The notes under the pieces: generated by a model | Told to the model about the DNA's origin: nothing | The model's input: the letters and a program-made list of their open reading frames with translations, nothing else | Database searches by the model: none | Program-made: the position numbers and the translations under genes | Shown: positions 1 to 64,000 of the stretch, in pieces | How positions within the stretch are numbered: the first letter of the stretch is position 1 | How the letters are laid out: the number at the start of each line of letters is the position of its first letter | Assembly (NCBI GenBank): GCA_038206475.1 | Contig: JBBRAU010000001.1 | Coordinates: forward strand, 141,732-205,731 | Reading direction: 5' to 3' | DNA from: Patescibacteria group bacterium | GTDB taxonomy: Bacteria > Patescibacteriota > UBA1384 > JBBRAU01 | Length of the DNA stretch: 64,000 nucleotides

Positions 1-150
1 ATCAAAGTCTTTGGAATGGTCGTGCATGAGAATGGGACCGCCGATGTCGCCGGGTTGGGGCCGATCATCAGCGAACAACTGACGGTTTTGCAGCAGTAGT
101 GGCGACAGAGCGGCGGCTTGCAGCAGGCGGCGGCGGGTAATGGTAGGCAT
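1..150 (-). CDS. hypothetical protein, N-terminal fragment (gene runs off the window start)
   Basis: Minus-strand ATG at 150-148 opens a frame that leaves the window: MPTITRRRLLQAAALSPLLLQNRQLFADDRPQPGDIGGPILMHDHSKDFD. The RRR-plus-hydrophobic N-terminus looks signal- or Tat-like. Too short to appear in the ORF track. Confidence 0.3.
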   Translation of the reverse strand, partial: MPTITRRRLLQAAALSPLLLQNRQLFADDRPQPGDIGGPILMHDHSKDFD

Positions 151-260
151 GAGGATCCCCTAGATTGTTCAGGTCGGCCACGCAGAGCGCAGTGGTGGCA
201 ACAGATAGCTTCAGTACAGCAGAAAGCCGCCTGGCCTGAAAGAAAGCCTACCAGTCTGAT

Positions 261-1147
261 ATGCTCCGCACCATGAGTAGGCTTGAGGCAGTATTGTCGA
301 AGCTACTGGCTTGGTACGCGGAAAACCGGCGCGATTTGCCGTGGCGCGAGACGAGTGATCCATACGCTATTTTGATCTCTGAGGTTATGTTGCAACAAAC
401 GCAGGTAGAGCGCGTGCTGCCAAAATATAGAGCTTGGCTTCGGTGCTGGCCGACATTGACTGATTTGGCGGCTGCGAGCACGGCTGATATATTGATTGCC
501 TGGCAGGGCCTTGGCTACAACCGGCGGGCGCTTAATCTGAAGCGTTTAGCTGAGACGGCCGTCGCCGAATATGGCGGCAGTTTGCCAACTGAAGTGACTG
601 CGCTCGAAGCTTTACCCGGCATTGGCGCCTATACGGCACGAGCCGTCGCAATATTTAGCCGTGCCGCGCCCGAGCTGGCCCTTGACACCAATGTTCGTCG
701 TATGCTTTGGCGGCTATTCTTTGGCCGCGATGATGTGGTACCGCCAAGTGATCAACAGATCGCCGAGAAAGTACTGCCGGCGGTACAGATGCTCAGGAGC
801 GATATACTGCACCAGACGATGATGGATTTCGGCTCGGCGGTTTGTCTGCAGCGACAACCGCGCTGCACGAGCTGCCCACTAGTGGCAGATGCCGAGCCGG
901 CCAGAGTTTTATCAAGACACCGCCAAACTGGCCAAAGCGAGGGCCCCCGCCGTTTCGCCAGAGCAACCGTTTTGTGCGCGGTCGGATTATTGATGTGCTG
1001 CGTCAGCATAGGCAGACAACGGCGGCGCTGACGGCGGCGCTGCAGGCGCAGGAGGTAAGCAGAAAGCGGCTGTTCCGGGCATTGATTGAGCTTAAGCGTG
1101 AAGGATTGGTTGTGCAGCAAAAGCAGACATGGCGACTTCCAGAATAA
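261..1147 (+). CDS. mutY: A/G-specific adenine glycosylase MutY-like (HhH-GPD plus 4Fe-4S loop), interrupted by an apparent 1-nt frameshift near 885-895
   Basis: The N-terminus (LPWRETSDPY, SEVMLQQTQV, WQGLGYNRRA) is MutY-like. HhH-GPD motif LPGIGAYTA...LDTNVRR is present. The Fe-S loop C-x6-C-x2-C is intact in frame 0, but the fourth Cys (RC in GRCRAG) and a plausible C-terminal domain (RFVRGRIIDVL...FRALIELKREGLVV) lie in the +2 frame (ORF 842..1147). Only 14 nt separate Cys3 from that Cys where C-x5-C needs 15, so one base is missing. The frame-0 tail after 890 is Arg-rich and reads as nonsense. Confidence 0.6.
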
Positions 1148-1235
1148 TTCCTGCGCGGCGACCAGATTCTTCTTTGTATATGAGCATAAATATGGTAGAT
1201 TTACACGTGAAGCAATGATGAGGCGAAAGGATGCT

Positions 1236-1721
1236 ATGTTGGAGGTCGGACAGAAAGCCCCCGGTTTTTGCCTTGATAGTTCAGACGGCACAGCTGTCTG
1301 TTTGTCTGACCTCGCTGGGCGAACTGCAGTGCTCTACTTCTATCCAAAAGATGATACGCCCGGTTGCACCACTGAGGCCTGCGCTTTTCGCGATGTCTCG
1401 GATGAGTTCACAAAGCGCGGCGCCGTTATCTACGGCGTTTCGCCGGACAGTGTTGCCTCACACGAGCGTTTCCGCGACAAATTCCAGCTACCATTTCCGC
1501 TACTCTCTGACCCAGGCAAAGCGATGCTCTCGGCTTACGGTGCCTGGCAGGAAAAGTCGATGTACGGTAGAAAATATATGGGCGTTGCACGGACAACCTA
1601 TATCATAGGTTCAGACGGCACGATTGTTGCCCTCTTTCCGAATGTCAAACCGGCAGACCACACGAAAGAGCTGCTCGGTTGGCTCGATGAATACCAAAGC
1701 AATGCAGAAAGGACAATCTAA
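1236..1721 (+). CDS. bcp: thiol peroxidase Bcp (peroxiredoxin, AhpC/TSA family)
   Basis: VGQKAPGF...VLYFYPKDDTPGCTTEACAFRD peroxiredoxin motif with CxxxxC. AAGGA sits 4-5 nt before ATG 1236. The ORF track start at 1086 overlaps mutY, and in-frame ATGs at 1215/1218 are alternatives. Confidence 0.85.
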   Translation: MLEVGQKAPGFCLDSSDGTAVCLSDLAGRTAVLYFYPKDDTPGCTTEACAFRDVSDEFTKRGAVIYGVSPDSVASHERFRDKFQLPFPLLSDPGKAMLSAYGAWQEKSMYGRKYMGVARTTYIIGSDGTIVALFPNVKPADHTKELLGWLDEYQSNAERTI

Positions 1722-1723
1722 TT

Positions 1724-3538
1724 ATGCGCGGTGGACGAACTCTTCTACTGTTTGTGGCGTTGTTTTTCCTCTTTCTCAGCATCTCGGCCTATGTCACCTC
1801 AAACCGCAGCAAACTAAAGGACGCTTCAATCAGTGACATTGCCAGCCTAACCAAGGCCGGCAAGGTTGACTCAATTCAAAATACCGATAATGAACTGCTG
1901 GTTCAGTTGAAAGACGGTAGCGCCTTGCACTCAACAATTGAGCCTAACGCCAACTTGGCTGATTATGGCATTACACCAGACAAGGTTAATATCTCGGCTA
2001 AAATTAGTCGCGAGAACCCTTATTTGTCCATTTTCTTTAATTCGCTGTTGCCGGTACTTTTGATTGGCGGCATATTGTGGTGGTCCTTTCGCCAGGCTCA
2101 GGGTTCAAATAATCGAGCAATGAGCTTTGGCTCGACCCGGGCCAAGCCTCTGGAAAACGTCGGCTCAGTCACTTTTGACAGCGTGGCCGGTCTGGTTGAG
2201 GCTAAGCAGGAGCTGCAAGAAGTCGTTGAATTTTTAAAGAATCCCGAAAAGTTTCAGAAGCTCGGCGGTGAGATTCCGAAGGGCGTACTCTTAGTCGGCC
2301 CACCGGGGACTGGTAAAACGCTCTTGGCCAAAGCTGTCGCCGGTGAAGCTGGCGCGCCGTTTTTCTCTATCTCCGCTTCGGAATTTGTTGAGATGTTCGT
2401 TGGTGTTGGTGCCAGCCGCGTGCGCGATCTGTTCATGAAGGCAAAGCGCCACAGTCCAGCTATTATTTTCATTGATGAGCTTGATGCTATTGGTCGCCAG
2501 CGCGGTACGGGTCTTGGCGGTGGCCATGATGAGCGCGAGCAAACGCTCAACCAAATTTTGGTCGAGATGGATGGCTTTGAGACCCAGGAGAATGTCATTG
2601 TTGTGGCGGCAACCAACCGACCTGACGTGTTGGACCCGGCTTTGTTGCGCCCTGGCCGTTTTGACCGCCAAGTGCAGGTTGATCTGCCGGACCGGCGTGA
2701 TCGCATCGCTATTCTCAAGGTGCACACCAAAAATAAGCCGCTGGCAGAAGGCATTGACCTGGAGTCAATTGCCCGCCAAACGGCCGGCTTCTCAGGGGCT
2801 GATTTACGTAACGTGGCTAATGAAGCGGCTATTTTTGCCGCCCGCAAAGATCAAAAAGAAATTACGCAGCACGATTTTAATCAGGCCGTTGAGAAAGAGA
2901 TGATGGGGCCTGAACGCCGTAGCCGGGTACTGTCGCAGAAAGAGAAAGAGATCACTGCCTACCATGAGGTTGGTCACGCGCTGGTTGGCCGGGTGCTGCC
3001 GAATAATGATCCGCTGCACAAAGTGACGATTGTCTCGCGCGGTCGAGCACTGGGTTTCACCTGGTCGTTGCCGACAGAGGATATCCACCTGTACGACCGC
3101 AGCCGCTTCCTGGACCAACTGGCCCAGATGCTCGGCGGTCGAGCAGCGGAGGAGATCGTTTACGGCGAAATTACGACTGGTGCTGAAGATGACTTGCGGC
3201 GGGCAACCAAGCTGGCCCGGCGTATGGTAACGGAGTTCGGCATGTCAGACAAACTCGGCCCGATTGCCTACGGCGAGCGCGAGGATACGGTCTTCCTTGG
3301 CCGCGACTTTTCGTCGCAACCAAACTACTCCGATAAAATCGCTGAGGAAATTGACAGTGAAGTACGTCGCATTATGACCGGCGCCTACCACCGGGCCAAA
3401 ATGGTGGTCTCCGAGTACCGCGATCTATTAAACCGTATCACGACGGACTTGCTGCGCGAAGAAACGCTGGAAGGCCCGGCCTTGGAAGCGTATTTTGAGG
3501 GTATGACCTTCAAACCCGTTAGCGCTCCGGCGAACTAG
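1724..3538 (+). CDS. ftsH: ATP-dependent zinc metalloprotease FtsH
   Basis: N-terminal TM, Walker [15 protein letters not shown] ([20 protein letters not shown]) and zinc motif HEVGHA. 604 aa. Confidence 0.95.
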
Positions 3539-3543
3539 CATTA

Positions 3544-5169
3544 ATGACTGAGGCAAAGCAGGGCTGGTTAACCAGTCAGAATACTCGCCGCCGCGCCGCT
3601 TTTGTTGTGGCTTTGGCTTTGGTAGGCTCCAATTTGTTGGGATTTGTCCGCAACATTTTGTTGGCTCGCCAGGTGCCATTTGCCGTGCTCGACTCCTACT
3701 ATGCTGCGTTCCGTTGGCCAGACCTCTTGTTTAACGTCATCGTACTGGGTGCTGTCGCGACCGTTTTTCAACCGATTTTCGCTGAGCTCAAGCAAAAAGA
3801 TGGCCAAGCCGCAGCCTATCGCTTTACGCGGGCACTTTTAACCTGGTTGTCGATTGGGTTGCTGGCGGCTATGGCGATTTTGTTTATGCTAATGCCCTGG
3901 TTGATGCGGGTCACTCTGCCATACTCGGGAGCATCAAGCCAAGTGCTGGCGGTCCAGTTTGGCCGCATTTTGCTGCTGTCGCCGCTCATTTTTGGCTTGG
4001 CCAACATTGTCGGTGCAGTACTCAATATGGAGCAGCGTTTTGTCGCTTACGCCTTAGCACCGATCGTCTACAATATCGCTATTATTGTCGGCGCGCTCAG
4101 TTATGGCCGGTGGGGAAACACCGGTCTGGTCGTTTCGGTTATAGTTGGTGCCCTCTGTCATCTTGGTATCCAACTGCTTGGCGCCGGTGGCTTGCCTCGT
4201 TTGCTCAAACCAAACTGGCAGTGGGCAGACGCTGAAAGTCGGCGGATTGTTGGCTTGGCCTTGCCGCGAATGCTCGGTCTGGGCTTGAACCAAATCCTCT
4301 TAATTGTCTTTACGGCGCTCGGCTCGCTAATCGGGCCAAAGTCCATCGCGATTTTTAATCTGACCAACGATTTTCAAACCACGCCAACCGTCGTGGTCGG
4401 TAACACCTTGGCCGTCATTATCTTTCCGGGCCTGACTTTGGCTTATGCTGCTCACCAGAAAGAGCAGTTTCGCTCGCTAGTCGTGCGTTCGCTAGAGCTG
4501 TTGCTGTTTCTGCTGGTGCCGGCGGCGACCGCCATGTATGTTATGCGCGCGCAACTGACGCGACTGTACTTAGCGCTTGGTAAGTCCTTAACGTGGACCG
4601 ATACAGTCCATGCCATTCAGGCGCTCGGCACCTTCTCGATCGGGGTTATTTTTGCCGGCATTGTCGTGGTGCTGTCCCGCGTACTTTATGCCCAACACGA
4701 GACGCGGCGGCCAATGACCTACACTGGCATCAGCGCTTTAATTAGTATGGCTGCGGCGTGGCTGTTTGTCGTGCCGCTGCACTGGAACGTGGCGGGCCTG
4801 GCGTTGGCCTATTCCTTGGGTCAATTTATTAATGCCGTACTGCTGTGGCTGGATATTCGCCGTCACAGTTTGCCGCCGGCGGCAGAGCGCCGCCTGCTTT
4901 CCTCAGCGCTGCCGCGCACTATTGGCACCTCGGTGGTGATGGGATTAGCCATTTGGGCCAGTTTGCGCCTGGGGGCATTGGTGTTTGGCACTGACACGGT
5001 GCTGGGACTGGCGCTGCAAACGTTTGTTGCTGTCCTGATTGGGACTGGTGTCTTTCTGCTCGCGGCGGTATTGCTGGGCAGCTCTGAACTGTCTTGGCTA
5101 TTTGAGGAGCGGGCGCAGGTCATGGTTTCGCGACCGAAAGAGCTGCCTTCACCAGAAGCAGGGATATGA
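3544..5169 (+). CDS. murJ: lipid II flippase MurJ/MviN family
   Basis: 541-aa polytopic membrane protein with an MviN-type N-terminus (LVGSNLLGFVRNILLARQ) and multiple TM helices. Its 3' end overlaps polA by 4 nt (ATGA). Confidence 0.75.
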   Translation: MTEAKQGWLTSQNTRRRAAFVVALALVGSNLLGFVRNILLARQVPFAVLDSYYAAFRWPDLLFNVIVLGAVATVFQPIFAELKQKDGQAAAYRFTRALLTWLSIGLLAAMAILFMLMPWLMRVTLPYSGASSQVLAVQFGRILLLSPLIFGLANIVGAVLNMEQRFVAYALAPIVYNIAIIVGALSYGRWGNTGLVVSVIVGALCHLGIQLLGAGGLPRLLKPNWQWADAESRRIVGLALPRMLGLGLNQILLIVFTALGSLIGPKSIAIFNLTNDFQTTPTVVVGNTLAVIIFPGLTLAYAAHQKEQFRSLVVRSLELLLFLLVPAATAMYVMRAQLTRLYLALGKSLTWTDTVHAIQALGTFSIGVIFAGIVVVLSRVLYAQHETRRPMTYTGISALISMAAAWLFVVPLHWNVAGLALAYSLGQFINAVLLWLDIRRHSLPPAAERRLLSSALPRTIGTSVVMGLAIWASLRLGALVFGTDTVLGLALQTFVAVLIGTGVFLLAAVLLGSSELSWLFEERAQVMVSRPKELPSPEAGI

Positions 5170-7901
5170 AACGGCCACTTCTCTTACTTATTGATTGTCA
5201 CGCGTTGCTGCACCGTGCTTTTCATGCCGTGCCGCCAAGCCTAAAGACCAAAAACGGCGAGCCGACCAACGCCGTTTTTGGTTTTACTTCATCGCTATTG
5301 TCGGCCATTGAAACGCTGCAGCCGACCTATATTATTGCTGCCTTTGATCCACCCGGGAAAACCTTCCGCCATGATGTTTATGCAGATTACAAAGCAACAC
5401 GGGCCAAAACGCCGGACGACTTGCGCAGCCAACTGATACTGGCGCGCGAAGTGATTGACGCACTCGGCATTCCGCGCTACGAGACGGCTGGTTTTGAAGC
5501 CGATGACGTTATCGGCACTGTCATTCACCAACTGGCTGATCAGGATGTCGAGGTTATTATTGCCACGGGCGATAAAGACGCCTTGCAGCTCTTGGCTCCG
5601 CATGTGCGCGTTTGGACGCTGCGCCAGGGGATTAAAGACACCATCTTGTACGACCTCCATATGCTGAAAGACGAGCGCAGCCTAACGCCGGCCGGCTTTA
5701 GGATGGCCAAAGCACTGCGCGGCGATCCGTCGGACAACATTCCCGGCGTGGCCGGGGTGGGTGAGAAATCAGCCAATATTGTTGCTGCCCACTTTGAGAC
5801 GCCGAAAGCGCTGGCGGCAGCCTTGGCAAACCAGTCTGAAGCTGAGCTCAAAGCGCTTGGGCTGTCGTCCGGACTGCAGACTAAGTTGCGGGAAGCCGGC
5901 TCGGTTATCGATGAGAGCTACTACTTGGTAACCATCCGCACAGACGCCCCGATTGTTGTTGAGCTGGCCAAATCCGCTTTCCAGCCGAAAGTGACGTCTG
6001 AGGTTGAGACGCTCTTTCAGGATCTCGAGTTCAGCACGCTAATGAAACGGCTGCGCGCACTTGCGCCTGAGACGGCTGATGCTGCTGCACATCGTCACAA
6101 ACTGCCACGTCAGTATGAGCTGGTCAGCGAAAAAGCCTGGCCGGCCTTAAAGCAGGCACTTGCCAGCGTGAAATTGCTAGCGGTTGATACCGAAACTGAC
6201 GCGCTTGATCCGCTGCACCAGCAGCTGGTCGGCTGCTCTCTGTCCTGGCGGGCCGGCCACGGCTACTATCTGCCATTTGGCCATGATGAGGGCGACAACC
6301 TGCCCCCAGTGATACTGACTGAGCTTGTCCTGCTGCTCAATCGGCCAGATGTGGTCAAAATTGGCCATAATATTAAGTTTGACCTTCACACCTTTGCTAA
6401 CGCCAGCTGTCCGCTGAAGCCGGCCTACTTCGACACTATGATCGCTGCTCATCTGCTCTGGCCAGACAAAGCCAACCGATCGCTCGATGAGTGCTCGTTT
6501 GTTGAGTTTGGCGAGGAGCTGCAGCCGATCAGTAGTTTAATAGGCCGCAGCGCCGGCCGTAGTACGATGGCCGAAGCGCCAATTTCAGAGGTGGCGCCGT
6601 ACGCCGCCGAAGATGCCGATTTTACCTTTCGTCTCTACGAGCGTTTCAGTCAGGGCTTACAAGAGCAAAAACTCTGGACGATGATGACCGAGCAAGAGAT
6701 GCCGGTGCTAGCTACCTTATTTGCCATGGAGCGGCGAGGCATTTGCGTAGACAAAGCGGTGCTCAATCAGCAAGCAAAAAAGCTGATGGTTGAACAGGAG
6801 GCGGTGGCTGCAGACATTCGGGCTGAGCTGGGCGAAGATCTAAACGTTAATTCGGCTGACCAGTTGGCGGCTGCGCTTTTCCAGAAATTAGAGTTACCGG
6901 ACGCGGGGTTGCGGCGCAAGGGCAAGAGAGCGTCAACTGCGGCCGCCGAGTTAGAAAAAATTCGCCATCTGCACCCGGTCGTGCCGTTCATCTTAGCCTA
7001 CCGCGAAAAGGCGAAATTGGTTTCGACCTATCTTTTGAGTCTGCCGGAGCTGATTGACGAGCGTGATGGCCGCTTGCACACCACCTACAGTCAAACGACA
7101 GCCTCGACCGGCCGTCTGGCCTCACTGAAGCCAAATTTGCAGAACATCCCGATTCGGACTGAGGCCGGCCGGGCGATTCGCACCGCCTTTGTGGCCGCTC
7201 CTGGCAAGCAACTGCTCTCGGCTGACTACTCGCAAATTGAATTGCGAATTGTCGCGCATGCTTCCGCTGACTCGGCTATGATGGCGGTTTTTCAAGAGGG
7301 CCGTGATCTGCACACCGCCACTGCCGCCGAAATTTTTGCCACTGACCTAGCTAAAGTGACGCCTGAGCAGCGGCGCATCGCCAAAGCGATTAACTTTTCA
7401 CTGATGTTTGGTATTTCAGCCTTCGGCTTGTCTGAGTACATCGGCCGGCCGCCGGCTGAAGCTGCCCAGTTTATTGACCGTTATTTTACGGTCTACGCTG
7501 GTGTCAAAAAATATATGGAGCAGATTATCGCTCAGGCTAAAGAGCGCGGCTACGCCGAAACGCTCGGCGGTTACCGACTACCAATTCCTGACTTGCAAAG
7601 CGCCCACGGCATTCGCCGAGCGGCCGCCGAGCGTCTAGCCTTGAATGTACCGATTCAAGGCACCGAGGCGGAGATATTAAAGCGGGCGATGATCGCTCTG
7701 GCGGATCTGTCGGCGACTGAGCTGTTGTTGACAGTGCATGATGAGCTCGTCTTCGAGGTGGACCTGGCAAAGCTCCCCGTAGTGGTGCCGCAGATTCGGC
7801 AGGCGATGGAGCAGACGACTCAGCTGTCGGTACCAATTGTGGCGGAGTTCAAAGTCGGCCATGATTGGGGCGACATGACCCCTTATCAAGAAAAAATGTA
7901 A
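5166..7901 (+). CDS. polA: DNA polymerase I
   Basis: 911 aa with a 5'-3' exonuclease N-terminus (LLLIDCHALLHRAFHA), a 3'-5' exo-like middle and polymerase motifs A (DYSQIELR), B (RRIAKAINFSLMFG) and C (VHDELVFE). Confidence 0.95.
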   Translation: MKRPLLLLIDCHALLHRAFHAVPPSLKTKNGEPTNAVFGFTSSLLSAIETLQPTYIIAAFDPPGKTFRHDVYADYKATRAKTPDDLRSQLILAREVIDALGIPRYETAGFEADDVIGTVIHQLADQDVEVIIATGDKDALQLLAPHVRVWTLRQGIKDTILYDLHMLKDERSLTPAGFRMAKALRGDPSDNIPGVAGVGEKSANIVAAHFETPKALAAALANQSEAELKALGLSSGLQTKLREAGSVIDESYYLVTIRTDAPIVVELAKSAFQPKVTSEVETLFQDLEFSTLMKRLRALAPETADAAAHRHKLPRQYELVSEKAWPALKQALASVKLLAVDTETDALDPLHQQLVGCSLSWRAGHGYYLPFGHDEGDNLPPVILTELVLLLNRPDVVKIGHNIKFDLHTFANASCPLKPAYFDTMIAAHLLWPDKANRSLDECSFVEFGEELQPISSLIGRSAGRSTMAEAPISEVAPYAAEDADFTFRLYERFSQGLQEQKLWTMMTEQEMPVLATLFAMERRGICVDKAVLNQQAKKLMVEQEAVAADIRAELGEDLNVNSADQLAAALFQKLELPDAGLRRKGKRASTAAAELEKIRHLHPVVPFILAYREKAKLVSTYLLSLPELIDERDGRLHTTYSQTTASTGRLASLKPNLQNIPIRTEAGRAIRTAFVAAPGKQLLSADYSQIELRIVAHASADSAMMAVFQEGRDLHTATAAEIFATDLAKVTPEQRRIAKAINFSLMFGISAFGLSEYIGRPPAEAAQFIDRYFTVYAGVKKYMEQIIAQAKERGYAETLGGYRLPIPDLQSAHGIRRAAAERLALNVPIQGTEAEILKRAMIALADLSATELLLTVHDELVFEVDLAKLPVVVPQIRQAMEQTTQLSVPIVAEFKVGHDWGDMTPYQEKM

Positions 7902-7903
7902 TC

Positions 7904-8815
7904 GTGGCGCTGAGAGTGCTACTCACCGGTGAGGACGCTTTTGCCATTCGTGAGCGGGCCGATTTTTATCTGGCTGCCTTCAAGCACAAGGTACCAGAAG
8001 GCAGCATTCGCCGTTTTGATGCCGAAGCGGTCTGGTCTACCGTTGAGGCGGCGTTGCTTTCGCAGTCGCTGTTTGCGGAAAAACAGATGATAGTGCTCGG
8101 TGAGTATCTAAAAACGCTCTCAGCCAAAGAGCAGAAGCAGTTTGCCGGGACTTTGGCCGCATTACCAGAGGAGACGTCGCTGCTGCTGCTTGAGCCTCGA
8201 GTCGGCCGGGCGAAACCAGTTGTCATGCCGGCGCGGCTGATCACTACAGAGCAGTTTGCCAAGCCAACGCCCTTGGGTCGGCAACAGTGGCTTAGGGCTG
8301 AACTCAAGGCACGCCATCTCAATTTGCCGCAGCTCGCGCCGCAGCTTTCAAAGTTAGCCGTGGAGGATCCATGGCTCGTTCGGGCAGAACTGGATAAACT
8401 GGAGATGGCTAGCCGCGCCGGCGCTAATGTGCTGGACATTGTTTCGCTGCCGCAAACCGAGAAGGTGTTTGCTATCACCCAAGCTATTGAGCGCGGTGAC
8501 GCCAAGGCGGTCAGCGCCGTGCTGACCCGATTAGAGCGGAGCACGGCAGCGCCAATCGAAGCGCTTGGCTACTTAGCTAGCTGGAGCCGCCAAGCCCTGC
8601 TGGTCAAGCAGGAGAGTAACCCAGTTGGGCTGACCATGCCGCCATTTGCCGTCGCCAAACTGAGGCAGTTTGTCAGTCGTCTGCCGAGCGCGGTAATTAC
8701 TCGTCAATTTCAAGCCGTCGTTGTTTTGGATGAACGTTTGAAGCGGGGAGAGTGGGAAGGCTGGCCATCACTAACTAGCTGGTGTCTGGCCTGGATAACA
8801 AAAATAACTGCGTAG
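7904..8815 (+). CDS. holA: DNA polymerase III delta subunit (HolA-like)
   Basis: Delta-subunit-like helical protein. The ORF-track start at 7865 lies inside polA. The first in-frame start after the polA stop (TAA 7899-7901) is GTG 7904, giving (M)ALRVLLTGEDAF. Confidence 0.6.
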   Translation: MALRVLLTGEDAFAIRERADFYLAAFKHKVPEGSIRRFDAEAVWSTVEAALLSQSLFAEKQMIVLGEYLKTLSAKEQKQFAGTLAALPEETSLLLLEPRVGRAKPVVMPARLITTEQFAKPTPLGRQQWLRAELKARHLNLPQLAPQLSKLAVEDPWLVRAELDKLEMASRAGANVLDIVSLPQTEKVFAITQAIERGDAKAVSAVLTRLERSTAAPIEALGYLASWSRQALLVKQESNPVGLTMPPFAVAKLRQFVSRLPSAVITRQFQAVVVLDERLKRGEWEGWPSLTSWCLAWITKITA

Positions 8816-8829
8816 AGACCAAAGGTAGG

Positions 8830-10317
8830 ATGGGGCAAGAACATGGGCAACCTGGCCAGTCGATCTGGCGCGATCTACACCTGGACACAGCCGGTCTGGT
8901 TTTTGCGTTGGTTGTTTTTGCAGTTTCCGCCGGTCTCTTGCACCTGCACAAACCGGCTGCTTCCGCCGATGACCTAGCTGGCCAGGCCGTCGCCGACGTA
9001 AGCGTCAATCCAACCGCTGACTTTACGATTAACGCCCGTGGCCAGCTGCTCAAAAGCGCGGCCGCAACTGGCGTTCGCGTCCACCGCTACGCCAATCGCG
9101 ATGAGCTGCGCTTTATTTGGATCAATAACCCCGGAGAGCCACTGGCTGCGGCAATCGCCGTTTTCCATTTGCCCAGCGGCGTCGCCAGCAACCTCGCCAA
9201 GCCCGAGTTAATTACACGCGCCGTATATAGTAAGGAGACGAGCGTTGTAGACGCCCAGTCGCTTAGCTTCTCGGCCGAAGGAGTTGACCCGGTTGGCACC
9301 GTCACGGTGGTGATTACACTGCCGCGCGGCAGCATCAAGCTGCCGATGTCTGCCAAGCTGTACGACGAACTAGCGGGGGAGCCGGCGCTGCTGTGGGCGG
9401 ATGTCGGGCTGTTTATTTTAACTATTGGTGTGATGATGCTCATCTGGTTGTCACGTCGTCGAATGGTCGAGTGGCAGGCGCTGCGTCGGGCCGGAGCGGT
9501 GCAAACAACGCCGCCAGCCGCCTTGCCACCCGCCGTAGTCGGCGTCTTTATTCGACAAAAGTTTACCAGCCGAGAGATCATCGCCACGCTGATTGATTTA
9601 GCTGAACGCGGCTACCTGCGTTTTAGTGAGCAGCCGAGCGGCACGACCATTGTGCCGCGCAAGCTTGATCCTGTCGGTCTTTACCCGCATGAACGTGAGG
9701 TGATGCAACTGTTGCAGTCAAGTGACCGGCTGCTCAAAGGGCTGGACCGCGACGTCTTTGAGGCTGAATCCGGCCGCCTAGTCATTGCTATTTACCGGCT
9801 GGTTGAGCGACTCGGCATTTTTGCCCGCAGTCCTCGGTGGACGCACCTGCGCTGGCGGACTGGAGGCGCTTTAATTACCCTCGGTGGTGCCGTCGGGCTG
9901 CTGTTCACCCTCCGGTTGTTCCCGGACCCACCATACATTGCCCTCTTTTGGCTGGCCGTTACGCTGATTGGGATAATTATTTTTCGTCTTGGCAGCGGCT
10001 ATACCGCCTACAGTGAAACTGGCCGCGGCGCCCTGGGCGCATGGCTGGCTTTTGGCCGCTATTTGGCTAGTCCGCAGCCGGCGACCTTAGACGAGGTGTC
10101 GTACGGCAGTTTTGTCCATTTTCTGGCCTATGCTGTGGCGCTCGGTGTCGATGAGGCGTGGCTACAGCGTTTTCGTGACCTGCCGTTTCAGTCACCAGAT
10201 TGGTATACACCGCTCCAGCCAGGTGTTACGGCCGAGCAATTCTACCAAGGCTTGATCCGACCAGCCGCGACTATCGGCGCGGCCATTAGCCAATCGGTAC
10301 TGCCAACCGTTGATTAG
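8830..10317 (+). CDS. DUF2207-type membrane protein (predicted)
   Basis: Architecture is N-terminal TM/signal, a ~200-aa extracytoplasmic region, a TM, a cytoplasmic region, then two C-terminal TMs (ITLGGAVGLLFTL, IALFWLAVTLIGIIIF). ATG 8830 is the likely start (ORF track 8782). Confidence 0.5.
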   Translation: MGQEHGQPGQSIWRDLHLDTAGLVFALVVFAVSAGLLHLHKPAASADDLAGQAVADVSVNPTADFTINARGQLLKSAAATGVRVHRYANRDELRFIWINNPGEPLAAAIAVFHLPSGVASNLAKPELITRAVYSKETSVVDAQSLSFSAEGVDPVGTVTVVITLPRGSIKLPMSAKLYDELAGEPALLWADVGLFILTIGVMMLIWLSRRRMVEWQALRRAGAVQTTPPAALPPAVVGVFIRQKFTSREIIATLIDLAERGYLRFSEQPSGTTIVPRKLDPVGLYPHEREVMQLLQSSDRLLKGLDRDVFEAESGRLVIAIYRLVERLGIFARSPRWTHLRWRTGGALITLGGAVGLLFTLRLFPDPPYIALFWLAVTLIGIIIFRLGSGYTAYSETGRGALGAWLAFGRYLASPQPATLDEVSYGSFVHFLAYAVALGVDEAWLQRFRDLPFQSPDWYTPLQPGVTAEQFYQGLIRPAATIGAAISQSVLPTVD

Positions 10318-10359
10318 CAGAGGTCATTTCAGTCAGGGAAGAATTAGGGGCATAATAAA

Positions 10360-11178
10360 ATGAAAAGTCATCAAGGAGGGCGCGTGGGACCACATTCTAG
10401 TATTACGGGTTGGCTTAGAGTCGGTATAGGTGCAGTTGTCGCCCTTATTTTATTTGGCATTGGTTACGGTGCCAGCTACGCTAAACGAGTCAGCCAAACA
10501 GTGACTCCCCTAGCCATGGTTGTCTCACCCTCGGTTTCCCCGACAGCGAGTACGCCGATATCGACACCCTCGGTTTCTCCGACAGCGAGTGCGCCGATAT
10601 CGACTCCTTCGTCTTCAACTCAACGTGTGAGTAACCCTAAAATTGCTGCCGGTGCCAGCCAACCATCGGCTGATGTTTCAGCTTCACCGGTTGCATCAAG
10701 TAGCATCACAACATCTTCTCCAACCGCTTACCAAGACACCGATCTACATTTCTCATTTAGCTATCCCAGCACCTGGAAGGTAAATAAAGATGTCTTTCTG
10801 TTTCTAAGCTGTCTGTATCTAAATAGTCCCGAGAACTTGGCCACAGAGGATGATATGCTGCTAGGAAAATTTGACGCCATGCTTTGCGAAATAGCTAGTC
10901 CTAACCTCGTTGGTGCTGACGATCAGACTCTTCTGAACGATACTTACCGAGGCTTAATTAATGGTGGCACATCATCAGATAGGATCTCGGCAGTCACAAT
11001 TAACGGCTTGTCTGGGTATGCGGTGTCTGGCGTCGTGCCAAGCAACGGAATAAAAGCACTATCGGTGGAACTTGTGCGTAACTATCAATACATGCTGATC
11101 TTCCCGGGCAATGCCACAAACCAAAATGACTTGTCTTCGGCGCAACAGGGCATTTTAAACAGCTTTCGTGCTATCTAA
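10360..11178 (+). CDS. membrane-anchored secreted protein with tandem Ser/Pro/Thr linker repeats; paralog family A (see 35195..36025 and 45046..45756)
   Basis: N-terminal TM (VGIGAVVALILFGIGYG); near-exact tandem SPSVSPTASTPISTP / SVSPTASAPISTP; C-terminal domain with YPSTWK and QQGILNSFRAI, both shared with the 35195 paralog. GTG 10384 with AAGGAGG 4 nt upstream is a better start than ATG 10360. Confidence 0.6.
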   Translation: MKSHQGGRVGPHSSITGWLRVGIGAVVALILFGIGYGASYAKRVSQTVTPLAMVVSPSVSPTASTPISTPSVSPTASAPISTPSSSTQRVSNPKIAAGASQPSADVSASPVASSSITTSSPTAYQDTDLHFSFSYPSTWKVNKDVFLFLSCLYLNSPENLATEDDMLLGKFDAMLCEIASPNLVGADDQTLLNDTYRGLINGGTSSDRISAVTINGLSGYAVSGVVPSNGIKALSVELVRNYQYMLIFPGNATNQNDLSSAQQGILNSFRAI

Positions 11179-11249
11179 CTTCTCACCGTCTCTGCTGCGT
11201 GTAGGCTGCTCCCCAAGACTCCAAATGGTCTGCCGTGGTGTTACATATG

Positions 11250-11882
11250 CTATTGTTTGGGCGGGTAGTACGGCCGAGTGTAAACTTCAAAGGTAGGCCA
11301 AACCGAGAACATGGCGGTGCCGATAATAAAGCGTTGATCGACAAAACCAAAGGCGCGCGAGTCGTTGCTTTTTTCACGGTTGTCGCCAGATAAAAAGTAA
11401 CTGCTCTCTGGCACAGTGACTGGGGTGGTCGTCACAAAATCGTTATCGGTGATGGTGGTTTGAACGTCAGTTGGCAGGTACGATTCTTCCAGCGCCACAT
11501 TATTGACGTAGAGATTGCCATTTTTGACCTGAATAGCCTCGCCTGGCAAGCCAGTCACGCGCTTAATAAAGTTGCGCTTCGGGTCGCCCGGAAAGTGAAA
11601 GACCACAATATCGCCGCGCTGCAACGTGTCGGTGCGGGCGAGTTTGTTGAGTACAATACCCTCATGGTCTTGCAGAGTCGGGTCCATACTGTGGCCGTCA
11701 ACAATGATGATGGTCATCACAAACAGGTGCATCAGCACCAGCAGGCAGACGGCAATCACCAAGCTGCGCACTGAGCGAATAAGCACTCCACCACCAAGTA
11801 GCAGCTTCTGCAGTAGTTCCATAGCCTTAGTATAGAAGAAGTTCAGCGACTGCTCGAGCGCTTCAAAAAACCCACCGGTCAA
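11250..11882 (-). CDS. lepB: signal peptidase I
   Basis: SPase I boxes (VDGHSMDPTL, RGDIVVF, GDNREKSNDSR) behind an N-terminal TM. ATG at 11823 (MELLQK) is an alternative start. Confidence 0.9.
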   Translation of the reverse strand: MTGGFFEALEQSLNFFYTKAMELLQKLLLGGGVLIRSVRSLVIAVCLLVLMHLFVMTIIIVDGHSMDPTLQDHEGIVLNKLARTDTLQRGDIVVFHFPGDPKRNFIKRVTGLPGEAIQVKNGNLYVNNVALEESYLPTDVQTTITDNDFVTTTPVTVPESSYFLSGDNREKSNDSRAFGFVDQRFIIGTAMFSVWPTFEVYTRPYYPPKQ

Positions 11883-11924
11883 GCTTGGCTGGTGGGGATC
11901 CTGATATATCCGACAATACGTGGT

Positions 11925-12164
11925 TTAGGCGGCTTTTTGCTGTTTGGCCAGGCGGGCAATTAAGCGGCTGGCTTTATTTTTGTGGATGACGTTATTCTTG
12001 GCCGCTTTCATCAGCGCACCCTGAGCGGTGGCTAAGGTTTTTGGGTTGGCCTCAGTGCGAGCGGCTTTAACGGCGTGCTTAAAGGTCCGGCGGACCAGTT
12101 CATTCTCGGCGGCGCGGCGTTCGGCCACGCGCATCATTTTCTTGGCAGATTTAATAACAGGCAT
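11925..12164 (-). CDS. rpsT: 30S ribosomal protein S20
   Basis: 79-aa basic protein (MPVIKSAKKMMRVAERRAAEN...) with AAGGAAA upstream. Confidence 0.9.
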   Translation of the reverse strand: MPVIKSAKKMMRVAERRAAENELVRRTFKHAVKAARTEANPKTLATAQGALMKAAKNNVIHKNKASRLIARLAKQQKAA

Positions 12165-12329
12165 AAAAGTTTCCTTACTTGATTCCGCTTGAGGCTACCA
12201 CAAAACTGCGTGATTGACAACACTAGGCTAGTCAATTACGATGCTTTCTTGCATGCCCCAAATGACTTGCGCCGTTCAGAAGCCCTGTTTACGGGTGGTG
12301 AAGTGAATAAATTACCGAGGGAGACCGCC

Positions 12330-13490
12330 ATGAGTCCAACTGAAGCTGACAGCAAATCAATGGAAATTTCGCCAAAACAACAGGCGCTCGATTTGCTACG
12401 CAGTGCCAAGAAAGTTTGGATTATGAGCCACAAGTCGCCGGACGGCGACGCCGTCGGCAGCAGTTTGGCCCTCGCACGCGTACTGGAGAAGCTGGACAAG
12501 CAAGTAGAGGTCGCGGCCTGGGGTGGCGTACCGGAACAGATGCGGTTTTTGCAGAGCTGGCAACAGCTGCACGACAACTTACATGCCCGACACGAAACAC
12601 GCATTTCCTTGCCCTTGCAAAGCGGTGAGCACGCTCAGTTGCTCTATGCGCGCAACCAACTGTCGGGGGCGTTGGAGATTGTCGTTAAAACGGAGCGCGA
12701 GATGGCAGCCAATCAGGTGGCGGTCACGGTCGCCACGGAACTGCCGGACGTACTGGTTATTTTGGACTCCTCAACCTTAGAGCATCTTGGCCCGTTGGCC
12801 GAGCAAGTGCGACCGCTGCTCAGTCAAATTAAAACGATCGCCATTGACCATCACGCCAGTCATCAGCCATACGCCCAAGTGACCTGGCTTGAGACTGGGG
12901 CTACCTCAACCAGCGAAATCATGGTCGGCTTGATCGAGGCGATGGCCGGAAAAACGCCGCTGTTTGATGCCGAAATTGCGACTAGTCTGCTGCTTGGCCT
13001 CATGACCGATACCGGCTCATTCCAGAACGAAAATACCACCCCGAAGTCGCTCACTACGGCCGCTCAATTGGTGGCGCTTGGCGCTGACCGTGAGCTGATC
13101 GTGAAGTGTGTGTTCCGCACGAAGTCATTTGGCCGTTTGAAGCTATGGGGACGGGCGTTGGAGCACCTGCAGGTCCACCAGAGCGGCCGGTTCGCCTGGA
13201 CCAGTCTGGCGGCCCTTGATTTTCAGCAGACCAAAACCACCGAAGAAGACGCCTCAGGTTTGATTGACGAGCTCTTGAAAAGTTTGCCCAATGTTCGTTT
13301 CGCCTTGGTGCTATCCGAACGTCAACTTGGCCTGCAGGGGTCGATGCGTAGCGTTGACGATCAGACTGACGTGTCGAGGCTCGCCGAACGCTTGGGTGGT
13401 GGCGGCCATAAAAAAGCAGCTGGCTTTTTACTGCTCGGCGCCAGTTTGACCAGTAAACAGGACGAGATACTACAAACCCTGGCCGCCTAG
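12330..13490 (+). CDS. nrnA: DHH/DHHA1 phosphoesterase (NrnA-like oligoribonuclease / pAp phosphatase)
   Basis: DHH motifs (SPDGDAVGS, IAIDHHAS) and DHHA1 GGGHKKAAG. GAGGGAG sits 8 nt before ATG 12330. The ORF track start at 12189 is probably too far upstream. Confidence 0.8.
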   Translation: MSPTEADSKSMEISPKQQALDLLRSAKKVWIMSHKSPDGDAVGSSLALARVLEKLDKQVEVAAWGGVPEQMRFLQSWQQLHDNLHARHETRISLPLQSGEHAQLLYARNQLSGALEIVVKTEREMAANQVAVTVATELPDVLVILDSSTLEHLGPLAEQVRPLLSQIKTIAIDHHASHQPYAQVTWLETGATSTSEIMVGLIEAMAGKTPLFDAEIATSLLLGLMTDTGSFQNENTTPKSLTTAAQLVALGADRELIVKCVFRTKSFGRLKLWGRALEHLQVHQSGRFAWTSLAALDFQQTKTTEEDASGLIDELLKSLPNVRFALVLSERQLGLQGSMRSVDDQTDVSRLAERLGGGGHKKAAGFLLLGASLTSKQDEILQTLAA

Positions 13491-13706
13491 ATTGCTATTT
13501 TTGGCAAAATCGGGTAGTCTAAGCGTGTTCATGGGGGAGTTCACGAACCCGAGCTGTCACTGAGCGTTGTCCGGTGCACAGTTCATGAGTGACCCTGACT
13601 GCACTCTCATTAAGTCAGGCGATACCGGCTGGAGCAATCTGGCCAGTATGAAACGGTATCCGCTGAAAGCAGTGCTTTTGGTTGGAGCCAAAGAAAGGAA
13701 TGACCG

Positions 13707-14123
13707 ATGGCAGAAGAAGTAGCGACGAAAAAACCAGTTCGCAGCAAAAAGGCAGCCGCGGGAGCGCCCGCTGAGCCAACGGCGGCAGAAACCGTTGCTC
13801 CACTAGCAGAGCAGCCGGCCCCAGCCAAAATGACAGCCAAGGCCGCCAAGAGGGCCCGCGCCGCGCTGACGGTTGACGAAAAATTAATTAAAAAATACCG
13901 CTCGCACGAGAAAGACACTGGCTCGGCCGAGGTCCAAATTGCCCAGCTGACCCGCGATATCAACTCGTTGGCCAAGCATCTGTTGGAGCACAAAAAAGAT
14001 CATGATTCGCGCCGCGGTCTGCTGAAAATGGTGGCTCGTCGTCGCCGCTTGCTGACCAGCCTGCGCTCAGCCGACCGCCCACAGTACGAGCAGCTGATTG
14101 CCGACCTTGGGCTGCGGAAGTAA
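13707..14123 (+). CDS. rpsO: 30S ribosomal protein S15 with ~45-aa Ala/Pro/Lys-rich N-terminal extension
   Basis: C-terminal 89 aa are canonical S15 ([16 protein letters not shown]...[22 protein letters not shown]). AAAGGAA precedes ATG 13707. The internal Met at ~13830 has no SD. Confidence 0.85.
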
Positions 14124-14125
14124 CC

Positions 14126-16282
14126 ATGGCGCTTGAATTCACTACCTATCAAGCTGAAGCGGCCATTGGCACCCGCACGCTCTCGTTTGAAACCGGCAAA
14201 TTGGCCGGTTTGGCTAACGGCTCCGTGACCGCCCGCTACGGCGACACGGTCATTCTGGTGACAACTGTCACAGCTAAAGAGCCGCGCGAAGGCGTTGATT
14301 TCTTTCCACTGACGGTTGATTACGAAGAGCGGCTGTACGCTGCTGGCAAAATCTCTGGATCGCGCTTCATTAAGCGTGAAAACCGACCATCAGAGGAGGC
14401 GATCTTAGCCGCTCGTCTGGTTGATCGGCCGCTGCGCCCACTCTTCCCAAAGTATTTTAGGAACGACGTCCAAATTATTATCACCGTCTTGTCGGCCGAC
14501 CTGGAGAATGATCCAGATATCATCGCGATTAACGCCGCCTCCATGTCACTGATGGCTGCTGGGGCGCCGTTTGACGGTCCAGTTGGCGCCGTCCGGGTTG
14601 GTTTGGACGTTGCCGGTCAATTTATCATTAATCCCACCCATGCTGAGCGCGCCACCGGCAAATTAGACCTCGTTGTCGCCGGCACCAAGGAGCGGGTGAT
14701 GATGCTTGAGGCTGGTGCCAGCGAGGTGCCTGAGGCCAAAGTGATGGAAGCAATCCGCTTCGGCCATGCTGAACTGCAGAAGGCGATTGTGCTGCAAGAA
14801 GAATTTGCCGCTATGCTACCGAAGACGGAGCGGGCCTTGCCGGAAATCGACCTGAACATTCATGAGCAGGTCAAAAGCTTTGTGGGTGACCGCTTGTCAG
14901 AGTTTTTGCGCACCGCTGACAAACTGGAACGCGAACGTCACATGGCTGATTTTGAGGCCGAAGTGTTGAAGAATTTCGAAGGTGACTTCAAGCAAATCGA
15001 TCTTAAATCAGCGCTTGAGAAATTGATTGAAAAAGAGGTGCGCCGGTTAATTTTGGTTGACGGCGTCCGGCCCGACGGTCGCAAAATTGACGAGATTCGG
15101 CCGCTGAACGTGCAATTGGCACTGCTGCCACGCACCCACGGCTCGGCACTGTTTACGCGCGGCCAAACCCAGGCCTTGACTATTGCTACACTCGGCTCGC
15201 CGGGTATGGAACAGACAGTTGAGACGATGGAGCAAGACGGTGCCAAGCGCTACATGCACCACTACAACTTTCCGCCGTACTCTACGGGTGAGACGAAACC
15301 GCTGCGGGGTGCCTCTCGCCGCGAGGTCGGCCACGGAGCACTGGCTGAGCGGGCACTCGTCCCGGTATTGCCGAAGCAGGAGCAGTTCCCGTACACTATC
15401 CGCCTTGTTTCAGAAATTCTTTCTTCAAACGGCTCTTCGTCAATGGCCGCCACCTGCGGCTCGACCTTGGCGTTGATGGATGCTGGCGTGCCAATCGCCC
15501 GGCCCGTGTCCGGTATCGCCATGGGTTTAGTGACCGAAGCTGGTCATGAGACCGAAAAATATACCATTCTGACTGACTTGCAGGGCCTTGAGGACTTTGC
15601 CGGTGACATGGACTTTAAGGTTGCCGGCACCACTGAAGGCATCACTGCCATTCAAATGGACACAAAAATTCACGGCTTGTCGCTCAAGATGGTTGAAGAG
15701 ACGCTTGAGCAAGCCGCCACCGGCCGCGCTGTCATTTTGCAGGCCATGACCAGTGTCATTGCCGAGCCGAGGGCCGACTTGTCGCCGTACGCGCCGCGTA
15801 TTACCTCAATTCAGATTCCGCCCGATAAAATCGGTACGGTTATTGGTCCGGGCGGCAAAATGATCCACAAGATTATTGAAGACGCCGGTGGCAAAGAGGT
15901 GATCACACTTGACATTGAAGAGGACGGCACAGTGCTTATCTCCTCAGTCGACCCGAAGGCGGCCAAAATTGCCGAAGAGATTATTTCCGGCTTAACCCGC
16001 GAGGTTAAGATTGGCGACATCTTTGACGGTGAGGTGGTGCAGATTATGCGCGACCGCATGTCTGGCAAAGAGATTGGCGCTATTGTCCAAATTTTGCCTA
16101 ACCAAGACGGTATGGTGCATATCTCTGAACTTGCCAACACTCGCGTTGATACAGTCTCATCGGTGGTCAAAGTCGGCGACAAAATACGTGTGCAGGTGGT
16201 TGATGTTGACCTGGACCGCGGCCGTATTTCGCTCTCCCGCCGCGCCTTGCTCGACCGTCCGACTGAAACTCAGCGCAGCTAA
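14126..16282 (+). CDS. pnp: polynucleotide phosphorylase
   Basis: 718 aa with two RNase PH domains, KH (IPPDKIGTVIGPGGKMI) and S1 domains. Conserved rpsO-pnp linkage. Confidence 0.95.
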   Translation: MALEFTTYQAEAAIGTRTLSFETGKLAGLANGSVTARYGDTVILVTTVTAKEPREGVDFFPLTVDYEERLYAAGKISGSRFIKRENRPSEEAILAARLVDRPLRPLFPKYFRNDVQIIITVLSADLENDPDIIAINAASMSLMAAGAPFDGPVGAVRVGLDVAGQFIINPTHAERATGKLDLVVAGTKERVMMLEAGASEVPEAKVMEAIRFGHAELQKAIVLQEEFAAMLPKTERALPEIDLNIHEQVKSFVGDRLSEFLRTADKLERERHMADFEAEVLKNFEGDFKQIDLKSALEKLIEKEVRRLILVDGVRPDGRKIDEIRPLNVQLALLPRTHGSALFTRGQTQALTIATLGSPGMEQTVETMEQDGAKRYMHHYNFPPYSTGETKPLRGASRREVGHGALAERALVPVLPKQEQFPYTIRLVSEILSSNGSSSMAATCGSTLALMDAGVPIARPVSGIAMGLVTEAGHETEKYTILTDLQGLEDFAGDMDFKVAGTTEGITAIQMDTKIHGLSLKMVEETLEQAATGRAVILQAMTSVIAEPRADLSPYAPRITSIQIPPDKIGTVIGPGGKMIHKIIEDAGGKEVITLDIEEDGTVLISSVDPKAAKIAEEIISGLTREVKIGDIFDGEVVQIMRDRMSGKEIGAIVQILPNQDGMVHISELANTRVDTVSSVVKVGDKIRVQVVDVDLDRGRISLSRRALLDRPTETQRS

Positions 16283-16404
16283 GCACTTGACAAAATTGCG
16301 AATTTAGTAAATAATTAAATCATCGTCGTTTTTTGCGGCAAGGATCTCTCATAGTTGTGTCACCCGATACGTCTAACGCAATCACCGTAGCCGACCGGAT
16401 GGTA

Positions 16405-16959
16405 GCCCTCCAAGCGGTAGCTGATGGTATTCGCCAGCCTGGCGGCTGCGGTAATGCCATCTGCCAAACGCGCACCCAAGCAGTGCCCGGCAGCGGCAAC
16501 CCGCAGCCTGAGATTGTTTTCATCGGTGAGGGCCCTGGCCAAAAGGAGGACCAAACCGGCGAGCCGTTTGTTGGTGCCGCCGGTACGTTTCTGGCCGAAA
16601 TGCTGGCCTCGATTGGCCTTGAACGCAGCGATGTCTTTATTACTAATATCGTCAAATGCCGACCGCCGGATAACCGCGACCCGATGCCCGAAGAGAAAAC
16701 CACTTGCACACCCTTTCTGGACGAACAACTGGCTATCCTTGAGCCGAGGCTGATTGTGTTGCTTGGCCGCCATGCCATGGAGTACTTTTTGCCTGGCTTG
16801 AAAATTAGCCAAGTGCACGGCCAGCCGAACAAGAAAGGCGGCCGGGTTTACCTGCCTCTCTATCATCCGGCAGCAGCGCTCTACAATGGCAGTCAACGCG
16901 AAGTGCTGCTGGCTGATTTCCAGACCATTCCAGCCATCTTAGCCGCCCTCCAGGATTGA
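16405..16959 (+). CDS. uracil-DNA glycosylase, family 4 (Fe-S type)
   Basis: GEGPGQKEDQTGEPFVGAAG and NIVKCRPPDNRDP family-4 motifs with a C-x4-C pair upstream. The ORF track starts at TTG 16333. ATG 16405 matches the family's N-terminal length better. Confidence 0.8.
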   Translation, partial: ALQAVADGIRQPGGCGNAICQTRTQAVPGSGNPQPEIVFIGEGPGQKEDQTGEPFVGAAGTFLAEMLASIGLERSDVFITNIVKCRPPDNRDPMPEEKTTCTPFLDEQLAILEPRLIVLLGRHAMEYFLPGLKISQVHGQPNKKGGRVYLPLYHPAAALYNGSQREVLLADFQTIPAILAALQD

Positions 16960-17134
16960 ACGCACCTTTTTGCCTGCGACGCTTGAGCGTTGGCAGCAAG
17001 GAGCGTTCACGGAGCGCAACCACCTTGAATTAATACCAGTAACGGCGACCTTGTCGCCACTATCATTGCGGGTTTTTGCCCGCAGCTACAACGCACTTGC
17101 CCGGAGGGGCATATTGCACAAGAAAGGAAACTGT

Positions 17135-19243
17135 ATGGTTGATCAATCAACCGCCCCAAGCAGCTCTCCAGCGGCCCCTGCGCCGACTGGGAGCCCGGAC
17201 GGAGGCCAACGCGGCCGCCGTCGCAATTACCGCAGTCGCAGTCGGTCTAACCCTGCGTCCGCAACAAGTGAGACGCCAATTGTGGCGGCTCACATCTCAA
17301 AAGACAGTCTTAAGGTAACAACTGCTGACGAGCAAGCCGGTAACCGCCGGCCAGCGCGCGGCAGTCGGACCTCGTCAGTTGGCAGCGAGAACGGCACAGG
17401 CCGTTCCAGCTACGCTGATCGCAGTGCCACCGCTCCGCACCGCGGTTTGCCCAATCGTCGCCGCCGAGTTGAAAAACAGAGCCTGTCTGACTACTCGCAA
17501 GGCTCATTTAATGCGGGCGAAGATCGTTTGAGTGTGGTTGGCAATAATGACCAACCGGCCGCCAAGCTTGGTCCAGCCGGCGAGACGCTAAGAATTATCC
17601 CACTTGGTGGTGTTGAAGAAATCGGCAAGAATATGACCGCCCTTGAGTGGGGCGACGACATCATCATTATTGACTGCGGCTTCATGTTCCCAGATCAGTC
17701 CATGCCAGGTGTTGATTATATTATTCCAGACGTAACCTATTTAGCGGAGCGCAAATCAAAAATCCGCGGCATGGTAATCACCCACGCCCATATGGATCAC
17801 ATTGGCGCCTTCCCGTACGTTTACGAGAAGCTGGGTACGCCACCGATTCATTCGGCGCCGATCACGCTCGCTTTCATTAAAAAGAAGCTTGAAGAGTTTG
17901 GTATTGATCAAAAAGCCCGCATGATTCCGTTCAACCCCGACCGCGATAAGTTACGGCTCGGCCGTTTTGAAATAGATGTCTTCCGCCTGACGCACTCGGC
18001 GCCAGACTCGGTGGGTGTGGCGGTTAAAACCCCGCATGGCCATATTGTCTACACGACTGACTGGAAATTTGATCACACGCCGGCGGACGGCAAACGGGCC
18101 GACTTTGCAACACTGGCCCGCCTCGGCGAAGAGGGTGTGCTAGCCCTGTTTTCCGACTCGACTAACATTGATAAGCCGGGCACCTCTATTTCAGAAGCAG
18201 AGGTTGGCCACGCCTTAAAAGAGGCGGTTGGTAACTGCCGCGGCCGTATCATTTTGGCTACCATGTCGTCGCTAATCACTCGTATCCAGCAGGTGTTGCA
18301 AGCCGCCGAGAAGCATGGCCGCAAGGTGGCCTTTGTCGGCCGCTCCATGGTCGATAACGTCGACATGGCTATTCAGCTCGGCAACATCATGCCGCCCAAA
18401 AACACCATCATCGACATTAACGACATCGGCCGCTATAGCGACGACCAGGTTTTGATTGTCACCACCGGCTCGCAGGGTGAGGAGTTGTCGGGCTTAACCC
18501 GCATCGCCCAAGGTGAACACCGCCAGGTCAAAATCAAGAGGGGCGATACTGTTATTCTGTCCGCCTCAGCCATCCCGGGCAACGAAAAAGCTATTCAGCA
18601 GATGATGGATGGCTTGGCCCGTGAAGGTGCCCGTGTCGTCAACAATAAAATGATGTCTATTCATACCTCGGGCCACGCTAACCGCGAAGACCTGAAGTTA
18701 ATGATTGCCCTGACTAAGCCGCAGTACTTTTTGCCGATTCACGGTGAGCGCTTTAAACTCATCATGCATGGTGAATTGGCTGTCGAAATGGGGGTTAAAC
18801 CGGAAAACATCTTGATTGGCGACAACGGCCAAGTAACCGAGTTCAAAAACGGCCAAGGCGCGGTTACGACGCAACGTGTTCCGGCAGGCTACGTCTTAGT
18901 CGACGGCCTCGGTATCGGCGACGTCGGCAACATTGTGCTGCGCGACCGCAAGATGATGGCCCAAGACGGCATCTTTGTCTCAATCATCACGGTGGACCAC
19001 CAGACCGGCAAGGTTCTGGCTAGCCCGGATATTATCTCCCGCGGCTTCGTTTACATGCGTGATAACGAAGACTTAATCGGCAAAACGAGAGACGAGATTA
19101 AGCGCATTCTGGAGGAGCAAACCAAGAAGACGCCGTTTGAGTGGAGTTGGGTTAAAAACGAGCTCAGAGACGGCCTGGAGCGCTTCCTGTTTGAACAGAC
19201 GCACCGCCGACCGATGGTTATCCCTGTTGTCATCGAAGTCTAG
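17135..19243 (+). CDS. rnj: ribonuclease J with ~190-aa Arg/Ser-rich low-complexity N-terminal extension
   Basis: MBL motif HAHMDHIG, beta-CASP and C-terminal domains after LRIIPLGGVEEIGKNM. AAAGGAAA sits 5 nt before ATG 17135 (ORF track 16970). Confidence 0.9.
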   Translation: MVDQSTAPSSSPAAPAPTGSPDGGQRGRRRNYRSRSRSNPASATSETPIVAAHISKDSLKVTTADEQAGNRRPARGSRTSSVGSENGTGRSSYADRSATAPHRGLPNRRRRVEKQSLSDYSQGSFNAGEDRLSVVGNNDQPAAKLGPAGETLRIIPLGGVEEIGKNMTALEWGDDIIIIDCGFMFPDQSMPGVDYIIPDVTYLAERKSKIRGMVITHAHMDHIGAFPYVYEKLGTPPIHSAPITLAFIKKKLEEFGIDQKARMIPFNPDRDKLRLGRFEIDVFRLTHSAPDSVGVAVKTPHGHIVYTTDWKFDHTPADGKRADFATLARLGEEGVLALFSDSTNIDKPGTSISEAEVGHALKEAVGNCRGRIILATMSSLITRIQQVLQAAEKHGRKVAFVGRSMVDNVDMAIQLGNIMPPKNTIIDINDIGRYSDDQVLIVTTGSQGEELSGLTRIAQGEHRQVKIKRGDTVILSASAIPGNEKAIQQMMDGLAREGARVVNNKMMSIHTSGHANREDLKLMIALTKPQYFLPIHGERFKLIMHGELAVEMGVKPENILIGDNGQVTEFKNGQGAVTTQRVPAGYVLVDGLGIGDVGNIVLRDRKMMAQDGIFVSIITVDHQTGKVLASPDIISRGFVYMRDNEDLIGKTRDEIKRILEEQTKKTPFEWSWVKNELRDGLERFLFEQTHRRPMVIPVVIEV

Positions 19244-19269
19244 ATACTTCAGCCCTGCATCATGACAAG

Positions 19270-19297
19270 AAAAAGCCCGCTGTACGGCGGGCTTTTG
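19270..19297 (+). terminator. rho-independent terminator after rnj
   Basis: aaaAGCCCGCtgtacgGCGGGCTtttgg. A 7-bp GC stem plus T-run sits 27 nt after the rnj stop. Confidence 0.7.
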
Positions 19298-19525
19298 GTG
19301 TGTGGATGGCTGTCCCTTATCGACCGAGGGAAGTGTTGATCTCGGTCGATGCAAAGAGCACATTTCTACCTCCGGTATAAGGTGGAACGAGAAGCACCTC
19401 ACTTTTACCAAAACATCCCTCATCTGTCTAATGACAACGGTTTATGGGCCGATGTCTTGTAGCCTCGTCAAATGAGCGTCAGTGTCGTATACTCCGAGCG
19501 TTGTCTGAATTAATGAAAGGATTGT

Positions 19526-20017
19526 ATGCGCACAGCAATGATCATTCTTGGCGTCTTGATTGTGGCGGCCCTGGCCGTCGGCCTGAAAGGGAGGAGCCAG
19601 ACGTCTTCCTCGGCTTCAACCTCACCGGTCGCCTCAGCCAGCGTCGAAACCAGCCCACTGGCAAGCAGCCTGGACGCCTCAGCTAGCCCAGTTGTCTCTG
19701 TGAGTCCAATTACTGATTCGAACACCAGCTCAGCGTCCAGCCAGGCGGATGCCGTTGTCACTATTTCCGAGACCGGCTTTACGCCCAAGGCGGTCACCAT
19801 CAAGCAGGGCCAGACGATTCAATTCAAAAACAATGGCTCCGGCCCCCACTACGTCGCCTCTGATCCGCATCCAACGCACACGGACTACACGGGGCTTCAG
19901 TCAAAGGATTTGCTGCCGAACCAGTCTTGGAGCTTCGCTTTTGCTAAGATAGGGACATGGGGCATCCACGACCACGAAAACCCGAGCATGAAAATGACGG
20001 TCACCGTCAAATCGTAG
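19526..20017 (+). CDS. membrane-anchored cupredoxin-like protein (no Cys; function unknown)
   Basis: N-terminal TM, Ser-rich linker, then a ~90-aa domain (TISETGFTPKAVTIKQGQTIQFKNNGSGPH...GTWGIHDHENPSMKMTVTV) patterned like a cupredoxin/plastocyanin beta-sandwich. His-rich but has no Cys ligand. Confidence 0.5.
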   Translation: MRTAMIILGVLIVAALAVGLKGRSQTSSSASTSPVASASVETSPLASSLDASASPVVSVSPITDSNTSSASSQADAVVTISETGFTPKAVTIKQGQTIQFKNNGSGPHYVASDPHPTHTDYTGLQSKDLLPNQSWSFAFAKIGTWGIHDHENPSMKMTVTVKS

Positions 20018-20664
20018 CCAAGGCCAAGGTTGAGAAGCAGCGCTACAAACTAGCAGTTACCGGCTCAGCCGAGGGGCTTTGTGCTGAGTGCGGATATGAA
20101 AAGGCTTACCAAGTTGGTGAGGAGATCGCCAAGCAGGGAGCTATTTTGCTGAACGGGGCAACCAAGGGCATTCCGCACTTTGCTGCATATGGCGCCAAGG
20201 CGCACCAGGGTTTTACGATCGGCTTTTCGCCAGCTATCTCCAAAAAGGAACACGTCAAAAAATACGCTTTGCCGCTTGATGTGTTAGATATCGTCGTCTA
20301 CACCGGCTTCAACTACTCTGGCCGGAACTTGATGCTGACACGGGCAGCTGACGCCGTCGTGATGGTTTGTGGCCGCATCGGCACGCTAAATGAGTTTACC
20401 GCTGCTTTTGAAGACGGCAAGTTGATCGGTGTGTTAACGCACTCTGGCGGCATGTCCGGCGAAATTGAGCATATTTTAAAAATTGCTAAGCGCGGCCGCG
20501 GCCGCGTCATATACAACAGCAACCCAAAAGCCTTGGTTCAGGAGCTGATTCAGCACATTGCAACTGACGAGCGGGTCAACTTTCATGCCACGGCAGCTGA
20601 GATGCGCGGACGGGATTTAGACTTGATGCGCGCTCATCCCTCTAAATGTCCGCTGCCTGAATGA
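19957..20664 (+). CDS. LOG/TIGR00725-family Rossmann-fold nucleotide-binding protein
   Basis: KLAVTGSAEG...GATKGIPHFAAYGAKAHQG..TIG.....VVMVCGRIGTLNEF matches the LOG/TIGR00725 pattern. The only canonical start is ATG 19957, which overlaps the upstream gene by 61 nt in another frame. Confidence 0.6.
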   Translation: MGHPRPRKPEHENDGHRQIVAKAKVEKQRYKLAVTGSAEGLCAECGYEKAYQVGEEIAKQGAILLNGATKGIPHFAAYGAKAHQGFTIGFSPAISKKEHVKKYALPLDVLDIVVYTGFNYSGRNLMLTRAADAVVMVCGRIGTLNEFTAAFEDGKLIGVLTHSGGMSGEIEHILKIAKRGRGRVIYNSNPKALVQELIQHIATDERVNFHATAAEMRGRDLDLMRAHPSKCPLPE

Positions 20665-20668
20665 CGTT

Positions 20669-22024
20669 GTGCTGAAGCTAACATTTGCTGGTGCTGCCGG
20701 CGAAGTCACCGGCAGCTGTCACCACCTGGCGACGCCTCACGGCAATCTACTCATTGACTGCGGCTTCTTTCAGGGTCGCCGCCTGGCTGAGGCCAAAAAC
20801 CACGACCCGTTTCCCTTCAACCCAGCCGAAGTGTCGGCGGTGTTGTTGACTCATGCTCATTTAGATCACGTCGGCCGTTTGCCGAAGCTAGTTGAAGAAG
20901 GTTTCCCGGGGCCAATTTACGCCACAGAAGCGACGGCTGAATTGGCCAAGCTGGTACTGCTAGATACGGTTGGCATTTTGGCCGAGCATGCCGAGCAAGA
21001 CGGCACCCTGCCTCTTTACGGTCGCGCTGATGTAGAGGCTACGCTCAAGCGCTTCAAGGCCATTCAGCTTGACGAGCCGTTTTCACCACTGCCGGCTGTA
21101 CGGGCGGCTGCTCGCGAGGCTGGCCATATTCTTGGTTCAGTCTTCTTTGAGCTGGAAGCTGACGGTAAACGGTTGGTGTTCTCCGGCGATCTCGGTAACG
21201 TGCCTTCGCCGCTGCTGAACCCCTCGACAGAACCAGTGCAAGGCCACGTGGTGGTCATAGAGTCCACTTACGGCGGTAAAACGCATGAGGCAGCCGAGAG
21301 CCGTCTAAAAACGGTGCATACGGCACTGGATCAGATTATTGCCAAGCGCGGCACACTCTTAATTCCGGCCTTTGCCATTGAGCGCACCCAAGAGCTACTG
21401 TTTTTCATTGACGCCCTGGCTCGCCACCGCGAAATTCGGGCGTTGCCGGTCTTCTTGGACAGCCCGCTAGCGATTGAAGTGACCAATATCTATAAGCGCT
21501 TCCCCGGTTTATTTCAGCCAAAAATTGCCGAGGAGCTGAAACACGGCAGCGATCCCTTCAACTTTCCTTTTCTCAAAATGACGCGCTCGGTGCAGGCCTC
21601 GCGCCAAATCAACCACATTCCCGGCCCCAAAGTAGTGATTGCCGGCGCTGGCATGATGGAGGGCGGACGTATTCACCACCACTTAATTCGGCACCTCGAC
21701 GAAGAAACGACCACGCTGCTAATAGTCGGTTTTCAGTCGCCTGGCACCTTGGGGAGGGAGATCGCCGACGGCGCCAAGCAAGTAGAGCTGGAAGGCCAGC
21801 CAGTTAAAGTACGCGCTCAGGTTGAGCAGGTGCAGGCCTTTTCCGCGCACGCAGATGAACCGCAACTACTGCACTTTTTGTCGGCGCTGAAGGCACCGCC
21901 TGAGCACTTATTTACCGTTCATGGCGAGCCAGAGAGCAGTCAAGCGCTTCTGTTGGCGATCAAAAAAGCTCACGGCTGGAGCGGCCTGGCACCGAAACTT
22001 GGCCAGACCGTTTCGCTCGACTAA
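20669..22024 (+). CDS. MBL-fold beta-CASP metallo-hydrolase (RNA-metabolising, CPSF/RNase J-like)
   Basis: LLTHAHLDHVG motif 2, beta-CASP motifs (FSGDLG, SAHAD). GTG start lies 5 nt after the upstream stop. Confidence 0.8.
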   Translation: MLKLTFAGAAGEVTGSCHHLATPHGNLLIDCGFFQGRRLAEAKNHDPFPFNPAEVSAVLLTHAHLDHVGRLPKLVEEGFPGPIYATEATAELAKLVLLDTVGILAEHAEQDGTLPLYGRADVEATLKRFKAIQLDEPFSPLPAVRAAAREAGHILGSVFFELEADGKRLVFSGDLGNVPSPLLNPSTEPVQGHVVVIESTYGGKTHEAAESRLKTVHTALDQIIAKRGTLLIPAFAIERTQELLFFIDALARHREIRALPVFLDSPLAIEVTNIYKRFPGLFQPKIAEELKHGSDPFNFPFLKMTRSVQASRQINHIPGPKVVIAGAGMMEGGRIHHHLIRHLDEETTTLLIVGFQSPGTLGREIADGAKQVELEGQPVKVRAQVEQVQAFSAHADEPQLLHFLSALKAPPEHLFTVHGEPESSQALLLAIKKAHGWSGLAPKLGQTVSLD

Positions 22025-22166
22025 CCTGACACTTCTAAACAAGCTATCCGCCAGAGGGCGGATTTTTGTTTGGCTAAACTTGGTTTTTTACGCTTGTAAC
22101 AATACAGAGGGGGAGTATATAGTGGATTTAAGCCAGTATGGTGGGGACAACGTGAAAAGGAGATGC

Positions 22167-22385
22167 ATGGACGAAGCCACTCGCGGCAAATTACAAAATC
22201 GCCTCCATCGGCTGGAGGGACAACTGCGGGGGATCGAAAACATGGTCTATGCCGAGCGCGACCTGGCTGAGGTAGTGCAGCAGCTGTGGGCCGTACGCGG
22301 CAGTGTGACTGCCGTGGTGCTTAGCTTGATTGAAGCTGAAGAGGCTTCACCCGAGCTTCTCAAGCGACTGCTCCGCTCGGTGTAG
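22167..22385 (+). CDS. CsoR/RcnR/FrmR-like (DUF156) small helical regulator lacking the usual Cys/His metal ligands
   Basis: 72 aa: MDEATRGKLQNRLHRLEGQLRGIENMVYAERDLAEVVQQLWAVRGSVTAVVLSLIEAEE matches the L.RL.RIEGQ.RGI..M pattern. AAAAGGAG sits 4 nt before ATG 22167. The ORF track extends to 21921. Confidence 0.55.
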   Translation: MDEATRGKLQNRLHRLEGQLRGIENMVYAERDLAEVVQQLWAVRGSVTAVVLSLIEAEEASPELLKRLLRSV

Positions 22386-23094
22386 TGCTCTCCTCTTCAG
22401 GACTAGACATCGGAATGGTCACCTGGGCAAGCGTGCCTACTTTCTGACCGGTCGAGGGGTCTTTGAGCTCGAAGTAGCGCGGTGGGATACCGAGTGCGTC
22501 CAAAATCATTGAACCCATACCACCTTCGCGGTCACCAGTCACTTCTACACGTTGTTCGCTACTTAAGTTCTTAGCTGATGTTGCCTCATCTCGACGAGCG
22601 TTCAATGCCTGCAAGCTGATCCCGCCACGATCGCGAAACTCCAACTGCAACTCATGGCGGGCATTATTCCAATCGGCGGTGAAGCCAAAACTACCTACCT
22701 CGAGCGGTCGGTTGGGGTCATGGAGTGTGCCATGCGCGGCAGCATTGCTGGCTAGTTCGTCAAAGCCAAGCTCCAGGGTGTCTTTAGCTGCGCTCTCAAC
22801 GAATCGGCGGCCAAGAGCTTGTCGTACGAGCCTAACAGCCAACGGGTCACTCGGTACTTCAATTTCGACGTGTGGATGAATAAAAAAGTAATCCGTTAAA
22901 GCACAAACGGCAGTTTCTTGGCCCGCTTCGTCCTTGCTGCCGGTCATAATCCTGTCTTTTACCAGACTGAACAGTATTTCGGTCAGCTCGCTCGAACTTA
23001 TTGTTGCTTCGGGCTTTGGTGCGGCCTCAACTGGCCGTACCCACCATTCCGGCTTTTCTTGCCTCGCGGGCGGTGGTGTAAGTATCTCAGGCAT
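22360..23094 (-). CDS. GHKL/HATPase_c-domain protein (anti-sigma-factor RsbW/SpoIIAB-like serine kinase)
   Basis: N-box ELASNAAAHG, G1 EFRDRGGIS and G2 GGMGSMILDALG. ATG 23094 (MPEILT) lies 2 nt downstream of the L,D-transpeptidase stop. The ORF-track N-terminal extension to 23448 overlaps that gene and reads as nonsense. Confidence 0.6.
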   Translation of the reverse strand: MPEILTPPPARQEKPEWWVRPVEAAPKPEATISSSELTEILFSLVKDRIMTGSKDEAGQETAVCALTDYFFIHPHVEIEVPSDPLAVRLVRQALGRRFVESAAKDTLELGFDELASNAAAHGTLHDPNRPLEVGSFGFTADWNNARHELQLEFRDRGGISLQALNARRDEATSAKNLSSEQRVEVTGDREGGMGSMILDALGIPPRYFELKDPSTGQKVGTLAQVTIPMSSPEEESTTPSGAVA

Positions 23095-24544
23095 GGACGT
23101 AGACCACCGTGCCGACATCGGTCCAATCATACAGTTGGGCGGCATTGGCATCAGTGAGGCGAATGCAGCCGTGCGAAACCGGTGTACCAATGTGACCGGC
23201 GCCTTCTTTGGCGCCGCTTGGCCACTCAGGCAAAGCGTGCAAACCGTAAGAGCTGCCGATAAACGGCATCCAATATGGCATATAGAGGCCGAAGGTCGCC
23301 GAATAGGCGCGGACTGATTTGCCATCCTGAACGTGGAAGACGCCAATTGGCGTCGGTGTTGACCATTTGCCGGTCGAAACGCCAGCTGACAGAAACTGTT
23401 GATCACCATCCCAGGCAATAAGCTGCTGCGATGACAGGTCAACTTCAATGTATTTACCGGGATAAAGGCCAGGGGTAAACGCTGGCGTAATCTTTTTTAC
23501 CCCGGCAGCAACTGCTCTGACGGTCACTTGGGCCGAGGAAGTTGTTTGGTAGCTGTCGGTTAGTGCTTTACTGATGGCGGCAAAGGTGGCGTCGCGGTCA
23601 ATTTTACTGCCGTCTCGGCCCTCTTTCTGAACTGCTCCAGTGAGGGTATTCACTTCGCGGGCGACGGCCGGTCGCTCAACGTGCTCGGCGATTGTGTCCA
23701 GACTGCGATTGACGGCGTCTTGATCGATGGCCAGGTTGAGGATTTTGTCCTGGCGGGTGACGACTAGCCACTTCAGAATGTCTAGGCTGTCTACTTGATA
23801 GGTTTGGCTGCCGACCTGCAGCTGGAGTGGTGCACTACTCCACAGCTTCATTTCATCAGCCACACGGTTGGCCTCATCCGTGCTGACGCCGGGCGATTCA
23901 TCAGAGTAGTGCAGCACAATGGGCTGCTCTAGTTGGTTGCTACTCAGCGTTTTCAAGAGGTCGGCTTTAGTCTGGTCCACATCAATATGCTTGCCGGTTT
24001 TGGCTGGCACAACAATAACTTGGCCGTTTTTGCTGCTGACAGCGGCATCTTGAGCGGTGGTTTGAGCTGTTTTTAAGCTTGTAGCCACGGCGTTGGCAAA
24101 TTGGCCGCCGTCGAGCTGCCAGTGCAATGGGTCGTGGTTTGGCCAGATCAGTCCGGCCAGCATTTCGCTGAGGCTGTCCCAAAAGGCGCTGTGGTGGCCG
24201 GACTGCCAGCTCTGGCTAACGGCGCCGGCAATATCGAGGCTGGCGCCAAGTTCCGTTACGGGCATCGCGGCTAGAAAGCTTGCGCCATCGCTAAAATGGG
24301 CTGACTGCTGTTCAAGGTAGCTCTTAGCCGCGACCAATTTGTCACGTGCCTCGCGGCGGGTCAGGCCAGCCACCGAGATGCCGCCGATAGATGTCCGCGG
24401 CAAAAAGCGGTGGGCGTAGCTCTCGTGGTAGCCAACCAACAGTAAAATAACAAAGGCCGCCGTGAAGAAGGCCAACAAACCGGACCGGATGGCCAGGTGT
24501 AGCCGATGACGTGGTTTCGGCGGATTAATTGACATTTTTATCAT
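23087..24544 (-). CDS. L,D-transpeptidase (YkuD domain) with N-terminal TM and VanW-like/peptidoglycan-binding region
   Basis: C-terminal catalytic motif GVFHV...GTPVSHGCIRL. N-terminal TM (LLAFFTAAFVILLLVGY) followed by a VanW-like segment. Confidence 0.8.
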   Translation of the reverse strand: MIKMSINPPKPRHRLHLAIRSGLLAFFTAAFVILLLVGYHESYAHRFLPRTSIGGISVAGLTRREARDKLVAAKSYLEQQSAHFSDGASFLAAMPVTELGASLDIAGAVSQSWQSGHHSAFWDSLSEMLAGLIWPNHDPLHWQLDGGQFANAVATSLKTAQTTAQDAAVSSKNGQVIVVPAKTGKHIDVDQTKADLLKTLSSNQLEQPIVLHYSDESPGVSTDEANRVADEMKLWSSAPLQLQVGSQTYQVDSLDILKWLVVTRQDKILNLAIDQDAVNRSLDTIAEHVERPAVAREVNTLTGAVQKEGRDGSKIDRDATFAAISKALTDSYQTTSSAQVTVRAVAAGVKKITPAFTPGLYPGKYIEVDLSSQQLIAWDGDQQFLSAGVSTGKWSTPTPIGVFHVQDGKSVRAYSATFGLYMPYWMPFIGSSYGLHALPEWPSGAKEGAGHIGTPVSHGCIRLTDANAAQLYDWTDVGTVVYVHA

Positions 24545-24742
24545 TTTTCACAATTATTTTGATAGGGTCTGTTTTTTTCTATCGTACAGACAATCACCGA
24601 CCAGTAAAATGGGTGCGTAAGAACCTGCTCCTTCGGAACAGAACCTTTTCACTTGACGCTCCTGATAGCTCACTGGTTTGACGGGTAGGCTTACCACGCC
24701 AGTGGCAAGCCTTTGCAATAGATTTGCAGAATTGATGAACAC

Positions 24743-24818
24743 GGGTGCGTAGCTCAGTGGTTAGAGCAGACGGCTTATATCCGTCCGGTCCTAGGTTCGA
24801 TCCCTAGCGCACCCACCA
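24743..24818 (+). tRNA. tRNA-Ile, anticodon UAU (genomic TAT)
   Basis: Hand fold: acceptor GGGTGCG/CGCACCC, D-arm GCTC-AGTGGTTA-GAGC, anticodon stem GACGG/CCGTC, loop CTTATAT (T33, A37), T-arm CTAGG-TTCGATC-CCTAG, encoded CCA. Confidence 0.8.
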
Positions 24819-24969
24819 GCCACATACCCACATTGGTGTGTGGACATGTGACTGGTGTAGGAGATAGATCGAACCGGCAAGCGTAGTTTGCTTGGTGAGA
24901 GCCCATGAGACGAACAACGTGAGTCGCAAGGTTCTGCTGCGCAGCAGCAGGTTCTTTGCGCACCCACCA
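24807..24969 (+). repeat. direct 12-nt repeat GCGCACCCACCA (tRNA-Ile 3' end, 24807-24818, and copy at 24958-24969) flanking a 139-nt hairpin-rich segment
   Basis: Exact 12-mer occurs twice. The intervening segment contains the palindromes GCAAGCgtagtttGCTTGg and CTGCTGCGCAGCAG. Confidence 0.7.
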
Positions 24970-25187
24970 ACGATCATCTAAAGATGCGTGCCTTACGATC
25001 TTCTAAATCAGTATAATGCCATTGTCGCACTTGGTGGTGACGTCTCGCCTGAAAGCGGGCTTAATCCACAAGCTCAGAAGTGTGTTGAGAAAAGCACTGG
25101 AAGGGGGTAGGTAGCTGGGATGTAGACTAGGCATAGCCAAGAAATCCAATAACCATGACTTGCGAAAGTGAAAAAATAAGCATGATC

Positions 25188-25213
25188 AAAAACACCGGCT
25201 AGCCGGTGTTTTT
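25188..25213. terminator. bidirectional rho-independent terminator
   Basis: aaaaaCACCGGCtaGCCGGTGttttt. Perfect 7-bp stem flanked by an A-run and a T-run, 22 nt downstream of the minus-strand small gene 25235..25492. Confidence 0.75.
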
Positions 25214-25234
25214 GAATGTTGTGATCGGGGGCGG

Positions 25235-25492
25235 TTAGCTTGGGCCTGGAGAAGGGGAGGTGCTGTCAGTTGCGCTTGGGGTGCTGCTCACGGAACTCTC
25301 TGGCAGGACGCCACTTTGATCGGTTGCGGTGTCGGTAGGTACCACCGTACTGCTCTGGTCAACGCCGGTGTTGGTCGTTGCGGCGTTGCCTTTGGTGGAG
25401 TAGCGATACACGGCCACCACAATCAAGACAACAATAACAACTAGCACCAATGTTGCCGTACTGCTCATGCCGGCTTTTGCAGTTTTGGACAT
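25235..25492 (-). CDS. small membrane-anchored protein with Ser/Thr/Pro-rich tail (85 aa)
   Basis: MSKTAKAGMSSTATLVLVVIVVLIVVAVYRY TM helix followed by a low-complexity tail. AAAGGA sits 6 nt before the ATG and the terminator is immediately downstream. Confidence 0.55.
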   Translation of the reverse strand: MSKTAKAGMSSTATLVLVVIVVLIVVAVYRYSTKGNAATTNTGVDQSSTVVPTDTATDQSGVLPESSVSSTPSATDSTSPSPGPS

Positions 25493-26231
25493 AACAATCC
25501 TTTCGTTTCTTGTTTATAGCAGTATTCGCGAAAACCTGAAGCTTAAGGGGCTAAGCGAGCCAAAAGGCGCGTATGGTTAGCCCGTTAGCTCACATGGTGA
25601 AGCGAAGCTGCTAATACGTTATCTCATGCGTCAAGCAGGTGGAAAACCCGACCACAAGTTCGTCGGTTCTTCATACCATGACCAACTCAGCTGAGAAGCG
25701 GCTGAGCCAGTGCACTCCTCTATTGAAAGGGAATTTCCAGAAAATACAAGATTGACGGGGCAGCCGACGTCTTGCTAGCGTTCTAGGCGGTAACACGTTT
25801 GTACCTATGGTCTGCGCCAGCGGGCCCAGAGGTTCTGAAGCAATGCTTTAGGTCCTCAGGACCGGCAACACTTGATCCAGCGGTGTACCGCCGGATCCAT
25901 GCAAAAGGAGGGGCGGCTAGTCTTTCGTCGAAGCAGCATAGTTGTTTGCGACCGATTGACGGCCCGTGGCAGTGCCACGCTCGTTTGCACGATAAGCAGG
26001 CTATGGGAAGTGGCGGTCGTGCCGCAGCACCACCCTTGTGACTGAATGATATTTTTGGGCCCGCCTCGCTGCGTCGAGCGCCGGCCACACTCTTGCCGTC
26101 TGCTTATATACGAAGCAGCCAGTTTTTGCTAATCAGGCGGCCGGAGTCCTGATTTCTCTTAGCCTGCGCTCCAATTTCTGGAGGGCAGAGATTAAAATTG
26201 AAAAATGAGCATATAGAAAGAAAGGAAGCAG

Positions 26232-28985
26232 ATGCATAGTGCATCGTACAGCTCTCCACCGCATGCATCGCTCCGCCGTCTCAGTCAGCTGGTGCTGGCT
26301 GGTCTGACCGTCGTGCAGACGGTAGTTTTGGGCGTCGGCGCCGGTGGTGTGGCTCATGCCGCAAGTGGTATTGAGCTCACAGAGTTTGTCCCAAGCTACG
26401 GTGGCCAAGCCGAAGTTGAATTAAAAAACACCGGCAGCACCCCGGTTGACATCAGTGGAACCACTATCGCTATCAACGGCACCTCACGTTTGACTATTCC
26501 CGCCGCCACCATGCTGGCCGCTGGTCAAAGCCAGGCCTTTGCTGCCGGCTCTGCCGTTGCTAGCTCCGCCACAACCACCAGCTTGACCGTTGCAGTCACC
26601 GACCCAACCGGCGTCGTCCAGAGCCTGTCGCTTGGTTTGCTTGGTGATTTGCCGGCACCGGACAGCAGCCGGGCGGTCGCCAAAATCGGCGGCGTTTACT
26701 ACGCCAACCTGCTGCCAACCTTAAATGCTGACAATACGACCAGCGGGTTGACCTTGCCGGACCAGCCGGCAAGCCTCATGATTGGCGGCGACAACGCGAT
26801 CTCCAGCGACGAGCAGTCCGCCACGCCATTTCAGCTGACCTTAGCCAGCCATGCCGCCGGCACCGAGTTTGCTAAGAGCTACCTCGTGCAGAGTGGTGCT
26901 GTTCGTGACGCTGCCACAGGCTTGGTTACCGGCAGCCCGGCCAGCTGGACAGCCAACACAACTGACCTGACCGCCGGCAGTGCCACCGGCCGCGTTTACC
27001 TTGAATCAAGCAGCGGTGTCAGAAGCGCCATTCTCGGCCAAGCCGTGACAGTCAGCACTGCCCCAGTTATTGTGCCGCTTGCCGCCAGTATCAGCGAGCC
27101 GGCTGTCGGCAACCGCGCCTTCACCACCGTGACTTATACGGTGAGCCGCGACGCCGAGTCGGCGGTACTGCGCTTCTCCACAGACGGTGCCTTTGCGACC
27201 GGTATGCACGAAGAGAGCGTGCCGGCTGGTGCCGGCAGCCACACCGTTGCACCAACCGGGGCCGGATTAACCAACGGCCAGCGTTACGCCGTCCGGTTGG
27301 TTGTCTCGGACGCCAGCGGACAAAGTGTAACGGCCAACGCCCTTGGCCTATTCAGCTACGACCCAGAGGTGCCAGCTGGCAGTTTCTCAATTCGTAGCAC
27401 GACGACGCCGGTAACCGACAACGTCAGTTTGACGACCGGTCAAGAAGTCAACTTAGTCATCCCAGCCAGTAGCTTATCCGACAATGTTACCGCAACGCCG
27501 TTTTTGAAAGTTGAATTCTCAAACGACGGTCAGCATTTTGGTAGCGCCACTGACGCCCACGGCAACATTACCGACGCAACTCCAGTGTTGGTGGCCAATT
27601 TGCCGCTCGGCGCCGATGGCAAGTACGTCGTGACCTCAGCCGGCCGCCGCTGGTTTTTGACCGATGGCAATGGCAGCAAAACCATTTCCTTCCATGTCAT
27701 TGACGAAGCCGGCAACCGCAGCCCTGTCGTCAGTCAAAACATTGAGCTGGACACGCGCTTAACCGGTTTGACAGGTATTGTTCTGCCAGCAGGCACGACC
27801 ACGACCGAGCTGCATCCGTTCGCCGCAAGCACCGACGATATCATTGTGAAAAGCATCACGACCAAATCAGACAGCGCCGTCACTCTGACCGCCAGCCATT
27901 ACGCCAGCAATCCTTATCCAACTGGTGTTTTGCCAGAGGGCTACACGTTGGTCGGTCCATACTTTAACTTGTCGGTCAATCCAGACAAAAGCCTTAGCTA
28001 CCCAACAACCTTCCGGGTCTACTTCACCCAAGCTGAGCTTGATGGCGCCGGTGTGACCATTGGTAAGATGGCTAGCGCTGTATTCTACGATGCCAGTTCA
28101 AATCACTGGAAACTGTACCAAGGCGACGAAGGCCGCTCAATTGTGGTTAAAAGCTCTGACCGTGCTGGCTTCGTCGGCTACGTCGAGGTTACGGCTAACC
28201 ACCTGACGCCGATGGCCTTGGCCGCCAAAACCGCCGCCTTTGCCCCAGCCGGTCTAACCGTCACGCCGCACAACGGTCAAGTAACCCTGAAATGGGACGC
28301 CCGTTCGTCGGCGACGCACTACCTGGTGGTTTATCGCCGCCAAGGCAGCACCGAGGCGACACAGGTGGGAACTACAGGCACAGAAGTGACCATCTCCGGT
28401 CTTGGTAACGGTACCACCTACGAGTTCTTCGTTTATGGATTGGACGACTTCGGCAACCAGAGCGCCTTGTCGGCCACCGCGGCTGCTACGCCGATTGCGC
28501 CCGTCGTCAAGACCGCCAGTGCACCAACACGCCACTTCGATCGCTTCGGTAACTTAGTTGACCAAAACGACAACATTATTGCCACCGTGCAATCCTCAAC
28601 GGCCACGACACCAGCCGAAACCAGTTCACCGACGCCAACCCCGGAGGTTACCGCTTCGGCCAGTTCGAGCCCGGAAGAAACCTCAACCAGCTCAGACCGT
28701 ACACCGTGGATCGTGCTCGGCGTGCTGGTGGCACTGGCCGCTCTGGCCACGGCCGGTTACTTCTACTGGTTCCGTGACGAAGACGACCTACCGCCAACTG
28801 TCCCTCCGACCAGCGGCGGAAGTGTTGCCAAGACCGAAGTCAAAAAGACCAATCAAGGTGGGGTAACGACCACCGTTCGCGGCCCATCCGGCCAGCCCGA
28901 GGCACCGCCACCTCCACCAGCCAGACCGCAGACGCCGTCCCCGGAAAAACCACCTACAGACAAAGCTCCGCCCCCTCGTTGGTGA
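26232..28985 (+). CDS. large cell-surface protein: signal peptide, LTD-like domain, FN3 domain, C-terminal TM anchor and Pro-rich cytoplasmic tail
   Basis: Signal/TM LVLAGLTVVQTVVLGVGAGGVAHA. LTD-like IELTEFVPSYGGQAEVELKNTGSTPVDISG. FN3 LTVTPHNGQVTLKWDARSSATHYLVVYRRQG...TYEFFVYGLD. TM WIVLGVLVALAALATAGYFYWF then PPTVPP...PPPPPARPQTPSPEKPP. AAAGGAAG precedes ATG 26232. Confidence 0.7.
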   Translation: MHSASYSSPPHASLRRLSQLVLAGLTVVQTVVLGVGAGGVAHAASGIELTEFVPSYGGQAEVELKNTGSTPVDISGTTIAINGTSRLTIPAATMLAAGQSQAFAAGSAVASSATTTSLTVAVTDPTGVVQSLSLGLLGDLPAPDSSRAVAKIGGVYYANLLPTLNADNTTSGLTLPDQPASLMIGGDNAISSDEQSATPFQLTLASHAAGTEFAKSYLVQSGAVRDAATGLVTGSPASWTANTTDLTAGSATGRVYLESSSGVRSAILGQAVTVSTAPVIVPLAASISEPAVGNRAFTTVTYTVSRDAESAVLRFSTDGAFATGMHEESVPAGAGSHTVAPTGAGLTNGQRYAVRLVVSDASGQSVTANALGLFSYDPEVPAGSFSIRSTTTPVTDNVSLTTGQEVNLVIPASSLSDNVTATPFLKVEFSNDGQHFGSATDAHGNITDATPVLVANLPLGADGKYVVTSAGRRWFLTDGNGSKTISFHVIDEAGNRSPVVSQNIELDTRLTGLTGIVLPAGTTTTELHPFAASTDDIIVKSITTKSDSAVTLTASHYASNPYPTGVLPEGYTLVGPYFNLSVNPDKSLSYPTTFRVYFTQAELDGAGVTIGKMASAVFYDASSNHWKLYQGDEGRSIVVKSSDRAGFVGYVEVTANHLTPMALAAKTAAFAPAGLTVTPHNGQVTLKWDARSSATHYLVVYRRQGSTEATQVGTTGTEVTISGLGNGTTYEFFVYGLDDFGNQSALSATAAATPIAPVVKTASAPTRHFDRFGNLVDQNDNIIATVQSSTATTPAETSSPTPTPEVTASASSSPEETSTSSDRTPWIVLGVLVALAALATAGYFYWFRDEDDLPPTVPPTSGGSVAKTEVKKTNQGGVTTTVRGPSGQPEAPPPPPARPQTPSPEKPPTDKAPPPRW

Positions 28986-29000
28986 TCTCGTCAAACGAAT

Positions 29001-29040
29001 AAAAAACATCCCCGCGCGAATGCCCGCGCGGGGATGGTAC
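29001..29040 (+). terminator. strong hairpin after the surface-protein gene (putative terminator)
   Basis: aaaaaaCATCCCCGCGCGaatgccCGCGCGGGGATGgtac. 12-bp GC-rich stem preceded by an A-run (T-run for the opposite strand), with only a weak T tract after it on the plus strand. Confidence 0.5.
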
Positions 29041-29062
29041 GGTTTGCGCTATACTGAGAACA

Positions 29063-29461
29063 ATGTCCCGCTCTGAGCAATTGACGAATCTTCTCTTTCG
29101 CGTCGGCGGTTTTATGGTGCTTATCTATGCCTTCTGGCTGATCGGCCGTGCCATCGTGCAAAACATTCACCAAAACCAGACGTTGGCTGATGCGACCAAA
29201 GCGGTGGATGCAGCCAAAGCGAAAAATGACGCTTTGCGCCTGGAGATTGCCTACGAGCAGACCGATACTTACCGCGAGAAGGAGCTTCGGCGTCGCTTCG
29301 GCTATCGCAAGGCTGGTGAAGTGGTGGTCTCAATGCCAGAGAATGCTGATCCGGAGACAACGCCGACGCCGACAGCTCAGCTGGAACCGCCGCCCGGTGT
29401 CGAGCGCTCGCCAGCCCGCCTTTGGTGGCAGTATTTCTTGGGTAAAAGCTCGCAGCGTTAA
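29063..29461 (+). CDS. ftsB: septum formation initiator family protein (FtsB/DivIC-like)
   Basis: One N-terminal TM (FMVLIYAFWLIGRAIV), coiled coil, and the FtsB/DivIC signature YREKELRRRFGYRKAGEVVV. Confidence 0.55.
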   Translation: MSRSEQLTNLLFRVGGFMVLIYAFWLIGRAIVQNIHQNQTLADATKAVDAAKAKNDALRLEIAYEQTDTYREKELRRRFGYRKAGEVVVSMPENADPETTPTPTAQLEPPPGVERSPARLWWQYFLGKSSQR

Positions 29462-31056
29462 GCGGCTTTTTGCTTGGCTAAGGCGGCAGCAACCAGCCCC
29501 AAAAAGAGGGGATGCGGCCGGGTCGGCCGCGACAGGAACTCCGGATGCGACTGTGTGGCTAAAAAGTAGGGATGGCCGGGCAATTCAATTAGCTCGGCCA
29601 AATCGCCATCGGGCGATAAGCCGGACAAGACCAGGCCTGTTCCCTCCAGCTGTTTATGGTAAGCCGGGTTGACTTCGTAGCGGTGACGATGGCGCTCCCA
29701 AATTTTAGATTGACCAAATAGCTCGGCGGCTTGGCTGCCGGCTTTCAGCCGAGCTTGGTAGGTGCCGAGGCGCAGGGTGCCGCCCAGCTCAGTGACATGG
29801 CGTTGATCTGGCAGGTAATCAACGACCGGCTGGGTCGTTTTTGGATCGAACTCGCTCGAGTTAGCATCCGTCAGGCCCGCTAAATCACGCGCGACTTCAA
29901 TCACCGCGCACTGCAGCCCAAGACAAATGCCGAGGAAGGGAATATTGTGCTCGCGGGCGTAGCGAATGGCCGTAATTTTACCCTCAATCCCGCGAATGCC
30001 AAAGCCGCCCGGTACCAAAATACCGTCGACCAGTTGAATCTGTTTGGGCAGCCGCCTGCCTTCAGCATCAATCGAGACAATTTGAACTTTGGCGTCGAGA
30101 GCCGCCCCGGCATGGCGCAGCGCCTCAGAAACCGATAAATAGGCATCAGGGTGGTCGAGGTATTTGCCGACCATGCCAATAGTTATGGTTTTTTTCAGGT
30201 GAGTGACGCGTCGAACCAGCTGCTTCCACTCGGAGAGGTTGCTCTTGCGACTCTTGAGTCCTAGTCGCTTCAAAACAACACGGGCTACGTGCTGCCGCTC
30301 CAAGTTAAGGGGCACTTCGTACAGGCTGTTAACGTCCAGTGCCTCGACGACATTCTCGTCGGCGATGCCGCCAAAGAGAGCGATTTTCTCACGCTCGGCG
30401 GCGGTCAGCGGCCGCTTGCAGCGCACTATCAACATATCGGGTACGATGCCGTAGCTCCTGAGCATGGCAACAGACTGCTGTATCGGCTTCGTTTTGCCTT
30501 CATCTGACGGGTAAATGTAATCCATTTTGACTACGTGGACGAACATGGCATTATGGCGTCCTACTTCCAGCGCATACTGGCGAATGGCCTCAATAAACGG
30601 CAGGGCTTCAAGGTCGCCGACGGTGCCGCCAACTTCGGCGATTAAAATATCTGGCTGATACTTCTCAATCGGCAGGCCCAGGCGTCGTTTAATTTCACCC
30701 GTGACGTGTGGCACCACCTGGATGGTTTTGCCGAGGTAGTCGCCTCGCCGCTCCTGCTCCATCAAGGTGCGGTAGACTGCGCCGGTGGTAAAATTGGACA
30801 GTTTAGTCAAAGCAATGTCCATGAACCGTTCGTAGTGGCCAAGGTCAAGGTCGGTTTCGGCGCCGTCGTCCGTCACAAATACCTCGCCGTGCTGAAACGG
30901 GTTCATGGTGCCAGCGTCTTCGTTTAAATACGGGTCGGCCTTAATTGGAATGACCGAAAAACCCTTATATTTTAAAAGCGCGCCAAGTGAAGCGACCGTA
31001 ATTCCTTTACCAATACCGGAGACAACGCCGCCGGTGACGAAAATGGTTTTGGCCAT
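29458..31056 (-). CDS. pyrG: CTP synthase
   Basis: MAKTIFVTGGVVSGIGKGI N-terminus. GATase triad region (GICLGLQ...H..H). Confidence 0.95.
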   Translation of the reverse strand: MAKTIFVTGGVVSGIGKGITVASLGALLKYKGFSVIPIKADPYLNEDAGTMNPFQHGEVFVTDDGAETDLDLGHYERFMDIALTKLSNFTTGAVYRTLMEQERRGDYLGKTIQVVPHVTGEIKRRLGLPIEKYQPDILIAEVGGTVGDLEALPFIEAIRQYALEVGRHNAMFVHVVKMDYIYPSDEGKTKPIQQSVAMLRSYGIVPDMLIVRCKRPLTAAEREKIALFGGIADENVVEALDVNSLYEVPLNLERQHVARVVLKRLGLKSRKSNLSEWKQLVRRVTHLKKTITIGMVGKYLDHPDAYLSVSEALRHAGAALDAKVQIVSIDAEGRRLPKQIQLVDGILVPGGFGIRGIEGKITAIRYAREHNIPFLGICLGLQCAVIEVARDLAGLTDANSSEFDPKTTQPVVDYLPDQRHVTELGGTLRLGTYQARLKAGSQAAELFGQSKIWERHRHRYEVNPAYHKQLEGTGLVLSGLSPDGDLAELIELPGHPYFLATQSHPEFLSRPTRPHPLFLGLVAAALAKQKAA

Positions 31057-31139
31057 ATGCTGCCTTTCGGTGTTTTTCCAACTTTACAAAAAGATGGCCC
31101 GGCTGGCCACCTGTTCTTTTTGCCGATTTCTGGTTTGGC

Positions 31140-31263
31140 AAGAACGTTACCAATTTCTTTGAAAATTGGTAAGAACCTGGCCTACGGCCAGAACCTTGCC
31201 AGCTGCTTCGCATCTGGTAAGAACCTGGCCAACTGCTTCGCATCTGGTAGCGGGGGTTGGACA
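31140..31263 (+). repeat. structured short-repeat family, copies pre-R1/R1/R2, plus a 19-nt duplicate of the tRNA-fMet 3' end (31245-31263)
   Basis: R1 31168-31200 is GGTAAG-AAC-CTGGCCtacGGCCAG-AAC-CTTGCC. R2 31216-31243 is a deletion variant. Before R1 sits ggcaagaacGTTACCAATttctttgaaaATTGGTAAgaacc. Each unit is preceded by cttcgcatCTGGTA, which matches the complement of the tRNA-fMet 3' end. Confidence 0.7.
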
Positions 31264-31439
31264 GACCCCTGGCGCGTCCGCCAGCCGGCGGACTTGCCGG
31301 GTACCCCCACACGCTTCGCCTGTCTAGCGGCAGACAGGCGTGTGACCGAACCAAGCTGCGCTTGATTCGGTCACACAACCCAATTACCAGAGAAGTGCCC
31401 ATCTTGCGATGAACACTTCTCTGGTAGCGGGGGTTGGAC
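31245..31439 (+). repeat. 19-nt direct repeat CTGGTAGCGGGGGTTGGAC (31245-31263 and 31421-31439) bounding a 157-nt segment with three perfect 8-11-bp hairpins
   Basis: The second copy is the 3' end of tRNA-fMet on the minus strand. Internal hairpins are GCCTGTCTagcggcAGACAGGC, GTGTGACCGAA...TTCGGTCACAC and CCAGAGAAGTG...CACTTCTCTGG. Confidence 0.7.
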
Positions 31440-31497
31440 TCGAACCAACGACCTCCAGCTTATGAGGCTGACGAGCTAACCACTGCTCCACCCCGCT
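31422..31497 (-). tRNA. tRNA-Met (CAU), initiator-like (A11:U24), with a paired A1-U72
   Basis: Minus-strand fold: AGCGGGG-TG-GAGC-AGTGGTTA-GCTC-G-TCAGC-CTCATAA-GCTGG-AGGTC-GTTGG-TTCGAGT-CCAAC-CCCCGCT-A-CCA. Very close to the bacterial tRNA-fMet consensus, except for 1-72 paired and only two G-C pairs in the lower anticodon stem. Confidence 0.8.
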
Positions 31498-31629
31498 ATA
31501 TGCGTGCACAACTTTAACTACTACTCGAATGAATCGAGCTTATATTAGTATACCATTTCTTATTTATGACGTCAATGTCAGAAGATGGCAGAAATGCCAT
31601 AAATATGCTAAAAATATAAGTGGACAGTT

Positions 31630-31742
31630 CATTTGCGCCAGGGTAAGAACTTCGCACTGCGTGCGAAAACCTTGCCCCAGCTCACTTCGTTCGCCAGGGT
31701 AACAACCTGAAGCTTCGCTTCAGAACGTTGCCCTGACCTTCA
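31630..31742 (+). repeat. structured short-repeat family, copies R3/R4, abutting the 5' end of tRNA-Met (plus)
   Basis: R3 31637-31676 is GCCAGGGTAAG-AAC-TTCGCACtgcGTGCGAA-AAC-CTTGCC. R4 31693-31733 is GCCAGGGTAAC-AAC-CTGAAGCttcGCTTCAG-AAC-GTTGCC. The outer boxes carry a compensatory G/C change and the inner stems differ entirely. GCCAGGGTA equals the first 9 nt of the adjacent tRNA. Confidence 0.7.
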
Positions 31743-31820
31743 GCCAGGGTAGCTCAGTTGGTTAGAGCGCGTCACTCATAACGACGAGGTTCGTGGGTTC
31801 GATCCCCACCCCTGGCACCA
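31743..31820 (+). tRNA. tRNA with CAU anticodon, elongator type (tRNA-Met, or tRNA-Ile2 if lysidinylated)
   Basis: GCCAGGG-TA-GCTC-AGTTGGTTA-GAGC-G-CGTCA-CTCATAA-CGACG-AGGTTC-GTGGG-TTCGATC-CCCAC-CCCTGGC-A-CCA. C11:G24 is elongator-type and 1-72 is paired. Confidence 0.75.
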
Positions 31821-31827
31821 AAATTAC

Positions 31828-32037
31828 ATGATGATATTGAATTTCCGAGCTACTGTTGAACGGAATTGCCAGATAAGCGCCGAGGAAAATGCCTATCTGG
31901 CGTATGTTCCCGATCTTGGGGTAGCGACTGATGGTGATACAGCGAAAGAAGTTCTGATAAGTATTCAAGAGATTGCAAGCATGTTCCTTCAAAGTCTGCG
32001 ACAAGACGGCTTAGTTGTGCCAAAGCCAGCCTTATGA
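31828..32037 (+). CDS. HicB-like / UPF0150 family small protein (antitoxin-type N-terminal domain only, 69 aa)
   Basis: AYLAYVPDLGVATDGDTAKEVLISIQEIASMFLQSLRQDGLVVPKP matches the HicB N-domain pattern (Y.A.VPDLPGC.T.G.T.EEAL.N..EAI). Its stop overlaps the lepA ATG (ATGA). Confidence 0.5.
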   Translation: MMILNFRATVERNCQISAEENAYLAYVPDLGVATDGDTAKEVLISIQEIASMFLQSLRQDGLVVPKPAL

Positions 32038-33851
32038 TCCAAGCTAATATTCGTAATTTTTGTATTATTGCCCACGTTGACCATGGTAAATCGACCCTGG
32101 CCGACCGTATGTTAGAGCTGACCAAAACGGTTGAGATGCGCGAGATGAAAGAGCAGCTGCTTGATCAAATGGACTTAGAGCGCGAGCGCGGTATTACTAT
32201 TAAGTTGCAACCAGTACGCATGCAGTGGCAAGGCGTCGAGATGAACTTAATTGACACGCCGGGACACGTTGATTTTGCCTATGAAGTTAGCCGCTCACTG
32301 GCGGCGGTTGAAGGCGCGGTTCTGTTGGTCGACGCCAGCCAAGGAATTCAAGCTCAAACGCTGGCCAATTTGCGCTTTGCCCGTGAGCATAATTTAGTCA
32401 TTATTCCGGTCATGAATAAAATTGACTTGCCCTCGGCCCGGCCAGAGGAGGTGGCGCTGCAGGTCAAAGAGCTGCTGCAGTGCACCGACGACGACATTCT
32501 GTTTGCCTCTGGCAAAACTGGCGAGGGTGTAACCGATATCTTAGATGCGGTCATTGCCCGCATTCCGGCCCCAAGCGGCCAAGCCGACGCCGCACCGCGA
32601 GCGCTCATTTTTGACTCAATTTACGATCCGTATCGCGGCGTCGTTATTTACGTACGCGTGGCAGACGGCCGGTTGCAAAAAGGAGATCGGGTACGTTTCT
32701 TGGCCACGAAGCGTGAGGCGCAGGTACTGGAAGTTGGCAGTTTCCGACCCAGTTTTCAGCCGGAGGCGGCGCTTGAGAGCGGCGAAATTGGCTATGTGAT
32801 TACCGATGTCAAAGCCGTCCGCGAGGCGCGGGTAGGGGACACACTGGCCCTGTCTGGCAAAGGTGGGGAGACAACGGCCTTGCCGGGCTACCGTGAGCCG
32901 CTGCCGATGGTTTACGCCGGCCTCTACCCGGCCCAAGGCGAGGCTTCAGCCAAGCTGCGCGATGCACTTGACCGTCTGAAATTGCAAGACGCCTCATTGT
33001 CGTTTGAGCCAGAATTTTCGCCAGCCTTAGGCTTCGGTTTTCGGGCCGGCTTTTTAGGTATGCTGCACCTGGATATTGTCCGTGAGCGTTTAGAGCGTCA
33101 CTTTGACCTTGACCTCATCATCACCACGCCGTCAGTGCCGGTTGAGGTGGTGCTATCGAGTGGGGAGGAGCGGATTATCCAGCGCGCCTCAGAGCTACCG
33201 AGCTCCAACGACCCCAGCTCGCGGCTGGGTCAGTTATCGATGGGGGAGATAGTTGAGTTGCGTGAGCCATGGGTGGCGGTTACGATTTTGACGCCAGAGC
33301 AGGGGATGGGCGGCGTGCTGGAGCTTTTGACTGGCCGACGGGGAATTCTTAAAAACGTCGCGCATTCTGGCTCTGGCACAGTCACGCTTGAAACCGAGGC
33401 TCCCCTACTCGGCGTCATTGTTGATTTCGCCGATAAGTTAAAAAGCTTAACCCAAGGCTACGCCTCATTTGACTATCATTTCATTGGTTTTCGGGCGGCT
33501 CCCCTCGCCCGCCTCGACGTTTTGATCGCCTCAGAGCCGGTTGACGCGCTAGCCCAAATTGTCCATAGAGACGAAGCCAAAGCCATTGGTGAACGCATTG
33601 TGACTAAATTGAAAGAGGCAATCCCTCGTCAGCAGTTTGTCATTAAACTGCAGGCGGCCATTGGCGCGACAATTGTTGCCCGCGAAGATATTCCAGCGGT
33701 TGGCAAAAACGTTACCGCGAAGCTCTATGGCGGCGACGTGACGCGTAAAAATAAACTGCTGGATAAGCAGAAAAAGGGTAAAAAGCGGCTGCAGCAAATT
33801 GGCAAAGTGGCTGTGCCAAATGAAGCTTTCTTGGCACTCCTGAGCCGGTAA
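32034..33851 (+). CDS. lepA: elongation factor 4 (LepA)
   Basis: G1 IIAHVDHGKSTL, G3 DTPGHVDF and the LepA-specific C-terminal domain. 605 aa. Confidence 0.95.
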   Translation: MIQANIRNFCIIAHVDHGKSTLADRMLELTKTVEMREMKEQLLDQMDLERERGITIKLQPVRMQWQGVEMNLIDTPGHVDFAYEVSRSLAAVEGAVLLVDASQGIQAQTLANLRFAREHNLVIIPVMNKIDLPSARPEEVALQVKELLQCTDDDILFASGKTGEGVTDILDAVIARIPAPSGQADAAPRALIFDSIYDPYRGVVIYVRVADGRLQKGDRVRFLATKREAQVLEVGSFRPSFQPEAALESGEIGYVITDVKAVREARVGDTLALSGKGGETTALPGYREPLPMVYAGLYPAQGEASAKLRDALDRLKLQDASLSFEPEFSPALGFGFRAGFLGMLHLDIVRERLERHFDLDLIITTPSVPVEVVLSSGEERIIQRASELPSSNDPSSRLGQLSMGEIVELREPWVAVTILTPEQGMGGVLELLTGRRGILKNVAHSGSGTVTLETEAPLLGVIVDFADKLKSLTQGYASFDYHFIGFRAAPLARLDVLIASEPVDALAQIVHRDEAKAIGERIVTKLKEAIPRQQFVIKLQAAIGATIVAREDIPAVGKNVTAKLYGGDVTRKNKLLDKQKKGKKRLQQIGKVAVPNEAFLALLSR

Positions 33852-33904
33852 TTTGACTAATCCAAACATGGGGGGTAGATTAAGGATAAGATTAAAGGAG
33901 GCAT

Positions 33905-34507
33905 ATGTTACAACGTGGCGCACTTCCCCGCCCTGGGTTTACTTTGATTGAGCTATTGGTAGTGATTGGTATCATTGCTATTTTAACGGCGCTCTTAGTG
34001 CCGACGATTACTAATGCCCGCAAACGGGCCACAGCCGGCGTGGCAGTTAACCAGTTAGTAAAGAACTGTGAAGCAGCTAAAAATTATTACGTTGGCGGCG
34101 GCGATATTACGCAATACTTCCAAGATATCGATCGCACAGGCTTGCCTGGCTACAATGCATCAACCACAAGTAGTACTGTTGGAGCTGTAAATCAGTCTTT
34201 CGTTCAAGGTGGACCAACAACTGGGTACTCAAATCAGTGGCAGTTATTTTCCTTTGGACCTCCAGCGAACACCTCGATCGCAACAAACTTTCCCAAATCA
34301 GATCAAGCCATTCAGTTGTACGCATACGATTGGACTAGCGGTGCGGCTGACAAATGGTTGCACGCTTACGATGGTTTAACTGTCGGTAGCTACAAGTTAG
34401 GCACAAACCATGCCGCTATTGCATGTGGCCTCTCAGCTGATGCGAGTCAACCCATTCTTTATTATTATTACAATAATGGCGATTCGCCTTGGCCGAAATT
34501 ACCCTAG
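33905..34507 (+). CDS. type IV pilin-like protein (prepilin-type N-terminal cleavage/methylation domain), paralog 1
   Basis: Leader MLQRGALPRPG then [30 protein letters not shown], a class III signal with hydrophobic helix. Variable C-terminal domain. AAAGGAGG lies upstream. Confidence 0.85.
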   Translation: MLQRGALPRPGFTLIELLVVIGIIAILTALLVPTITNARKRATAGVAVNQLVKNCEAAKNYYVGGGDITQYFQDIDRTGLPGYNASTTSSTVGAVNQSFVQGGPTTGYSNQWQLFSFGPPANTSIATNFPKSDQAIQLYAYDWTSGAADKWLHAYDGLTVGSYKLGTNHAAIACGLSADASQPILYYYYNNGDSPWPKLP

Positions 34508-34519
34508 TGTGATTGATTC

Positions 34520-34544
34520 AAAAAGCGCCTGACGGCGCTTTTTG
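34520..34544. terminator. bidirectional rho-independent terminator (pilin gene on plus, tRNA-Lys on minus)
   Basis: aaaaaGCGCCtgacGGCGCttttt. Confidence 0.75.
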
Positions 34545-34558
34545 AATGTCTTCATGCA

Positions 34559-34634
34559 TGGTGGGCCCATTGGGACTTGAACCCAAAACAAACGGCTTAA
34601 AAGGCCGCTGCTCTACCAATTGAGCTATAGGCCC
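34559..34634 (-). tRNA. tRNA-Lys (UUU)
   Basis: Minus-strand fold: GGGCCTA-TA-GCTC-AATTGGTA-GAGC-A-GCGGC-CTTTTAA-GCCGT-TTGTT-TTGGG-TTCAAGT-CCCAA-TGGGCCC-A-CCA. Confidence 0.85.
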
Positions 34635-35032
34635 ATACGATACCCTTTCGGGCCAAATATGTATCGGTAGTAATGAAAAGTTTCGGCGGTGCGGCGGGCA
34701 TGACAATTGGCGCAGTGTACCTCGCATTTAGAAATCTCGCACTCGACACGCTTCCAGCCCGATCCGGTTTGAACCATCCAGCGTATGGCGCGAATTTTTT
34801 GACCTCGGGCATGGTCGAACTGCAACACCGCAGGATCAGATGCTCCACAATCACGGCAAGGGTTTTGTTCCAGATATTGCCAGACGAGGATATTGTTTAT
34901 CTCACGTACCCGATCTCTTCGTGCGCAAGTAACTTTTCGGTGGTGTTCGGCGTTGCGTGCATAGTATGCGCTTGAGCGCGCCCGATTACATTCACGACAA
35001 TGTAGCTGCAGACCGTCTTTTTTTGGTCCGAT
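34625..35032 (-). CDS. HNH endonuclease (complete HNH/Zn-finger core, no canonical start codon in frame; possible pseudogene or non-canonical start)
   Basis: My minus-strand translation is stop-free from ~35040: ...GPKKDGLQLHCRECNRARSSAYYARNAEHHRKVTCARRDRVREINNILVWQYLEQNPCRDCGASDPAVLQFDHARGQKIRAIRWMVQTGSGWKRVECEISKCEVHCANCHARRTAETFHYY*. It carries CxxC...CxxC, FDH and the CANCH HNH motif. The first ATG/GTG/TTG in frame is GTG 34828, downstream of the first Cys pair. ATC at 35032 is the most plausible non-canonical start. The stop lies 10 nt inside tRNA-Lys. Confidence 0.5.
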   Translation of the reverse strand: MGPKKDGLQLHCRECNRARSSAYYARNAEHHRKVTCARRDRVREINNILVWQYLEQNPCRDCGASDPAVLQFDHARGQKIRAIRWMVQTGSGWKRVECEISKCEVHCANCHARRTAETFHYYRYIFGPKGYRMGL

Positions 35033-35194
35033 TACGATTAAATTGCGCGATATCGCATTCAGTTTTGCAGATCACTCAGCGCTTCGTGTCCATATACATA
35101 TTCTAACTTTGTTCGGGTACAAACATATCGATGATTGTTTAATTCACTCCACACGATACCAAAAAAACCGCTTTTACTCAACTTTCTAGCATCG

Positions 35195-36025
35195 CTACCC
35201 GCGAGCAGCGGTAAAGGAATTTAAAATTGCTTGTTGAGCAGTCGGTAAATCGCTCAGAGAGGTATAGCCGTTAAAAGTAATGGCAAGGTAGGCGTCAAGT
35301 GTCTCGAGACAAAAAGTGATTTCATGTGATCCCGTGTGACCATCGCTGGCGGCCATGTTACGGATGGCAATGAGAGCGGGTTGGCCACTAACGGTGGTTT
35401 GGCCGTTGATTTGAAAAGTGCCAGAGTGACTTTTAGTGAGTTCTTCAAGACTGGTTGCAGCGTATGGACTATTTTTCTTTTCAAGACTGATAGCGATATC
35501 GCTATTTTGACCTTCGGAGTTGCCGTTGGCTGTAGACTCTGGACTACCAAGGAAGATGGTGTCAAAAACGACGGTCTTCTTCCATGTGGTTGGATAACTT
35601 ACCCGATACTCGTCGTTTTCGTAGGTGGTCAGCTGCGTAGCATTTGTTGTTGTGGTGGAAGAAGTATAACTAGATGTCGGCGCACTATTAGTTGCACCAG
35701 AATTAGTAGGTTGGCCAGCAGCTGCCCTCCCTGGAGCTACCTTAGGCGTTGCATTATTTGAAGTCGTTTTAGTGCTCTGGAGTGATTTATTTGTGGCGGG
35801 AGTCGCCGCCGATTGCGAGGTGGCGCTGGGGGAGGCGGTAGATGGCTGTAGGCTGACTTTAGTTGTCTGTGACCGAGCGTCAATTCCGGCTGAAAAGCCG
35901 GCTAGGTCGCCTATTACAATAAAACCGACACCAAGCAGGGTCAGCGCCAGATACTTAGCCGGTGCAGCGATCGGGGTGTGGAAACGACCACGGTTGAGCA
36001 CATCAGCATGCATGATTTTAGACAC
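35195..36025 (-). CDS. membrane-anchored secreted protein with Ser/Thr-rich linker; paralog family A
   Basis: N-terminal TM (YLALTLLGVGFIVIG), a ~100-aa S/T/A/N-rich linker, and a C-terminal domain with YPTTWKK and QQAILNSFTAARG matching the 10360 paralog. GTG 36025 has AGAAGGA 5 nt upstream. Confidence 0.6.
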   Translation of the reverse strand: MSKIMHADVLNRGRFHTPIAAPAKYLALTLLGVGFIVIGDLAGFSAGIDARSQTTKVSLQPSTASPSATSQSAATPATNKSLQSTKTTSNNATPKVAPGRAAAGQPTNSGATNSAPTSSYTSSTTTTNATQLTTYENDEYRVSYPTTWKKTVVFDTIFLGSPESTANGNSEGQNSDIAISLEKKNSPYAATSLEELTKSHSGTFQINGQTTVSGQPALIAIRNMAASDGHTGSHEITFCLETLDAYLAITFNGYTSLSDLPTAQQAILNSFTAARG

Positions 36026-36039
36026 GGTAATCCTTCTTT

Positions 36040-36606
36040 TTACTCGCCACGACGGGCGCCAAATATAATGACTGCCAGCGGTGCCAGTAGGAGCACCAGG
36101 TTTTTGTACTGCAGAATAGCTGCGGCAATTTTACTCTGCGCTAGAATTTGGCTGAGCTGTCCGGCCGACATGAACTGCAAAAGCGCGGCAATCAGGAGCA
36201 CAGTAGAGCAAAGCGAGAAAAAGGCTACCTCAAAACTGGACAAACTACTAACGCGTCCGCTTTTTAAACCACTCTTTTGCGCCAACAGAATAATCAGGCC
36301 CACAAACAGGGCTGCCATAATACTGAACGGCGACAGCTTGCCGGCCACATAAACGTGAAAGATGGTACGATCGCCGGCCAAAAAGTCGGTGATTGGTTTA
36401 GACCAGGTTTCAGCCACCAGCAACGCCACGTAGGTGGCAAACAGCGTGGTCACGGCGCGGTCGCGTTGCAACACCAAACCATAGCCAACTCCGACTATCA
36501 GCGAAATGCCGAGAAATAGATCCCAACTGGGCAGACCACCCTCCTTGTCTGTACACCTTCTAGTATGGCGATAGTTTAGGTAATTGGTCAAACGGTGATT
36601 GGCCAA
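36040..36606 (-). CDS. small polytopic membrane protein (CvpA-like, tentative)
   Basis: Four predicted TMs (LFLGISLIVGVGYGLVL, LFATYVALLVAE, IMAALFVGLIILLA, FFSLCSTVLLIAALLQF). Start uncertain: TTG 36606 per the ORF track, and no canonical start follows the AAGGAGG at ~36540. Confidence 0.4.
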   Translation of the reverse strand: MANHRLTNYLNYRHTRRCTDKEGGLPSWDLFLGISLIVGVGYGLVLQRDRAVTTLFATYVALLVAETWSKPITDFLAGDRTIFHVYVAGKLSPFSIMAALFVGLIILLAQKSGLKSGRVSSLSSFEVAFFSLCSTVLLIAALLQFMSAGQLSQILAQSKIAAAILQYKNLVLLLAPLAVIIFGARRGE

Positions 36607-36648
36607 AAGTAGATAAGAGGGTTACCCTGAACAAAAAGAAGGAGAAGA

Positions 36649-37146
36649 ATGCCCAGCATTTCTCATGCTGCACGGCCAGCTTTCACGCTTATCGAGCTGC
36701 TGGTGGTTATTGGCATCATCGCCATTTTAACGGCACTCTTAGTGCCGACGATTACTAATGCCAGAAAACGCAGCCAATTTGGTTCAATCGCAAAAATATT
36801 TACGAACGAATGTGAATCCGCGAAGAATTATCTCGTGGCCGGAGGCAATGGTACAATCTATACGGACTACCAGAACGCACCGTTACCTCAACCTTGGCTT
36901 ATATACCTAGAACAAAGTACGTATTTTGGGCTGTCTGGCAAGGCACCTACTGCTACTTCTTTAACCTTGATTCTTTCCCCCTTTACGACGTTGCCGTTGC
37001 CGGCTGGTTGGAATAATCAGTGGGCGCTTGATGGCATGCGTAACCTGGTGGTTGGACAGTACAAATTAGGTAACGCCTATAGTGCCATGTATTGCTCCGC
37101 AGATAGTGATGCTTCGTCGGCGATTAGTTATGGCCCAACAGCTTAA
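36649..37146 (+). CDS. type IV pilin-like protein, paralog 2
   Basis: [11 protein letters not shown] then [30 protein letters not shown], with a divergent C-terminal domain. Confidence 0.85.
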
Positions 37147-37700
37147 TGGAGGCAAGTACGAATAGCACCAAGTTTTCTCGAGTGCACCGCGGTTTCACGC
37201 TTATCGAGCTGCTGGTGGTTATTGGCATCATCGCCATTTTAACGGCACTCTTAGTGCCGACGATTACTAATGCCAGAAAACGGGCCACCTTTTCTGCAGC
37301 TATGAATGCATTGATTGCTAACTGTGAGCGAGCCAAAGAGTATTACATTAATGGTGGAACTGGACTATTCCCTGATATTGATCGGACTGGATTGCCTGGG
37401 TATAGTGCTACGCGCGGCGTTTATAATAATCAGACTTGGGCAAATTCTCCAAATCCGATAGGCACCCTTGGCCAATCTCCAGATTGGAAGCTGTTCTCCT
37501 ATAACGGAATGGATATATGGCTGTATGCCTACAATGACGAGCAGCAGGTTTATCGGACGCAATACAATAATATTACATACGGCAAGTATCGACTTGGACC
37601 CAGCAACTCCACGGCGGCAAGATGTGTACTCTCAGCTGACGCTAGCGCACCCATTCAGTACGATATGAGAGACGCTAATTCGGCTTGGGTCGCGATGTAG
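37146..37700 (+). CDS. type IV pilin-like protein, paralog 3
   Basis: ...SRVHRG then [30 protein letters not shown]. Start is ATG 37146 (overlapping the upstream stop) or in-frame GTG at ~37182. Confidence 0.85.
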
Positions 37701-37712
37701 CAATGCTACATC
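37694..37712 (+). terminator. palindromic hairpin spanning the paralog-3 pilin stop codon (weak terminator candidate)
   Basis: GATGTAGCAaTGCTACATC, a 9-nt inverted repeat with no T-run. Confidence 0.3.
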
Positions 37713-37734
37713 CACTGTTTGACTGACAATTTGA

Positions 37735-38337
37735 TTATGGACGTAAATTCTTCAGCTGCTCCCAGAGTCGCTTCTCTTCTTTAGAGAGTTTATTGGGAAT
37801 GGTTATGCGGGCGCTGATAATAAGGTCTCCTCGGCCGCGTTGGTGACGGCCACCTTTGCCGCGCAGCACAAACTGCTGGCCGGGTTGAGTGCCAGGCGGA
37901 ATATTCAGCTGCACCGTATCGCCGTCAATATTTAAATTGAGCTGGTCGCCAAGTACGGCCTGGCTGGGGCTGAGCTGTACCTCGGCCTGAATGGTGGAGA
38001 AGGCTTGGCTGAAAAAATCAGAGAAGATGTCGCCAATGCCGCCGCCGAAGCCGCCAATATCGCCAAAGTCTTCTGGACGGAAGCCGCCGCCAAACGGTGA
38101 GCCTTGCTGATTCTGTGCGGTGCTGCCGACGCCGGCCGCTCCGAAGCGGTCGTAGCGGGCCCGTTTTTCCACGTTGGACAGCACTTGGTAGGCTTCGTTA
38201 ATTTGTTTAAATTTTTCGGCTTCACCACCGCCGCGGTCGGGATGGTGCTCAAGGGCCAACTTGCGATAGGCACGCTTAATCTCCTCGGCGGAGGCAGTAT
38301 TAGAGACGCCGAGCGTGGTGTAGTAGTCCATTGGCAT
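37735..38337 (-). CDS. dnaJ: J-domain co-chaperone (DnaJ/CbpA-like, type II: J domain plus G/F region, no zinc finger)
   Basis: J domain DYYTTLGV...[13 protein letters not shown] and a Gly/Phe-rich region ([18 protein letters not shown]). No CxxCxGxG repeats. Last gene of the dnaK operon. Confidence 0.8.
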
Positions 38338-38525
38338 GGGTTGGTGAAAATTATTACTTACCCGTCATTGCGAACGCACCTAGTGCGTGTGGCAATCTTA
38401 AACGAAAGGATTGCTTCGTCGGCTTGTGACCTCCTCGCAATAACGAGGTGGAGGTGGGCTACTCGCTGCGCCTACCAGGTGGCAGGCCAGGCTCGCAGTG
38501 ACGATGGGTAGTGGATGGGTTCGTG

Positions 38526-40433
<1,908 letters not shown>

Positions 40434-40547
40434 CTATTTTGATTAAAATACTCGTTATATTACGATGTATGAATTCATCATACTATTGGACTATTAATGA
40501 TTATTATTACTTATTTAGTGATCAAGTAGCCTTCCGAATATGCTGCC

Positions 40548-41060
40548 TCAGGCGCCAGCCTGAGAAGGCTTATTGACTATTACTAACGCTGGACGAAGTG
40601 CTTGCCCCTCTGGAGTGAGCCAACCAGCCTGGATAGTTTGGAGTACGAGACCGTCAGGTTGTTTGGGCTGGCTGTCTGTGCCGATGGCTTCATGCTGACT
40701 GGGGTTGAACGATTGATTGGAGCTTTCGATCTGGCGGTAGCCGAGTGCCTGCATTGTCTGCTCAGCTTGCTGGCGGACTGCCTCGACTCCCTTAAGCCAA
40801 TCGGTACAACCGGCTTGGGCGGTGAGCGTCTGCCGTGTCTCAGGTGACAGGTGATCGAAAGCTCGCTCAATAGTATCTATCACCGGCAATAGCGCTAGCA
40901 CGGCCCGGTCGCGGCCGGCTTGGCGCGCTCGCGTTTCGTTCTCAACAGACCGGCGTTGCAAGTTTGCCAGATCGGCGTGGGCTCGCTTGAGCTGGGCCTC
41001 AATCTCGCCTGGCTCAGACTGGTTTAATGGTTCAATAGGTTCAGATTGTTGTGTGGTCAT
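40548..41060 (-). CDS. grpE: nucleotide exchange factor GrpE
   Basis: 170 aa with a coiled-coil N-half and GrpE C-terminal region. Sits upstream of dnaK in the operon. Confidence 0.8.
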   Translation of the reverse strand: MTTQQSEPIEPLNQSEPGEIEAQLKRAHADLANLQRRSVENETRARQAGRDRAVLALLPVIDTIERAFDHLSPETRQTLTAQAGCTDWLKGVEAVRQQAEQTMQALGYRQIESSNQSFNPSQHEAIGTDSQPKQPDGLVLQTIQAGWLTPEGQALRPALVIVNKPSQAGA

Positions 41061-41068
41061 GCCTGAAT

Positions 41069-41086
41069 TGTAAAGTTAACTTTACA
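41069..41086. promoter_or_regulatory. perfect 18-bp palindrome TGTAAAGTTAACTTTACA, 9 nt upstream of the grpE start, in the divergent grpE/comEC intergenic region (candidate heat-shock operator; not CIRCE)
   Basis: Seen directly in the sequence. No CIRCE (TTAGCACTC-N9-GAGTGCTAA) copy is visible anywhere in this window. Confidence 0.5.
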
Positions 41087-41112
41087 TTATGTCAACCAAA
41101 TATTGCTCTTAA

Positions 41113-42384
41113 TTGTCTAGACTGAAGTCAATGCTTGCGCTGATCTGCTTGTTGGTTGGGCTACTGCTGCCGGTAGCCGCTTGGCCGCTGCCCTGGTGGT
41201 GCAGTTTGGCCTTCAGTCTTGGCTGGGCCTTTGTTCTGCTAGCTGTATGGCGGCCGCGGGCGGCGGGACTGCTTGTATTCGGCTGCCTGTGGGCTATCGG
41301 TTGGAACATGAGCGTTCAGCCTGCAAGTCAATCGTGGCAGCGCACCGAGACGCTGCGTCTATTGGAACGCCACCAAACCGGCTGGCTCATTGCCGCCCCG
41401 GAAGGGTGGATACTAGCCAAGTCAACCAAGGCTCCTGGTCTGCTGCCCGGACAGTGGTTTACGGCCAGCGTCAGTTGCCGGCCGGCGATACTGTCACCGG
41501 CCCTGCTCGCCGACCGCATTACTGCAAACTGTACGCTACAAGGCATCCGGAACGGTCGCCTGCCTCGCTCGACTGCCTGGCTAAACGTGGTTCGAAACGG
41601 GCTAACACATCAACTGGCCGTGTTTCTCCCCTCCCCGGTGCGCGATTTGACCGCCGGTTTCTTCTTGGGTAACCAAACCGTTAACAATGCCGCCCTCAAG
41701 CGCGACCTGCAGGCTACCGGCACTACTCACCTGATTGCAGTGTCCGGCTACAACTTTCTCATTGTCGTCAGCGTAATGGCACTCCTGTTGCAGCTTTTTC
41801 TAGCGCCGCGACCGGCGACGCTAGCCCTGATACCCATCATGCTAGCTTATGGCGCTATGGCCGGTTTGTCTGGTGCCGTTTGGCGGGCGCTTTTATTCGT
41901 GCTACTCATTCTGCTGGCTCGCCTACTCTACCGGCGACCACCGGGGTGGTGGTTACTGCTGCTGACGCTGACAGTGGCGACGCTCTGGAATCCCTGGATA
42001 CTCCGCACTGACCTGTCATTCCAGCTATCGGCGGCGGCCAGTTTTGGCGTCATTGTGCTGGCGCCAAAAGTTGAGGCGCTTTTGAAGCGAGTTATCAGGT
42101 TTCGGCTTCGGTTGATAAAGCTGCTGACCGCTCAGTTGGCTGAAACCCTCGGAGCGACAATCGCCGTAACGCCTCTTTTGACCTACTACTTTGGTCAGCA
42201 GTCTTGGCTGGCGGTACCGGTTAATTTGCTGGTGGTGCCGCTTGTCCCCTACGCCATGGTGGCCACGTCTGCAGGCTTGATACTGTCGTTGTTGTTGCCG
42301 CTTTGGCCAGGTGCGCCCCATGCTGTTGCCTGGCCACTGCCAGCCTTGATGCTGGGCGTTATCCACCTGGCCGCTCACCTGTGA
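41113..42384 (+). CDS. comEC: ComEC/Rec2-family DNA internalisation channel protein, short form without C-terminal MBL domain
   Basis: Polytopic membrane protein with the competence-domain motif LQATGTTHLIAVSGYNFLIVV. 423 aa. Confidence 0.7.
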   Translation: MSRLKSMLALICLLVGLLLPVAAWPLPWWCSLAFSLGWAFVLLAVWRPRAAGLLVFGCLWAIGWNMSVQPASQSWQRTETLRLLERHQTGWLIAAPEGWILAKSTKAPGLLPGQWFTASVSCRPAILSPALLADRITANCTLQGIRNGRLPRSTAWLNVVRNGLTHQLAVFLPSPVRDLTAGFFLGNQTVNNAALKRDLQATGTTHLIAVSGYNFLIVVSVMALLLQLFLAPRPATLALIPIMLAYGAMAGLSGAVWRALLFVLLILLARLLYRRPPGWWLLLLTLTVATLWNPWILRTDLSFQLSAAASFGVIVLAPKVEALLKRVIRFRLRLIKLLTAQLAETLGATIAVTPLLTYYFGQQSWLAVPVNLLVVPLVPYAMVATSAGLILSLLLPLWPGAPHAVAWPLPALMLGVIHLAAHL

Positions 42385-42669
42385 ACGTGCGCCAAACGCC
42401 GCTGTATGGTACATTCATGCGTAGCGATGATATTCTTTGCCTAGGCAATAGATAAATAATTGTGCCGCTTTGTCACGGACTTAGCCTCCCCAACAAATGA
42501 AGCAACTGTCGGTCTCCGCTTGTGTCGCAAGGTTCCTCGGCAGGAGTGACGGTGATCCGGCAACACGTGGAGAGCGCTAGGAACGCACGCACCAAAGCTT
42601 CGCCTTTACAATGGGGTTCGCATATAGGGAACACGAGCGAATCGCTCGTTCCTCCGAGGAGTCTCTCTC

Positions 42670-43380
42670 ATGTCTGGACATTCTAAATGGGCGCAGATTA
42701 AGCGCCAAAAAGGGGCGACCGACCAAAAGCGCGGTCAAACCTTCACGAAGCTTGGCCATGCTATTTCTGTTGCCGCCCGCGAGAAGGGTGGCGACCCGAC
42801 TTCGAATTTCACGCTGCGTCTGGCAATTGAGCGTGCCCGAGCAGCCAATATGCCCAAAGAGAATATTGAGAGGGCTATCAAGCGCGGAACTGGTGAGCTC
42901 GGCGGCGCCCAAATTGAGGAGCTGACCTACGAGGGCTATGGCCCGGAAGGGGTGGCGCTCTTAATTCACGCTGTGACCGATAATAAAAACCGTGCCTTAA
43001 ACGATATCAAAACGGCCGTTACTCGGCACGGCGGAAAACTGGCCTCAGCTGGTGCGGTCGCCTACCTGTTTAAACCGGTCGGCCATATTCGGCTGGCGCT
43101 AACTAATTTTGACCAGCAATTTGAGCAGGCTCTCGAAGCCGGCGCCGAAGACATCTATACTGAGGGGGAGGAGTTGGTGATAGAAACCGCTCCAACCGAG
43201 TTGCAGCAGGTGCGGCAGGCGCTCGAATCGCGCGGAGAGAAGCTGCTAGAATCGGAGTTAACCGAAAAGGCGCAGACGACCGCTGAGCTTTCAGAAGCGG
43301 GCCAGGAGCAGTTGCTCAGACTGGAAGACGCGCTCCATGAGCTGGATGACGTGGTCAAAGTGACCGATAACGTCGCCTAG
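42670..43380 (+). CDS. yebC: YebC/PmpR family DNA-binding transcriptional regulator
   Basis: MSGHSKWAQIKRQKGATDQKRGQTFTKL is the hallmark N-terminus. 236 aa. Confidence 0.9.
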   Translation: MSGHSKWAQIKRQKGATDQKRGQTFTKLGHAISVAAREKGGDPTSNFTLRLAIERARAANMPKENIERAIKRGTGELGGAQIEELTYEGYGPEGVALLIHAVTDNKNRALNDIKTAVTRHGGKLASAGAVAYLFKPVGHIRLALTNFDQQFEQALEAGAEDIYTEGEELVIETAPTELQQVRQALESRGEKLLESELTEKAQTTAELSEAGQEQLLRLEDALHELDDVVKVTDNVA

Positions 43381-43444
43381 CATATTCTGCGGTTGCGGCA
43401 CTGAATGACGCCAATCGGTTCTGTCAGATTGGAAAAAATGAGGA

Positions 43445-44083
43445 GTGGGCATCGTAAAAAAAGAAATTGTTACCGTGGCGGTTGACCACTGGCGAACAAC
43501 AACTCCGGCCAAACAGCTGCGGCACATCCGCATTTTAGGTTTAGACCCAGGCACGGCTACCACTGGCTACGGCCTGGTTGACCTGGATGGTGCCGAGCCG
43601 ATCGTGGCCAACTATGGCTGTATTTTAACCGACAAAAGTGTGCCAGCGGCCGAGCGTTTGGTGGCTATTCATGAGGAGTTGACGCTGTTAGTTCAAGCGA
43701 CCAAGCCGGATCACGTCATGATTGAGCGGCTGTTTTTTTCGAATAACCAAAAAACGGCCATGGCCGTCTCTGAGGCTCGCGGAGTCATTTTAATGACGTT
43801 GTCGCAACTCAGCGTGCCATCGACCGAGCTGACACCGCCGCAGGTCAAACAGCGGGTGGTTGGCAATGGCCGGGCTGATAAGCGGATGGTTCAGCGGGCA
43901 GTGACCGAAATCTTAGCGCTTGATGAGCGTCCGAAGCCGGACGACGCCGCTGACGCGTTAGCTCTCGCTATTTGTGGTCTCTGGATCCACCTTGGTCTGG
44001 TCGAGGGCAATCCAGGAGAAGAGACCAAAAAATTGCCTGCCGCACTCATTGCCATGCAGTTGCGCCTCGCGGAGGCGGCTTAA
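43445..44083 (+). CDS. ruvC: crossover junction endodeoxyribonuclease RuvC
   Basis: ILGLDPGTATTGYGLVD and ...DDAADALALAICGLW catalytic motifs. Start uncertain (GTG 43445 per the ORF track, ~25 aa longer than typical). Confidence 0.8.
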   Translation: MGIVKKEIVTVAVDHWRTTTPAKQLRHIRILGLDPGTATTGYGLVDLDGAEPIVANYGCILTDKSVPAAERLVAIHEELTLLVQATKPDHVMIERLFFSNNQKTAMAVSEARGVILMTLSQLSVPSTELTPPQVKQRVVGNGRADKRMVQRAVTEILALDERPKPDDAADALALAICGLWIHLGLVEGNPGEETKKLPAALIAMQLRLAEAA

Positions 44084-45049
44084 ATGCCACGGCTGCGTCG
44101 TAATCCTTTAACCGGCGACTGGATTATCCTCTCGCCCGAGCGAGCCAAGCGGCCGGAAGAGTACGTCCGTCCGCGCCAGCAGGCTATTTCCGACCCGGCA
44201 GATTGTCCATTTTGCCCAACCGGGCCAGCCTATGCCACGAAGATTGCTGAAACCGAGCATACCTACGTTATCCCTAACCGTTACCCAGCCTTTGTGCCTG
44301 ATGACCAGGTCGTCAGTGATGGCGGCCGCCTGGCGGAAAGTGGTTTGGCGCTTGGCCGGCATGAGGTGATCGTGCGTAAATCGCACACTGAACATTTATT
44401 TGATCTGCCGCCCTCGAGGCTGCATGAGTTGCTTCAGGTATCGGCTAGCCGTCTGGTCAGCGCTAAGCGTGATCCGCGTTTAGAGTATGGCCTGGTTTTT
44501 CACAACCACGGCCATGAAGCCGGCAGCTCAGTTGCCCATCCGCACAGTCAGATGATCGCGGCTGCCTTTGTGCCACCACGGCTGCAAAATCTCATTCGCG
44601 AGCAGAAAATGTTTTACGCTGAGCACCAGCACTGTCTGCTCTGCCGGCTCTGGCAAGCGGAAGCCGAATCGAGGGTACGGGTATTAGCGGAGTCACAGCA
44701 CGCTATCGCCTTTTTGCCTTATGCCAGTCGCTATCCGTATGAAATCTGGTTGGTGCCAAAGCGCCATGCCGCTCATTTTGAGGAAATTGCTGAACATGAG
44801 CTAGCCGGTGTGGCTAGCCTGTTGCACATCGTCTTTAAAACCTTGAAAAGTGCCCTCGATGATCCGCCCATCAATTGGGCAGTTTACAGCAAGCCATTTC
44901 GGCCGCGCATCGGCAACGAAGCCTGGCATTGGTATTTAGAAATTATGCCGCGGCTTGAACACTTCGGTGGCTTTGAGCTGGCCACTGGCGCCATTATCAA
45001 TACGCTCTCGCCGGAGCATGCCACGACCTATTTGCGCAGCAAACGCTAG
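44084..45049 (+). CDS. galT: galactose-1-phosphate uridylyltransferase-like HIT-family nucleotidyltransferase
   Basis: Zn site CPFCP and HIT-like AHPHSQMIA (HxHxQ). Confidence 0.65.
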   Translation: MPRLRRNPLTGDWIILSPERAKRPEEYVRPRQQAISDPADCPFCPTGPAYATKIAETEHTYVIPNRYPAFVPDDQVVSDGGRLAESGLALGRHEVIVRKSHTEHLFDLPPSRLHELLQVSASRLVSAKRDPRLEYGLVFHNHGHEAGSSVAHPHSQMIAAAFVPPRLQNLIREQKMFYAEHQHCLLCRLWQAEAESRVRVLAESQHAIAFLPYASRYPYEIWLVPKRHAAHFEEIAEHELAGVASLLHIVFKTLKSALDDPPINWAVYSKPFRPRIGNEAWHWYLEIMPRLEHFGGFELATGAIINTLSPEHATTYLRSKR

Positions 45050-45756
45050 CTCTGTGGGGTGACGAGGTGCAGGCTGGCCAGGGTGTTGGCAAAGTCGGCA
45101 TCTAACCTCGCGGCGTTGAGCGTGGACAGCGTGTCGGTGAGAGTGACTGACAGCACCTGGCCGCCGATCCAAAAGAAAGCCGCTTGCTCATAGCCGGCGC
45201 TTGTTTTCTTAAACCCAAGCCCGGATAGTCCGGCCGCTTTGACCGTTGCTGCCAGGTAATTCTGGCTCTGTTGGCGCAAGCGGACATCCGGCACGTCAGT
45301 CAGTTTGTCGACCGGATATTTCTTCAGGATTGCCGTGAGCATCATCGCCTCAGCGGCTTGGCGGTCAAGCAAAACGATTGACTCTAAGCTGCCAGCACCG
45401 CGGTTTTGGTCAGCCGTGTATGGCTGAAAGTGGCCAGGGTAGCGCAAACTAAAGTAGTGACCCAAAAAATCGCCACTGGCGGGCGTGGCGCTGGCTGACG
45501 GCGCTGCCGACGGTGGCGCCGAGGTGACAATAACACCTTCAGCACTGGCGCTAAATTTGTAGCGCAGCACAATCACAAGAATCATCAGCGCCACCGATAG
45601 CCAGAGGGTGGTATAGCGATGGTGGTGAGTGTCTGGCGGTGCGGCTTGAGGTTTGGCCAACGGTTCTGCTGCCACGGAAGCAGCGTCAGGCAAAATAAAT
45701 GGCGCCGGATGGGCTCCAGGTTGGACACTGTCCAGTAATCGTAGCGGTTGCCCCAT
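45046..45756 (-). CDS. membrane-anchored secreted protein with Ala/Pro/Ser linker; distant member of paralog family A
   Basis: TM (LWLSVALMILVIVL), linker SAPPSAAPSASATPAS, and a domain opening FSLRYPGHF (compare FSFSYPSTWK and YRVSYPTTWKK in the other two). Confidence 0.5.
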   Translation of the reverse strand: MGQPLRLLDSVQPGAHPAPFILPDAASVAAEPLAKPQAAPPDTHHHRYTTLWLSVALMILVIVLRYKFSASAEGVIVTSAPPSAAPSASATPASGDFLGHYFSLRYPGHFQPYTADQNRGAGSLESIVLLDRQAAEAMMLTAILKKYPVDKLTDVPDVRLRQQSQNYLAATVKAAGLSGLGFKKTSAGYEQAAFFWIGGQVLSVTLTDTLSTLNAARLDADFANTLASLHLVTPQS

Positions 45757-45766
45757 CCTTGCCTGC

Positions 45767-46105
45767 TTACTTGGGCGCCTGTACCGTCACCGGCGCAAAC
45801 TGAATAATTTTATCGCTGCTTGGTCGCCACAAGAGCGCCTGTTTGCTGTTTGAAAAAATGAGCAGCCGGTCACCTGAGGCAGCGCGGGCAAAAAATGACT
45901 CGTGCGGCAGCGCGGCTAAATCAGAGACGACCGCTAAAGTCGGTGCTTCGTCTGGTAAATCCGCCATGGTTTTTAGGTGAGAGACAATCTCGGCGGCTGA
46001 GGTTGGTGTAGCTGATGGCTTAGTTGCGGTTCGCGTACGGCGCCAAAACAAACCTACCGCAATCAGTATTGCCACCACAACAAGAAGGGCCAATAAGCGT
46101 TTCAT
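45767..46105 (-). CDS. small membrane-anchored hypothetical protein
   Basis: MKRLLALLVVVAILIAVGLFW TM followed by a ~90-aa domain. ATG 46105 is preferred over the track start at 46168. Confidence 0.45.
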   Translation of the reverse strand: MKRLLALLVVVAILIAVGLFWRRTRTATKPSATPTSAAEIVSHLKTMADLPDEAPTLAVVSDLAALPHESFFARAASGDRLLIFSNSKQALLWRPSSDKIIQFAPVTVQAPK

Positions 46106-46166
46106 GCTCTTAGTGTACCACGGTTTTTCAGCGCCACGACGCGACGGGCTCTGATATACTGGGTGC

Positions 46167-47237
46167 ATGCGTCGATTTTTGGTCCTAACGGCAATACTTT
46201 TGGCTTGGCCAGGGTTGGTGTTGGCCGCTTCACCGGCGAGCGGCCACTATCAGCTGCAGGCTTTTGGTTTTGGCAGCGGCGGTGTGGATAATGCCACCTC
46301 CGGCAGTTACGCCTTAAATGGCATTACCGGCGAAACGAGCGGCGACCAGTTGTCATCTGGCAGTTATAAGGTGGGCTCGGGTCTTATCTTCACTCAGCAA
46401 GCCGATGTGCCGGATGCGCCAACCGTCACCAACCCCGCCAGTTACTACGACAAGCTGCACTTTGTCCTGAATCCGGGTCCAAACGCCTCAGACGCTACCT
46501 TTGCCATAGCGGCTTCAACCGACGGTTTTGTGACGACGAAATACGTCAAGGCTGACCACACCGTCGGCAGCAGCTTGGCGCTCGCCGACTACCAAACCTA
46601 CGTCAACTGGAACAGCGCAAGTGGCTTTGACGTTATTGGCCTGTCCTCTGGCAGCACGTACACATTTAAGGTGAAGGCCATGCACGGAAAATTCACCGAA
46701 ACCGGTTACGGTCCAAGTGCCTCGGTGGCCACGGTTGATCCGTCGCTGGTCTTTGATATTGACGTCGCGGCCACCGACACGGAAACGGCCAGTCCGTACA
46801 TCGCTGACCTTGGCGATTTAACTGCCGGCAGCGTCACCACCGGGGCTGACCGCGTCTGGGTGGACTTGGAGACCAATGCTGACTCTGGTGCGACGGTCTA
46901 TATTTCCTCAGCTAACACCGGTCTGTCGAGTACGTCCGCTGCCCACACCATCGCTTCGTCAAGCACTGATTTAGCCGTGGCCAGCGAAGGCTACGGCGCC
47001 CAGGGCGCCTCGGCCACCCAGTCGGCCGGCGGCCCGCTCAGTTTACTCTCGCCGTACGATGGCAGCGTCTCCAACGTCGGCATTATAGACAGTACACTCA
47101 GAACCATTTTTCGCTCGGCTGGGCCAATTACCGCCGGTCGCGGCTCGTTGCTGTTGAAGGCCAAGATTGCTGCCACTACGCCGGCGGCCGATGATTACAC
47201 CGATAGCCTAACCTTGGTGGCCGCCGGTGTCTATTGA
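46167..47237 (+). CDS. secreted Thr/Ser/Gly/Ala-rich beta-type surface protein, WxL-domain-like (tentative)
   Basis: Signal peptide MRRFLVLTAILLAWPGLVLA. C-terminal motif TTPAADDYTDSLTLVAAGVY is paralogous to the next gene's C-terminus and resembles, as I recall it, the WxL-domain C-terminal signature (YTGTLTWTL.DAP). Confidence 0.5.
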   Translation: MRRFLVLTAILLAWPGLVLAASPASGHYQLQAFGFGSGGVDNATSGSYALNGITGETSGDQLSSGSYKVGSGLIFTQQADVPDAPTVTNPASYYDKLHFVLNPGPNASDATFAIAASTDGFVTTKYVKADHTVGSSLALADYQTYVNWNSASGFDVIGLSSGSTYTFKVKAMHGKFTETGYGPSASVATVDPSLVFDIDVAATDTETASPYIADLGDLTAGSVTTGADRVWVDLETNADSGATVYISSANTGLSSTSAAHTIASSSTDLAVASEGYGAQGASATQSAGGPLSLLSPYDGSVSNVGIIDSTLRTIFRSAGPITAGRGSLLLKAKIAATTPAADDYTDSLTLVAAGVY

Positions 47238-47350
47238 GCCAGCGTTTTTCCTAGTAATTGACAGTGGCATGCAGACCAATAGATACTGTTTTTAGAAGCG
47301 ATTTGTGCGCTCTAGCTGTAACACATAGCGTAATAGAGAAGGATGGACAG

Positions 47351-48586
47351 ATGAAGGACAAAGTAGGTCTACGACCGAAGGTTGCAAGGTTCTGGCTACA
47401 AGGCAGGTCATTGCAATCTCTGGGCGCAAGCACTTGTCGTTTCGGGCAATGGTTTTCTGGCAACACGGAGCGTCTTATCCGATCTCGTCTCGGCGGTTTG
47501 TTGGCCATCTTTGTGCTCTTGATTGGCATGATGCCTATTAGGCGTACCCAAGCTGCCAATCTGTCCGCGGCCTCTATTCAGTTTTACCGCATGCAAACAT
47601 CAGTTCTCGCTAGTTCAACCAATAAAATTCTGGTCATATTTAAACCTGCCACCGCCGTGACTGGTCCGGGGTATGTGAAGCTGACCTTTGCAGGCACCGG
47701 CACGATAGGTGCGGCCAGCTACGGAGTGAATGTTACGCCGGCCAACGTCACGACATCGGTCACCGGTTTGCCCTCAACCTACAATATTGCTGGTAGCGCC
47801 GTAGCGGTCACGGCGGCTCCGCTTTCTGCGGCGGTCGCCGACAGTATCTCGGGCGCTACGGCCACCTTTAAGATGAGCACCACTCCCGGCGGTGACCTAG
47901 CCGCTGGCACTGTTTACGGCTTCTTTATTACCGGCGGCATTACTAATCCATCTTCCAGCGGTCAAATGGTCAATAAAATTGAAACCCTAACCTCGGGCTC
48001 AGCCATTGTTGACAGCCAACGGGTGGCCACGCGCGTGCTCACTAGCGATCAAATTACGGTGACGGCTAAGGTCCCAGCCACTTTCAACTTCACCCTATCA
48101 TCAACCACCGTTGATTTGTCCGACTTGGATCCTTCCTCGGTGGTGTCGGCTGCGTCACCGCCGACGGTCACGATTACCACGAATGCCACCCGCGGGTGGA
48201 CGGCCTGGCTGAAGGATTCAAACTCGCCGGCGGCTCTACACTCGGCCTCGGCCAGCTATGATATTGCCACCGCGGGTACAATCGATGCCACGCCGACCAC
48301 GCTATCGATTGGTTCAGACGGCTACGTGCTGGACGTTGATAACTCAACATCCGGCGGCAAAACGGGCACCGGCACCATCACTGTTGCCGCTGAGTACAAT
48401 GGCGCAACCACCTCGGCTGGCGGCACCTTATCGAACAGCTATCAAGAAATTGCCAAAAGTTCGGGCACGGCTGGTGGTACTGGCGACGTGCTAACGCTGA
48501 CCCCGCGGGCCACCATTTCAGCCATCACGCCAGCCGCCGATGACTACACCGACACCTGGACGGTTATCGGTGCGCCGACGTTCTAA
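47351..48586 (+). CDS. secreted beta-type surface protein, WxL-domain-like (tentative), paralog of 46167
   Basis: Hydrophobic signal region LGGLLAIFVLLIGMM. GWTAWLKD motif. C-terminal ITPAADDYTDTWTVIGAPTF. AAGGATGG precedes ATG 47351 (ORF track 47258). Confidence 0.5.
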   Translation: MKDKVGLRPKVARFWLQGRSLQSLGASTCRFGQWFSGNTERLIRSRLGGLLAIFVLLIGMMPIRRTQAANLSAASIQFYRMQTSVLASSTNKILVIFKPATAVTGPGYVKLTFAGTGTIGAASYGVNVTPANVTTSVTGLPSTYNIAGSAVAVTAAPLSAAVADSISGATATFKMSTTPGGDLAAGTVYGFFITGGITNPSSSGQMVNKIETLTSGSAIVDSQRVATRVLTSDQITVTAKVPATFNFTLSSTTVDLSDLDPSSVVSAASPPTVTITTNATRGWTAWLKDSNSPAALHSASASYDIATAGTIDATPTTLSIGSDGYVLDVDNSTSGGKTGTGTITVAAEYNGATTSAGGTLSNSYQEIAKSSGTAGGTGDVLTLTPRATISAITPAADDYTDTWTVIGAPTF

Positions 48587-49682
48587 ACTCCTGTGCGGGG
48601 TGGTTCTGCTTGTTGGCATGTGGCCCGCGGTTTTGGTGCATGCGGCTTCACCTAGTCCACTCGCCTCACCGAATATTCCAATTGACCAAACCAGTCAATC
48701 GGCTCAAGGTAATCCGCTCAATTTGACGGTGTCGCCAACAGTATTGACCCTGTCGGCCAAGCCGGGGAACACGTTTTCAACGGACATTCGGGTAAAGAAC
48801 AACGGCATCGCGCCGGAGGCTTTGCGTCTTGGCGTCATTAAATTTGCCGCTAACAATACGAGCGGCGAACCGGTGCTGCAGTCTCGGCAAAAAAATGACG
48901 ACTTTTTGAACTGGGTTAGCTTTTCAGCCCCAGTCTTCTCGGCTCAACCCGGCGAGTGGAAAACCATTACCGCCACCTTCAAGTTGCCCACCACCGCCGC
49001 ATTTGGTTATTACTATGCCATTGTTGTGACTAGGCAGAGCCAGCCGATTGATACCGGCAGCCGCCAGATTGGCGTGATTGGCGCGCCGTCGCTGTTGGTG
49101 CTTTTAGCGGTTGAAGCGCCCGGCGCCAAACGCGAAGCCCAGATGGCGAGCTTTTACGCCTCGCGCCAGTGGTATGAGTTCTTGCCGGCTCAGTTTTCGG
49201 TCGAGATTCAGAATAGTGGCAACGTGCACGTGGCGCCACACGGCGATATTTTTGTGAGCCGCGGCGGCCAAGATGGAGCCGACGGTGGCCGCGACATTGC
49301 AACCTTGCCCATCAATGATGATCAGGGTCAAATTCTGCCGAGTTCAAAACGAACATTTCAGGCTAGCTGGACCGCCGGCTTCCCCAGATTTGAGCCACGA
49401 CAGGTTGATGGTCAACCGGTGCTGGACAAGCAGGGCAATCTCAAAATGCACCTGGTGTGGCACTGGAACGATATTGGCCAATTCCGGTTTGGTCGCTACA
49501 CCGCGCATTTAACGCTTGTCTATGACAACGGCAATCAGGATGTGCCAATTGAGGCCACGCTTAATTTCTGGATCATCCCCTGGCGCCTCTTGCTGGCCGC
49601 CGTGTTTATTGCGGCCGGGCTGATTTGGAGTCTATTCTCGCTACTGCGCCGTTTCAAGCGACTCTTCCGCCACGCCGACTAA
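48540..49682 (+). CDS. cell-surface protein with CscA-like architecture (signal peptide, ~280-aa beta-rich ectodomain, C-terminal TM plus basic tail; DUF916/DUF3324-like)
   Basis: Signal LLCGVVLLVGMWPAVLVHA, a beta-rich ectodomain, C-terminal TM WRLLLAAVFIAAGLIWSLFSLL then RRFKRLFRHAD. The architecture is that of the DUF916/DUF3324 partners of WxL proteins in Firmicutes csc loci. The ectodomain itself was not matched to a known motif. Confidence 0.45.
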   Translation: MTTPTPGRLSVRRRSKLLCGVVLLVGMWPAVLVHAASPSPLASPNIPIDQTSQSAQGNPLNLTVSPTVLTLSAKPGNTFSTDIRVKNNGIAPEALRLGVIKFAANNTSGEPVLQSRQKNDDFLNWVSFSAPVFSAQPGEWKTITATFKLPTTAAFGYYYAIVVTRQSQPIDTGSRQIGVIGAPSLLVLLAVEAPGAKREAQMASFYASRQWYEFLPAQFSVEIQNSGNVHVAPHGDIFVSRGGQDGADGGRDIATLPINDDQGQILPSSKRTFQASWTAGFPRFEPRQVDGQPVLDKQGNLKMHLVWHWNDIGQFRFGRYTAHLTLVYDNGNQDVPIEATLNFWIIPWRLLLAAVFIAAGLIWSLFSLLRRFKRLFRHAD

Positions 49683-49700
49683 ATATGCGACAGTAGCGTT

Positions 49701-50615
49701 ATGCGACGACTTCTGCTTTTTTTGGTGCCCCTTTTGGCATGGCCCGCTACTGCCCAGGCTGCCGGCAATGGCGGCTTGGTGCTGTCGCCGGCTTATCAAG
49801 AGGTCAGTTTAGAGACAGGCGTGAGTGCCAAGCGTGTTGTTTTGACGCTGACCAACCAAGCCCAGTCGACAGCAAACCTCAATGTCTCGGCAGTTGATTT
49901 TGGCAACCTCGACAATCATGGTGGTCTGGCCTTCGCCGGTCAACCCGGCATTACGCTCGACAACAGCCATTTGCTGGTTAATTGGCTCGCCTTTGACCGA
50001 ACGACGGTACAAATTAACCCAGGCAAAAGCCAACAACTGACAGTCAGTATCAACAACCGCGATGATCTCACCGCCGGTGGCCATTATGCCGCGGTCTTTC
50101 TCACCGCGTCGGGCAACTATGGCAGCGCCACGCTCAGTTTCACGCCGGCTCTGGCCACCTTGCTCTATGTCAATAAAGTAGGCGCCAGCCAAGTTGGTCT
50201 GGAGCTGCAGTCGATGGCCACAAACTCCGGTTGGAGAACGGTGCCTAGCCAGTTAACGCTTAACTTTCACAATACCGGTGGAATTCACCTAAAGCCGCGC
50301 GGGACTGTTGAGTTAACCGACCCACTTGGCCACCTCTCTAGCCGCGGCATCATCAATGAATCCTCAGCCATTATTCTGCCAGCAGCGGTCCGCCACTACT
50401 CGGTGACGCTGCTCAGTCGGCGTCGCCCCATCTGGCCTGGCCGCTACACCCTCTCGGTGCACTACCGCTACGACGGCCGAGACGACACGACAACCGTCAC
50501 CCGAAGCATTTGGTACCTTGGTTCAGTTGGGCTGGCGGGTCTAGGTCTGGTCGGGGTAGTTTTTATCATAATAATTGTAAGACTAAAGAGAAATAGGTAC
50601 AGGCGTACACTATAA
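49701..50615 (+). CDS. second CscA-like cell-surface protein (signal peptide, beta-rich ectodomain, C-terminal TM plus basic tail)
   Basis: Signal LLLFLVPLLAWPATAQA. C-terminal TM LGSVGLAGLGLVGVVFIIIIV then RLKRNRYRRTL. Confidence 0.45.
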   Translation: MRRLLLFLVPLLAWPATAQAAGNGGLVLSPAYQEVSLETGVSAKRVVLTLTNQAQSTANLNVSAVDFGNLDNHGGLAFAGQPGITLDNSHLLVNWLAFDRTTVQINPGKSQQLTVSINNRDDLTAGGHYAAVFLTASGNYGSATLSFTPALATLLYVNKVGASQVGLELQSMATNSGWRTVPSQLTLNFHNTGGIHLKPRGTVELTDPLGHLSSRGIINESSAIILPAAVRHYSVTLLSRRRPIWPGRYTLSVHYRYDGRDDTTTVTRSIWYLGSVGLAGLGLVGVVFIIIIVRLKRNRYRRTL

Positions 50616-50706
50616 ATAATAAGACATATTACCATCCATAATTGCCCCCGAACAGCGGCCAAATCAGCTGGTATTAAAGTAACGCTCCGCTATACTGAAG
50701 ACAAGG

Positions 50707-53700
50707 ATGGGTAAACTCTTATCGCGGCTATGGGCAAGCGTATTACTCGCAACCATTGTTGTGAGTGTTTCTGGCGTCGCAACCGTCCCAACCGCCCAGG
50801 CAGCCGCCGGTATTCTGCATCAAATTAATTTTCAAGGCAAAGTTGTTAAATCTGACGGCACCAATGTCGCCAACGGCAGCTACGCCTTTGTTTTTAAGCT
50901 CTACGATAATTCGGCTGCCGGAACTCAGCTCGGCAATACGGAAACCCAAAGCCTAACCGTTACCGACGGCATCTTCCGCACAACGTTTTCGGATACGGCC
51001 GCAACTGGCCTACTCGAGAACGTTAATTTTAATTCTGACTCGCTCTACCTCGGGGTTAATTTCAACGGCGACGGCGAAATGACGCCGCGAGTGCGCTTTA
51101 CCTCAGTCCCCTACGCTTTCAATGCCGAGAAGGTAAACGGCCTAGCCGTGACCAATAATGCCGGCAATCCGCTGGCGGCGGGCTCAGCGCTCAAATTGCC
51201 AGACGGAAAAATAGTCGAATTTTCTGGCAGCAATAACCTAACCCTAACGACGACCGGGAATACGGTCGCGACCTTGCCGTCCGGCACGATCACCCTGGCC
51301 GACTTGAGCAGCACACAAGTCTTTAGCGGTGCCAAAACGTTTTCAGACTTGACCGTCTCCGACACCAACATCGCCCTGTCTGGTGCCTCAACCATCTTCA
51401 CCGGCACCGGAGCAATAACAGTCACGCCGGGCGGCGGCGGTGCTTTGAGCTTAAACTCGGCCGGAACCGGCAATACTGCTATTGGCAATGGCACCGGTAC
51501 CTTCCAACTCGACTCAAATACGCTTGACATCTCAACCGCCGGTGCCTTAAGTGGTGTCACCGGTATTGCCAGCTCCGGCGCCTACACCCAAACCGGTGTC
51601 AGCGCCAACACTTTCTCTGGGGCGACCACCTTCTCGGCGGCTGGTACGGCTGTATCGGTCACCAACGATGTTGGCATCGGCGGCGTTCTCCAAGTTGGTT
51701 CAACCACACCAACCACTTACTCCAGGCTCGGCACCAATACCACTGGTCATTCGCTTGGCGCGGCCTCAGACTTATTGGTCTCGGGCAATATTGAAGTTGA
51801 TGGCTCAGCCTTCTTTGACGGCACCGTGAGCTATGGCGGTGGTGCCAACTTTACGTTGACCACCAGCGCAAACAACATAACAACCGTTGCCGTTTCAACC
51901 ACCCAAACCGCAACCGGCGCCTTAACCGCCTCAACTGGTCTGTCCAGTCTCTGGCAGAGCAGTGCCGTAGTGGCTGGTGTTGGCGTTAGTCAAACCGCCT
52001 ACGGTAACTACACCACGGCTACTAAAACCGGGGCTGACACCGCTACCGGCACTTACAGCCTGTATGGCGATTACGCCAGCGTCAGCAATACCGGCTCGAC
52101 GAACGCCGGTACCAAAAATACTTACGGCGCGGCCTACTCGGCCACTGGCGATACGGCTGGTGCCTCAACTGCAACCGGACTGACAGTGACCGCCTCTGGT
52201 GCTGACACCAATCGTGGCCTTGAGATAACCGGCCCCACCTCAGCCGCCAACAACTATGCCCTGTACTCATCAGCCGCCGCTCAGTCGGTCATGGCTGGCA
52301 ACTTGCGGATTGGCTCAACTACCGCGCCAAACGTGGCACTGGATGTCACCGGCGCCGGCACCTTCTCTTCAACGCTGACGGCTTCAAATGGTCTCACGGT
52401 TTCAGCTGGTGGTGCCACGGTCGGTGGCAGCTCAACCGTCACTGGCACTTTGGGCATTTCTTCCTATCTCCAGGTTGGCTCGGTCACTGGTACCACCTAT
52501 TCGCGACTGGGCACGGGAGCAACTAACCACAGTCTGGCTGGCGCTGACAGTTTATTTGTCACTGGCAACTTGGAGGTTGACGGGTCGACCTATTACGATG
52601 GTGGCGTCACCTACGGCTCTGGCACCACCTATGACTCAACCGTCACCTTCAACTCCGATGTAGACTACGCCTTGGCTGGCACTGAAAACGTGACAATCAA
52701 CAATAGTAGCTACTCGACGCCATCAGCTGGCCTGCTCGATATTGCCGCAACTAGCAGCACAGATGACGTTCGCGTATTGCAAGCGGCGCTTACCTACTCT
52801 GCCACAGGGGCCGCGACTGGCTACACCAGCCGCAGCAGTTTTGCTAGCTCAGCCGTAGTGGCCGGAGCCGGCGTTTCCCAAACCGGCTATGCCAATTACA
52901 ACACCGCCACAAAAACCGGAGCAGATACGGCTACCGGCACCTATACGCTTTATGGTAGCTACAATACCGCTTCTAATACTGGCTCATCAGCCGGGACGAA
53001 AGTGACTATCGGCGGCGCCTTTACCGCTGTCGGTGATACTGGCGGCACCTCAACCGCCAAAGGCCTTACCGTCACTGCCTCAGGCGCCGATACCAACTAC
53101 GGTATTGAAATTACCGGTCCAACCTCGGCTACCAATAACTATGCCATCTACTCCAGTGCGGCGGCGCAATCGGCCATTGCTGGCAACGTGCGGGTTGGCT
53201 CAACCACGGCGCCTACGGTGGCATTAGATGTCACCGGCGCGGGATTGATTTCCTCAACCTTAGGCGTTTCTTCGACACTGACGGCCTCTAATGGTTTCAT
53301 CCAAACCACCGGCGCATTGAGTTTGACAGCTAGCTCTGGCTCATCGGCCATTACCCAAAGTGTTTTTGCCATTACTTCAACAGTCACCTCGGGCAACGGC
53401 TTCTCGGTGGCCTCGTCAACGGTTGACTCAGGCAACGTGGTGAGTCTCAATTCAACCAGCACGGCTGCCGCCTCTAACTCCCAAACCGTCTTAAACGTCG
53501 CCACCTCCGGCGCCAACGGTGCCTCAACTCAAACCACCTATGGCGCCAAAATTGCTAACACGCACACTGGCACTTCTTCCACTAATGTTGGTGGCTACTT
53601 CAGCGCCTCCGGCGGCACCAACAACTATGCCGCTATTTTTGACCAAGGCAATGTTGGTGTTGGCAACCCCACACCTTCACAGGCACTGAGCGTGACAGGG

Positions 53701-56700
53701 AGAGTTGCCATTGCTCCAAGCGGTACTGTCTCTGATGAACAGTACAACGGCAATTTGGTTATCACTAAACCAGTGTCCAGTGGACAGTACGTTAACCTAA
53801 TACGAGCTGGCACCTATGGATGGTCCCTGGGCTACGCCTACAACACCAGTACTTTCGCTATAGGCACTATTCAGGGAATAGACTCCAACTTTACTGCCCC
53901 TGCGCTGCAACTAGGAGCAAATGGAAACTTAACCATAACCGGATCCGTAACTGGCACTCAGTTAGTCTCGAATATTGCCACTGGCACCGCGCCCTTGCTC
54001 ATTACCTCAACCACCGTTGTGCCAAACCTTAACGTCTCACAGTTACTTGGTTCCACCTGGGCCGCCCCCGGGGCCATAGGTTCCACCACTCCCAACACCG
54101 GTGCTTTCACCACCCTGACCACCACCGGTACCATTAACTCCCAGGCCATCTCAGCCACCGCCGCCTTAACCGGCACCCTCTCCGTTGCCTCCACCTTAAC
54201 TGCCTCCAGTGGCTTGACTCAGACCACGGGAGCGCTCAATTTAACCGCCACCAGCGGCGCGCTGGCTATCTCTGGCTTAACCTCCGCCGCCCTGGCCACC
54301 GCCGCCTTAACCTTAAACACCACCGGTACTGGTACCACTCAAATTGGCAATGGCACCGGTACCTTCCAACTCGACTCAAATACGCTTGACATCTCAACGG
54401 CCGGTGCCTTAAGTGGTGTCACCGGTATTGCCAGCTCCGGCGCCTACACCCAAACCGGTGTCAGCGCCAATACCCTCACCGGCGCAACCTCCCTCACTGC
54501 CGCCGGCACCGCCCTTGCCGTTACCAACAACGCCACGATCGGCGGTACACTGACTGTTGGCGCCGTCTCGTCTGCCTCTGGTGCCGGTATTTTTGATTCG
54601 CTGAGCGTGGGTGGCGGTTACGGTTCAACCGGCGTCAGTATCTCGAATACCGGCAATATCCAAGCCAATGGCACGCTTACGGTGGATTCGACAATCGGCA
54701 TTGGTGGCGCTCCAGCGAGCTCAGCCGGGCTGCTGACCACCGGTGCTATCACCGCCACCACCAGTCAGTATGGCGTTGAGGCGGCCAACACCTTTAGCTC
54801 AGCGGCCACCACCGGTGCCAGCTTCTACGCTCTACCGCAGACGGCGGCAGCGGCTTATACCGTCACCAGTCTGTATAATTACCTCGCCTCTAATGCCAGC
54901 CTTGGCGTGGGCAGTGCTGTCACTAACCAATATGGTTTCTACAGCCCCGACTTAACTAGCGGCAGTAATAACTACGGTTTCTATGCCAATATTTCCTCGG
55001 GGACTAATAAATACGCCTTCTATGGTGGCGGCAATGCCCCGAGTTACTTTGGCGGCAACGTCGGTATTGGCACCGCGTCACCGAGTAACAAACTAACCAC
55101 TGTAGACACTGCAGGCGGTGTTCTTTGGCCAGGCATTCGTATCAAGAATGCCGCCAATTCCGTCAATACTGGTGCGGCCATAGAATTCAGTGTCCTGAAC
55201 GGTAGCAATGCGGAAACGGTGATGGGTCAGATAGGCGCCGCAGTTAACTCGGGGACGGCTGGTAGCGAGTTTGGTTACCTTACATTTCGGGCCAGTGTAG
55301 GTGGTACGCCGACAGAGGTGCTTCGTGTCTGGCCGGGGGCTGCGAGTACTACCCAGACCTCTATTACGCAAAGCACCGGTTCATCAGGACTGAATGTCAT
55401 CATTCCCTCCTATGTTGCAAATTCATACACCCCCGGCCTCTTCTGGAGCACGGCGGATAACAATCCATCAAAGCCGAAGGCGGGCATTTATACTCAGCTT
55501 ACGGCAACGGGGACCTATCTTTTGCTGGGCACTTCAAATTCATATGCAACAGGCATTACCAGCAACGTTATTATCGATCCAACCGGCAATGTCACTGGCG
55601 GCACCTACAACGGCCAGACCATCTCCAGTGCCGCCAGTTTCACCGGCACGGTTGGGGTGGCCAACTCGGTCACCGCACCAACGGTTAACGTTGGCACCGC
55701 CGGTGCTTCAACCGGAGTACTCAACCTGTCAGGGGCGACCTCTGGTACCATCTCCATCAAAGGTCAGGCCGCCGCTGGCAGCTACAACTTTAACTTACCA
55801 ACCACGGTTGGTTCTTCCGGTTTCGTGCTTACTTCAGCGGGCGGGGGAGTCACCGCCATGACCTGGACTGATCCGGCTGGTCTGACGGCAGGGACTGCCA
55901 CCAGCGTGCTCTTCTCCGGTGTGCAAGCCGCCACCAACACCGGCCAGGCACTGCTGGTTGGTAATGGCTCCTCATTAGGTGTGACCGGCACCGGCACCAT
56001 CAACGCCACCACCCTGCTTGGTTCTACTTGGGCTATCCCCGGGGCCATAGGTTCCACCACTCCCAACACCGGTGCTTTCACTACGGTCGCTTCAACCGGT
56101 ATTGCCTCATCGGGTAGCTATACCCAGACCGGAAGCGGTGCCAATACGTTCACTGGCGCCTCATCATTCACTGCCGCCGGTACGGCGCTAACAGTTAATA
56201 ATAGTGCTCAGATTTCCGGTGTAGTGGGGGTGGGTGGTGCTACTTATTCAAGTACGGGTCTAATCATCAGAAACACAAACTTAGCAACCGCTGATCAATA
56301 TGGTGCCTATATTTCGCCCACCTTTAACTCTTCTGCTACTCACGGAGCCGGCGGCGTTGTGTCTTCCCCCTCTACTAGTGCAGCTGCGTTTACGATTCCC
56401 ATACTCTATGACTACTATGCAGGCATTGTTTCAATTGGTGCTGGAAGCAGCGTCACTACTCAGTATGGCTACTTTGCGGAAGACCTGACTGGTGCCACCA
56501 ATAGCTACGGATACTTCAGTAACATGTCCTCGGGGGCTAATAAGTACGCTTTCTATGGGGCAGGGACGGCGGCTAGCGTCTTTCTGGGCAATGTTGGTGT
56601 TGGCACCAGCGGACCTTTGGCCAAACTACATGTCTCATCGGGCGACAGTGCAGTAATTAGCTTAGTTTCAGGTGTTAGCAAGGGTATCCGCTTTGGTGCT

Positions 56701-58923
56701 AACTCCTCGACGGCCATCATTAATGGTGTTGATAACACTGGTACAGGTTCATATCAGCCCCTGTCGCTTGGCGGTTCTGAGTTGCGGTTCAACAACTCCG
56801 CCGTGGAAGTGGCCAGGCTTAATTCCAGTGGTAATCTGGGCGTTGGTGCTACGACCACTATTTCCGCTCGGCTGCACTCTCTTGCCACCACCGAGCAGCT
56901 GCGCTTGGGCTATGATGCCGCCAACTACGCCGCCTTTACCGTCTCCTCCGGCGGCAACCTGACGCTGGCACCAACTGGCGGCACGACGAACGCTGCGGGT
57001 GCCCTGGCCGTGACTACTTCAATTACCGCACCAACCCTCTACGGCGGTGCTGCCTCCGGCGGCAATCTCACCCTCTCCTCTACCAGCAACGCTACGAAGG
57101 GTAAATTACTGATGGGCGGCTCTGCCTTTGTGGAATCAGCTAACCAGCTTGGCCTTGGCACTACCGCCCCAGACGCAAAGCTATCTATCGCCATAGCTCA
57201 GGCAGGTACCCAGTACATTCAGGGCCAGTTTGCCGGAACCAATACCGCTTCCGATCTTGGTAAGTTCCGGGTAGGTGGGGGCGAGATTGGTACTGGCGGC
57301 GTTGACCGGGCCTACCTTGAGGTGCGCCAGACCTGGAACGGTGCTACTACTGATACTGAACTAGGCCTCTATTCCACCAAGGGCGGGATTGGCGGCGGCG
57401 AGCGGCTGACAGTGCTGGGGAGCGGAAACGTCGGTATCGGTAATACTAACCCTGCCGCCTTACTCAGCGTGGGTAGCGGCGACAAATTACAAGTAGGCGC
57501 AACCGGCAACCTCAAACTCACCAACGTCACCACCGGCTCCAACACCAGTTCCCCCACCATCAACTTGGAAGGCAACGGCTTCACCGCTGGCCCCACCAAC
57601 ACCACCGGCTCCTTCTCCATGCAGACCATCCCCAGCAGTGCCACGGCTGCCAAGCTGATGATCGCCGTTACTGGCTTTGCCACCCAGAACGTTGCCTCAC
57701 TGACTGAAGCCGGTGCCTGGATTACCAAAGGCGCCCAAACCGCTAGCGGTACGCCGGACGTAGCTGAGTTTATTGGCACCACGGCCGAAGTGACTGCCGG
57801 AGACGTGGTAGTAGCGGCCGCTGGCCAGAACGGCAACGAGAACTTTGTAGCCACCCGCAACAGTGTACGCGGCAACCCCAGCGTCATTGGCGCCATTGCC
57901 GACGGTACCTCCGGCGTGCAGATCAATTCGTACGGCCAGTACAACGACTTCACCAATGGCACGCTCAGCAATAAGGGCAAACCGATGACTATTGCCGGCC
58001 GTATTCCGGTCAAGGTGACAACCCGCGGCGGCAGCCAACCCATTCTCCGTGGCGACCTCCTTATGGCCTCCGACAAGCCCGGTTACGCCGAGAAGTATGA
58101 TCCCGCCTCCGGCCCTTTGGTCGGCATCATCGGCGTTGCTCTAGACGAATTGCCTGCGGGCGACGGTAAGGTTTTTGCCCAGATCCAAATCTCTCGTGTC
58201 AGCGCTTCTCAGGCGCTTCTCGGCACAGCGCAGGATCTCGGTATCACTACGCTTACTGTTTCCAGCTCAGCTCTGTTCAAAGGAGACTTGAACGTGATTG
58301 GCAATGTGACGATCGGCGGCAGTTTGACTATTGGTAGCTCAAGTACGTCTAAGCTGGTTTTTAGGGTGCTTGGTCAGTCGCAATTTGGCAGCGACACCGA
58401 CAACCTGGCGATTAGTGAAAAGGGCCAGCTAACCCGCCATGGCCAGGCCACCACTAACCAGACTTTAGAGAACCTAGGCAAAGTGAGTGCAGCCAGCCCA
58501 ACCAATGTTTTGCCGCTGACTACGCTAATAGGCGCGGCTACTATTTCGTCTAGCCTGAGCCAGCCTGATGTGCCGCGCAACGTAACCTTGACAGCCATCG
58601 GCCTACGCGGCCTGGTCACGGTCAAGGGCATCTTGGCCGACAGCACCGAGGCGAGTGAGCAATTTAATGTCGTGGCTGACGGAATGATGCTTGGTCAAAA
58701 AGCCTTCCTGTCCATTAATAACGTGTCGGTGCCGGGTGCTGGGCAAATAAGTCTGGGTACTGGCCAAAAGCTGGGTCTGTCTAATAGTTTGCACGGTCAA
58801 AATGGTGTCTACTTGACACAAAAAGACGCCGCCCGAGTTACAGCGCAAGTGGATAGCCAAAACAGCACCGTTGACCTGGGACCATTAAATGGTGAAGCCA
58901 TTAAAATTTGGTACCGCTACTAA
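50707..58923 (+). CDS. giant secreted repeat protein (2738 aa) with tail-fibre-like Gly/Thr/Ser/Ala-rich beta repeats
   Basis: Signal peptide MGKLLSRLWASVLLATIVVSVSGVATVPTAQA. Repeated modules NNYA(I/L)YSSAAAQS..AGN.R.GSTTAP.VALDVTGAG and NKYAFYG.G.A.S.F.GNVG(I/V)GT..P..KL.V. Large internal duplications: near-identical ~130-bp DNA at 51481-51610 and 54346-54478, and ~85-bp at 54041-54125 and 56021-56100. No C-terminal TM or LPXTG. Confidence 0.75.
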   Translation: MGKLLSRLWASVLLATIVVSVSGVATVPTAQAAAGILHQINFQGKVVKSDGTNVANGSYAFVFKLYDNSAAGTQLGNTETQSLTVTDGIFRTTFSDTAATGLLENVNFNSDSLYLGVNFNGDGEMTPRVRFTSVPYAFNAEKVNGLAVTNNAGNPLAAGSALKLPDGKIVEFSGSNNLTLTTTGNTVATLPSGTITLADLSSTQVFSGAKTFSDLTVSDTNIALSGASTIFTGTGAITVTPGGGGALSLNSAGTGNTAIGNGTGTFQLDSNTLDISTAGALSGVTGIASSGAYTQTGVSANTFSGATTFSAAGTAVSVTNDVGIGGVLQVGSTTPTTYSRLGTNTTGHSLGAASDLLVSGNIEVDGSAFFDGTVSYGGGANFTLTTSANNITTVAVSTTQTATGALTASTGLSSLWQSSAVVAGVGVSQTAYGNYTTATKTGADTATGTYSLYGDYASVSNTGSTNAGTKNTYGAAYSATGDTAGASTATGLTVTASGADTNRGLEITGPTSAANNYALYSSAAAQSVMAGNLRIGSTTAPNVALDVTGAGTFSSTLTASNGLTVSAGGATVGGSSTVTGTLGISSYLQVGSVTGTTYSRLGTGATNHSLAGADSLFVTGNLEVDGSTYYDGGVTYGSGTTYDSTVTFNSDVDYALAGTENVTINNSSYSTPSAGLLDIAATSSTDDVRVLQAALTYSATGAATGYTSRSSFASSAVVAGAGVSQTGYANYNTATKTGADTATGTYTLYGSYNTASNTGSSAGTKVTIGGAFTAVGDTGGTSTAKGLTVTASGADTNYGIEITGPTSATNNYAIYSSAAAQSAIAGNVRVGSTTAPTVALDVTGAGLISSTLGVSSTLTASNGFIQTTGALSLTASSGSSAITQSVFAITSTVTSGNGFSVASSTVDSGNVVSLNSTSTAAASNSQTVLNVATSGANGASTQTTYGAKIANTHTGTSSTNVGGYFSASGGTNNYAAIFDQGNVGVGNPTPSQALSVTGRVAIAPSGTVSDEQYNGNLVITKPVSSGQYVNLIRAGTYGWSLGYAYNTSTFAIGTIQGIDSNFTAPALQLGANGNLTITGSVTGTQLVSNIATGTAPLLITSTTVVPNLNVSQLLGSTWAAPGAIGSTTPNTGAFTTLTTTGTINSQAISATAALTGTLSVASTLTASSGLTQTTGALNLTATSGALAISGLTSAALATAALTLNTTGTGTTQIGNGTGTFQLDSNTLDISTAGALSGVTGIASSGAYTQTGVSANTLTGATSLTAAGTALAVTNNATIGGTLTVGAVSSASGAGIFDSLSVGGGYGSTGVSISNTGNIQANGTLTVDSTIGIGGAPASSAGLLTTGAITATTSQYGVEAANTFSSAATTGASFYALPQTAAAAYTVTSLYNYLASNASLGVGSAVTNQYGFYSPDLTSGSNNYGFYANISSGTNKYAFYGGGNAPSYFGGNVGIGTASPSNKLTTVDTAGGVLWPGIRIKNAANSVNTGAAIEFSVLNGSNAETVMGQIGAAVNSGTAGSEFGYLTFRASVGGTPTEVLRVWPGAASTTQTSITQSTGSSGLNVIIPSYVANSYTPGLFWSTADNNPSKPKAGIYTQLTATGTYLLLGTSNSYATGITSNVIIDPTGNVTGGTYNGQTISSAASFTGTVGVANSVTAPTVNVGTAGASTGVLNLSGATSGTISIKGQAAAGSYNFNLPTTVGSSGFVLTSAGGGVTAMTWTDPAGLTAGTATSVLFSGVQAATNTGQALLVGNGSSLGVTGTGTINATTLLGSTWAIPGAIGSTTPNTGAFTTVASTGIASSGSYTQTGSGANTFTGASSFTAAGTALTVNNSAQISGVVGVGGATYSSTGLIIRNTNLATADQYGAYISPTFNSSATHGAGGVVSSPSTSAAAFTIPILYDYYAGIVSIGAGSSVTTQYGYFAEDLTGATNSYGYFSNMSSGANKYAFYGAGTAASVFLGNVGVGTSGPLAKLHVSSGDSAVISLVSGVSKGIRFGANSSTAIINGVDNTGTGSYQPLSLGGSELRFNNSAVEVARLNSSGNLGVGATTTISARLHSLATTEQLRLGYDAANYAAFTVSSGGNLTLAPTGGTTNAAGALAVTTSITAPTLYGGAASGGNLTLSSTSNATKGKLLMGGSAFVESANQLGLGTTAPDAKLSIAIAQAGTQYIQGQFAGTNTASDLGKFRVGGGEIGTGGVDRAYLEVRQTWNGATTDTELGLYSTKGGIGGGERLTVLGSGNVGIGNTNPAALLSVGSGDKLQVGATGNLKLTNVTTGSNTSSPTINLEGNGFTAGPTNTTGSFSMQTIPSSATAAKLMIAVTGFATQNVASLTEAGAWITKGAQTASGTPDVAEFIGTTAEVTAGDVVVAAAGQNGNENFVATRNSVRGNPSVIGAIADGTSGVQINSYGQYNDFTNGTLSNKGKPMTIAGRIPVKVTTRGGSQPILRGDLLMASDKPGYAEKYDPASGPLVGIIGVALDELPAGDGKVFAQIQISRVSASQALLGTAQDLGITTLTVSSSALFKGDLNVIGNVTIGGSLTIGSSSTSKLVFRVLGQSQFGSDTDNLAISEKGQLTRHGQATTNQTLENLGKVSAASPTNVLPLTTLIGAATISSSLSQPDVPRNVTLTAIGLRGLVTVKGILADSTEASEQFNVVADGMMLGQKAFLSINNVSVPGAGQISLGTGQKLGLSNSLHGQNGVYLTQKDAARVTAQVDSQNSTVDLGPLNGEAIKIWYRY

Positions 58924-59154
58924 CCATTATCTTTCGTAATCACATGTGGTGATGGGTAGGCATTGCTTCGCTTCGCTCAAGCGATGGGTCGAGTTTATAC
59001 CAATGCACGGAGTGGCCCCACCCCATGTCATTGCGCGCAGCAAAGCGACGAAGTAATCTCACCATTGACGTTCTGGGCCTTACAAACTCCCAGCCGCTTG
59101 CCTATCAGCCAATACATAGACAGACTAAACGCGCATAATACAAAAAGGAGACAC

Positions 59155-59697
59155 GTGTTCAAGCAGCAAAAGCTCGGTTTTACCTTAATTGAGCTGTTAG
59201 TGGTGATTGGCATTATCGCCATCCTGACCGCTCTTTTGGTGCCGACCATTACCAACGCCCGCAAGCGCTCGACGGTCAGCAAAGTGGTTGATGTGTTGGA
59301 GCGCGAGTGCCAGGCCGCCAAAAATTATATGGTCGGTGGTGGCACAGCCAACAGCTATGCTTCAACGCTGGTAGATCGTAGCGGTTTACCTGGCCCGAAC
59401 GCAGTAGCTGGTGCAACCAACTACTGGGCGCTTGGCAGTGTCACTTCGGCGAATTACGGCGGCAGTTTTTCGGCATTGCCCGCCCCCGGCGCCACAACTC
59501 CGCTGGCAATTGGGCTTTCATGGCAACGGGACAGCGCTACCATTGGTACTGGCTACAACGATATAGCGATCGGTCGAACTCGCCTTGGGAAATATGGTGC
59601 AGGGTTGTACTGTGTGACCGATGCCGATGCCTCAGCACCCATTCGATACTATGCCGTTGACAGCACCACTACTGCCACCCTCCTCTATTCCGGCTGA
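59155..59697 (+). CDS. type IV pilin-like protein, paralog 4
   Basis: AAAAGGAG 4 nt before GTG 59155 gives MFKQQKLG then [30 protein letters not shown]. The ORF track extends upstream to 58963. Confidence 0.85.
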   Translation: MFKQQKLGFTLIELLVVIGIIAILTALLVPTITNARKRSTVSKVVDVLERECQAAKNYMVGGGTANSYASTLVDRSGLPGPNAVAGATNYWALGSVTSANYGGSFSALPAPGATTPLAIGLSWQRDSATIGTGYNDIAIGRTRLGKYGAGLYCVTDADASAPIRYYAVDSTTTATLLYSG

Positions 59698-59789
59698 CGT
59701 CTACAGATACTCTACATTGTGGCTGGTCAACTCCTCATGCTGCTGCTCCGCCAAGCGTTTGACTTGCTGTCGCCACAGTTTGTGCTAAA

Positions 59790-60080
59790 ATGTGCTATAA
59801 TAATGGCATGATCCGTAATTATCTGTGGTTCAAACCACGCCCGCTGGCTGATTTGGCCGATGTTGAGAGCATTCACCATGTTCTCCGCTATGGCAGTTTA
59901 GAGGAGGTGGCCGAGTTGCGCACCCAGCTGGGTCTCGCACGACTAAGGCAGGTTTTTTTGAGCGCACCGCAGAAGATTTACACCCCGGCGGCGCTGCACT
60001 TTATCAGCCAGTACGTGCTAAAAATTGACACGCCAGTAAACGACCGTGCCTACCTCACCACTGCGCCTCGACATTCTTGA
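59790..60080 (+). CDS. small protein upstream of, and overlapping, the AbiEii-like gene (putative cognate antitoxin/AbiEi-like fragment)
   Basis: 96 aa. Overlaps the next gene by 35 nt, which suggests translational coupling. The antitoxin call is by position only. Confidence 0.35.
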   Translation: MCYNNGMIRNYLWFKPRPLADLADVESIHHVLRYGSLEEVAELRTQLGLARLRQVFLSAPQKIYTPAALHFISQYVLKIDTPVNDRAYLTTAPRHS

Positions 60081-60711
60081 CCAGGCGCGACAGGAGTTGC
60101 TCTGGCGCCTGTTGCCGGGATTGCCGGCCAGCGCTGTTTTAGCCGACGGCACCGCGATTGCGTTGCAGCTCGGACACCGGCTGTCGTATGATTTTGATTT
60201 TTTTCTGCTCGAAACGCTGCCAACTACACTTAGTCGTCAGCTTGCTCAGGTGGTTACTATTAGCCTGATCGAGCGCGATACACCCGATGAGCTAACCTTT
60301 TTTAGTGCCAATCAGGTGAAATGCAGTGTGGTTGCCTACCCGTTCACCATGCCGGAGCCGCCGTTTCTTGCCGATCACGGCTTGCGCCTGTATTCGTTAT
60401 TTGATTTGACGATCCAAAAGGCGTACACTATTGGCCGGCGGCCAGCCTATCGTGATTACTACGATCTTTATTGCCTCTTCCATAGCCAGGTGATCACGCT
60501 GCCGGCGGTTATAGCGGCCGGTCAAAAGTGTTATGGCAGCCTCTTTAATCCGAAACTCTTCCTGGAGCAACTTACCTACTTCGATGACTTGCCGGAGCGG
60601 AGTATCACCCCGGCACCGGGTGCGCTCGCGGCAGCAGAGAACGATCTCAGGCACTATTTTGAACAGCTGGTTGGTGCCTACATTGACACCGCAATGCCCC
60701 GCGCCGAGTAG
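60046..60711 (+). CDS. nucleotidyltransferase AbiEii/AbiGii-family toxin (DUF1814-like)
   Basis: LADGTAIALQLGHRLSYDFDFF matches the GGTAL.L..G.R.S.DLDF nucleotidyltransferase motif of AbiEii. Confidence 0.55.
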   Translation: MPTSPLRLDILDQARQELLWRLLPGLPASAVLADGTAIALQLGHRLSYDFDFFLLETLPTTLSRQLAQVVTISLIERDTPDELTFFSANQVKCSVVAYPFTMPEPPFLADHGLRLYSLFDLTIQKAYTIGRRPAYRDYYDLYCLFHSQVITLPAVIAAGQKCYGSLFNPKLFLEQLTYFDDLPERSITPAPGALAAAENDLRHYFEQLVGAYIDTAMPRAE

Positions 60712-60716
60712 ATCAG

Positions 60717-61988
60717 CTAGAGATACTCTACATTGTGGCTGGTTAACTCTTCATGCTGCCGCTCGGCCAAGCGTTTGGCCTGTTCGCGCCGCAACTTCCG
60801 CATTTGACGTGACGATTCCGATTTTTTGACGGCAACATCGTAAAGTTTAATAAACTGAGCGGCAATTAATTTCCAGGAAAAGCGCTCTTCAGCGGTTCTA
60901 CGAGCATTTTCGGCCAGGTGAGCACGCAGCTCCTTGTCGTCCAAAATTTTATTAACGGCTTCGGCAATTTCTTTGGCCGATCGCGCCCGGACCAAAAAGC
61001 CATTCTGACCATTCTTAACAGCCAGCGGAATGCCGCCTTTTCTGCTGGCGACAACCGGGGTGGATGAAGCCATCGCTTCTAGGGCAACCAGGCCCAGCGG
61101 TTCGTCCCAGATAGACGGGAAAACAACCACGTCAGCGCGTCGGTAGAACATCAATAAGTCGTTGGCTTGCTCGTCGCCAAAGTAGCCCAAAAAGTGCACA
61201 TTAGTCAGGTCTAGTTTTTTCGTCAGACGCTCAAGGTTTTTGCGCTCTTCACCGTCACCAATAATATAAATGTCACCTTTAATTTTTGATGCAGCTTTGA
61301 GGAGATATTCTACACCCTTAATTTTCGTTAGTTTCCCAGAGAACATGACCACATTTTTACCACGAAGGTGGTACTTTTCTTCAATTGGTCGAATTGGGCC
61401 AGTTTTGGGGTAGGTTTTGAGGTCAATGCCGCCAGTGATGATTCGGGTTTTCCAGGCAAGCTTGCGGCCGAAAATGCGCAACATCCAACTCTTGGTATGG
61501 CCAGAAACCGGCACCACAAATTCTGCTCGCTGGAGGGCGTCGCGAGTGAGGGCGAGATAGCGGGTGTCAACCGCGGCGGCCATGACGCTCGTGCCATGCT
61601 CGGAGACGACGTAGTTAATACCATAGATGCCCTTAATGTACGAGGCGATCCAGGTAAACAAACTTGAGTGATGAATATGCAAAACGTCTGGTTTGAACTC
61701 TTCCACTGCGCTCACGACAGCGTTAAAGAAGGCGCTGTAGAGGTCTGAGATTTCGGCATCGGAGAGATCGGTGTAGCGTTTGGCATCAGGCCACTCAGGG
61801 TGCATGGTAAATGCGGCGTGCAAAGGCATTTTCACTGGATACATTGTGATGCCTGGCAGCGGTCGGTGCTCTGGAGCGATAATAGCCACCTCGTGACCAG
61901 CCTTCACCAAGTTCTCCGCTAATTTACGGGTATAAGTGCCGGAGCCGCTGCCCCAAAGCGGAAAACAGAGGGCATGAAGTACTTTCAT
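60717..61988 (-). CDS. glycosyltransferase family 4 (GT-B) with ~60-aa charged C-terminal extension
   Basis: GT4 pattern (N-terminal Rossmann, EPLGLVALEAMASSTPVVASRKGGIPL E-x7-E region). C-terminal RQMRKLRREQAKRLAERQHEEL. Confidence 0.8.
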   Translation of the reverse strand: MKVLHALCFPLWGSGSGTYTRKLAENLVKAGHEVAIIAPEHRPLPGITMYPVKMPLHAAFTMHPEWPDAKRYTDLSDAEISDLYSAFFNAVVSAVEEFKPDVLHIHHSSLFTWIASYIKGIYGINYVVSEHGTSVMAAAVDTRYLALTRDALQRAEFVVPVSGHTKSWMLRIFGRKLAWKTRIITGGIDLKTYPKTGPIRPIEEKYHLRGKNVVMFSGKLTKIKGVEYLLKAASKIKGDIYIIGDGEERKNLERLTKKLDLTNVHFLGYFGDEQANDLLMFYRRADVVVFPSIWDEPLGLVALEAMASSTPVVASRKGGIPLAVKNGQNGFLVRARSAKEIAEAVNKILDDKELRAHLAENARRTAEERFSWKLIAAQFIKLYDVAVKKSESSRQMRKLRREQAKRLAERQHEELTSHNVEYL

Positions 61989-62038
61989 TTTTATAATTAA
62001 ACCATAAATTAATCAAAATTGGAAGGTTCAGCAGGCGA

Positions 62039-62425
62039 TTATCTGGAAACGCTGTGAGTTTGTAGCCAGCCGGCAATCATTTTTTCATCTACCTCACTAT
62101 TTGCAGCTTGGAGTGCGAGTATAATTGCTTGGTCGGTGCCGAAGTCGACACGTTGCCCATTGCGCTCCAGAAAAATAGCGCAAGCGGCAATGGCAGTGCG
62201 TTTATTGCCGTCGAGAAAAGCGCGATTATTGACAAGTGAATGCAGTAACACGGCCGCTTTGTGCCAAACGGTCGGATAGGCTTCTTGGCCAGTAAACGCG
62301 GCTTGTGGTCGGGCTACCGCTGAGTCAACCAGACCAAAATCACGCACACCATCACCGCCACCTGTCTGACAAACAATTAAGGCGTGTAATCGGGCTACCT
62401 CCGCAGCGGTGAGGCAGTGCATCAC
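62039..62425 (-). CDS. doc: Doc/Fic-family toxin (death-on-curing)
   Basis: Fic motif HSLVNNRAFLDGNKRTA. 128 aa. Immediately downstream of the phd-like gene. Confidence 0.8.
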   Translation of the reverse strand: MMHCLTAAEVARLHALIVCQTGGGDGVRDFGLVDSAVARPQAAFTGQEAYPTVWHKAAVLLHSLVNNRAFLDGNKRTAIAACAIFLERNGQRVDFGTDQAIILALQAANSEVDEKMIAGWLQTHSVSR

Positions 62426-62652
62426 TACAAATCAGCAAGACGGCGTAGCTGGTCGCGGTAGCGATCAATAAAACGGCCAGCTTCCTGATCTATAGTGGTG
62501 CCAGCGTCGCTGGCCGCGATGCCGGGCGGATTGAGACGTGCAACCTCTTGGCCATGACGAAGAATACGGTAAGTCACCCGTTCTGTGCGTACTTCATCTA
62601 ACAGTTCGGCGAAGCGCTGACGCGTCTCAGCGGTTGAGATAGTTTTTTCCAT
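62425..62652 (-). CDS. phd: Phd/YefM-family antitoxin
   Basis: 75 aa: MEKTISTAETRQRFAELLDEVRTERVTYRILRHGQEVARLNP. Overlaps doc by 1 nt. Confidence 0.75.
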   Translation of the reverse strand: MEKTISTAETRQRFAELLDEVRTERVTYRILRHGQEVARLNPPGIAASDAGTTIDQEAGRFIDRYRDQLRRLADL

Positions 62653-62691
62653 AGTTTATTTGTACATATTGTACAAAATACTGTTAGGCGG

Positions 62692-63750
62692 TTAGCGAAT
62701 TACTTTGGCCGCTGCAGCCAGGTAGCTTTGGGTCATCACTTGGGCCGAGAAATGGTTCTCGATATAATCCCGGCAGGCCTGGCGGTCGATCTGATCAATT
62801 TTACCGATGGCTGTTGCCATCTGGCGTGGATTATGCACGATAAAGCCCACTTGGCCTGGCGCAATAACTTCTGGCACAGCGCCGTGGGGGTAAGCGATAA
62901 CGGGCGTGCCGCAAGCGAGGGCTTCAATCATAATCAAACCAAACGGCTCTGGCCATTTGGTTGGAAACAATACTGCGCGGGCGTGTTGGTAATAAGGCAG
63001 TTTTTGGTCGGCGTTAATTTCGCCCAAGTAGCGGACAAGATGTCCGTCAACGTGCGGTCCAATGAACTGATTGAAGTATTTTTGATCGCGCACTTTTCCG
63101 GCCATTACAAGTGGGAAACCGGCGCGCTTAGCGGCCAAGATAGCGTCCAGCGGATTCTTGTGCTCGCCGATGGTGCCAATCCAAAACAAGAAGTCTCGTT
63201 TTGGGCGCTCAATCATGGGGAAAGCGGCCAGCTCAACGCCGTTATAAACGGTAGCTATAAAATTAGTCAAATCCTTCCAGCGGCCGCGCTGGTTGTTGGA
63301 GATGCTAATCGCGAAGGCTCGCGAATTATCATTCAGAACAGTAATGTTCTCGGCTAAGATGGGCAGATGGAACACTGAGATAAGTGGCGTCCTGAGAATG
63401 TTTGTCAGCGGTGCGAATGCCACTTCACCCCGGGTGTGGTTGAAGATAACGTCAAATTCCTGATCATGTTTCAGTAAATAGTCGGCGACCAGGGCAAAAT
63501 AGGTCATCTCTAGGCGCAGTTTACGGCTGGACTCCTCGGCGGCCAGATTTTGGGGCAAATCATTTAAGGCTTTGGGAAATATTTGGACGTGTTGAATGCC
63601 GCGCAAATGCGCCTGGCCAGCGTGGAAAAGGGTGACTTGGTGACCAAGCCGAACTAGCTCTCGCGCTTTAACCGAGAGAACGTTTTCTGTGCCACCCTGA
63701 CCGCTTGGTGGAATATTGAGAAAAGGTGGCGCGATGAGAGCGATATGCAT
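62692..63750 (-). CDS. glycosyltransferase family 4
   Basis: MHIALIAPPF...GGTENV N-terminus and EPFGLIMIEALACGTPVIAYPHGAVPE GT4 motif. Confidence 0.8.
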   Translation of the reverse strand: MHIALIAPPFLNIPPSGQGGTENVLSVKARELVRLGHQVTLFHAGQAHLRGIQHVQIFPKALNDLPQNLAAEESSRKLRLEMTYFALVADYLLKHDQEFDVIFNHTRGEVAFAPLTNILRTPLISVFHLPILAENITVLNDNSRAFAISISNNQRGRWKDLTNFIATVYNGVELAAFPMIERPKRDFLFWIGTIGEHKNPLDAILAAKRAGFPLVMAGKVRDQKYFNQFIGPHVDGHLVRYLGEINADQKLPYYQHARAVLFPTKWPEPFGLIMIEALACGTPVIAYPHGAVPEVIAPGQVGFIVHNPRQMATAIGKIDQIDRQACRDYIENHFSAQVMTQSYLAAAAKVIR

Positions 63751-63850
63751 AGCTCCAGCCTAGCGCGAAAGCGCTAAAAATGCACTGCTCAGAAGCTGTG
63801 GCTATCCCTGAGAGTCAAAATATGAGAGCCTGAAGTAGCAGGAGGTTCCA

Positions 63851-64000
63851 ATGAAGATTGTTCAACTTTCAACGCTCTGGGAACGGACGCCCCCGACAAA
63901 GTATGGTGGCCTCGAGCTTGTGGTTTCGAATTTAACTGAAGAGCTTGTTGCCCGTGGTCATGAAGTGACCTTGTTTGCGACAGGCGACTCCAAGACAAAC
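63851..64000 (+). CDS. glycosyltransferase family 4, N-terminal fragment (runs off the window end)
   Basis: AGCAGGAGG precedes ATG 63851. Translation MKIVQLSTLWERTPPTKYGGLELVVSNLTEELVARGHEVTLFATGDSKTN is a typical GT4 start. Confidence 0.6.
   Translation, partial: MKIVQLSTLWERTPPTKYGGLELVVSNLTEELVARGHEVTLFATGDSKTN

Follow-up and report, generated by a model that had tools for sequence, protein, structure and literature searches.

A hairpin joined to a copy of the end of the adjoining tRNA gene lies beside tRNA genes in many bacteria and is absent from Rfam. In the window, which is the whole stretch of 64,000 nt of DNA analyzed here, the duplicated tRNA ends are real, and they are probably not leftovers of integrated elements. 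What, then, might explain them? We put at roughly 0.45 the probability that the units carrying these copies are cis-acting elements of tRNA precursors, which would either mimic the acceptor stem or pair with it, a reading drawn from sequence. The units have a consistent anatomy and are conserved, their stems covary, they are biased toward the sense orientation upstream of tRNA genes, their copies track substitutions in the neighboring tRNA, and they are absent from a syntenic relative. We infer that the elements act as RNA, that tRNA processing is their target, and each of the mechanistic steps proposed below.

Four tRNA genes are called in the window by ARAGORN and Rfam, and the two reported repeats of tRNA 3' ends are found by exact matching:

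24743-24818, plus strand: tRNA-Ile, anticodon UAU, with an encoded CCA (ARAGORN, Rfam)
24958-24969, plus strand: downstream copy of tRNA-Ile positions 65-76, GCGCACCCACCA, the first reported repeat (exact match)
31243-31262, minus strand: distal copy of the last 18 nt of MetA and 2 nt of its trailer, the second reported repeat, corrected (exact match)
31422-31497, minus strand: tRNA-Met(CAU), here MetA, not initiator-like (ARAGORN, Rfam)
31743-31820, plus strand: second tRNA-Met(CAU), here MetB (ARAGORN, Rfam)
34559-34634, minus strand: tRNA-Lys(UUU) (ARAGORN, Rfam)

The first-pass annotation had reported that the last 12 nt of tRNA-Ile, GCGCACCCACCA at 24807-24818, recur exactly at 24958-24969, 139 nt further on, and they do. 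The repeat it described at a tRNA-Met gene also exists, with its copies 157 nt apart, but it is 20 nt long rather than 19, and the coordinates given for one copy, 31245-31263, are off by 1-2 nt. The Met repeat, TCTGGTAGCGGGGGTTGGAC, is exact between 31243-31262 and 31420-31439, comprises the last 18 nt of MetA and 2 nt of trailer, and has 157 nt (31263-31419) between its copies. The same gene had been named tRNA-fMet. Bacterial initiator tRNAs are marked by a C1xA72 mismatch and by three G-C pairs in the anticodon stem. MetA, called as Met(CAU) by ARAGORN, has an A1-U72 pair and the anticodon stem UCAGC/GCUGG, and because of this pair and the lack of a run of three G-C pairs the initiator assignment is unsupported.

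Could the repeats be accidental? Chance had been judged negligible, and our own arithmetic agrees, with about 300/4^12 = 2e-5 per tRNA for a 12-mer and about 3e-10 for a 20-mer. No comparable end copy is present at 13 tRNAs of unrelated control loci, a small control consisting of loci of pyrG relatives with an identity of <=58%. Window positions 30844-34617, which include the Met locus, are matched at 100% identity by an independent Logan assembly (L202, SRR19962014), so the Met repeat, for which re-sequencing had been named as a check, is not an artefact of a single assembly. Stray exact 12-mers are present elsewhere in the window. GCCAGAACCTTGC is matched exactly at 19007 and 47384 and GCCAGGGTAGC at 45433; these sites fall within ORFs, have none of the module structure described below and are taken as chance. 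Against chance or artefact as the explanation of the tRNA-end copies stand their specific positions, the four independent copies that adjoin modules, the identity of the Met locus in a separate assembly and the like architecture found in unrelated metagenomes, and we regard this explanation as practically dismissed.

Every tRNA-end copy in the 64-kb window, whether of a 5' or a 3' end, adjoins a hairpin module of about 35 nt. On its own strand the module reads R-UAAG / AAC / CUG-stem-loop-CAG / AAC / CUUG-C. It folds with an outer stem, R-UAAG/CUUG-C, that has a conserved U-G wobble, a symmetric 3x3 AAC/AAC internal loop, and an inner stem that opens with CUG/CAG and whose remaining sequence is free yet always paired. 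A K-turn was considered for the GA-containing internal loop and rejected by our own reasoning on geometry, the bulges lying 3' of GA on both strands. GAACC in the module could pair with GGUUC, which is universal in the T-arm. The 5' ends of tRNA-Ile and MetB are also copied, upstream of their genes, which the first-pass annotation had missed. The modules and units of the window, scored where applicable with the covariance model R1, are as follows:

24611-24619, plus strand: copy of positions 1-9 of tRNA-Ile, GGGTGCGTA, 132 nt upstream of the gene and joined to the module
24615-24651, plus strand: leader module of tRNA-Ile, sense, GUAAG/AAC/CUGCUCC-UUCG-GAACAG/AAC/CUUUU (R1, 34.7 bits, E 4e-8)
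24924-24960, minus strand: mirror module pointing into the tRNA-Ile 3' end, its arm complementary to the leader module (R1, 36.9 bits)
31138-31249, plus strand: module array at MetA, on the opposite strand (repeat analysis; R1)
31138-31182, plus strand: long-stem unit of the MetA array
31167-31201, plus strand: canonical module of the MetA array (R1, 46.8 bits)
31190-31219 and 31220-31249, plus strand: 30-nt tandem repeat of the MetA array
31215-31230, plus strand: truncated unit of the MetA array
31637-31677, plus strand: first MetB leader unit, with the copy of positions 1-9 at 31637-31645 and the module at 31641-31677 (R1, 37.5 bits)
31693-31735, plus strand: second MetB leader unit, with the copy of positions 1-9 at 31693-31701 and the module at 31697-31733 (R1, 40.5 bits)

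Searched over the window with filters off, R1 finds five strong sites, all of which belonged to its training set and all of which flank three of the four tRNAs; no other site scores >12 bits in the 64 kb. tRNA-Lys has no module and is followed by a plain terminator. Units upstream of tRNA-Ile and MetB share the strand of the tRNA. Downstream of tRNA-Ile and MetA the strand is the other one, with the unit facing the 3' end of the tRNA, and in either orientation the copied end lies on the far side of the module from the gene. Positions 1-9 of MetB, GCCAGGGTA, occur upstream twice, at 31637 and 31693, and in the second unit the 3' flank CCCUG completes an acceptor-like stem 7 nt upstream of MetB. 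The units of the MetA array are preceded by TGGTA, the reverse complement of the terminal UACCA of the tRNA. The canonical module of this array shows its U-G wobble when read from the strand opposite MetA, and MetA has no leader unit with which its 3' copy could pair. All five modules differ in their inner stems. The suggestion that one architecture recurs at unrelated tRNAs is thereby borne out within the window.

The module is not confined to this genome. A scan of JGI metagenomes with the exact pattern AAGAACCTG N6-24 CAGAACCTTGC gave at least 120 loci, and the inner segment is self-complementary in 75 of the 127 matches listed, against about 18 expected by chance (our own arithmetic). R1 has 125 and 27 matches in the collected loci, some of which do not fit the scan pattern. 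Among 101 distinct R1 sequences each of the four Watson-Crick pair types is seen in the inner stem, where hardly any cell is unpaired, and 81 retain the outer U-G wobble, although this apparent conservation and covariation is partly circular, because the scan pattern fixed 20 nt and the alignment A1 was selected for inner pairing. The flank pairs, which are outside the model and were not selected, still pair above chance. Copies within one genome have inner stems that differ but stay paired, which is like a functional RNA motif and unlike recent transposition. Rfam 15 gives only tRNA at the gathering threshold in the window and nothing over the modules up to E = 10, nor does any of 20 module loci have a match to the module at the gathering threshold; matches over modules and inserts at permissive thresholds were rejected as noise. 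Neither Rfam 15 nor the literature searched describes the motif; literature outside that search may hold a description. In one locus (L099) the pyrimidine synthesis genes and ValRS are closest to those of Christensenellaceae and other Clostridia, and this Christensenellaceae-like Bacillota locus together with the Patescibacteria-like window places the motif in at least two phyla. Some modules precede unrelated protein genes, and others form 36-nt tandem arrays, so the module is not specific to tRNAs.

Where tRNAs are concerned, the position of the module is strongly biased. Within 200 nt of 47 non-redundant tRNAs from metagenome loci and the window, 22 modules are sense and upstream and 2 antisense and upstream, while downstream there are 2 in the sense orientation, each of them the leader of the next tRNA, and 3 antisense. 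Most tRNA-proximal modules precede the gene by 12-30 nt, on its own strand, and have a lower stem that repeats the acceptor stem of that tRNA. From 5' to 3', the common unit comprises a copy of the tRNA 5' end (6-21 nt), the module, a strand complementary to the copy, a short C/U-rich linker and the tRNA itself; with the copy and its complement on either side of the module, the leader is predicted to fold as a hairpin with an acceptor-stem replica at its base. This form is present upstream of tRNA-Ile (one unit) and MetB (two units) in the window. At least 6 nt of the 5' part of the unit's own tRNA are found within 12 nt to the left of the module in 16 of 20 units outside the window; permuted pairings gave a mean of 2.0 and a maximum of 7, and 16 was reached in 0 of 5000. 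The left and right flanks pair with each other more than permuted flanks do, and the copy ends after tRNA position 9 or in the D-loop. In loci L130, L144 and L160 the unit begins 4-7 nt past the start predicted from sigma-70-like hexamers, and in L096 and L099 units also lie between clustered tRNAs.

The copies follow the tRNA when it changes. Between two tRNA-Pro(CGG) genes, of L094 and L144, the acceptor pair G5-C68 is swapped for C5-G68 and the same swap is made in the leader hairpin. tRNA-Ile(GAU) has A1-U72 in L140 and U1-A72 in L160, and tRNA-Gln(UUG) has U6 in L096 and C6 in L130, each difference being mirrored in the leader unit. The mirror-image form is rarer. It is found downstream of tRNA-Ile and MetA, where the copy of the tRNA 3' end lies beyond a structured trailer. 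Elsewhere, a tRNA 3' end is copied over 19 nt at a distance of 67 nt downstream in L110 and over 21 nt at a distance of 140 nt downstream in L191, and in L167 the unit is of the mirror-image form, its 3' copy being degenerate.

The window is ordinary chromosome, encoding FtsH, MurJ, PolA, PNPase, RNase J, CTP synthase, LepA, DnaK/DnaJ/GrpE, ComEC and RuvC, among others. The best named relatives of its pyrG and LepA products are Patescibacteria (Doudnabacteria, Berkelbacteria) at about 60% identity, and from these matches it looks like a member of the Candidate Phyla Radiation. A pyrG relative of 73% identity (L081) has no tRNA nearby. More informative is L204 (GCA_041890195.1), whose LepA is 60% identical and in which gene order is conserved: L,D-transpeptidase, tRNA-Ile(UAU), an fn3 protein, MetA and MetB, LepA, tRNA-Lys and DnaJ/DnaK/GrpE. 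L204 has neither modules nor tRNA-end copies. A terminator comes immediately after its tRNA-Ile(UAU), the leader of its MetB is plain and AT-rich, and its MetA orthologue has a terminator at its end and carries a group I intron, to which the inserts of the window have no similarity. The comparison of orthologous loci that the first-pass annotation had called for finds the inserts absent from the relative, and units and inserts are lineage-specific additions rather than an ancestral spacer. The distance of L204 fits insertion and gradual evolution alike, and a genome without any unit means that the unit is dispensable.

The segments between the tRNA 3' ends and their copies had been described as rich in hairpins and free of ORFs, and both points hold, with strongly negative folding z-scores and short overlapping ORFs only. 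They and their surroundings contain the following features:

24529-24557, plus strand: candidate sigma-70-like promoter of tRNA-Ile, TTGACA-17-AATTAT, with a start at about 24565 (consensus match)
24819-24957, plus strand: insert I, 139 nt, between the tRNA-Ile 3' end and its copy (predicted fold -50.7 versus -42.8 kcal/mol, better in the tRNA sense)
25186-25215, unstranded: perfect 30-nt palindrome, a likely bidirectional terminator of the tRNA-Ile transcript
31092-31112, minus strand: terminator-like hairpin ending the MetA trailer, 36 nt upstream of the pyrG start codon (31056)
31263-31419, minus strand: insert S, 157 nt, with four hairpins (predicted fold -91.4 versus -77.8 kcal/mol, better in the tRNA sense)
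31547-31575, minus strand: promoter-like site of MetA, TTGACG-17-TG-TATACT

Insert S is predicted to contain more G-U pairs on the tRNA-sense strand, and its first hairpin (31385-31426) pairs with the UACCA end of MetA itself. The two inserts share no similarity beyond generic hairpins; in the collected loci there are no relatives of insert S, and those of insert I are relatives of its module part only. A helix resembling an acceptor stem, formed by GUGGGGGU in insert S with the distal Met copy, was predicted and set aside as not significant alone (z = -1.4). At tRNA-Ile the leader and trailer units are complementary and predicted to pair (z = -6.8), and a predicted helix of about 38 bp closes a domain of about 360 nt that ends in the helix GGGUGCG/CGCACCC followed by ACCA. 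Judged against the features of an RNase P minihelix (a 7-bp acceptor-like helix extended to about 11-12 bp and a single-stranded 3' NCCA), the outer helix GGGUGCG-UAAGAACC / GGUUCUUU-G-CGCACCC-ACCA has them by sequence; leader units of other loci are without NCCA. Complementarity of the tRNA-Ile leader and trailer is largely automatic, since two modules face each other in opposite orientation, and specific co-evolution of the two is unsupported: their inner segments share 13 of 17 positions, compared with 6-12 in other pairs.

How might such units work if they act as RNA? The acceptor-stem replica could be a mimic, or else an alternative partner with which the acceptor strands of the tRNA might pair. 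At tRNA-Ile, the leader and trailer units may pair into one long helix ending in GGGUGCG/CGCACCC-ACCA. The invariant AAC/AAC internal loop might be a handle for a putative factor, and replica and loop together would guide or gate folding and end-processing, the presumed processing steps being RNase P cleavage at the 5' end and trimming at the 3' end. This reading is favored by the sense-upstream bias, by positions just past predicted transcription starts or between clustered tRNAs, by covarying stems and the conserved wobble, and above all by copies that track acceptor-stem substitutions. Both inserts fold better in the tRNA sense, and pairing of the tRNA-Ile leader and trailer is predicted, which are observations on the same side. 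On the other side are the MetA module, whose wobble is on the opposite strand, and MetA itself, which is without a leader partner, as well as the automatic complementarity at tRNA-Ile, the modules away from tRNAs, the dispensability evident from L204 and the partly circular selection of the alignment. A bolder version, in which a device common to several phyla uses the AAC/AAC hairpin as sensor or handle and the acceptor-stem replica to gate folding of the downstream tRNA, or its processing by RNase P or at the 3' end, strikes us as improbable on the sequences at hand.

Our ranking places an RNA element first, a DNA repeat second and neutral duplication by microhomology third. In mirror units (window, L167) the module points at a tRNA gene and has, as its left flank, a copy of whichever end of that gene is nearest. 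A strand-symmetric rule of this kind is easier to reconcile with a process at the DNA level than with a role in an RNA leader. Such a process could be a selfish or recombination-driven DNA repeat that lands at the ends of tRNA genes and copies the adjacent target in either orientation; a single-strand transposase or recombinase acting in trans would then recognize the module, much as with REP sequences and IS200/IS605, or the module would be a foldback element. Besides the nearest-end copy that is always distal to the module (window, L167), the inverted modules that bracket tRNA-Ile like terminal inverted repeats speak for it, as do the 20 nt that are identical in the Christensenellaceae-like Bacillota locus and the Patescibacteria-like genome, the orthologous sites without units in the syntenic relative, the tandem expansions, and the GTA|G junctions, which recall the conserved GTAG of REP elements. 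It is a serious rival, which we nevertheless rank below the RNA reading. It lacks target-site duplications and true terminal inverted repeats, the flanks being complementary and not direct; copies within a genome vary in the inner stem while pairing persists; the sense-upstream bias is strong; units recur at genes of one tRNA type across organisms, with copies that change as the tRNA does; gene conversion would seem to need repeats longer than the 6-18 nt present here; and there is no transposase or recombinase among the window ORFs scanned and no match to the module pattern in 2.9 million viral contigs. A cut-and-paste MITE was rejected for want of terminal inverted repeats and a target-site duplication: the module has direct repeats as its conserved arms (AAGAACC ... 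AGAACCTT), its flanks complement each other, and the copy varies between 5 and 21 nt in length. The alternative offered by the first-pass annotation, a small element family inserting at tRNA 3' ends, is closer to the evidence than its preferred one, but it stressed the wrong end of the gene and does not account for copies that change with the acceptor stem from one orthologous locus to another.

The tRNA-end copies may instead be a neutral by-product of local duplication mediated by microhomology or of replication slippage, the module being otherwise employed, for example as a general 5'-leader hairpin. The microhomologies would be those of GTAAGAAC and GAACC in the module with G7-U8-A9-G10, the D-loop GGTAG and the antisense T-loop GAACC of the tRNA, and the stems would have been extended by template switching. 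Junctions do fall at two tRNA sites, after position 9 and in the D-loop, that share GTA-G with the start of the module, the downstream copies resemble internally deleted tRNA 3' parts (AGGTTC...GCGCACCCACCA and GGTTCT-TACCAGA), and there are tandem repeats of 30, 36 and 73 nt. Left unexplained are the right flank, which is complementary to the copy in most units, the copies that follow acceptor-stem substitutions between organisms, and the presence of a copy in 16 of 20 tRNA-proximal units, and we consider this account improbable. Less probable still is the origin first proposed, attL/attR scars of tRNA-targeting integrative elements whose cargo was lost. Direct repeats of tRNA 3' ends do exist, 12 nt and 20 nt long and exact, the Met repeat spans the T-loop to 2 nt past CCA as classical integrase sites do, the relative L204 is without the inserts, and one metagenome locus (L099) has a tyrosine recombinase beside its tRNA cluster. 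The integrase check proposed for such scars turned up nothing: among 39 ORFs of the 64-kb window scanned against Pfam, none matches an integrase, a transposase or a reverse transcriptase. The inserts are 139-157 nt long with no ORF remnant, the GC content around them is unremarkable with no shift in composition, and there is no match to phage records (megablast, 20 kb). The 5'-end copies upstream of tRNA-Ile and MetB are beyond what crossover at a 3' att site can produce. Every copy adjoins, and is fused to, one conserved module that is mostly a leader feature, and the inserts of other genomes are similarly tiny (48-119 nt), which is unexpected for random decay of large elements.

If the units do act as RNA in tRNA precursors, then precursors in at least two phyla hold an acceptor-stem replica joined to an invariant hairpin, which would point to an unrecognized factor or a conformational checkpoint in tRNA maturation and would bring to light a compact and widespread motif that Rfam lacks. 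Were the units to gate processing, they would represent an unseen layer of tRNA-specific control in bacteria, including the Candidate Phyla Radiation. If they are DNA repeats, they would form a novel type of small element, one that targets tRNA-gene ends and duplicates what it targets with no recombinase close by. Genome annotation would be affected, since the ghost tRNA ends might pass for att sites and yield spurious genomic islands. In both cases, duplication of a tRNA 3' end alone is no evidence of an integrated element.

None of the known systems to which the units can be likened, namely att duplications, REP sequences, processing stems, tRNA mimics and the synthetic RNase P riboswitch, fits them fully. 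As with the attL/attR sites of tyrosine integrases, a tRNA 3'-end direct repeat lies downstream of an intact tRNA and the site is empty in a relative; unlike those, there is no integrase or cargo here, the inserts are structured in the tRNA sense, 5' ends are copied too, and a module is fused to the copy. REP/BIME sequences and their RAYT proteins, related to IS200/IS605, provide short, imperfect intergenic hairpins with a 5' motif, GTAG there and GTAAG here, and inverted pairs, tandem arrays and the absence of target-site duplication would be further common ground. The modules of the window are unlike them in lying only at tRNA flanks, in being strongly sense upstream of genes, in having arms that are direct repeats around a free hairpin, and in having flanks that copy the neighboring tRNA. 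The scattered copies of a REP/BIME family were looked for and the five modules of the 64-kb window are all at tRNA loci; no RAYT is present among the 39 Pfam-scanned ORFs of the window. TIGR arrays consist of 36-nt units in which two conserved segments of 8-12 nt alternate with short variable ones, and they are common in the Candidate Phyla Radiation (PMC12045711). The 36-nt tandem units and the alternation of conserved and variable segments are reminiscent of these arrays; here, however, the variable segments are self-complementary and most units stand singly beside tRNAs. Compared with that published description, a TIGR array was rejected, with no box C/D motifs, no adjacent Tas gene and no Nop-domain match in the window.

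Pairing in the leader of a pre-tRNA modulates RNase P (PMC9433436), and in such leaders, as in the leader-trailer stems of rRNA operons, flanks pair with each other or with the acceptor region and could control access of enzymes. The helix described here differs in that it copies the acceptor stem and, as judged from sequence alone, carries an invariant AAC/AAC loop across phyla. The RNase P riboswitch (PMC7897497) is synthetic and man-made, and the units, if the gating device proves true, would be its natural counterpart. With the tRNA mimics, such as the thrS operator, the tRNA-like domains of Y RNAs and the tRNA-like structures of viruses, the units share the reproduction of part of a tRNA by an RNA that is not a tRNA. 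Such mimics are recognized by factors that bind tRNA. What sets the present units apart from them is that the acceptor stem alone is reproduced, that it is specific to the tRNA immediately downstream, and that it would reside in cis, within the precursor of the very tRNA that it copies.

How are AUA codons read in the lineage of the window? The tRNA-Ile gene at 24743-24818 carries the anticodon UAU, which is rare among bacteria for this tRNA, and it is also kept at the syntenic position (4814-4888) in L204, a relative without modules or tRNA-end copies (GCA_041890195.1). The presence of this rare tRNA in the window and its conservation at the syntenic site suggest lysidine-independent decoding of AUA in this lineage. 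In the leader of the gene, a 28-nt stretch (24666-24693) shares 75% identity with 24750-24777, the part of the tRNA that holds the D-arm and the anticodon stem, and may be what is left of another partial copy. A few kb away lies a cluster that encodes PNPase (14126-16282) along with two ribonucleases of the RNase J/beta-CASP type (16970-19243 and 20669-22024).

The tRNA-Met(CAU) gene MetA is intronless in the window, whereas its orthologue in L204 (9492-9716, minus strand), which was missed by ARAGORN, contains a group I intron in the anticodon loop (RF00028, 66 bits). A palindrome and a hairpin lie near the tRNA loci:

25186-25215, perfect 30-nt palindrome (TCAAAAACACCGGCT/AGCCGGTGTTTTTGA) between convergent transcription units
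31112-31092, minus strand, terminator-like hairpin where the tRNA-MetA trailer ends; the start codon of pyrG (CTP synthase), at 31056, follows 36 nt downstream

The palindrome looks like a bidirectional terminator. The hairpin of the MetA trailer is a possible attenuator in the pyrG leader; alternatively, transcription of the tRNA may read through into pyrG. L204 has no pyrG at the corresponding position. Further along the window, the region 45046-58923 comprises five successive ORFs without Pfam matches (45046-50615) and then one long ORF:

50707-58923, ORF of 2738 aa

In the Christensenellaceae-like locus L099, modules, the conserved hairpins of about 35 nt found beside tRNA genes, occupy the spacers of a tRNA-Pro, tRNA-Met and tRNA-Tyr cluster. 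A gene for an XerC-like tyrosine recombinase (537-1838) adjoins this cluster.

In many loci, the stretch that separates the module from the tRNA contains a second recurrent motif, resembling YTCGCTTCGCTC, and in one subclass of modules such a motif forms the 11-13-nt loop:

31679-31692 of the window, and loci L110, L160, L145, L140 and L200, YTCGCTTCGCTC-like motif
L083, L103 and L126, YTCGCTTCGCTC-like motif as the module loop

The module also occurs upstream of protein-coding genes in five loci, in tandem arrays with a period of exactly 36 nt:

L097, 240-308
L111, 1124-1228
L116, 3906-3974
L138, 11096-11164
L142, 11794-11862

The tandem arrays of TIGR-Tas systems have the same unit length, but unlike them the module arrays possess neither spacers nor box C/D motifs.

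Follow-up and report, generated by a model that had tools for sequence, protein, structure and literature searches.

Tiny palindromic repeats at tRNA genes of a Patescibacteria genome belong to an apparently undescribed family that extends to Clostridia

The short hairpins that flank tRNA genes in the Patescibacteria genome analysed here are best explained as copies of a REP-like, non-autonomous miniature palindromic repeat that would be recognised by a factor in the form of a folded single strand, a reading to which we assign a probability of slightly above one half (about 0.55). The hairpins are apparently an undescribed family of tiny palindromic repeats, and a literature search retrieved no description of the motif. 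The conserved core of the family reads (T)AAG-AAC-CU, followed by a perfect stem of 6 to 8 bp with variable sequence and a loop of 3 to 4 nt, and then by AG-AAC-CUU(G), with units measuring 29 to 55 nt. When folded, the core forms a two-fold symmetric AG[AAC]CU / AG[AAC]CU internal loop, with a conserved T.G pair directly below it and a hairpin of free sequence above it.

The stretch of DNA that was analysed, 64 kb in length and referred to here as the window, carries 5 full hairpin units and 1 truncated unit (R2), all of them within approximately 135 nt of tRNA genes, with three of the window's four tRNA genes involved. The pattern GGTAAS-AAC-N13-21-AAC-STTGCC has 3 exact matches, all on the + strand (31168-31200, 31642-31676, and 31698-31732), and is matched in none of 100 dinucleotide shuffles. 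Together with a truncated fourth copy at 31216-31230, these matches bear out the preliminary description, which had reported at least 4 structured repeats at 31140-31742 and had noted that the inner stems of R1, R3, and R4, which span 6, 7, and 7 bp, pair without mismatch, enclose 3-nt loops, and have unrelated sequences. Over the entire 64 kb, a covariance model matched only the five full units (R1 and R3 to R6; E-values from 1e-5 to 4e-11), a weak match at 25830-25856 being rejected as a unit. An independent Logan assembly is identical across 30844-32039, and the hairpin array is thus not an assembly artefact. Several trivial identities could be dismissed. The units are spaced irregularly (48-56 nt) and their repeat cores are unlike each other, which rules out a CRISPR array, and a match to CRISPR-DR50 was noise (18 bits versus a gathering score of 47). 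Intrinsic terminators were likewise ruled out, because the unit hairpins are followed by AACCTTG... rather than by a U tract; in the range 30950-32100, terminator-like sites were found elsewhere but none at the units. Rfam 15 scans of the window, the L053 locus, and 20 further loci, with both gathering and E-value thresholds, returned only tRNAs and otherwise noise, ruling out a known RNA family.

R1 is part of a composite three-way junction (31136-31201, + strand) closed by the outer stem TGGCAAG/CTTGCCA, from which emanate a 10-bp hairpin (31147-31172, + strand; TTACCAATTT/AAATTGGTAA) and a second hairpin, R1 itself (31168-31200, + strand; CTGGCC-TAC-GGCCAG). Strands containing AAC are present at all three junctions, the DNA fold of the composite has an energy of -17.5 kcal/mol (z -3.9), and the covariance model aligns to R1 at 31165-31204 (E 1e-5). 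The truncated R2 (31216-31230, + strand; GGTAAGAACCTGGCC, by direct reading) is devoid of the loop, the 3' arm, and the right box and is bracketed by a 17-nt direct repeat, CTGCTTCGCATCTGGTA (31203-31219 and 31233-31249). It is followed by an 18-nt sequence (31245-31262, + strand; TGGTAGCGGGGGTTGGAC) that is the complement of positions 59-76 of the tRNA-Met encoded on the - strand (CAU, initiator-like sequence; 31422-31497). The copy stops short of A58, which is suggestive of retroviral-PBS-like priming but possibly coincidental. Next on the + strand, extending to position 31309, is a hairpin with a 3x3 internal loop (CCTGG-CGC-GTCCGCC-AGCC-GGCGGAC-TTG-CCGGG), which has a unit-like architecture without the AAC motif. 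Three strong palindromes (31317-31340, 31340-31376, and 31386-31425) separate the units from the - strand tRNA-Met, the last of which takes in the ACCA end of this tRNA gene and its inverted copy; the RNA fold of the 376-nt spacer in this region has a z of -8.9. The 3' end of the - strand tRNA-Met is copied in R1, R2, and the 18-nt fragment, and the CTGGTA previously remarked upon ahead of R1 and R2 indeed corresponds, as (TC)TGGTA, to the complement of that end.

On the other side of the - strand tRNA-Met, R3 (31637-31681, + strand) and R4 (31693-31737, + strand) lie in the presumed 5' leader of a second tRNA-Met (CAU; 31743-31820, + strand). Both start with GCCAGGGTA (31637-31645 and 31693-31701, respectively), which, as had been proposed, equals positions 1-9 of that tRNA, and continue as AG-AAC-TTCGCAC-TGC-GTGCGAA-AAC-CTT-GCCCCAGC in R3 (covariance model E 4e-10) and AC-AAC-CTGAAGC-TTC-GCTTCAG-AAC-GTT-GCCCTGAC in R4 (E 6e-11; fold z -4.8). 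The outer stem of R4 is 9 bp long, with pairing that reaches tRNA position +1, and the G>C change in its left box is, as originally noted, compensated by C>G in the right box. The original placement of the units in the pyrG upstream region is correct for R1 and R2 but not for R3 and R4, which belong to the tRNA-Met leader.

The remaining two full units flank the tRNA-Ile gene (UAU; 24743-24818, + strand). R5 (24611-24655, + strand), located 88 nt upstream of the gene, begins with positions 1-9 of tRNA-Ile, GGGTGCGTA, followed by AG-AAC-CTGCTCC-TTC-GGAACAG-AAC-CTT-TTCAC; one pair of its stem is mismatched, its outer stem is weak, and it folds no better than shuffles; its covariance model E-value is 4e-11. 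R6 (24921-24969, - strand; TGGTGGGTGCGC-AAAG-AAC-CTGCTGC-TGC-GCAGCAG-AAC-CTT-GCGACTC) is matched with the same E-value (4e-11). On its left side, it carries the tRNA-Ile 3' end in complement (12 nt without a mismatch, 13 of 14), such that on the + strand the unit terminates with the letters GCGCACCCACCA, the tRNA-Ile 3' end.

Every window unit has, next to its TAAGAAC side, a copy of the outer end of a tRNA (either positions 1-9 or the 3' end in complement) and, on the other side, a sequence complementary to this copy, so that the outer helix resembles an acceptor stem. We inspected by eye approximately 12 tRNA-linked cases, namely, the six window units, loci L002, L043, and L076, and Clostridial tRNA-Arg loci (with L080 set aside). 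In these cases, the TAAGAAC side points outward and the flank copy begins at the mature tRNA end (+1 or CCA), an arrangement that plain insertion does not predict and that a functional mimic of the acceptor stem would account for. Retroviral-PBS-like priming is rejected, since cDNA or primer-extension products would not be expected to have unit-tRNA junctions of this polarity. In a different explanation, the units are functional cis-RNA elements of tRNA precursors, each made up of the 5' strand of a tRNA, the complementary strand, and a constant internal loop approximately 11 bp from +1; RNase P or another processing factor would bind or cut such mimics, so that long leaders and trailers are diced or the enzyme is titrated. 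R3, R4, R5, and the L076 unit begin exactly at the copy of positions 1-9, with complementarity ending at +1, and R6 ends exactly at ...ACCA. Furthermore, the leader and the + strand tRNA-Met fold as independent unit hairpins plus a cloverleaf (z -4.9), the conserved U.G pair is possible only on the AAC strand, the degenerate 3' arm of R5 can, in our reading, still pair via G.U in RNA, and other lineages (L227 and L221) have comparable upstream mimics that lack the AAC core. We nonetheless regard this explanation as unlikely, given the distribution of the family and the composition of its stems.

A genome scan with the core recovered at least 119 loci and at least 131 matches, at least 98 of which are hairpins; hence, the motif is not confined to the locus where it was first noticed. 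The hairpin matches listed include at least 49 from Clostridia/Oscillospirales and at least 23 from Patescibacteria, as well as matches from Desantisbacteria, Leptospira, and unclassified MAGs. Viral contigs yielded 27 core matches but 0 hairpins, which corresponds to the chance baseline and rules out a phage origin, and the covariance model found 0 matches at E<=1 in 694 kb of control contigs. Only a minority of the family, 24 of the 131 matches listed, is located within 300 nt of a tRNA, and the orientation relative to transcription is mixed, both of which argue against a role in tRNA precursors. Moreover, units downstream of tRNAs are inverted on the tRNA strand, turning the U.G pair into an A.C mismatch. 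The units are lineage-specific: in L270, the nearest sampled relative, the syntenic tRNA-Ile(UAU), both tRNA-Met, and tRNA-Lys loci carry neither units nor mimics, and the orthologous tRNAs of L269, another relative, are free of units (LepA of the nearest relatives is 60-62% identical). A metagenome scan anchored on the tRNA-Met 5' 26-mer likewise found units in none of 120 loci.

The stems point in the same direction. In accordance with the initial proposal of a structure-defined family, the stems are variable and the boxes are conserved; among the first 99 of the 119 or more loci, the covariance model gave 94 matches, with two-sided changes at 6 of 7 inner-stem pairs. The T.G pair, possible on the + strand only, as had been claimed, is conserved in 79 of 97 family members. 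However, inner-stem pairs across the family comprise 620 Watson-Crick, 5 G.T, and 9 A.C pairs, with no enrichment in G.U. Such near-pure Watson-Crick stems are typical of DNA palindromes and unusual among functional RNAs. Thus, the stems do covary, as put forward in support of selection on structure, but this covariation does not imply selection on RNA structure.

The family behaves as repeated DNA. Its copies are intergenic and occur in both orientations (27 same/same and 17 opposite/opposite relative to neighbours, among the matches listed), often at a distance of 20 to 80 nt from a start codon or directly at a stop codon; in at least 13 cases, the TAA stop of the upstream gene is the TAA of TAAGAAC. 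Single MAGs contain near-identical copies at dispersed sites: one Shapirobacteria MAG has four identical CTGTCGAAACGACAG cores with different flanks, and the Ruminococcaceae MAG RUG14020 and the Clostridia MAG RUI026 each have copies on several contigs. Tandem arrays, the members of which differ from one another, are frequent and are arranged head-to-tail (R3-R4, L013, L036, L041, L042, L053, and L069), the other copies being single, and units also nest inside other palindromes. In tRNA-Arg(CCT) copies, a precise insertion of approximately 50 nt interrupts the D-loop, with an intact gene copy adjacent; the interrupted copies have additional T-arm defects and the insert has no Rfam intron match. 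These copies are pseudogenes beside intact genes, which rules out a spliced or group I tRNA intron. Because 795 kb of sequence contains no 'empty' TAAGAACCTTG site, the conserved flanks travel with the hairpin and are not the duplicated target of a variable hairpin insert. Direct repeats flanking the units differ in length (5, 9, 9, 9, and 14 nt or more). A downstream 9-mer repeat is found in 25 of 83 units, compared to 4-6 in controls, and is missing from the other 58. A uniform 9-bp target duplication is accordingly rejected: it fits the four 5'-side tRNA cases flanked by 9-nt direct repeats (R3, R4, R5, and L076) but not R1, R2, R6, or most other copies. The stems of the five window copies are all different, and there is no sign among them of recent transposition in this genome. 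Units in many Oscillospirales species keep the same position upstream of tRNA-Arg(CCT), and two Desantisbacteria have kept a unit after the same gene; such positional persistence may indicate function.

Two further explanations have to be weighed against this behaviour. The first holds that the units are decay products of local tRNA duplications or integrated elements, that is, att-site remnants and tRNA pseudogenes with neither dedicated mobility nor function, the hairpins having arisen by quasi-palindrome template switching. The 18-nt copy of the - strand tRNA-Met 3' end, of a size typical of att duplications, would suit this scenario, as would the perfect 12-bp palindrome made from the tRNA-Pro 5' end at L002, the Clostridial tRNA-Arg fragments adjoining intact genes, and the truncation of R2 between 17-nt direct repeats, which resembles slippage. 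Yet it leaves unexplained a 15-nt invariant signature across distant phyla and far from tRNAs, as well as the identical copies at dispersed loci of one MAG, and no integrase was identified nearby in the 30 window ORFs analysed; we consider it quite improbable. According to the second, the unit is an operator or binding site through which a dimeric regulator, at the DNA or the RNA level, would control the tRNAs, pyrG, or neighbouring genes. The two-fold symmetry of the AG[AAC]CU core, the placement of units close to start and stop codons, and the presence of several copies near dnaK/dnaJ are in line with such a role. However, the half-sites in the duplex are 18 to 22 bp apart, depending on how long the stem is, and constancy is seen only in the folded form; the genes beside the units are unrelated to each other, and an operator would not be expected in tandem arrays or inserted into tRNA genes, making this explanation very unlikely.

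The preliminary description had also called for a search for a nearby integrase or recombinase. Pfam analysis of 30 window ORFs revealed no integrase, recombinase, transposase, or Y1 transposase; the ORFs correspond to ordinary genes, with domains of L,D-transpeptidase, RNase J-like protein, DivIC, pilins, DnaJ, GrpE, RuvC, S15, AbiEii, and Fic. Inverted unit pairs enclose genes that are likewise ordinary (MFS, PBP2, and SpoIID), no gene family was found to recur beside units, and no RAYT, transposase, or recombinase was identified beside any copy. The mobility machinery is therefore hypothetical. Among the four roles initially suggested, the evidence favours a REP/MITE-like element and speaks against attC-like or other tyrosine-recombinase sites, which we judge extremely improbable: the layout bears a loose resemblance (outer box paired, central spacer unpaired, then an inner stem with a short variable loop), but AAC is found on both sides of one strand in place of complementary RYYYAAC...GTTRRRY boxes, cassette ORFs are missing from the stretches between units, and none of the tested window ORFs was identified as an integrase.

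As a REP-like repeat, the unit would be read as a folded single strand by a putative trans-encoded enzyme or binding protein, probably dimeric; by analogy with REP/RAYT and IS200/IS605, the recognised form may be single-stranded DNA. Copies would have spread to T|A(A)-type sites, and those presumably retained in this genome lie at tRNA gene termini, nested in inverted duplications of tRNA ends. Putative effects at the RNA level (leader or trailer structure, processing, and insulation from pyrG) would be secondary. It is conceivable, although doubtful, that the AAGAAC...GAACCTT hairpins are a third, undescribed REP-like superfamily that spans Patescibacteria and Firmicutes, with its own enzyme and a mode of insertion that copies tRNA ends in inverted form. 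The putative enzyme of such a superfamily, probably homodimeric, would read the two-fold symmetric AG[AAC]CU loop, and the resulting acceptor-stem mimics may be seen by tRNA-processing enzymes.

Patescibacteria genomes are tiny and dense, and a multi-copy non-coding repeat at their tRNA genes is unexpected. That rumen/gut Clostridia and Patescibacteria have a 15-nt structural signature in common points to a recognition machinery, as yet unnamed, that is either conserved or has spread horizontally; the repeat offers a handle on its enzyme through phylogenetic profiling. The repeat also provides an inexpensive marker, both in typing strains and in spotting assembly and annotation faults (broken tRNA calls or tRNA pseudogenes, for instance), and units in tRNA leaders offer a natural test of the interaction of RNase P with acceptor-stem mimics. 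Even if the units are only selfish DNA, they extend REP-type elements far past the mostly proteobacterial hosts catalogued so far.

Tiny intergenic hairpin-forming repeats include RPE, Correia, ERIC, very small cyanobacterial repeats, and mitochondrial GC clusters or hairpin elements. These repeats and MITEs resemble the units described here in being non-coding, in folding into hairpins, and in inserting intergenically and occasionally into RNA or protein genes. The units, for their part, show no IS-matching terminal inverted repeats and no target duplication of uniform length, are much smaller than typical MITEs, and have a free stem sequence. In E. coli tRNA operons, tRNA-linked direct repeats of the 3' end occur within units of approximately 180 bp; these share with our units the repetition of short tRNA-end copies, in the spacer or distal region, at the same tRNA locus but have no conserved hairpin or internal-loop signature. 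With attC sites, the units share a structure-defined, sequence-variable hairpin with an unpaired central spacer in a folded single strand, but not the R''/R' boxes, cassettes, or integrase. The closest likeness is to REPs, BIMEs, and REPINs. In being short extragenic palindromes present in multiple copies per genome (5 full and 1 truncated in 64 kb), the units correspond to REPs, and they share with these elements the imperfect palindromes of 20-55 nt, the phylum-spanning short end tags, the variable stems, the mismatched bubble within the hairpin, the occurrence as single, tandem, and flank-including clusters, and the nesting in other palindromes. REP end tags are conserved across phyla, RAYT cleavage requires a mismatched bubble, and REP clusters are reiterated together with flanking DNA, with REPs nested in target palindromes (PMC3733652). 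The RAYT-associated REPs form GTAG- and CGTC-tagged superfamilies (PMC3733652), whereas the tag of the units is TAAGAAC/GAACCTTG, with the ends (T)AAGAAC and GAACCTT(G). The hosts of the units are Patescibacteria and Oscillospirales, no RAYT, a Y1 HUH gene that REPs typically flank, has been linked to them, and the window copies are tied to tRNA termini. Finally, the units are predominantly single or head-to-tail, whereas REPINs are mostly head-head or tail-tail dimers, and, in distinction from REPs, the conserved motif of the units is a symmetric 3x3 loop in the middle of the helix.

Four of the small hairpin repeats of the window (units R1 to R4) lie between pyrG (29458-31056, minus strand) and lepA (32034-33851, plus strand), which form the left and right borders of a region containing 2 tRNA-Met(CAU) genes, at 31422-31497 on the minus strand and at 31743-31820 on the plus strand. 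The pattern proposed in the preliminary description, which had claimed structured repeats of approximately 40 nt flanking the 2 tRNA genes, has 3 exact matches in the window versus none in 100 shuffles, and R2 is a truncated fourth copy (31216-31230). The structural details of that claim hold: the inner stems are perfect, 6-7 bp long and unrelated in sequence between units, the loops are 3 nt, AAC is present on both sides of the hairpin, the G-to-C change in R4 is compensated, and the T.G pair is restricted to the plus strand. The resemblance to tRNA ends is equally borne out, with GCCAGGGTA, which precedes R3 and R4, being identical to the first 9 bases of the plus-strand tRNA-Met and (TC)TGGTA, which precedes R1 and R2, to the complement of the minus-strand tRNA-Met 3' end. 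The whole spacer is identical in an independent Logan assembly.

R1 belongs, as one arm, to a three-way junction (31136-31201) with the outer stem TGGCAAG/CTTGCCA and AAC in all 3 junction strands. Elsewhere in the 376-nt spacer that separates the minus-strand tRNA-Met from pyrG, one strong palindrome follows another (RNA fold z -8.9). The right arm of a near-perfect 18-bp palindrome at 31386-31425 comprises the last 4 bases (ACCA) of the minus-strand tRNA-Met and its trailer; thus, the 3' end of this gene is part of an inverted duplication. A copy, exactly 18 nt long, of the complement of positions 59-76 of the same tRNA, ending just before A58, is located at 31245-31262 (plus strand), and 3' of it lies a hairpin with unit-like architecture and no AAC motif. 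A retroviral primer-binding site or an att-site remnant would have this length; the copy is possibly a coincidence. On the minus strand, a G+C-rich hairpin of 8 bp with TTTTTG after it (31092-31112) is located approximately 35 nt before the start codon of pyrG; it resembles an attenuator or terminator in the pyrG leader and is separate from the units. Between the other tRNA and lepA lies a 69-aa open reading frame (31828-32037, plus strand) with no Pfam match, in which a HicB-type antitoxin likeness (...AYVPDLG...DT..E....I.E) may be seen by eye.

Additional units were sought by scanning for AAC-hairpin-AAC, and tRNA-Ile(UAU) (24743-24818, plus strand) is flanked by 2 of them: R5 (24611-24655, plus strand), which starts with GGGTGCGTA, that is, tRNA-Ile positions 1-9, and R6 (24921-24969, minus strand), the plus-strand reading of which ends in GCGCACCCACCA, the tRNA-Ile 3' end. 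A tRNA-Ile with the anticodon UAU is unusual in bacteria; the nearest sampled relative retains the gene in synteny (L270, 4814-4888). A covariance model, recommended in the preliminary description and built here from 26 units, recovered exactly the 5 full units (all but R2) in the 64 kb and nothing else credible. All units lie within approximately 135 nt of 3 of the 4 tRNA genes of the window; tRNA-Lys has none.

The host belongs to a deep-branching lineage of Patescibacteria, its PyrG being 73% identical to the best relative (hits include Berkelbacteria and Jorgensenbacteria) and its LepA 60-62% identical to the best relatives (hits include Doudnabacteria). L270 (GCA_041890195.1) is syntenic with the window, in the order YkuD transpeptidase, tRNA-Ile(UAU), fn3 protein, DivIC, tRNA-Met(-), tRNA-Met(+), lepA, tRNA-Lys, DnaJ, DnaK and GrpE. 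It contains neither units nor mimics, even with the covariance-model filters off, and a second relative, L269, has none either; the units are thus lineage-specific additions to conserved tRNA loci. A group I intron (9492-9716; Rfam Intron_gpI, 66 bits) splits the minus-strand tRNA-Met of L270 (9412-9755), which ARAGORN did not call and which is the ortholog of the initiator-like tRNA-Met of the window; the window gene has no intron.

The wider genome search advocated in the preliminary description revealed a widespread family: species-representative genomes scanned with AAGAACCTG-N9-13-CAGAACCTT yielded at least 119 loci, and a good hairpin is enclosed in 98 of 131 matches, among the matches listed. 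By MAG label, the listed hairpin matches come from Clostridia/Oscillospirales (Ruminococcaceae, Acutalibacteraceae, Oscillospiraceae and Faecalibacterium; 49), Patescibacteria (Saccharibacteria, Shapiro-, Levyi-, Blackburn- and Paceibacteria, and WWE3; 23), "uncultured Gammaproteobacteria" (10), unclassified bacteria (8), other phyla (4), Desantisbacteria (3) and Leptospira (1). Applied to 2.9 million viral contigs, the same pattern matched 27 times, never with a hairpin, which provides a chance baseline and argues against phage carriage of the element. Within the first 99 of the 119 loci listed, the covariance model gave 94 hits, and unrelated metagenomic contigs totalling 694 kb gave none at E<=1; Rfam contains nothing resembling the units.

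The invariant part of the family is (A)T-AAG-AAC-CU...AG-AAC-CUU-G. Once folded, the core is two-fold symmetric: each strand reads AG[AAC]CU through a 3x3 internal loop. Of 97 copies, 79 have a T.G pair directly outside AAG/CTT. The inner stem varies freely in sequence, with two-sided changes in 6 of 7 modelled pairs and 97% of cells paired, almost purely by Watson-Crick pairs (620, with 5 G.T and 9 A.C). The family has 2 sub-types: many Clostridial copies have an additional small hairpin, GTTAC-TC-GC-TTC-GC-TC-GTAAT or GGCGTTC-stem-TCGGCTAA, in place of which many Patescibacteria copies, those of the window among them, have a long outer stem. The window boxes GGTAAG/CTTGCC reappear in a Shapirobacteria tandem, AACCTTGCC-TTT-GGTAAGAAC.

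The units are intergenic, in mixed orientation relative to neighbouring genes (27 same/same, 17 opposite/opposite), and in 13 cases the TAA of TAAGAAC is the stop codon of the upstream gene. Identical cores occur in different flanks within one MAG, and tandem arrays, the members of which often differ, are common. No "empty" TAAGAACCTTG sites were found in 795 kb, and the units have no recurrent neighbouring gene family. The search for a nearby integrase or recombinase, also proposed in the preliminary description, came out negative, with no transposase or integrase found among the 30 open reading frames of the window that were tested; none was found between inverted unit pairs either. Runs of the heptamer AGCAGAT(A) surround the units in 2 Clostridia MAGs (L020, 150-330 and 2230-2420; L075, 5930-5980), and in L020 two near-identical inverted units bracket a single MFS transporter gene. 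In different MAGs (L031, L032, L072 and L079), several units are at or near the dnaK-dnaJ junction, exactly at the dnaK stop codon in L031; this placement may only reflect how readily these conserved proteins cluster. Unconnected to the repeats, the window also encodes a 2738-aa open reading frame (50707-58923, plus strand), an AbiEii-type nucleotidyltransferase toxin domain (60046-60711, plus strand) and a Fic/DOC protein (62039-62425, minus strand).

Approximately 12 tRNA-linked cases were inspected by eye (the 6 window units, L002, L043, L076 and the Clostridial tRNA-Arg loci, with L080 left out). In these, the TAAGAAC side is joined to a copy of the tRNA gene's outer end, read inward, and the AACCTTG side is turned toward the real gene. 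The 5'-side copy is exactly positions 1-9 for Met (twice), Ile and Ala (L076) and at least 14 nt, upstream sequence included, for Pro (L002); the 3'-side copy is 5-7 nt in R1 and R2 and 12-14 nt in R6. The sequence 3' of the unit complements the copy up to +1, so that the outer helix resembles an acceptor stem lengthened by TAAG/CTTG. At 2 metagenomic tRNA-Met loci, acceptor-stem-like mimics occur without the AAC core. Simple insertion does not account for the mirror-image orientation of the units at tRNA ends or for flank copies starting at mature tRNA termini, and both observations keep alive an RNA-level role of the units as acceptor-stem mimics, which we consider unlikely. Across the family, the left 9-mer is repeated downstream in 25 of 83 units versus 4-6 in controls, indicating that the flank repeats are real, yet do not represent a uniform target duplication.

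Upstream of tRNA-Pro(CGG) in L002 (4340-4440), positions 2-13 and an inverted copy form a perfect 12-bp palindrome, inside which a unit is inserted after position 9. In L053 (163-930), a precise insert of approximately 50 nt occupies the D-loop of 2 full-length tRNA-Arg(CCT) copies, pseudogenes with extra T-arm defects that adjoin an intact gene. In many Oscillospirales species (L053, L013, L018, L023, L035, L082, L088, L098 and L100), the intact tRNA-Arg(CCT) is preceded by its own 5' fragment (-14 to +22), 1 or 2 units located in the D-loop of this fragment, and positions +23 to +32, and in other species of the order a 3' fragment and a unit lie downstream of the intact gene. In L039 (3170-3330, minus strand) and L012 (2590-2700, plus strand), a gene that ends in a tRNA-like T-arm and ...ATACCTCTGCCA and is called by neither ARAGORN nor Rfam has behind it another copy of its own 3' end, this one interrupted by a unit.

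We favor a REP-like selfish repeat. The folded single strand would be the only form with constant geometry, and the two-fold symmetric loop suggests that the elements are read by a dimer. Repetitive extragenic palindromes (REPs), as published, have tags that phyla share, require a bubble for cleavage by the REP-associated transposase (RAYT), come in clusters reiterated together with flanking DNA and can be nested inside palindromes (PMC3733652). Like REP-type miniature repeats, the elements described here have a short signature that is conserved from phylum to phylum, a stem that pairs perfectly although its sequence is free, and a mismatched bubble. Further points in common are identical copies at dispersed sites, copies in arrays or nested in palindromes, overlap with stop codons, insertion into tRNA genes that have been duplicated, a patchy distribution and no linked gene. 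By contrast, they have neither the GTAG/CGTC tag nor the dimer organisation of REPs, and any enzyme acting on them is putative; hence, we call them REP-like, variants that work like a REP yet stand outside REP membership.

Follow-up and report, generated by a model that had tools for sequence, protein, structure and literature searches.

The four pilin genes in the 64-kb stretch of DNA that we analyzed (the window), here called pil1 to pil4, probably belong to a lineage-specific family of complete T4a-like pilin genes, in which the N-terminal stem of the protein has been frozen by purifying selection and short conversions have taken place between neighbouring copies. From their sequences, the paralogs are best read as major-pilin-like proteins of a divergent CPR/Patescibacteria bacterium, and the best explanation for all four is descent from one ancestral short pilin, whose present-day counterpart would be P0006, a protein of 139 aa encoded on another contig. 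The original prediction of four open reading frames with an identical 30 aa after leaders of 8-16 aa held for each of the four (Table 1), as did the one-base overlap of the tandem genes pil2 and pil3, and the view that these are paralogous type IV pilins with a common N-terminal segment is supported by the evidence that follows.

Table 1. Pilin genes, copies of the 90-nt cassette that encodes the common 30 aa, and neighbouring features in the window.
Feature	Coordinates	Strand	Description
pil1	33905-34507	+	Complete prepilin gene, 200 aa; leader MLQRGALPRPG, then FTLIE
pil2	36649-37146	+	Complete prepilin gene, 165 aa; 11-aa leader with Ala at -1
pil3	37146-37700	+	Complete prepilin gene, 184 aa; 16-aa leader; translationally coupled to pil2 via TAATG
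pil4	59155-59697	+	Complete prepilin gene, 180 aa; GTG start; leader (M)FKQQKLG
Cassette copy in pil1	33938-34027	+	90 nt encoding the common 30 aa
Cassette tract in pil2	36681-36770	+	90 nt; repeat family D1; 100% identical to 37193-37282; putative gene-conversion tract
Cassette tract in pil3	37193-37282	+	90 nt; partner of 36681-36770
Cassette copy in pil4	59179-59268	+	Same 30 aa; 21-23 synonymous differences from pil1-3
39-nt sub-tract	33980-34018 (pil1); 36724-36762 (pil2); 37236-37274 (pil3)	+	1 difference
tRNA-Lys	34559-34634	-	
HNH-like ORF	34625-34828	-	67 aa; CxxCH-like motif
Competence-domain (ComEC-like) gene	41113-42384		PF03772, E 2e-36; 3.4 kb from pil3

Each of the four genes matches the N_methyl domain PF07963 at 24.1-32 bits, above the cut-off of 21.2 (29.6 for pil1, 24.1 for pil2, 32 for pil3 and 30 for pil4), and TIGR02532 at 24.5-30.7 bits (cut-off 16.3). 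Their leaders, of 11, 11, 16 and 8 aa for pil1, pil2, pil3 and pil4 respectively, all contain R or K and are followed by F at +1, E at +5 and a hydrophobic helix. The cleavage junction reads G/FTLIE in pil1, pil3 and pil4 and A/FTLIE in pil2, and the Ala at position -1 of pil2 may reduce its cleavage. An AF2 model of pil1 (pLDDT 80, pTM 0.74) places a helix at residues 14-63, followed by six beta-strands; when this model was compared with PDB structures by Foldseek, nothing matched significantly (best E 0.8), such that no structural class is assigned and the pilin fold of the head is argued from topology and sequence-profile similarity only. The profile of the family matches Thermus thermophilus PilA (6xxd) at E 1.3e-13 across profile positions 12-112 (~100 positions), with other major pilins ranking after it among the PDB profile matches.

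A six-frame motif scan found exactly four cassette copies in the window, and each of the four genes has its own start codon, its own leader, and either its own SD sequence or translational coupling. The SD sequence of pil1 is AAAGGAGG, located 5 nt 5' of the ATG, that of pil2 is GAAGGAG, and AAAGGAG precedes the GTG of pil4, a start codon that lies within a longer TTG open reading frame. A weakly evidenced promoter-like site is situated upstream of pil1 (33853-33881); promoter and terminator scans gave counts not above shuffled expectation, and an Rfam search of the whole window returned four tRNAs only, none of the pilin genes being preceded by a riboswitch or leader RNA.

The C-terminal domains, or heads, had been described as unrelated in sequence, which proves to be wrong. 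With the cassette removed, they match one another by tblastn at E values of 5e-5 to 1e-21, and they carry two invariant Cys residues together with the motifs AKNY, GG, LPG and DAS..I.Y. The heads of the four genes are 31-47% identical, the range for the paralogs overall being 24-47%, with 32% between pil2 and pil3. A tblastn search of the 64 kb with the cassette-less heads revealed no 5'-truncated, partial or silent copies.

The family is restricted to nine proteins at E <= 1e-30 among 1.84e9 (1.84 billion) representatives, and the next match, at E 6.6e-21, extends over the N-terminus only. Genome contigs were also scanned with the pilin alignment, using patterns built on its generic part (FTLIELLV and VIGIIAILT), and among the matches listed there were only N-terminal ones, from Planctomycetota, Verrucomicrobiota and similar phyla. 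The best named matches of LepA are to Doudnabacteria, Patescibacteria and Saccharimonadales, at 57-62% identity. Planctomycete DUF1559-type pilin-like proteins, which have a similar N-terminus, were rejected as an identification because LepA points to CPR bacteria and there is no PF07596 domain.

P0006 has the same 30 residues and is encoded between pilC and pilD on contig L002, which shares its SRA run with a contig that is 100% identical to the window. L002 encodes the C-terminus of PilC, P0006, PilD (A24) and, adjoining pilD, two pilin-like proteins whose N-termini have diverged (FTLIELMVVMGIIAVL and YTLVELLVVLGIMAG). In groundwater contigs, the orthologue P0008 comes after genes for a T2SSE ATPase and for PilC. 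Both P0006 and a further protein, P0005, probably belong to the genome of which the window is a part, as they have an identical cassette and lie on NCBI contigs, with the common SRA run as additional evidence for P0006; genome-wide, we estimate that there are at least five or six complete paralogs. Domain scans of the ORFs in the 64-kb window detected no prepilin peptidase, assembly platform or ATPase; PilC and PilD are encoded on L002.

The cassette DNA is near-identical in some of the genes and not in others. The original prediction of nearly identical DNA stands for pil2 and pil3, and for codons 15-27 of pil1 relative to these two, and fails for pil4, whose cassette DNA is 74-77% identical to that of pil1-3 (21-23 differences, all synonymous). 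The cassettes of pil2 and pil3 differ at 1 of their 90 nt and have identical codons at 29 of 30 positions (97%), compared to 8 of 33 (24%) at identical head residues, giving P < 2e-5 under independent codon choice, a null that is slightly weaker for pairs within pil1-3 because of their lower GC3. The proposal of recombination on the common segment between neighbouring copies draws its support from this difference. Seven of the ten cassette pairs present a different picture, as they differ at 19-23 of 90 nt, all synonymously, where independent codon choice predicts 21.1 +/- 2.9 differences per 90 nt; identical codons account for 30-40% in the cassette and 17-42% at identical head residues in these pairs. 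Since most pairs are synonymously saturated, the identity of the amino acids points to purifying selection rather than to homogenisation of the DNA.

The cassette of pil1 has 16 nt differences from pil2, 15 from pil3, 21 from pil4 and 19 from P0006. The 39-mer to which the original prediction had drawn attention occurs three times with 0 mismatches to its a/g pattern, where none is expected by chance, and has no match in pil4 within 3 mismatches. In pil1, 9 consecutive codons are identical to those of pil2 and pil3 (P ~4e-4 to 7e-4 for each pair; permutation P 0.012), and the 39-nt tract is possibly an older or shorter conversion tract. Grouping by cassette joins pil2 with pil3, whereas grouping by head joins pil1 with pil3, a conflict that argues for past non-reciprocal exchange. 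We note that the GC content is lower around pil1-3, whose GC3 values are 0.43-0.48 compared to 0.59 for lepA and pil4, and this dip may reflect a different history.

The presence of a ComEC-type gene and of tRNA-Lys in the pilin neighbourhood was confirmed. The reported HNH endonuclease could not be substantiated, as the ORF with the CxxCH-like motif has no Pfam match at E <= 0.01. The GC dip, together with tRNA-Lys and the fragment resembling HNH, suggested a prophage or island origin of pil1-3, but neither an integrase nor a phage gene is present to support it. Just upstream of pil4 are a 2738-aa protein and a donor-strand pilus locus of Pam/WxL-like type; pil4 starts 232 nt downstream of the 2738-aa ORF; Pam-like proteins of 356 aa and 442 aa gave no match when compared with PDB sequences.

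In the mechanism that we propose, each paralog would be made as a prepilin and cleaved after its leader by a single prepilin peptidase, and the hydrophobic alpha1-N helix would then anchor the mature protein in the membrane. One PilB/PilC machine would extract the pilin into the filament, where its alpha1-N would pack on the alpha1-N of neighbouring subunits. The stem would be frozen because every paralog must fit the same peptidase (PilD), platform (PilC) and filament core, and the first 30 mature residues would accordingly be under very strong purifying selection, with no amino-acid change and saturated synonymous sites. The heads have diverged and grown by insertions, which would give alternative or co-polymerising subunits with different surfaces, and their possible roles in an episymbiont include host attachment, motility and DNA uptake. 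On top of selection, short gene conversion between close copies would have homogenised the cassette DNA, over the whole 90 nt in pil2 and pil3 and over ~39 nt between pil1 and these two genes. Such conversion is best explained as a by-product of proximity and homology and not as head switching; since real conversion tracts show that recombination is active at the pilin copies, rare chimera or deletion variants are conceivable and may arise. A bolder extension, which we regard as quite unlikely, is that the frozen stem and local conversion together form a concerted-evolution device that keeps at least six interchangeable heads fit for a single minimal pilus machine; the episymbiont would change its pilus surface or host specificity by differential expression, and occasional cassette crossovers would produce leader/head chimeras or the loss of copies. 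If true, this would constitute a pilin 'wardrobe' distinct from the mechanisms of Neisseria and Moraxella.

Recombination could instead drive pilin variation, with the 5' cassette acting as a homology anchor through which heads are exchanged and copies fused or deleted, to generate antigenic, phase or host-range variation. The identical 90-nt direct repeats of pil2 and pil3 are 512 bp apart, with the common 39-nt tract of pil1 2.7 kb away, and both these repeats and the conflict between cassette and head groupings, as a sign of past non-reciprocal exchange, are consistent with this alternative, as is the high divergence of the heads. However, exchange is detectable inside the cassette only and not in the heads, and the cassette is the sole DNA repeat common to the pilin genes, so head exchange would lack a further block of homology on the 3' side of the heads to bracket it. 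All copies are in direct orientation, such that a crossover would delete rather than switch, and every copy has its own translation signals. There are no truncated or silent copies in the 64 kb, no G4 motif, (G3+N1-7)x4, on either strand of the window, and no recombinase domain or invertase among the scanned ORFs; furthermore, pil4 and P0006 are synonymously saturated relative to pil1-3. We therefore think it decidedly improbable that recombination of this type operates here, and with complete copies, no 3' homology and no G4 motif, the earlier suggestion of antigenic variation by conversion of variable 3' domains, or of exchangeable tips, is unsupported.

Two other alternatives concern the class of pilin to which the four proteins belong. 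The idea that they are minor pilins, which would build the tip or priming complex of a single pilus instead of serving as major-pilin-like alternatives, derives some appeal from their size (165-200 aa, larger than the pilC-adjacent P0006 with its 139 aa), from the more elaborate minor pilins of TM7x (PMC11623550), and from weak NCBIfam matches to GspH and ComGD/ComGE that involve the N-terminus only. It is nonetheless unlikely to be correct, as they share an identical stem with the presumed major pilin and have heads homologous to its own, the best PDB profile matches are major pilins, and pil1-4 are scattered among housekeeping genes with no minor-pilin operon; the pilin-like genes by pilD on L002, by comparison, are clearly diverged at their N-termini. 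The proteins could also be pseudopilins, either of a competence (Com-type) system or of a T2SS-like pseudopilus, that work with the ComEC-like channel encoded nearby in DNA uptake, and there are weak matches to GspG, ComGC and ComGE; Wang et al. are said to have found in 2023 that CPR bacteria are naturally transformable. The Gsp and ComG matches are far below cut-off and cover the N-terminal helix only (best scores of 36.5 bits for GspG, with a cut-off of 88.85, and 30.7 bits for ComGC, with a cut-off of 75), and dnaJ-dnaK-grpE lie on the opposite strand between pil3 and the ComEC-like gene, arguing against an operon link of the latter to the pilins. The related short pilin is found in the context of PilB/PilC/PilD machinery, and since T4a pili ordinarily serve in DNA uptake anyway, this is not a truly separate mechanism; a pseudopilin identity thus seems very improbable indeed.

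CPR/Patescibacteria live attached to other microbes, and the chief means they are known to have for host attachment, motility and DNA uptake are type IV pili. The genes described here document a very rare lineage-specific family of heads and are of practical value as candidate host-recognition subunits in an uncultured lineage. They provide a clean natural example of selection dividing the two halves of a pilin sharply, with 30 residues unchanged in spite of saturated synonymous sites and heads that are ~30% identical, and they warn against taking the identity of peptide cassettes as a sign of homogenisation at the DNA level. No new mechanism of variation is revealed, and the finding is real but fairly ordinary.

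Among known systems, that of the saccharibacterium Nanosynbacter lyticus TM7x has PilA1, PilA2 and minor pilins in four loci, and Saccharibacteria have several scattered pilin loci in which N-terminal features are conserved and heads are diversifying (PMC11623550). The likeness to the window lies in a CPR bacterium with several complete pilin genes scattered around a small genome, a conserved N-terminal PilD signal and helix with diverging globular domains, and a small pilin at the machinery locus. In contrast to TM7x, the paralogs in the window are homologous throughout and identical at all 30 N-terminal mature residues, and their family, with only nine members in public data, is not recognizably related in sequence to the pilins of TM7x outside the N-terminus. 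Thermus thermophilus produces two pilins, PilA4 and PilA5, and two pilus forms in one bacterium (PMC7203116; PDB 6XXD). It resembles the present lineage in having more than one major-type pilin per cell, and its PilA is the best solved relative of the family profile, although there are 5-6 paralogs in the window lineage compared to two in Thermus, and for those in the window assembly into pili is a prediction.

The pilE/pilS system of Neisseria is similar in its multiple pilin-related sequences per genome and in the detectability of gene conversion. Its silent copies are without a promoter and the conserved N-terminal coding region, and conversion replaces the variable head via homology blocks within and 3' of the head and needs a G4 element. 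The copies in the window, by contrast, are complete, with conversion in the conserved N-terminal part only and with neither 3' homology nor a G4 motif. Moraxella tfpQ/tfpI (Piv) likewise combines a constant N-terminal pilin segment with alternative heads, and does so by means of inverted alternative segments and a site-specific invertase, whereas the window copies are all direct (+ strand) and come with an N-terminal segment apiece, and there is no invertase gene among the scanned ORFs. Finally, PilE1/PilE2 of Streptococcus sanguinis and PilAI/PilAII of Pseudomonas stutzeri are adjacent, co-transcribed paralogs with a common N-terminus, and as such recall the adjoining genes pil2 and pil3; the heads within those pairs are much more alike than the heads of pil2 and pil3, which have diverged to the 32% identity reported above.

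The core of the original prediction is confirmed: the translations of four open reading frames carry the same 30 residues after leaders of differing length, a six-frame scan of the 64 kb for the prepilin motif returns exactly these four occurrences (pil1 to pil4), and all four products score above threshold for TIGR02532 and for Pfam PF07963 (24-32 bits, cut-off 21.2). A Shine-Dalgarno sequence (AAAGGAGG, GAAGGAG or AAAGGAG) or translational coupling is present for each gene, and the tandem arrangement of pil2 and pil3 with a one-base overlap is likewise borne out at the junction (...GCT TAA TGG..., read as TAATG). We note that pil2 has Ala at position -1 (window 36679-36681; ARPA/FTLIE) in place of the canonical Gly, and that its processing by PilD may be lowered or altered. 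The observation as a whole is nonetheless confirmed only in part, and its interpretation supported in part.

Features of the pilin genes and their surroundings, in window coordinates
Feature	Coordinates	Strand	Remarks
tRNA-Ile	24743-24818		anticodon UAU (tat)
917-aa protein	26232-28985		fibronectin-III domains and lamin-tail domain (LTD, below Pfam cut-off)
Two divergent tRNA-Met (CAT)	31422-31820		~245 nt apart, between CTP synthase gene and lepA
pil1	33905-34507	+	ORF, leader 11 residues
tRNA-Lys	34559-34634	-	
67-aa ORF	34625-34828	-	HNH-like CxxCH motif, no Pfam match
pil2	36649-37146	+	ORF, leader 11 residues
pil3	37146-37700	+	ORF, leader 16 residues
ComEC-like gene	41113-42384		PF03772, E 2e-36
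356-aa secreted protein	46167-47237		weak NCBIfam match to 'CPR-type pilus protein PamT'
442-aa secreted protein	47258-48586		C-terminal domain in common with 356-aa protein
380-aa protein	48540-49682		paralogue of 304-aa protein; signal peptide, C-terminal TM helix
304-aa protein	49701-50615		signal peptide, C-terminal TM helix
2738-aa giant ORF	50707-58923		N-terminal signal/TM segment; G/T/S/A-rich; DNA repeat families D2, D3, D5, D8
pil4	59155-59697	+	GTG start within longer TTG-initiated ORF, leader 8 residues
AbiEii nucleotidyltransferase-domain ORF	60046-60711	+	toxin-antitoxin-like
Fic/DOC ORF	62039-62425	-	toxin-antitoxin-like

The cassette, the 90 nt encoding the constant residues, had been described as nearly identical at the DNA level, and this holds for some copies but not for all. 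The quoted 39-mer is found in pil1, pil2 and pil3, and pil2 and pil3 differ at one of the 90 coding nt, but pil4 differs from the other three at 21-23 positions and lacks the 39-mer even with three mismatches allowed. Between pil1 and pil2 or pil3 there are 15-16 differences, nearly all within codons 1-14, and the cassette of a database relative, P0006, differs from those of pil1-pil3 at 19-23 positions and from that of pil4 at 15; every difference among these five copies is synonymous. Two copies drawing codons independently from the usage of the window's housekeeping genes should differ at 21.1 +/- 2.9 nucleotides, and because the observed differences reach this expectation in seven of the ten pairs, synonymous sites in these pairs are saturated, their DNA no more alike than protein identity imposes. 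As an internal control, residues identical between paralogues in the heads (the C-terminal domains) use the same codon in 17-42% of cases; the corresponding values for the cassette are 30-40% in the saturated pairs, 50% for pil4 and P0006, 53-57% for pil1 against pil2 or pil3, and 97% for pil2 and pil3.

The heads, by contrast with the claim that they are unrelated, match one another by tblastn with the cassette removed (pil1-pil3, 5e-21; pil1-pil4 and pil2-pil4, 3e-11 each; pil1-pil2, 5e-5). They are 31-47% identical and have in common two invariant cysteines, an invariant Trp, an invariant Pro, and the motifs C(E/Q)xAKxY, GG, LPG, GxxxLG and DASxPIxY. An AlphaFold2 model of pil1 built from a nine-sequence alignment (pLDDT 80, pTM 0.74) shows an unbroken helix over residues 14-63 and, after it, six beta-strands, a predicted topology that is the pilin lollipop; Foldseek finds no significant match for this model in the PDB.

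Searching 5.8 billion proteins by word index yields nine full-length family members. HMMER, run exhaustively over 1.84 billion representatives, returns the same nine, its next matches (6.6e-21 and weaker) covering the N-terminal helix only. Besides pil1-pil4 these are P0005 (193 aa, with a long head) and P0006 (139 aa), both with the identical 30 cassette residues, and P0007-P0009 (138-144 aa), from other samples and with cassette changes that include AIL to AVL and PTIT to PVIT. P0006 is encoded on L002, a contig from SRA run SRR19962014, a run that also yields a contig 100% identical to window positions 30844-34617, and we infer that P0005 and P0006 belong to the same genome as the window. 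L002 (positions 1-3570) is a fragment of type IV pilus machinery, and its gene order is the C-terminal end of PilC, P0006, the prepilin peptidase PilD (domains A24_N_bact and Peptidase_A24), and two pilin-like proteins of 208 and 288 aa with clearly diverged N-termini; in groundwater contigs the gene for P0008 likewise comes after genes for a T2SSE ATPase and for PilC. Since both lie beside pilus machinery genes, the short form is machinery-linked and presumably the major pilin, and the window pilins are enlarged paralogues of it with head insertions.

The window is ordinary chromosome (ftsH, murJ, polA, pnp, RNase J, CTP synthase, lepA, dnaKJ-grpE, yebC, ruvC and glycosyltransferases), and the identity of LepA to its best named relatives (Candidatus Doudnabacteria, 'Patescibacteria group' and Saccharimonadales), only 57-62%, indicates a divergent CPR/Patescibacteria MAG. 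GC3 is 0.43-0.48 in pil1-pil3 compared with 0.59 in lepA and pil4, and GC content dips to 0.485-0.49 at 34000-38000 against ~0.55 elsewhere. This stretch, in which no integrase was seen, also holds the tRNA-Lys, present as predicted, two uncharacterised minus-strand ORFs for membrane or secreted proteins, and the 67-aa ORF, whose designation as an HNH endonuclease is not upheld; the whole stretch may be a small variable island. Elsewhere in the window are a tRNA-Ile(UAU), an uncommon bacterial means of AUA reading, the tRNA-Met pair, and the 917-aa protein, which is probably another large surface protein.

A second, different kind of pilus locus, Pam-like/WxL-like, lies directly upstream of pil4 (46167-50615). 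The domain common to its 356-aa and 442-aa proteins ends in TPAADDYTD(S/T)(L/W)T, and the 304-aa protein, as modelled by AF2 (pLDDT 87), has structural matches at E 6e-10 to 1e-8 to Enterococcus WxLIP and to CfaA, FimC, Caf1M and CsuC, chaperones of the chaperone-usher type. Pam pili of CPR bacteria employ donor-strand exchange and the membrane-anchored PapD-like chaperones PamC and PamD (bioRxiv 10.64898/2026.03.03.709456), and the modelled fold fits a correspondence of the 380-aa and 304-aa pair to these. A 'tail fibre-like protein' is reported to adjoin pam operons (bioRxiv 10.64898/2026.03.03.709456), and the 2738-aa repeat protein, which has no Pfam match and ends 232 nt before pil4 starts, may be this protein. 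Just downstream of pil4 is a GT4 glycosyltransferase gene, with the AbiEii-domain and Fic/DOC ORFs on either side.

We consider it likely that the paralogues represent a lineage-specific expansion of major-pilin-like proteins, in which a 30-residue stem is under purifying selection, the heads diversify, and the cassette is occasionally converted locally. The first 30 mature residues would be kept constant across paralogues because all must work with a single PilD, a single PilC/PilB platform and a common filament core; the heads would diversify while the stem stays fixed; and neighbouring copies would now and then convert each other's cassette, conversion being confined to it because no other stretch is similar enough to recombine. 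That the enlarged paralogues are instead minor or tip pilins is rather unlikely; the best match of the family profile to solved structures is Thermus thermophilus PilA (6xxd, E 1.3e-13, ~100 positions), followed by geopilins, PpdD, and Neisseria and Pseudomonas pilins, which are major pilins. A dedicated competence pseudopilus is very improbable: the ComEC-like gene predicted near the pilins is real, but the oppositely oriented dnaJ, dnaK and grpE lie between it and pil3.

To recombinational pilin variation, as originally proposed, we give little credence, although exchange within the cassette is supported. A 90-nt tract is 100% identical between pil2 (36681-36770) and pil3 (37193-37282), flanked by unrelated leaders on one side and by heads 32% identical on the other, and the cassette joins pil2 with pil3 whereas the heads join pil1, pil3 and P0005, an incongruence that reads as the signature of gene conversion or partial duplication. 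Within codons 15-27 pil1 equals pil2 and pil3 except at one base. For a stretch of nine consecutive identical codons, codon-usage nulls give P ~4e-4 to 7e-4 per pair, and permutation taking overall similarity into account gives 0.012. A search for the features expected of head switching, however, did not find them. No homology block 3' of the heads occurs among the window's DNA repeats, the 90-nt cassette being the sole repeat common to the pilin genes; tblastn with cassette-less heads detects no additional head copies in the window, truncated and silent ones included; all four copies are direct, with none inverted; no G4 motif is present anywhere in the window; and none of the scanned ORFs yields a recombinase domain.

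An expansion of major-pilin-like paralogues agrees with the pilin arrangement reported for Saccharibacteria, in which pilin genes are scattered over several loci, the machinery loci carry small major pilins, and conserved N-terminal features go with diversifying heads (PMC11623550). It likewise agrees with multi-pilin bacteria such as T. thermophilus, which assembles more than one pilin type (PMC7203116).

Follow-up and report, generated by a model that had tools for sequence, protein, structure and literature searches.

In the 64,000-nucleotide stretch of Patescibacteria DNA analyzed here (the window), five same-strand genes, P1 to P5 (46167–58923), probably represent a variant CPR/Patescibacteria Pam pilus operon, with chaperones and no usher, and the cluster most likely builds a Pam pilus-type surface filament. 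This reading rests on the homology of P2 to Pam pilins, on the Pam-type C-terminal domain and PamT-like N-terminus of P1, and on the presence of PamR genes upstream in related loci. The Pam system as such is already known from a 2026 preprint on Candidatus Mycosynbacter amalyticus and other CPR bacteria (Troman et al., 2026; 10.64898/2026.03.03.709456), in which the PamA and PamB filaments were solved, and from the NCBIfam models NF058578 (PamR), NF058579 (PamT), and NF058581 (Pam pilin C-domain). The module is thus not uncharacterized, as a preliminary description of this DNA had proposed.

An ORF check of the window recovered all six ORFs of that description, including the five surface genes in the same orientation (Table 1). 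The last 47 nt of P2 also encode the start of P3. A start codon and a Shine–Dalgarno sequence support the likely start of P2, and tblastn alignments of P2 relatives begin at residue ~60–100 of the long ORF. ComEC (41113–42384) and three further N_methyl pilins at 33905–37700 (33905–34507, 36649–37146, and 37146–37700) were located upstream of the module, as described, and the housekeeping genes dnaK, grpE, ruvC, and yebC lie near it. The type IV pilin, whose likely GTG start sits behind the Shine–Dalgarno sequence AAAGGAG, does follow downstream; however, it was syntenic in only 1 of 80 related loci (tblastn) and is not a module member. A promoter and terminator scan returned signal at chance level. 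Scans of single window proteins against Pfam, NCBIfam, and PHROG gave almost no matches, so that useful homology signal came only from scans of whole families.

Table 1. Features of the putative Pam-type module and its immediate neighbors (window positions).
Feature	Position	Strand	Description
X	45046..45756	-	236 aa; N-terminal membrane helix and ~150-aa outer domain; outside the region of the preliminary description
Small membrane protein	45767..46168	-	133 aa; divergent from P1; possible accessory gene
P1	46167..47237	+	356 aa; secreted subunit with signal peptide
P2	47351..48586	+	Probable two-domain Pam-type pilin; ORF opens at 47258, likely start ATG 47351
P3	48540..49682	+	Membrane-anchored chaperone-like protein, WxLIP/PamC-D type
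P4	49701..50615	+	Second membrane-anchored chaperone-like protein
P5	50707..58923	+	2738-aa secreted repetitive fiber-like protein
Type IV pilin	59155..59697	+	N_methyl 5.6e-7; neighbor outside the conserved module

The 80 related loci were gathered through P1, and partner genes were sought with tblastn. The order P1-P2-P3-P4-P5 was repeated in most of them, which bears out the expected five-gene co-occurrence in related genomes. P2 was detected in 73 loci, P3 in 62, P4 in 55, and the P5 N-terminus in 43; loci missing module genes were mostly short contigs. Co-occurrence of the module genes is well beyond chance, and P1 is the most conserved component. Nearly all loci carried two to four subunit genes and two or three chaperone genes, with six chaperone-like ORFs in one locus. 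The module is chromosomally conserved across many CPR lineages and was located at 276 or more sites in species-representative genomes.

X adds a sixth conserved component to the module. Its homologs (57 ORFs in the 80 loci, jackhmmer) always lay inside the module, in the P4/P5 gap, in the arrangement PamR-X-P1, or in the P1/P2 gap. No Pfam family was common to 53 scanned X relatives, and neither X nor PamR showed significant profile similarity to chaperones or pilins. In 12 related loci, X and P1 were immediately preceded by a PamR-family gene, and overlapping gene ends were seen in the PamR-X-P1 arrangement of locus L050; jackhmmer seeded with a PamR identified no homolog among window ORFs of at least 80 aa. 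Homologs of the 133-aa protein, for which no Pfam or PHROG match was obtained, occurred 3' of P5 in 6 of the 80 loci (tblastn), and its association with the module is weak.

P1 and P2 had been described as two WxL-like proteins with a shared C-terminal motif. The motif proved to belong to a common C-terminal domain of ~170 aa (32% identity, E 2e-11; 99.2% between the family profiles), which ends in DYTDSLTLVAAGVY in P1 and in DYTDTWTVIGAPTF in P2. The D and Y of this motif do not vary among the relatives (53 for P1, 62 for P2), of which 92–98% terminate in F. Against the canonical Pam pilin family, the P2 family reached an hhalign probability of 98.8% (E 6e-17) over 313 columns spanning both domains, and the C-terminal domain of P1 reached 86–94%; controls remained below 2%, except for 37% to the P5 N-terminal family, mainly through signal peptides. 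This comparison was made through the NCBIfam models and relatives in locus L033: the canonical family was anchored by L033:2620-3777, which scores 96 bits against NF058581 (cutoff 55), and the PamR beside this pilin, ~5 kb upstream of the module in L033, passes NF058578 (423 bits vs. 300).

In P1, an fn3 domain (~79–190) precedes the Pam-pilin-like C-terminal domain (~191–356). The N-terminal segment (aa 21–78) resembles the PamT N-terminus and is conserved yet disordered in the predicted monomer model, as expected if it folds only on a partner. P1 scored 30.7 bits against NF058579 (cutoff 240) at model positions 8–82 only, and this match is a shared N-terminal segment, not an equivalog. Neither P1 nor P2 matched NF058581 at E ≤ 1; the model was absent from the complete family list of the 53 P1 relatives and among the 25 of 47 families listed for a set including 46 P2 relatives. 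The WxL model PF13731 was absent, at E ≤ 1, from the complete family list of the 53 P1 relatives and among the 25 of 95 families listed for a set including 46 P2 relatives. P1 and P2 gave less than 2% against WxL by hhalign, alignments of WxL with the pilin C-domain at several settings were colinear and not significant (P 0.03–0.16), and the solved WxL chain 9i25_A was not matched in a PDB sequence search. By these Pfam, hhalign, and PDB searches, P1 and P2 are not detectable as WxL proteins, and only a likeness in the last-strand motif is left; as judged by profile comparison, P1 and P2 are Pam-type pilins instead. The C-terminal domain of P2 had no tblastn match in plasmids.

The two CscA-like membrane proteins fared better. 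P3 and P4 are paralogs (E 4e-10; 99.9% between the family profiles), each with the signal peptide, C-terminal hydrophobic helix, and basic tail previously ascribed to them. P3 has two beta-sandwich domains between its signal peptide and membrane helix, and the AF2 model of P4 (pLDDT 88.7) contains two beta-sandwiches and a helix at 274–303. PF06030 (WxLIP_PGBD, formerly DUF916) was matched by 50 of 89 P3/P4-family members (best E 1.1e-6), and PF11797 (DUF3324) by two of the 89. Because the window P3 and P4 themselves lie below Pfam detection (no WxLIP model at E ≤ 1), the WxLIP link is visible only through their families. When compared with a profile of nine Firmicute DUF916–DUF3324 proteins, P4 reached 98.5% (E 2.9e-15, 253 columns) and P3 97.9% (E 5.8e-13, 303 columns) by hhalign, with controls at or below 3%. 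A Firmicute WxLIP HMM detected 35 CPR ORFs at E ≤ 0.01, all 35 of which belong to the chaperone set. EfmWxLIP1 was the sole PDB sequence match of the P4 family profile. The best Foldseek matches of the P4 model were the E. faecium WxLIP structures 9i1y and 9i25_C, followed by CfaA, CsuC, FimC, and Caf1M, with E values of 1e-10 to 1e-8 against WxLIP and dozens of chaperone–usher chaperones.

The chaperone adjoining the canonical Pam pilin in L033 matched the P4 HMM at E 4e-36, and the P4 family comprises 11,916 representatives at E ≤ 1e-3 (50% identity). On sequence evidence, P3 and P4 are remote homologs of Firmicute WxLIP/CscA (DUF916–DUF3324–TM), and the predicted structure indicates that they have the chaperone–usher chaperone fold. 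A sequence-level link between Pam-type chaperones and WxLIP was not found in the searchable literature. The search for WxL, DUF916, and DUF3324 profiles thus detected the latter two in the P3/P4 families and not the first. Of the preliminary interpretation, the CscA/WxLIP relatives and the gene co-occurrence stand, whereas WxL identity, membership of the pilin, and uncharacterized status do not.

A broader proposal, which we advance tentatively and hold to be somewhat less than an even prospect, is that Pam pili and WxL/Csc clusters are two branches of one ancient usher-less, chaperone-assisted system for surface assembly in single-membrane bacteria. On this view, WxLIP/CscA would serve as a membrane-tethered PapD-like chaperone rather than bind peptidoglycan or the host. 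WxL domains would be Pam-type acceptor domains that have diverged, polymerization or hand-over by strand exchange would be conceivable for WxL proteins, and the giant fiber would replace the 'large WxL' adhesin.

The homologies, folds, topology, and synteny observed for the module suggest how filament formation, subunit order, and donor-strand exchange might be arranged in a Pam pilus variant. All module products would be exported by Sec. P3 and P4 would be held on the cytoplasmic membrane by their C-terminal helix and, like PapD/FimC and WxLIP, may cap the incomplete beta-sandwich of the subunit C-terminal domain. P2, as a two-domain pilin, would polymerize through a strand that it donates to its neighbor's C-terminal domain. 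P1 would be a specialized subunit, most likely at one fiber end, in which the fn3 domain and the PamT-like segment replace the pilin N-domain, and X is a sixth conserved component, located in the membrane. P5 is the likely host-binding adhesin: its variable distal part may set specificity, and its conserved N-terminal domain may dock on a conserved part of the machine, for which P1 is our guess.

The giant secreted protein was correctly described as repetitive: P5 has a signal peptide, read from the translation, and large internal duplications, consists of 54% T/G/A/S, and contains no Cys. Only its N-terminal ~250 aa are conserved and syntenic, and the remainder is variable. Homologs of 1500–4700 aa carry LamG, Peptidase_S74, Peptidase_G2, CBM, YadA, or M23 domains; P5 itself had no Pfam, NCBIfam, PHROG, or PDB sequence match. 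An independent surface fiber or S-layer-like coat, co-transcribed with the pilus genes and not physically attached, would agree with the separate signal peptide, with the restriction of conservation to the N-terminal ~250 aa, and with the lack of homology of P5 to the pilin C-domain and chaperone profiles (hhalign ≤1.3%). However, in 43 loci P5 immediately follows the chaperones (or X); it lacks a membrane anchor or recognizable wall-binding domain of its own and combines a conserved N-terminal module with a variable fiber, the usual design for docking on conserved machinery. We consider its independence doubtful.

Several points count against the Pam reading. Every window protein falls below the Pam NCBIfam cutoffs, no PamR homolog was found among window ORFs, and a tip adhesin would not usually be the most conserved component, as P1 is. 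In addition, the solved Firmicute homolog 9i25 is a stable WxLIP–WxL complex, not a filament. This structure of WxLIP with a long WxL protein, the failure to find a PamR anchor/terminator in the window, the sequence homology of P3 and P4 to WxLIP, and the description of WxLIP as a stabilizing partner of WxL proteins (PMC10599100) would all suit a non-filamentous WxL/Csc-type surface complex, in which P1 and P2 are monomers or small oligomers, P3 and P4 permanent partners, and P5 a co-displayed adhesin. Such a complex is nevertheless unlikely, given that P2 is a full-length homolog of Pam pilins, which the preprint solved as filaments, that P1 and P2 have no detectable WxL domain, and that several subunit paralogs occur per locus, as in multi-pilin fibers. 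A prophage or tailocin remnant, with P5 as the phage tail fiber and the other genes as phage structural or assembly proteins, recalls the Peptidase_S74 or Peptidase_G2 domains of some P5 homologs, typical of phage tail fibers and spikes, but is hardly credible and was rejected given that P1, P2, P5, and two upstream ORFs have no PHROG match and that the neighbors are housekeeping genes, with Sec signal peptides on all products and chromosomal conservation across many CPR lineages also against it.

CPR/Patescibacteria, which account for a large part of bacterial diversity, live attached to the cells of their hosts. The findings suggest that the Pam pilus machinery reaches well beyond the canonical operon, with a chaperone family of about 12,000 representatives at 50% identity. 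Since this machinery appears to be coupled to a giant fiber that is conserved in its N-terminal domain and variable elsewhere, the fiber is a concrete candidate for a host-range determinant. The homology of P3 and P4 also links two separately described systems, the Pam pilus and the WxL-interacting proteins on the surface of lactic acid bacteria. It qualifies the idea of a Pam system without relatives outside CPR and suggests, for the long-puzzling WxL/Csc clusters of enterococci, listeriae, and lactobacilli, a mechanism open to testing, namely, chaperone-like strand complementation.

Among known systems, the Pam pilus is the closest counterpart. The preprint places a 'tail fibre-like protein' at the center of the pam neighborhood and describes PamC and PamD as PapD/FimC-like chaperones in which a C-terminal transmembrane helix is retained (10.64898/2026.03.03.709456); PamR is an RbmA-like membrane-anchored terminator and PamT the tip subunit. 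The module resembles this system in its two-domain beta pilins, which are exported by Sec and conserved in their C-terminal domain (P2 being homologous over its full length), its pair of PapD/FimC-like chaperones carrying a membrane helix at the C-terminus, the PamT-like N-terminus of P1, a PamR adjoining the module in related genomes, a nearby fiber-like giant protein, and its CPR hosts. It differs in that the window proteins all miss the Pam model cutoffs, the pilin N-domain is replaced by an fn3 domain in P1, a PamR was not found among the window ORFs, and a conserved extra membrane protein, X, is part of the module. The window holds the smallest common set of two subunits and two chaperones, and the ATP synthase neighbors of the preprint are not among its annotated genes, which cover the sequence after the first 26 kb.

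The TLP-1a/b fibrils (CryoSeek, PNAS 2024, PMC11494351; PDB 9IKJ/9IKK) show only 9% identity, and their protomer has a single domain and forms a tubule by n to n+4 assembly; the predicted structures that match them best are from a Flavobacteriales bacterium, and the similarity may be only a shared beta-sandwich. With the chaperone–usher pili of Gram-negative bacteria (Pap, Fim, Caf1, Csu, CFA/I), the module shares a two-domain chaperone fold as predicted for P4 (Foldseek E about 1e-9 to 1e-8 against CfaA, CsuC, FimC, Caf1M, DraB, SafB, and CupB2), a conserved extreme C-terminus on the subunits, and a presumed donor-strand mechanism. In contrast to those pili, it has membrane-tethered chaperones, two-domain subunits, and neither usher nor outer membrane. 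No usher family was detected among the module genes or scanned neighbors, and an outer membrane is not expected in a CPR bacterium. P3 and P4 had no sequence match to the PapD families in Pfam, and their nearest sequence relatives are the WxLIPs.

In the WxL/Csc clusters of Lactobacillales, CscA is the WxLIP (DUF916, DUF3324, and TM), CscB/C are WxL proteins, and CscD is a small LPXTG protein. P3 and P4 are remote WxLIP homologs across both domains, with the same topology, and in both systems at least two secreted beta-rich partners, one often very large, stand beside the membrane-anchored protein. The last strand of the partners is also alike ('Y-T-T-T-L-T-W-x-L' in WxL and 'D-Y-T-D-T-L-T-V-V-A' in Pam). 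In contrast, P1 and P2 have no detectable WxL domain, an LPXTG sorting signal is absent from the translations of P1–P5, no CscD-like gene occurs in the module, and the module resides in a CPR bacterium instead of a Firmicute. Its partner proteins, moreover, come from a family shown elsewhere to form filaments.

Five consecutive genes on the + strand encode two secreted beta-rich proteins (P1, P2), two membrane-anchored proteins (P3, P4) and a giant repetitive protein (P5), downstream of ComEC and three further type IV pilins. Gene order, protein features and the flanking pilins and ComEC can all be read in the sequence; therefore, the five-gene, same-strand locus of the preliminary description was confirmed, including signal peptides, a shared C-terminal domain, paralogy and P5 repeats. 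The P2 ORF opens 31 codons ahead of the likely start (47258-47350), with an unusually long N-region before the signal peptide, and the ATG of P3 lies within the end of P2 (47-nt overlap, 48540-48586). P3 beginning at this ATG was absent from the protein collection; P3 is therefore probably annotated with another start.

Features of the locus and its surroundings (window coordinates)
Feature	Coordinates	Strand	Remarks
P1	46167-47237	+	Sec-type signal peptide in translation
P2	ORF opens 47258, likely start ATG 47351	+	Sec-type signal peptide in translation
P3	48540-49682	+	Sec-type signal peptide in translation
P4	49701-50615	+	Sec-type signal peptide in translation
P5	50707-58923	+	Sec-type signal peptide in translation
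Type IV pilin	likely start GTG 59155		3' of P5; N_methyl match
X	45046-45756	-	236-aa single-pass membrane protein
Small membrane protein, 133 aa	45767-46168	-	divergent from P1; homologues 3' of P5 in 6 loci
Lamin-tail + fn3 protein, 917 aa	26232-28985	+	carries both domains
AbiEii-type nucleotidyltransferase toxin domain	60046-60711	+	just 3' of type IV pilin

The 133-aa membrane protein may be a further accessory gene, and the 917-aa protein is likely another surface protein, unrelated to the P1-P5 module. A small ORF (59790-80) preceding the AbiEii-type gene may encode an antitoxin. Annotation covered the window from about 26 kb onwards.

P3 and P4 are paralogous (family profiles, 99.9%), each ending in a hydrophobic helix and a basic tail. 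They had been called CscA-like, after the DUF916-DUF3324 membrane proteins (WxLIPs) of Firmicute WxL/Csc clusters. In Pfam, this relationship held for the families but not for the window's own P3 and P4, which matched no WxL-related family: among 89 scanned members, 50 matched PF06030 (WxLIP_PGBD, formerly DUF916; best E 1.1e-6) and two matched PF11797 (formerly DUF3324). For comparison, nine proteins annotated as DUF916-DUF3324 and eleven WxL proteins were taken from Lactobacillales plasmids. The hhalign results showed that the P4 family (98.5%, E 2.9e-15, 253 columns) and the P3 family (97.9%, E 5.8e-13, 303 columns) align with WxLIPs, with all cross-controls at ≤3.1%. An HMM built from the nine WxLIPs matched 35 of 2,954 CPR ORFs at E≤0.01, every one of them within the chaperone-like set (136/2,954), and EfmWxLIP1 was the sole target of the P4-family profile in the whole PDB. 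In the AF2 model of P4 (pLDDT 88.7), two beta-sandwich domains precede a C-terminal helix; the top Foldseek hits of this model were solved structures of E. faecium WxLIP (9i1y and 9i25_C). Family Pfam, hhalign, HMM, PDB and Foldseek evidence thus supports the CscA-like assignment as correct. Directly after WxLIP came dozens of chaperone-usher chaperones (CfaA, CsuC, FimC, Caf1M, DraB, SafB, CupB2) and RbmA; judged from the model, P3 and P4 also resemble PapD-type chaperones.

P1 and P2 share a C-terminal domain of ~170 aa (BLASTP 32% identity, E 2e-11; family profiles 99.2%), and the reported common motif is present at their ends, DYTDSLTLVAAGVY and DYTDTWTVIGAPTF. Across 53 P1 and 62 P2 relatives, D-Y is invariant and the final residue is F in 92-98%. 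The proposal that these are WxL-like proteins found no support. Among the families matched by the 53 P1 relatives, listed in full, the WxL family PF13731 did not occur, nor was it among the 25 of 95 families listed for a set including 46 P2 relatives; hhalign gave <2% under all settings tried; and PDB profile searches with P1 and P2 did not recover the solved WxL chain 9i25_A, which the WxL profile itself did recover from the same set. The weak best alignments to WxL were colinear, always pairing the last strands. P1 and P2 matched Pam pilins, those of the CPR pilus system, instead. Residues 4-78 of P1 match the N-terminus of the NCBIfam model for the CPR-type pilus protein PamT (E 2e-7), as do 29/53 P1 relatives. 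The canonical Pam pilin family aligned with both domains of the P2 family (98.8%, E 6e-17, 313 columns). It also aligned with the P1 C-terminal domain (86-94%), and its own C-terminus, ...AGVYTSTLTLVATATY, bears the motif first reported for P1 and P2. By sequence, P1 and P2 are Pam-type pilins. In the AF2 model of P1 (pLDDT 82.5), an fn3 domain (79-190) is confidently predicted and the C-terminal domain (194-356) forms a beta-sandwich. Residues 18-75 have pLDDT <50, yet their columns are 62% conserved, the pattern expected if this stretch becomes ordered only when bound to a partner.

P5 (2738 aa; T/G/A/S 54%, no Cys) contains large internal duplications (318-589 with 578-884; 1108-1463 with 1765-1974) and had no match in Pfam, NCBIfam, PHROG or PDB sequences. 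Its homologues are giant CPR proteins of 1500-4700 aa with only the N-terminal ~250 aa in common, some carrying LamG, CBM, YadA-head, M23, Peptidase_S74 or Peptidase_G2 domains. Receptor-binding fibres are built in this way, with a conserved end for docking and a distal region that varies. An identical 36-aa stretch occurs at residues 265-300 and 1219-1254 (51499-51606, 54361-54468), which suggests recent intragenic recombination; older duplications show 40-67% identity. Over 50000-58000, the P5 region, GC skew falls to about -0.13, strongly negative in contrast to the remainder of the window; the codon composition of this T/G/A/S-rich protein probably accounts for it.

More than 500 P1 homologues were found at 50-60% identity, all named ones from CPR/Patescibacteria metagenome-assembled genomes. 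From 276 P1 relatives in species-representative genomes, 80 loci were kept. Co-occurrence of the five genes was borne out by tblastn: there were hits to P2 in 73 loci, to P3 in 62, to P4 in 55 and to the N-terminus of P5 in 43, missing cases being mostly on short contigs. The type IV pilin, previously listed with the locus, was present in 1/80 loci and is a neighbour rather than a member. In HMM searches, 2-4 genes per locus encoded the shared C-terminal domain in nearly all cases, alongside 2-3 genes for chaperone-like proteins (L035 has six chaperone-like ORFs); the window's two subunits and two chaperones are the commonest minimal set. X, lying outside the region first described and without a Pfam match, is a sixth conserved gene of the module: 57 homologous ORFs occur in the 80 loci, in most inside the module, between P4 and P5, between P1 and P2, or as PamR-X-P1. 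The window's X is placed upstream, on the opposite strand. L003, L010, L037, L075 and about 24 more loci are titled in GenBank as, for example, 'uncultured Bdellovibrionales', 'Gammaproteobacteria', 'Burkholderiaceae' or 'Nanoarchaeia'. Their P1 shares up to 99.5% identity with that of Saccharibacteria- or Moraniibacteriota-titled MAGs, and these titles are probably wrong. Many record titles being unreliable, restriction of the module to CPR is likely rather than certain.

Ties to canonical Pam genes were sought in ORFs from Saccharimonadia loci. In L033, a protein passing the Pam pilin C-domain model NF058581 (96 bits; cutoff 55) stands beside a PamR (NF058578, 423 bits; cutoff 300), both (1595-4794) about 5 kb upstream of the P1-P5 module. 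In L050 (8278-11017), PamR, X and P1 are consecutive with overlapping gene ends; a PamR-family gene lies just upstream of X and P1 in twelve loci. A single genome can thus hold this module as well as canonical Pam genes. The chaperone beside the canonical pilin matches the P4 HMM (E 4e-36).

Given the observed homologies, folds, topology and synteny, we consider it fairly probable that the locus is a Pam-type pilus module, and we infer the formation of filaments, the order of the subunits and the attachment of P5. All parts would be exported by Sec; membrane-tethered P3 and P4 would cap the incomplete C-terminal sandwich of the subunits; P2 would polymerise through strand exchange; P1 would be a specialised subunit, probably terminal; and P5 would be an adhesin docking via its conserved N-domain. 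Docking between P1 and P5 is held with much less confidence. The main alternative is a WxL/Csc-like complex at the cell surface that forms no filament and has P3 and P4 as permanent partners.

The Pam-type reading places the locus within a system already described, so that it is a variant rather than the uncharacterised module first proposed. In the Pam pilus of Ca. Mycosynbacter amalyticus, the two-domain pilins PamA and PamB were solved as donor-strand-exchanged filaments, PamC and PamD are chaperones that bear a membrane helix at the C-terminus, PamT, PamE and PamR are further components, and the gene neighbourhood centres on a 'tail fibre-like protein' (Troman et al., 2026; 10.64898/2026.03.03.709456). 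Insertion of a DUF916 strand into the WxL domain had also been predicted (Hassan et al., 2023; PMC10599100). That Pam-type chaperones are related in sequence to Firmicute WxLIPs appears undescribed: the Troman et al. preprint mentions neither WxL, DUF916 nor DUF3324, the ten best-ranked papers for combined WxL/CPR terms do not mention WxL, and 'WxL' and 'donor strand' occurred together only in a general review. The WxL domain itself may be a diverged Pam acceptor domain. Compared with the Pam system, the window's proteins fall under every Pam model cutoff, no PamR was found in the window, P1 has an fn3 domain, and the module includes the extra conserved gene X and the giant fibre P5.
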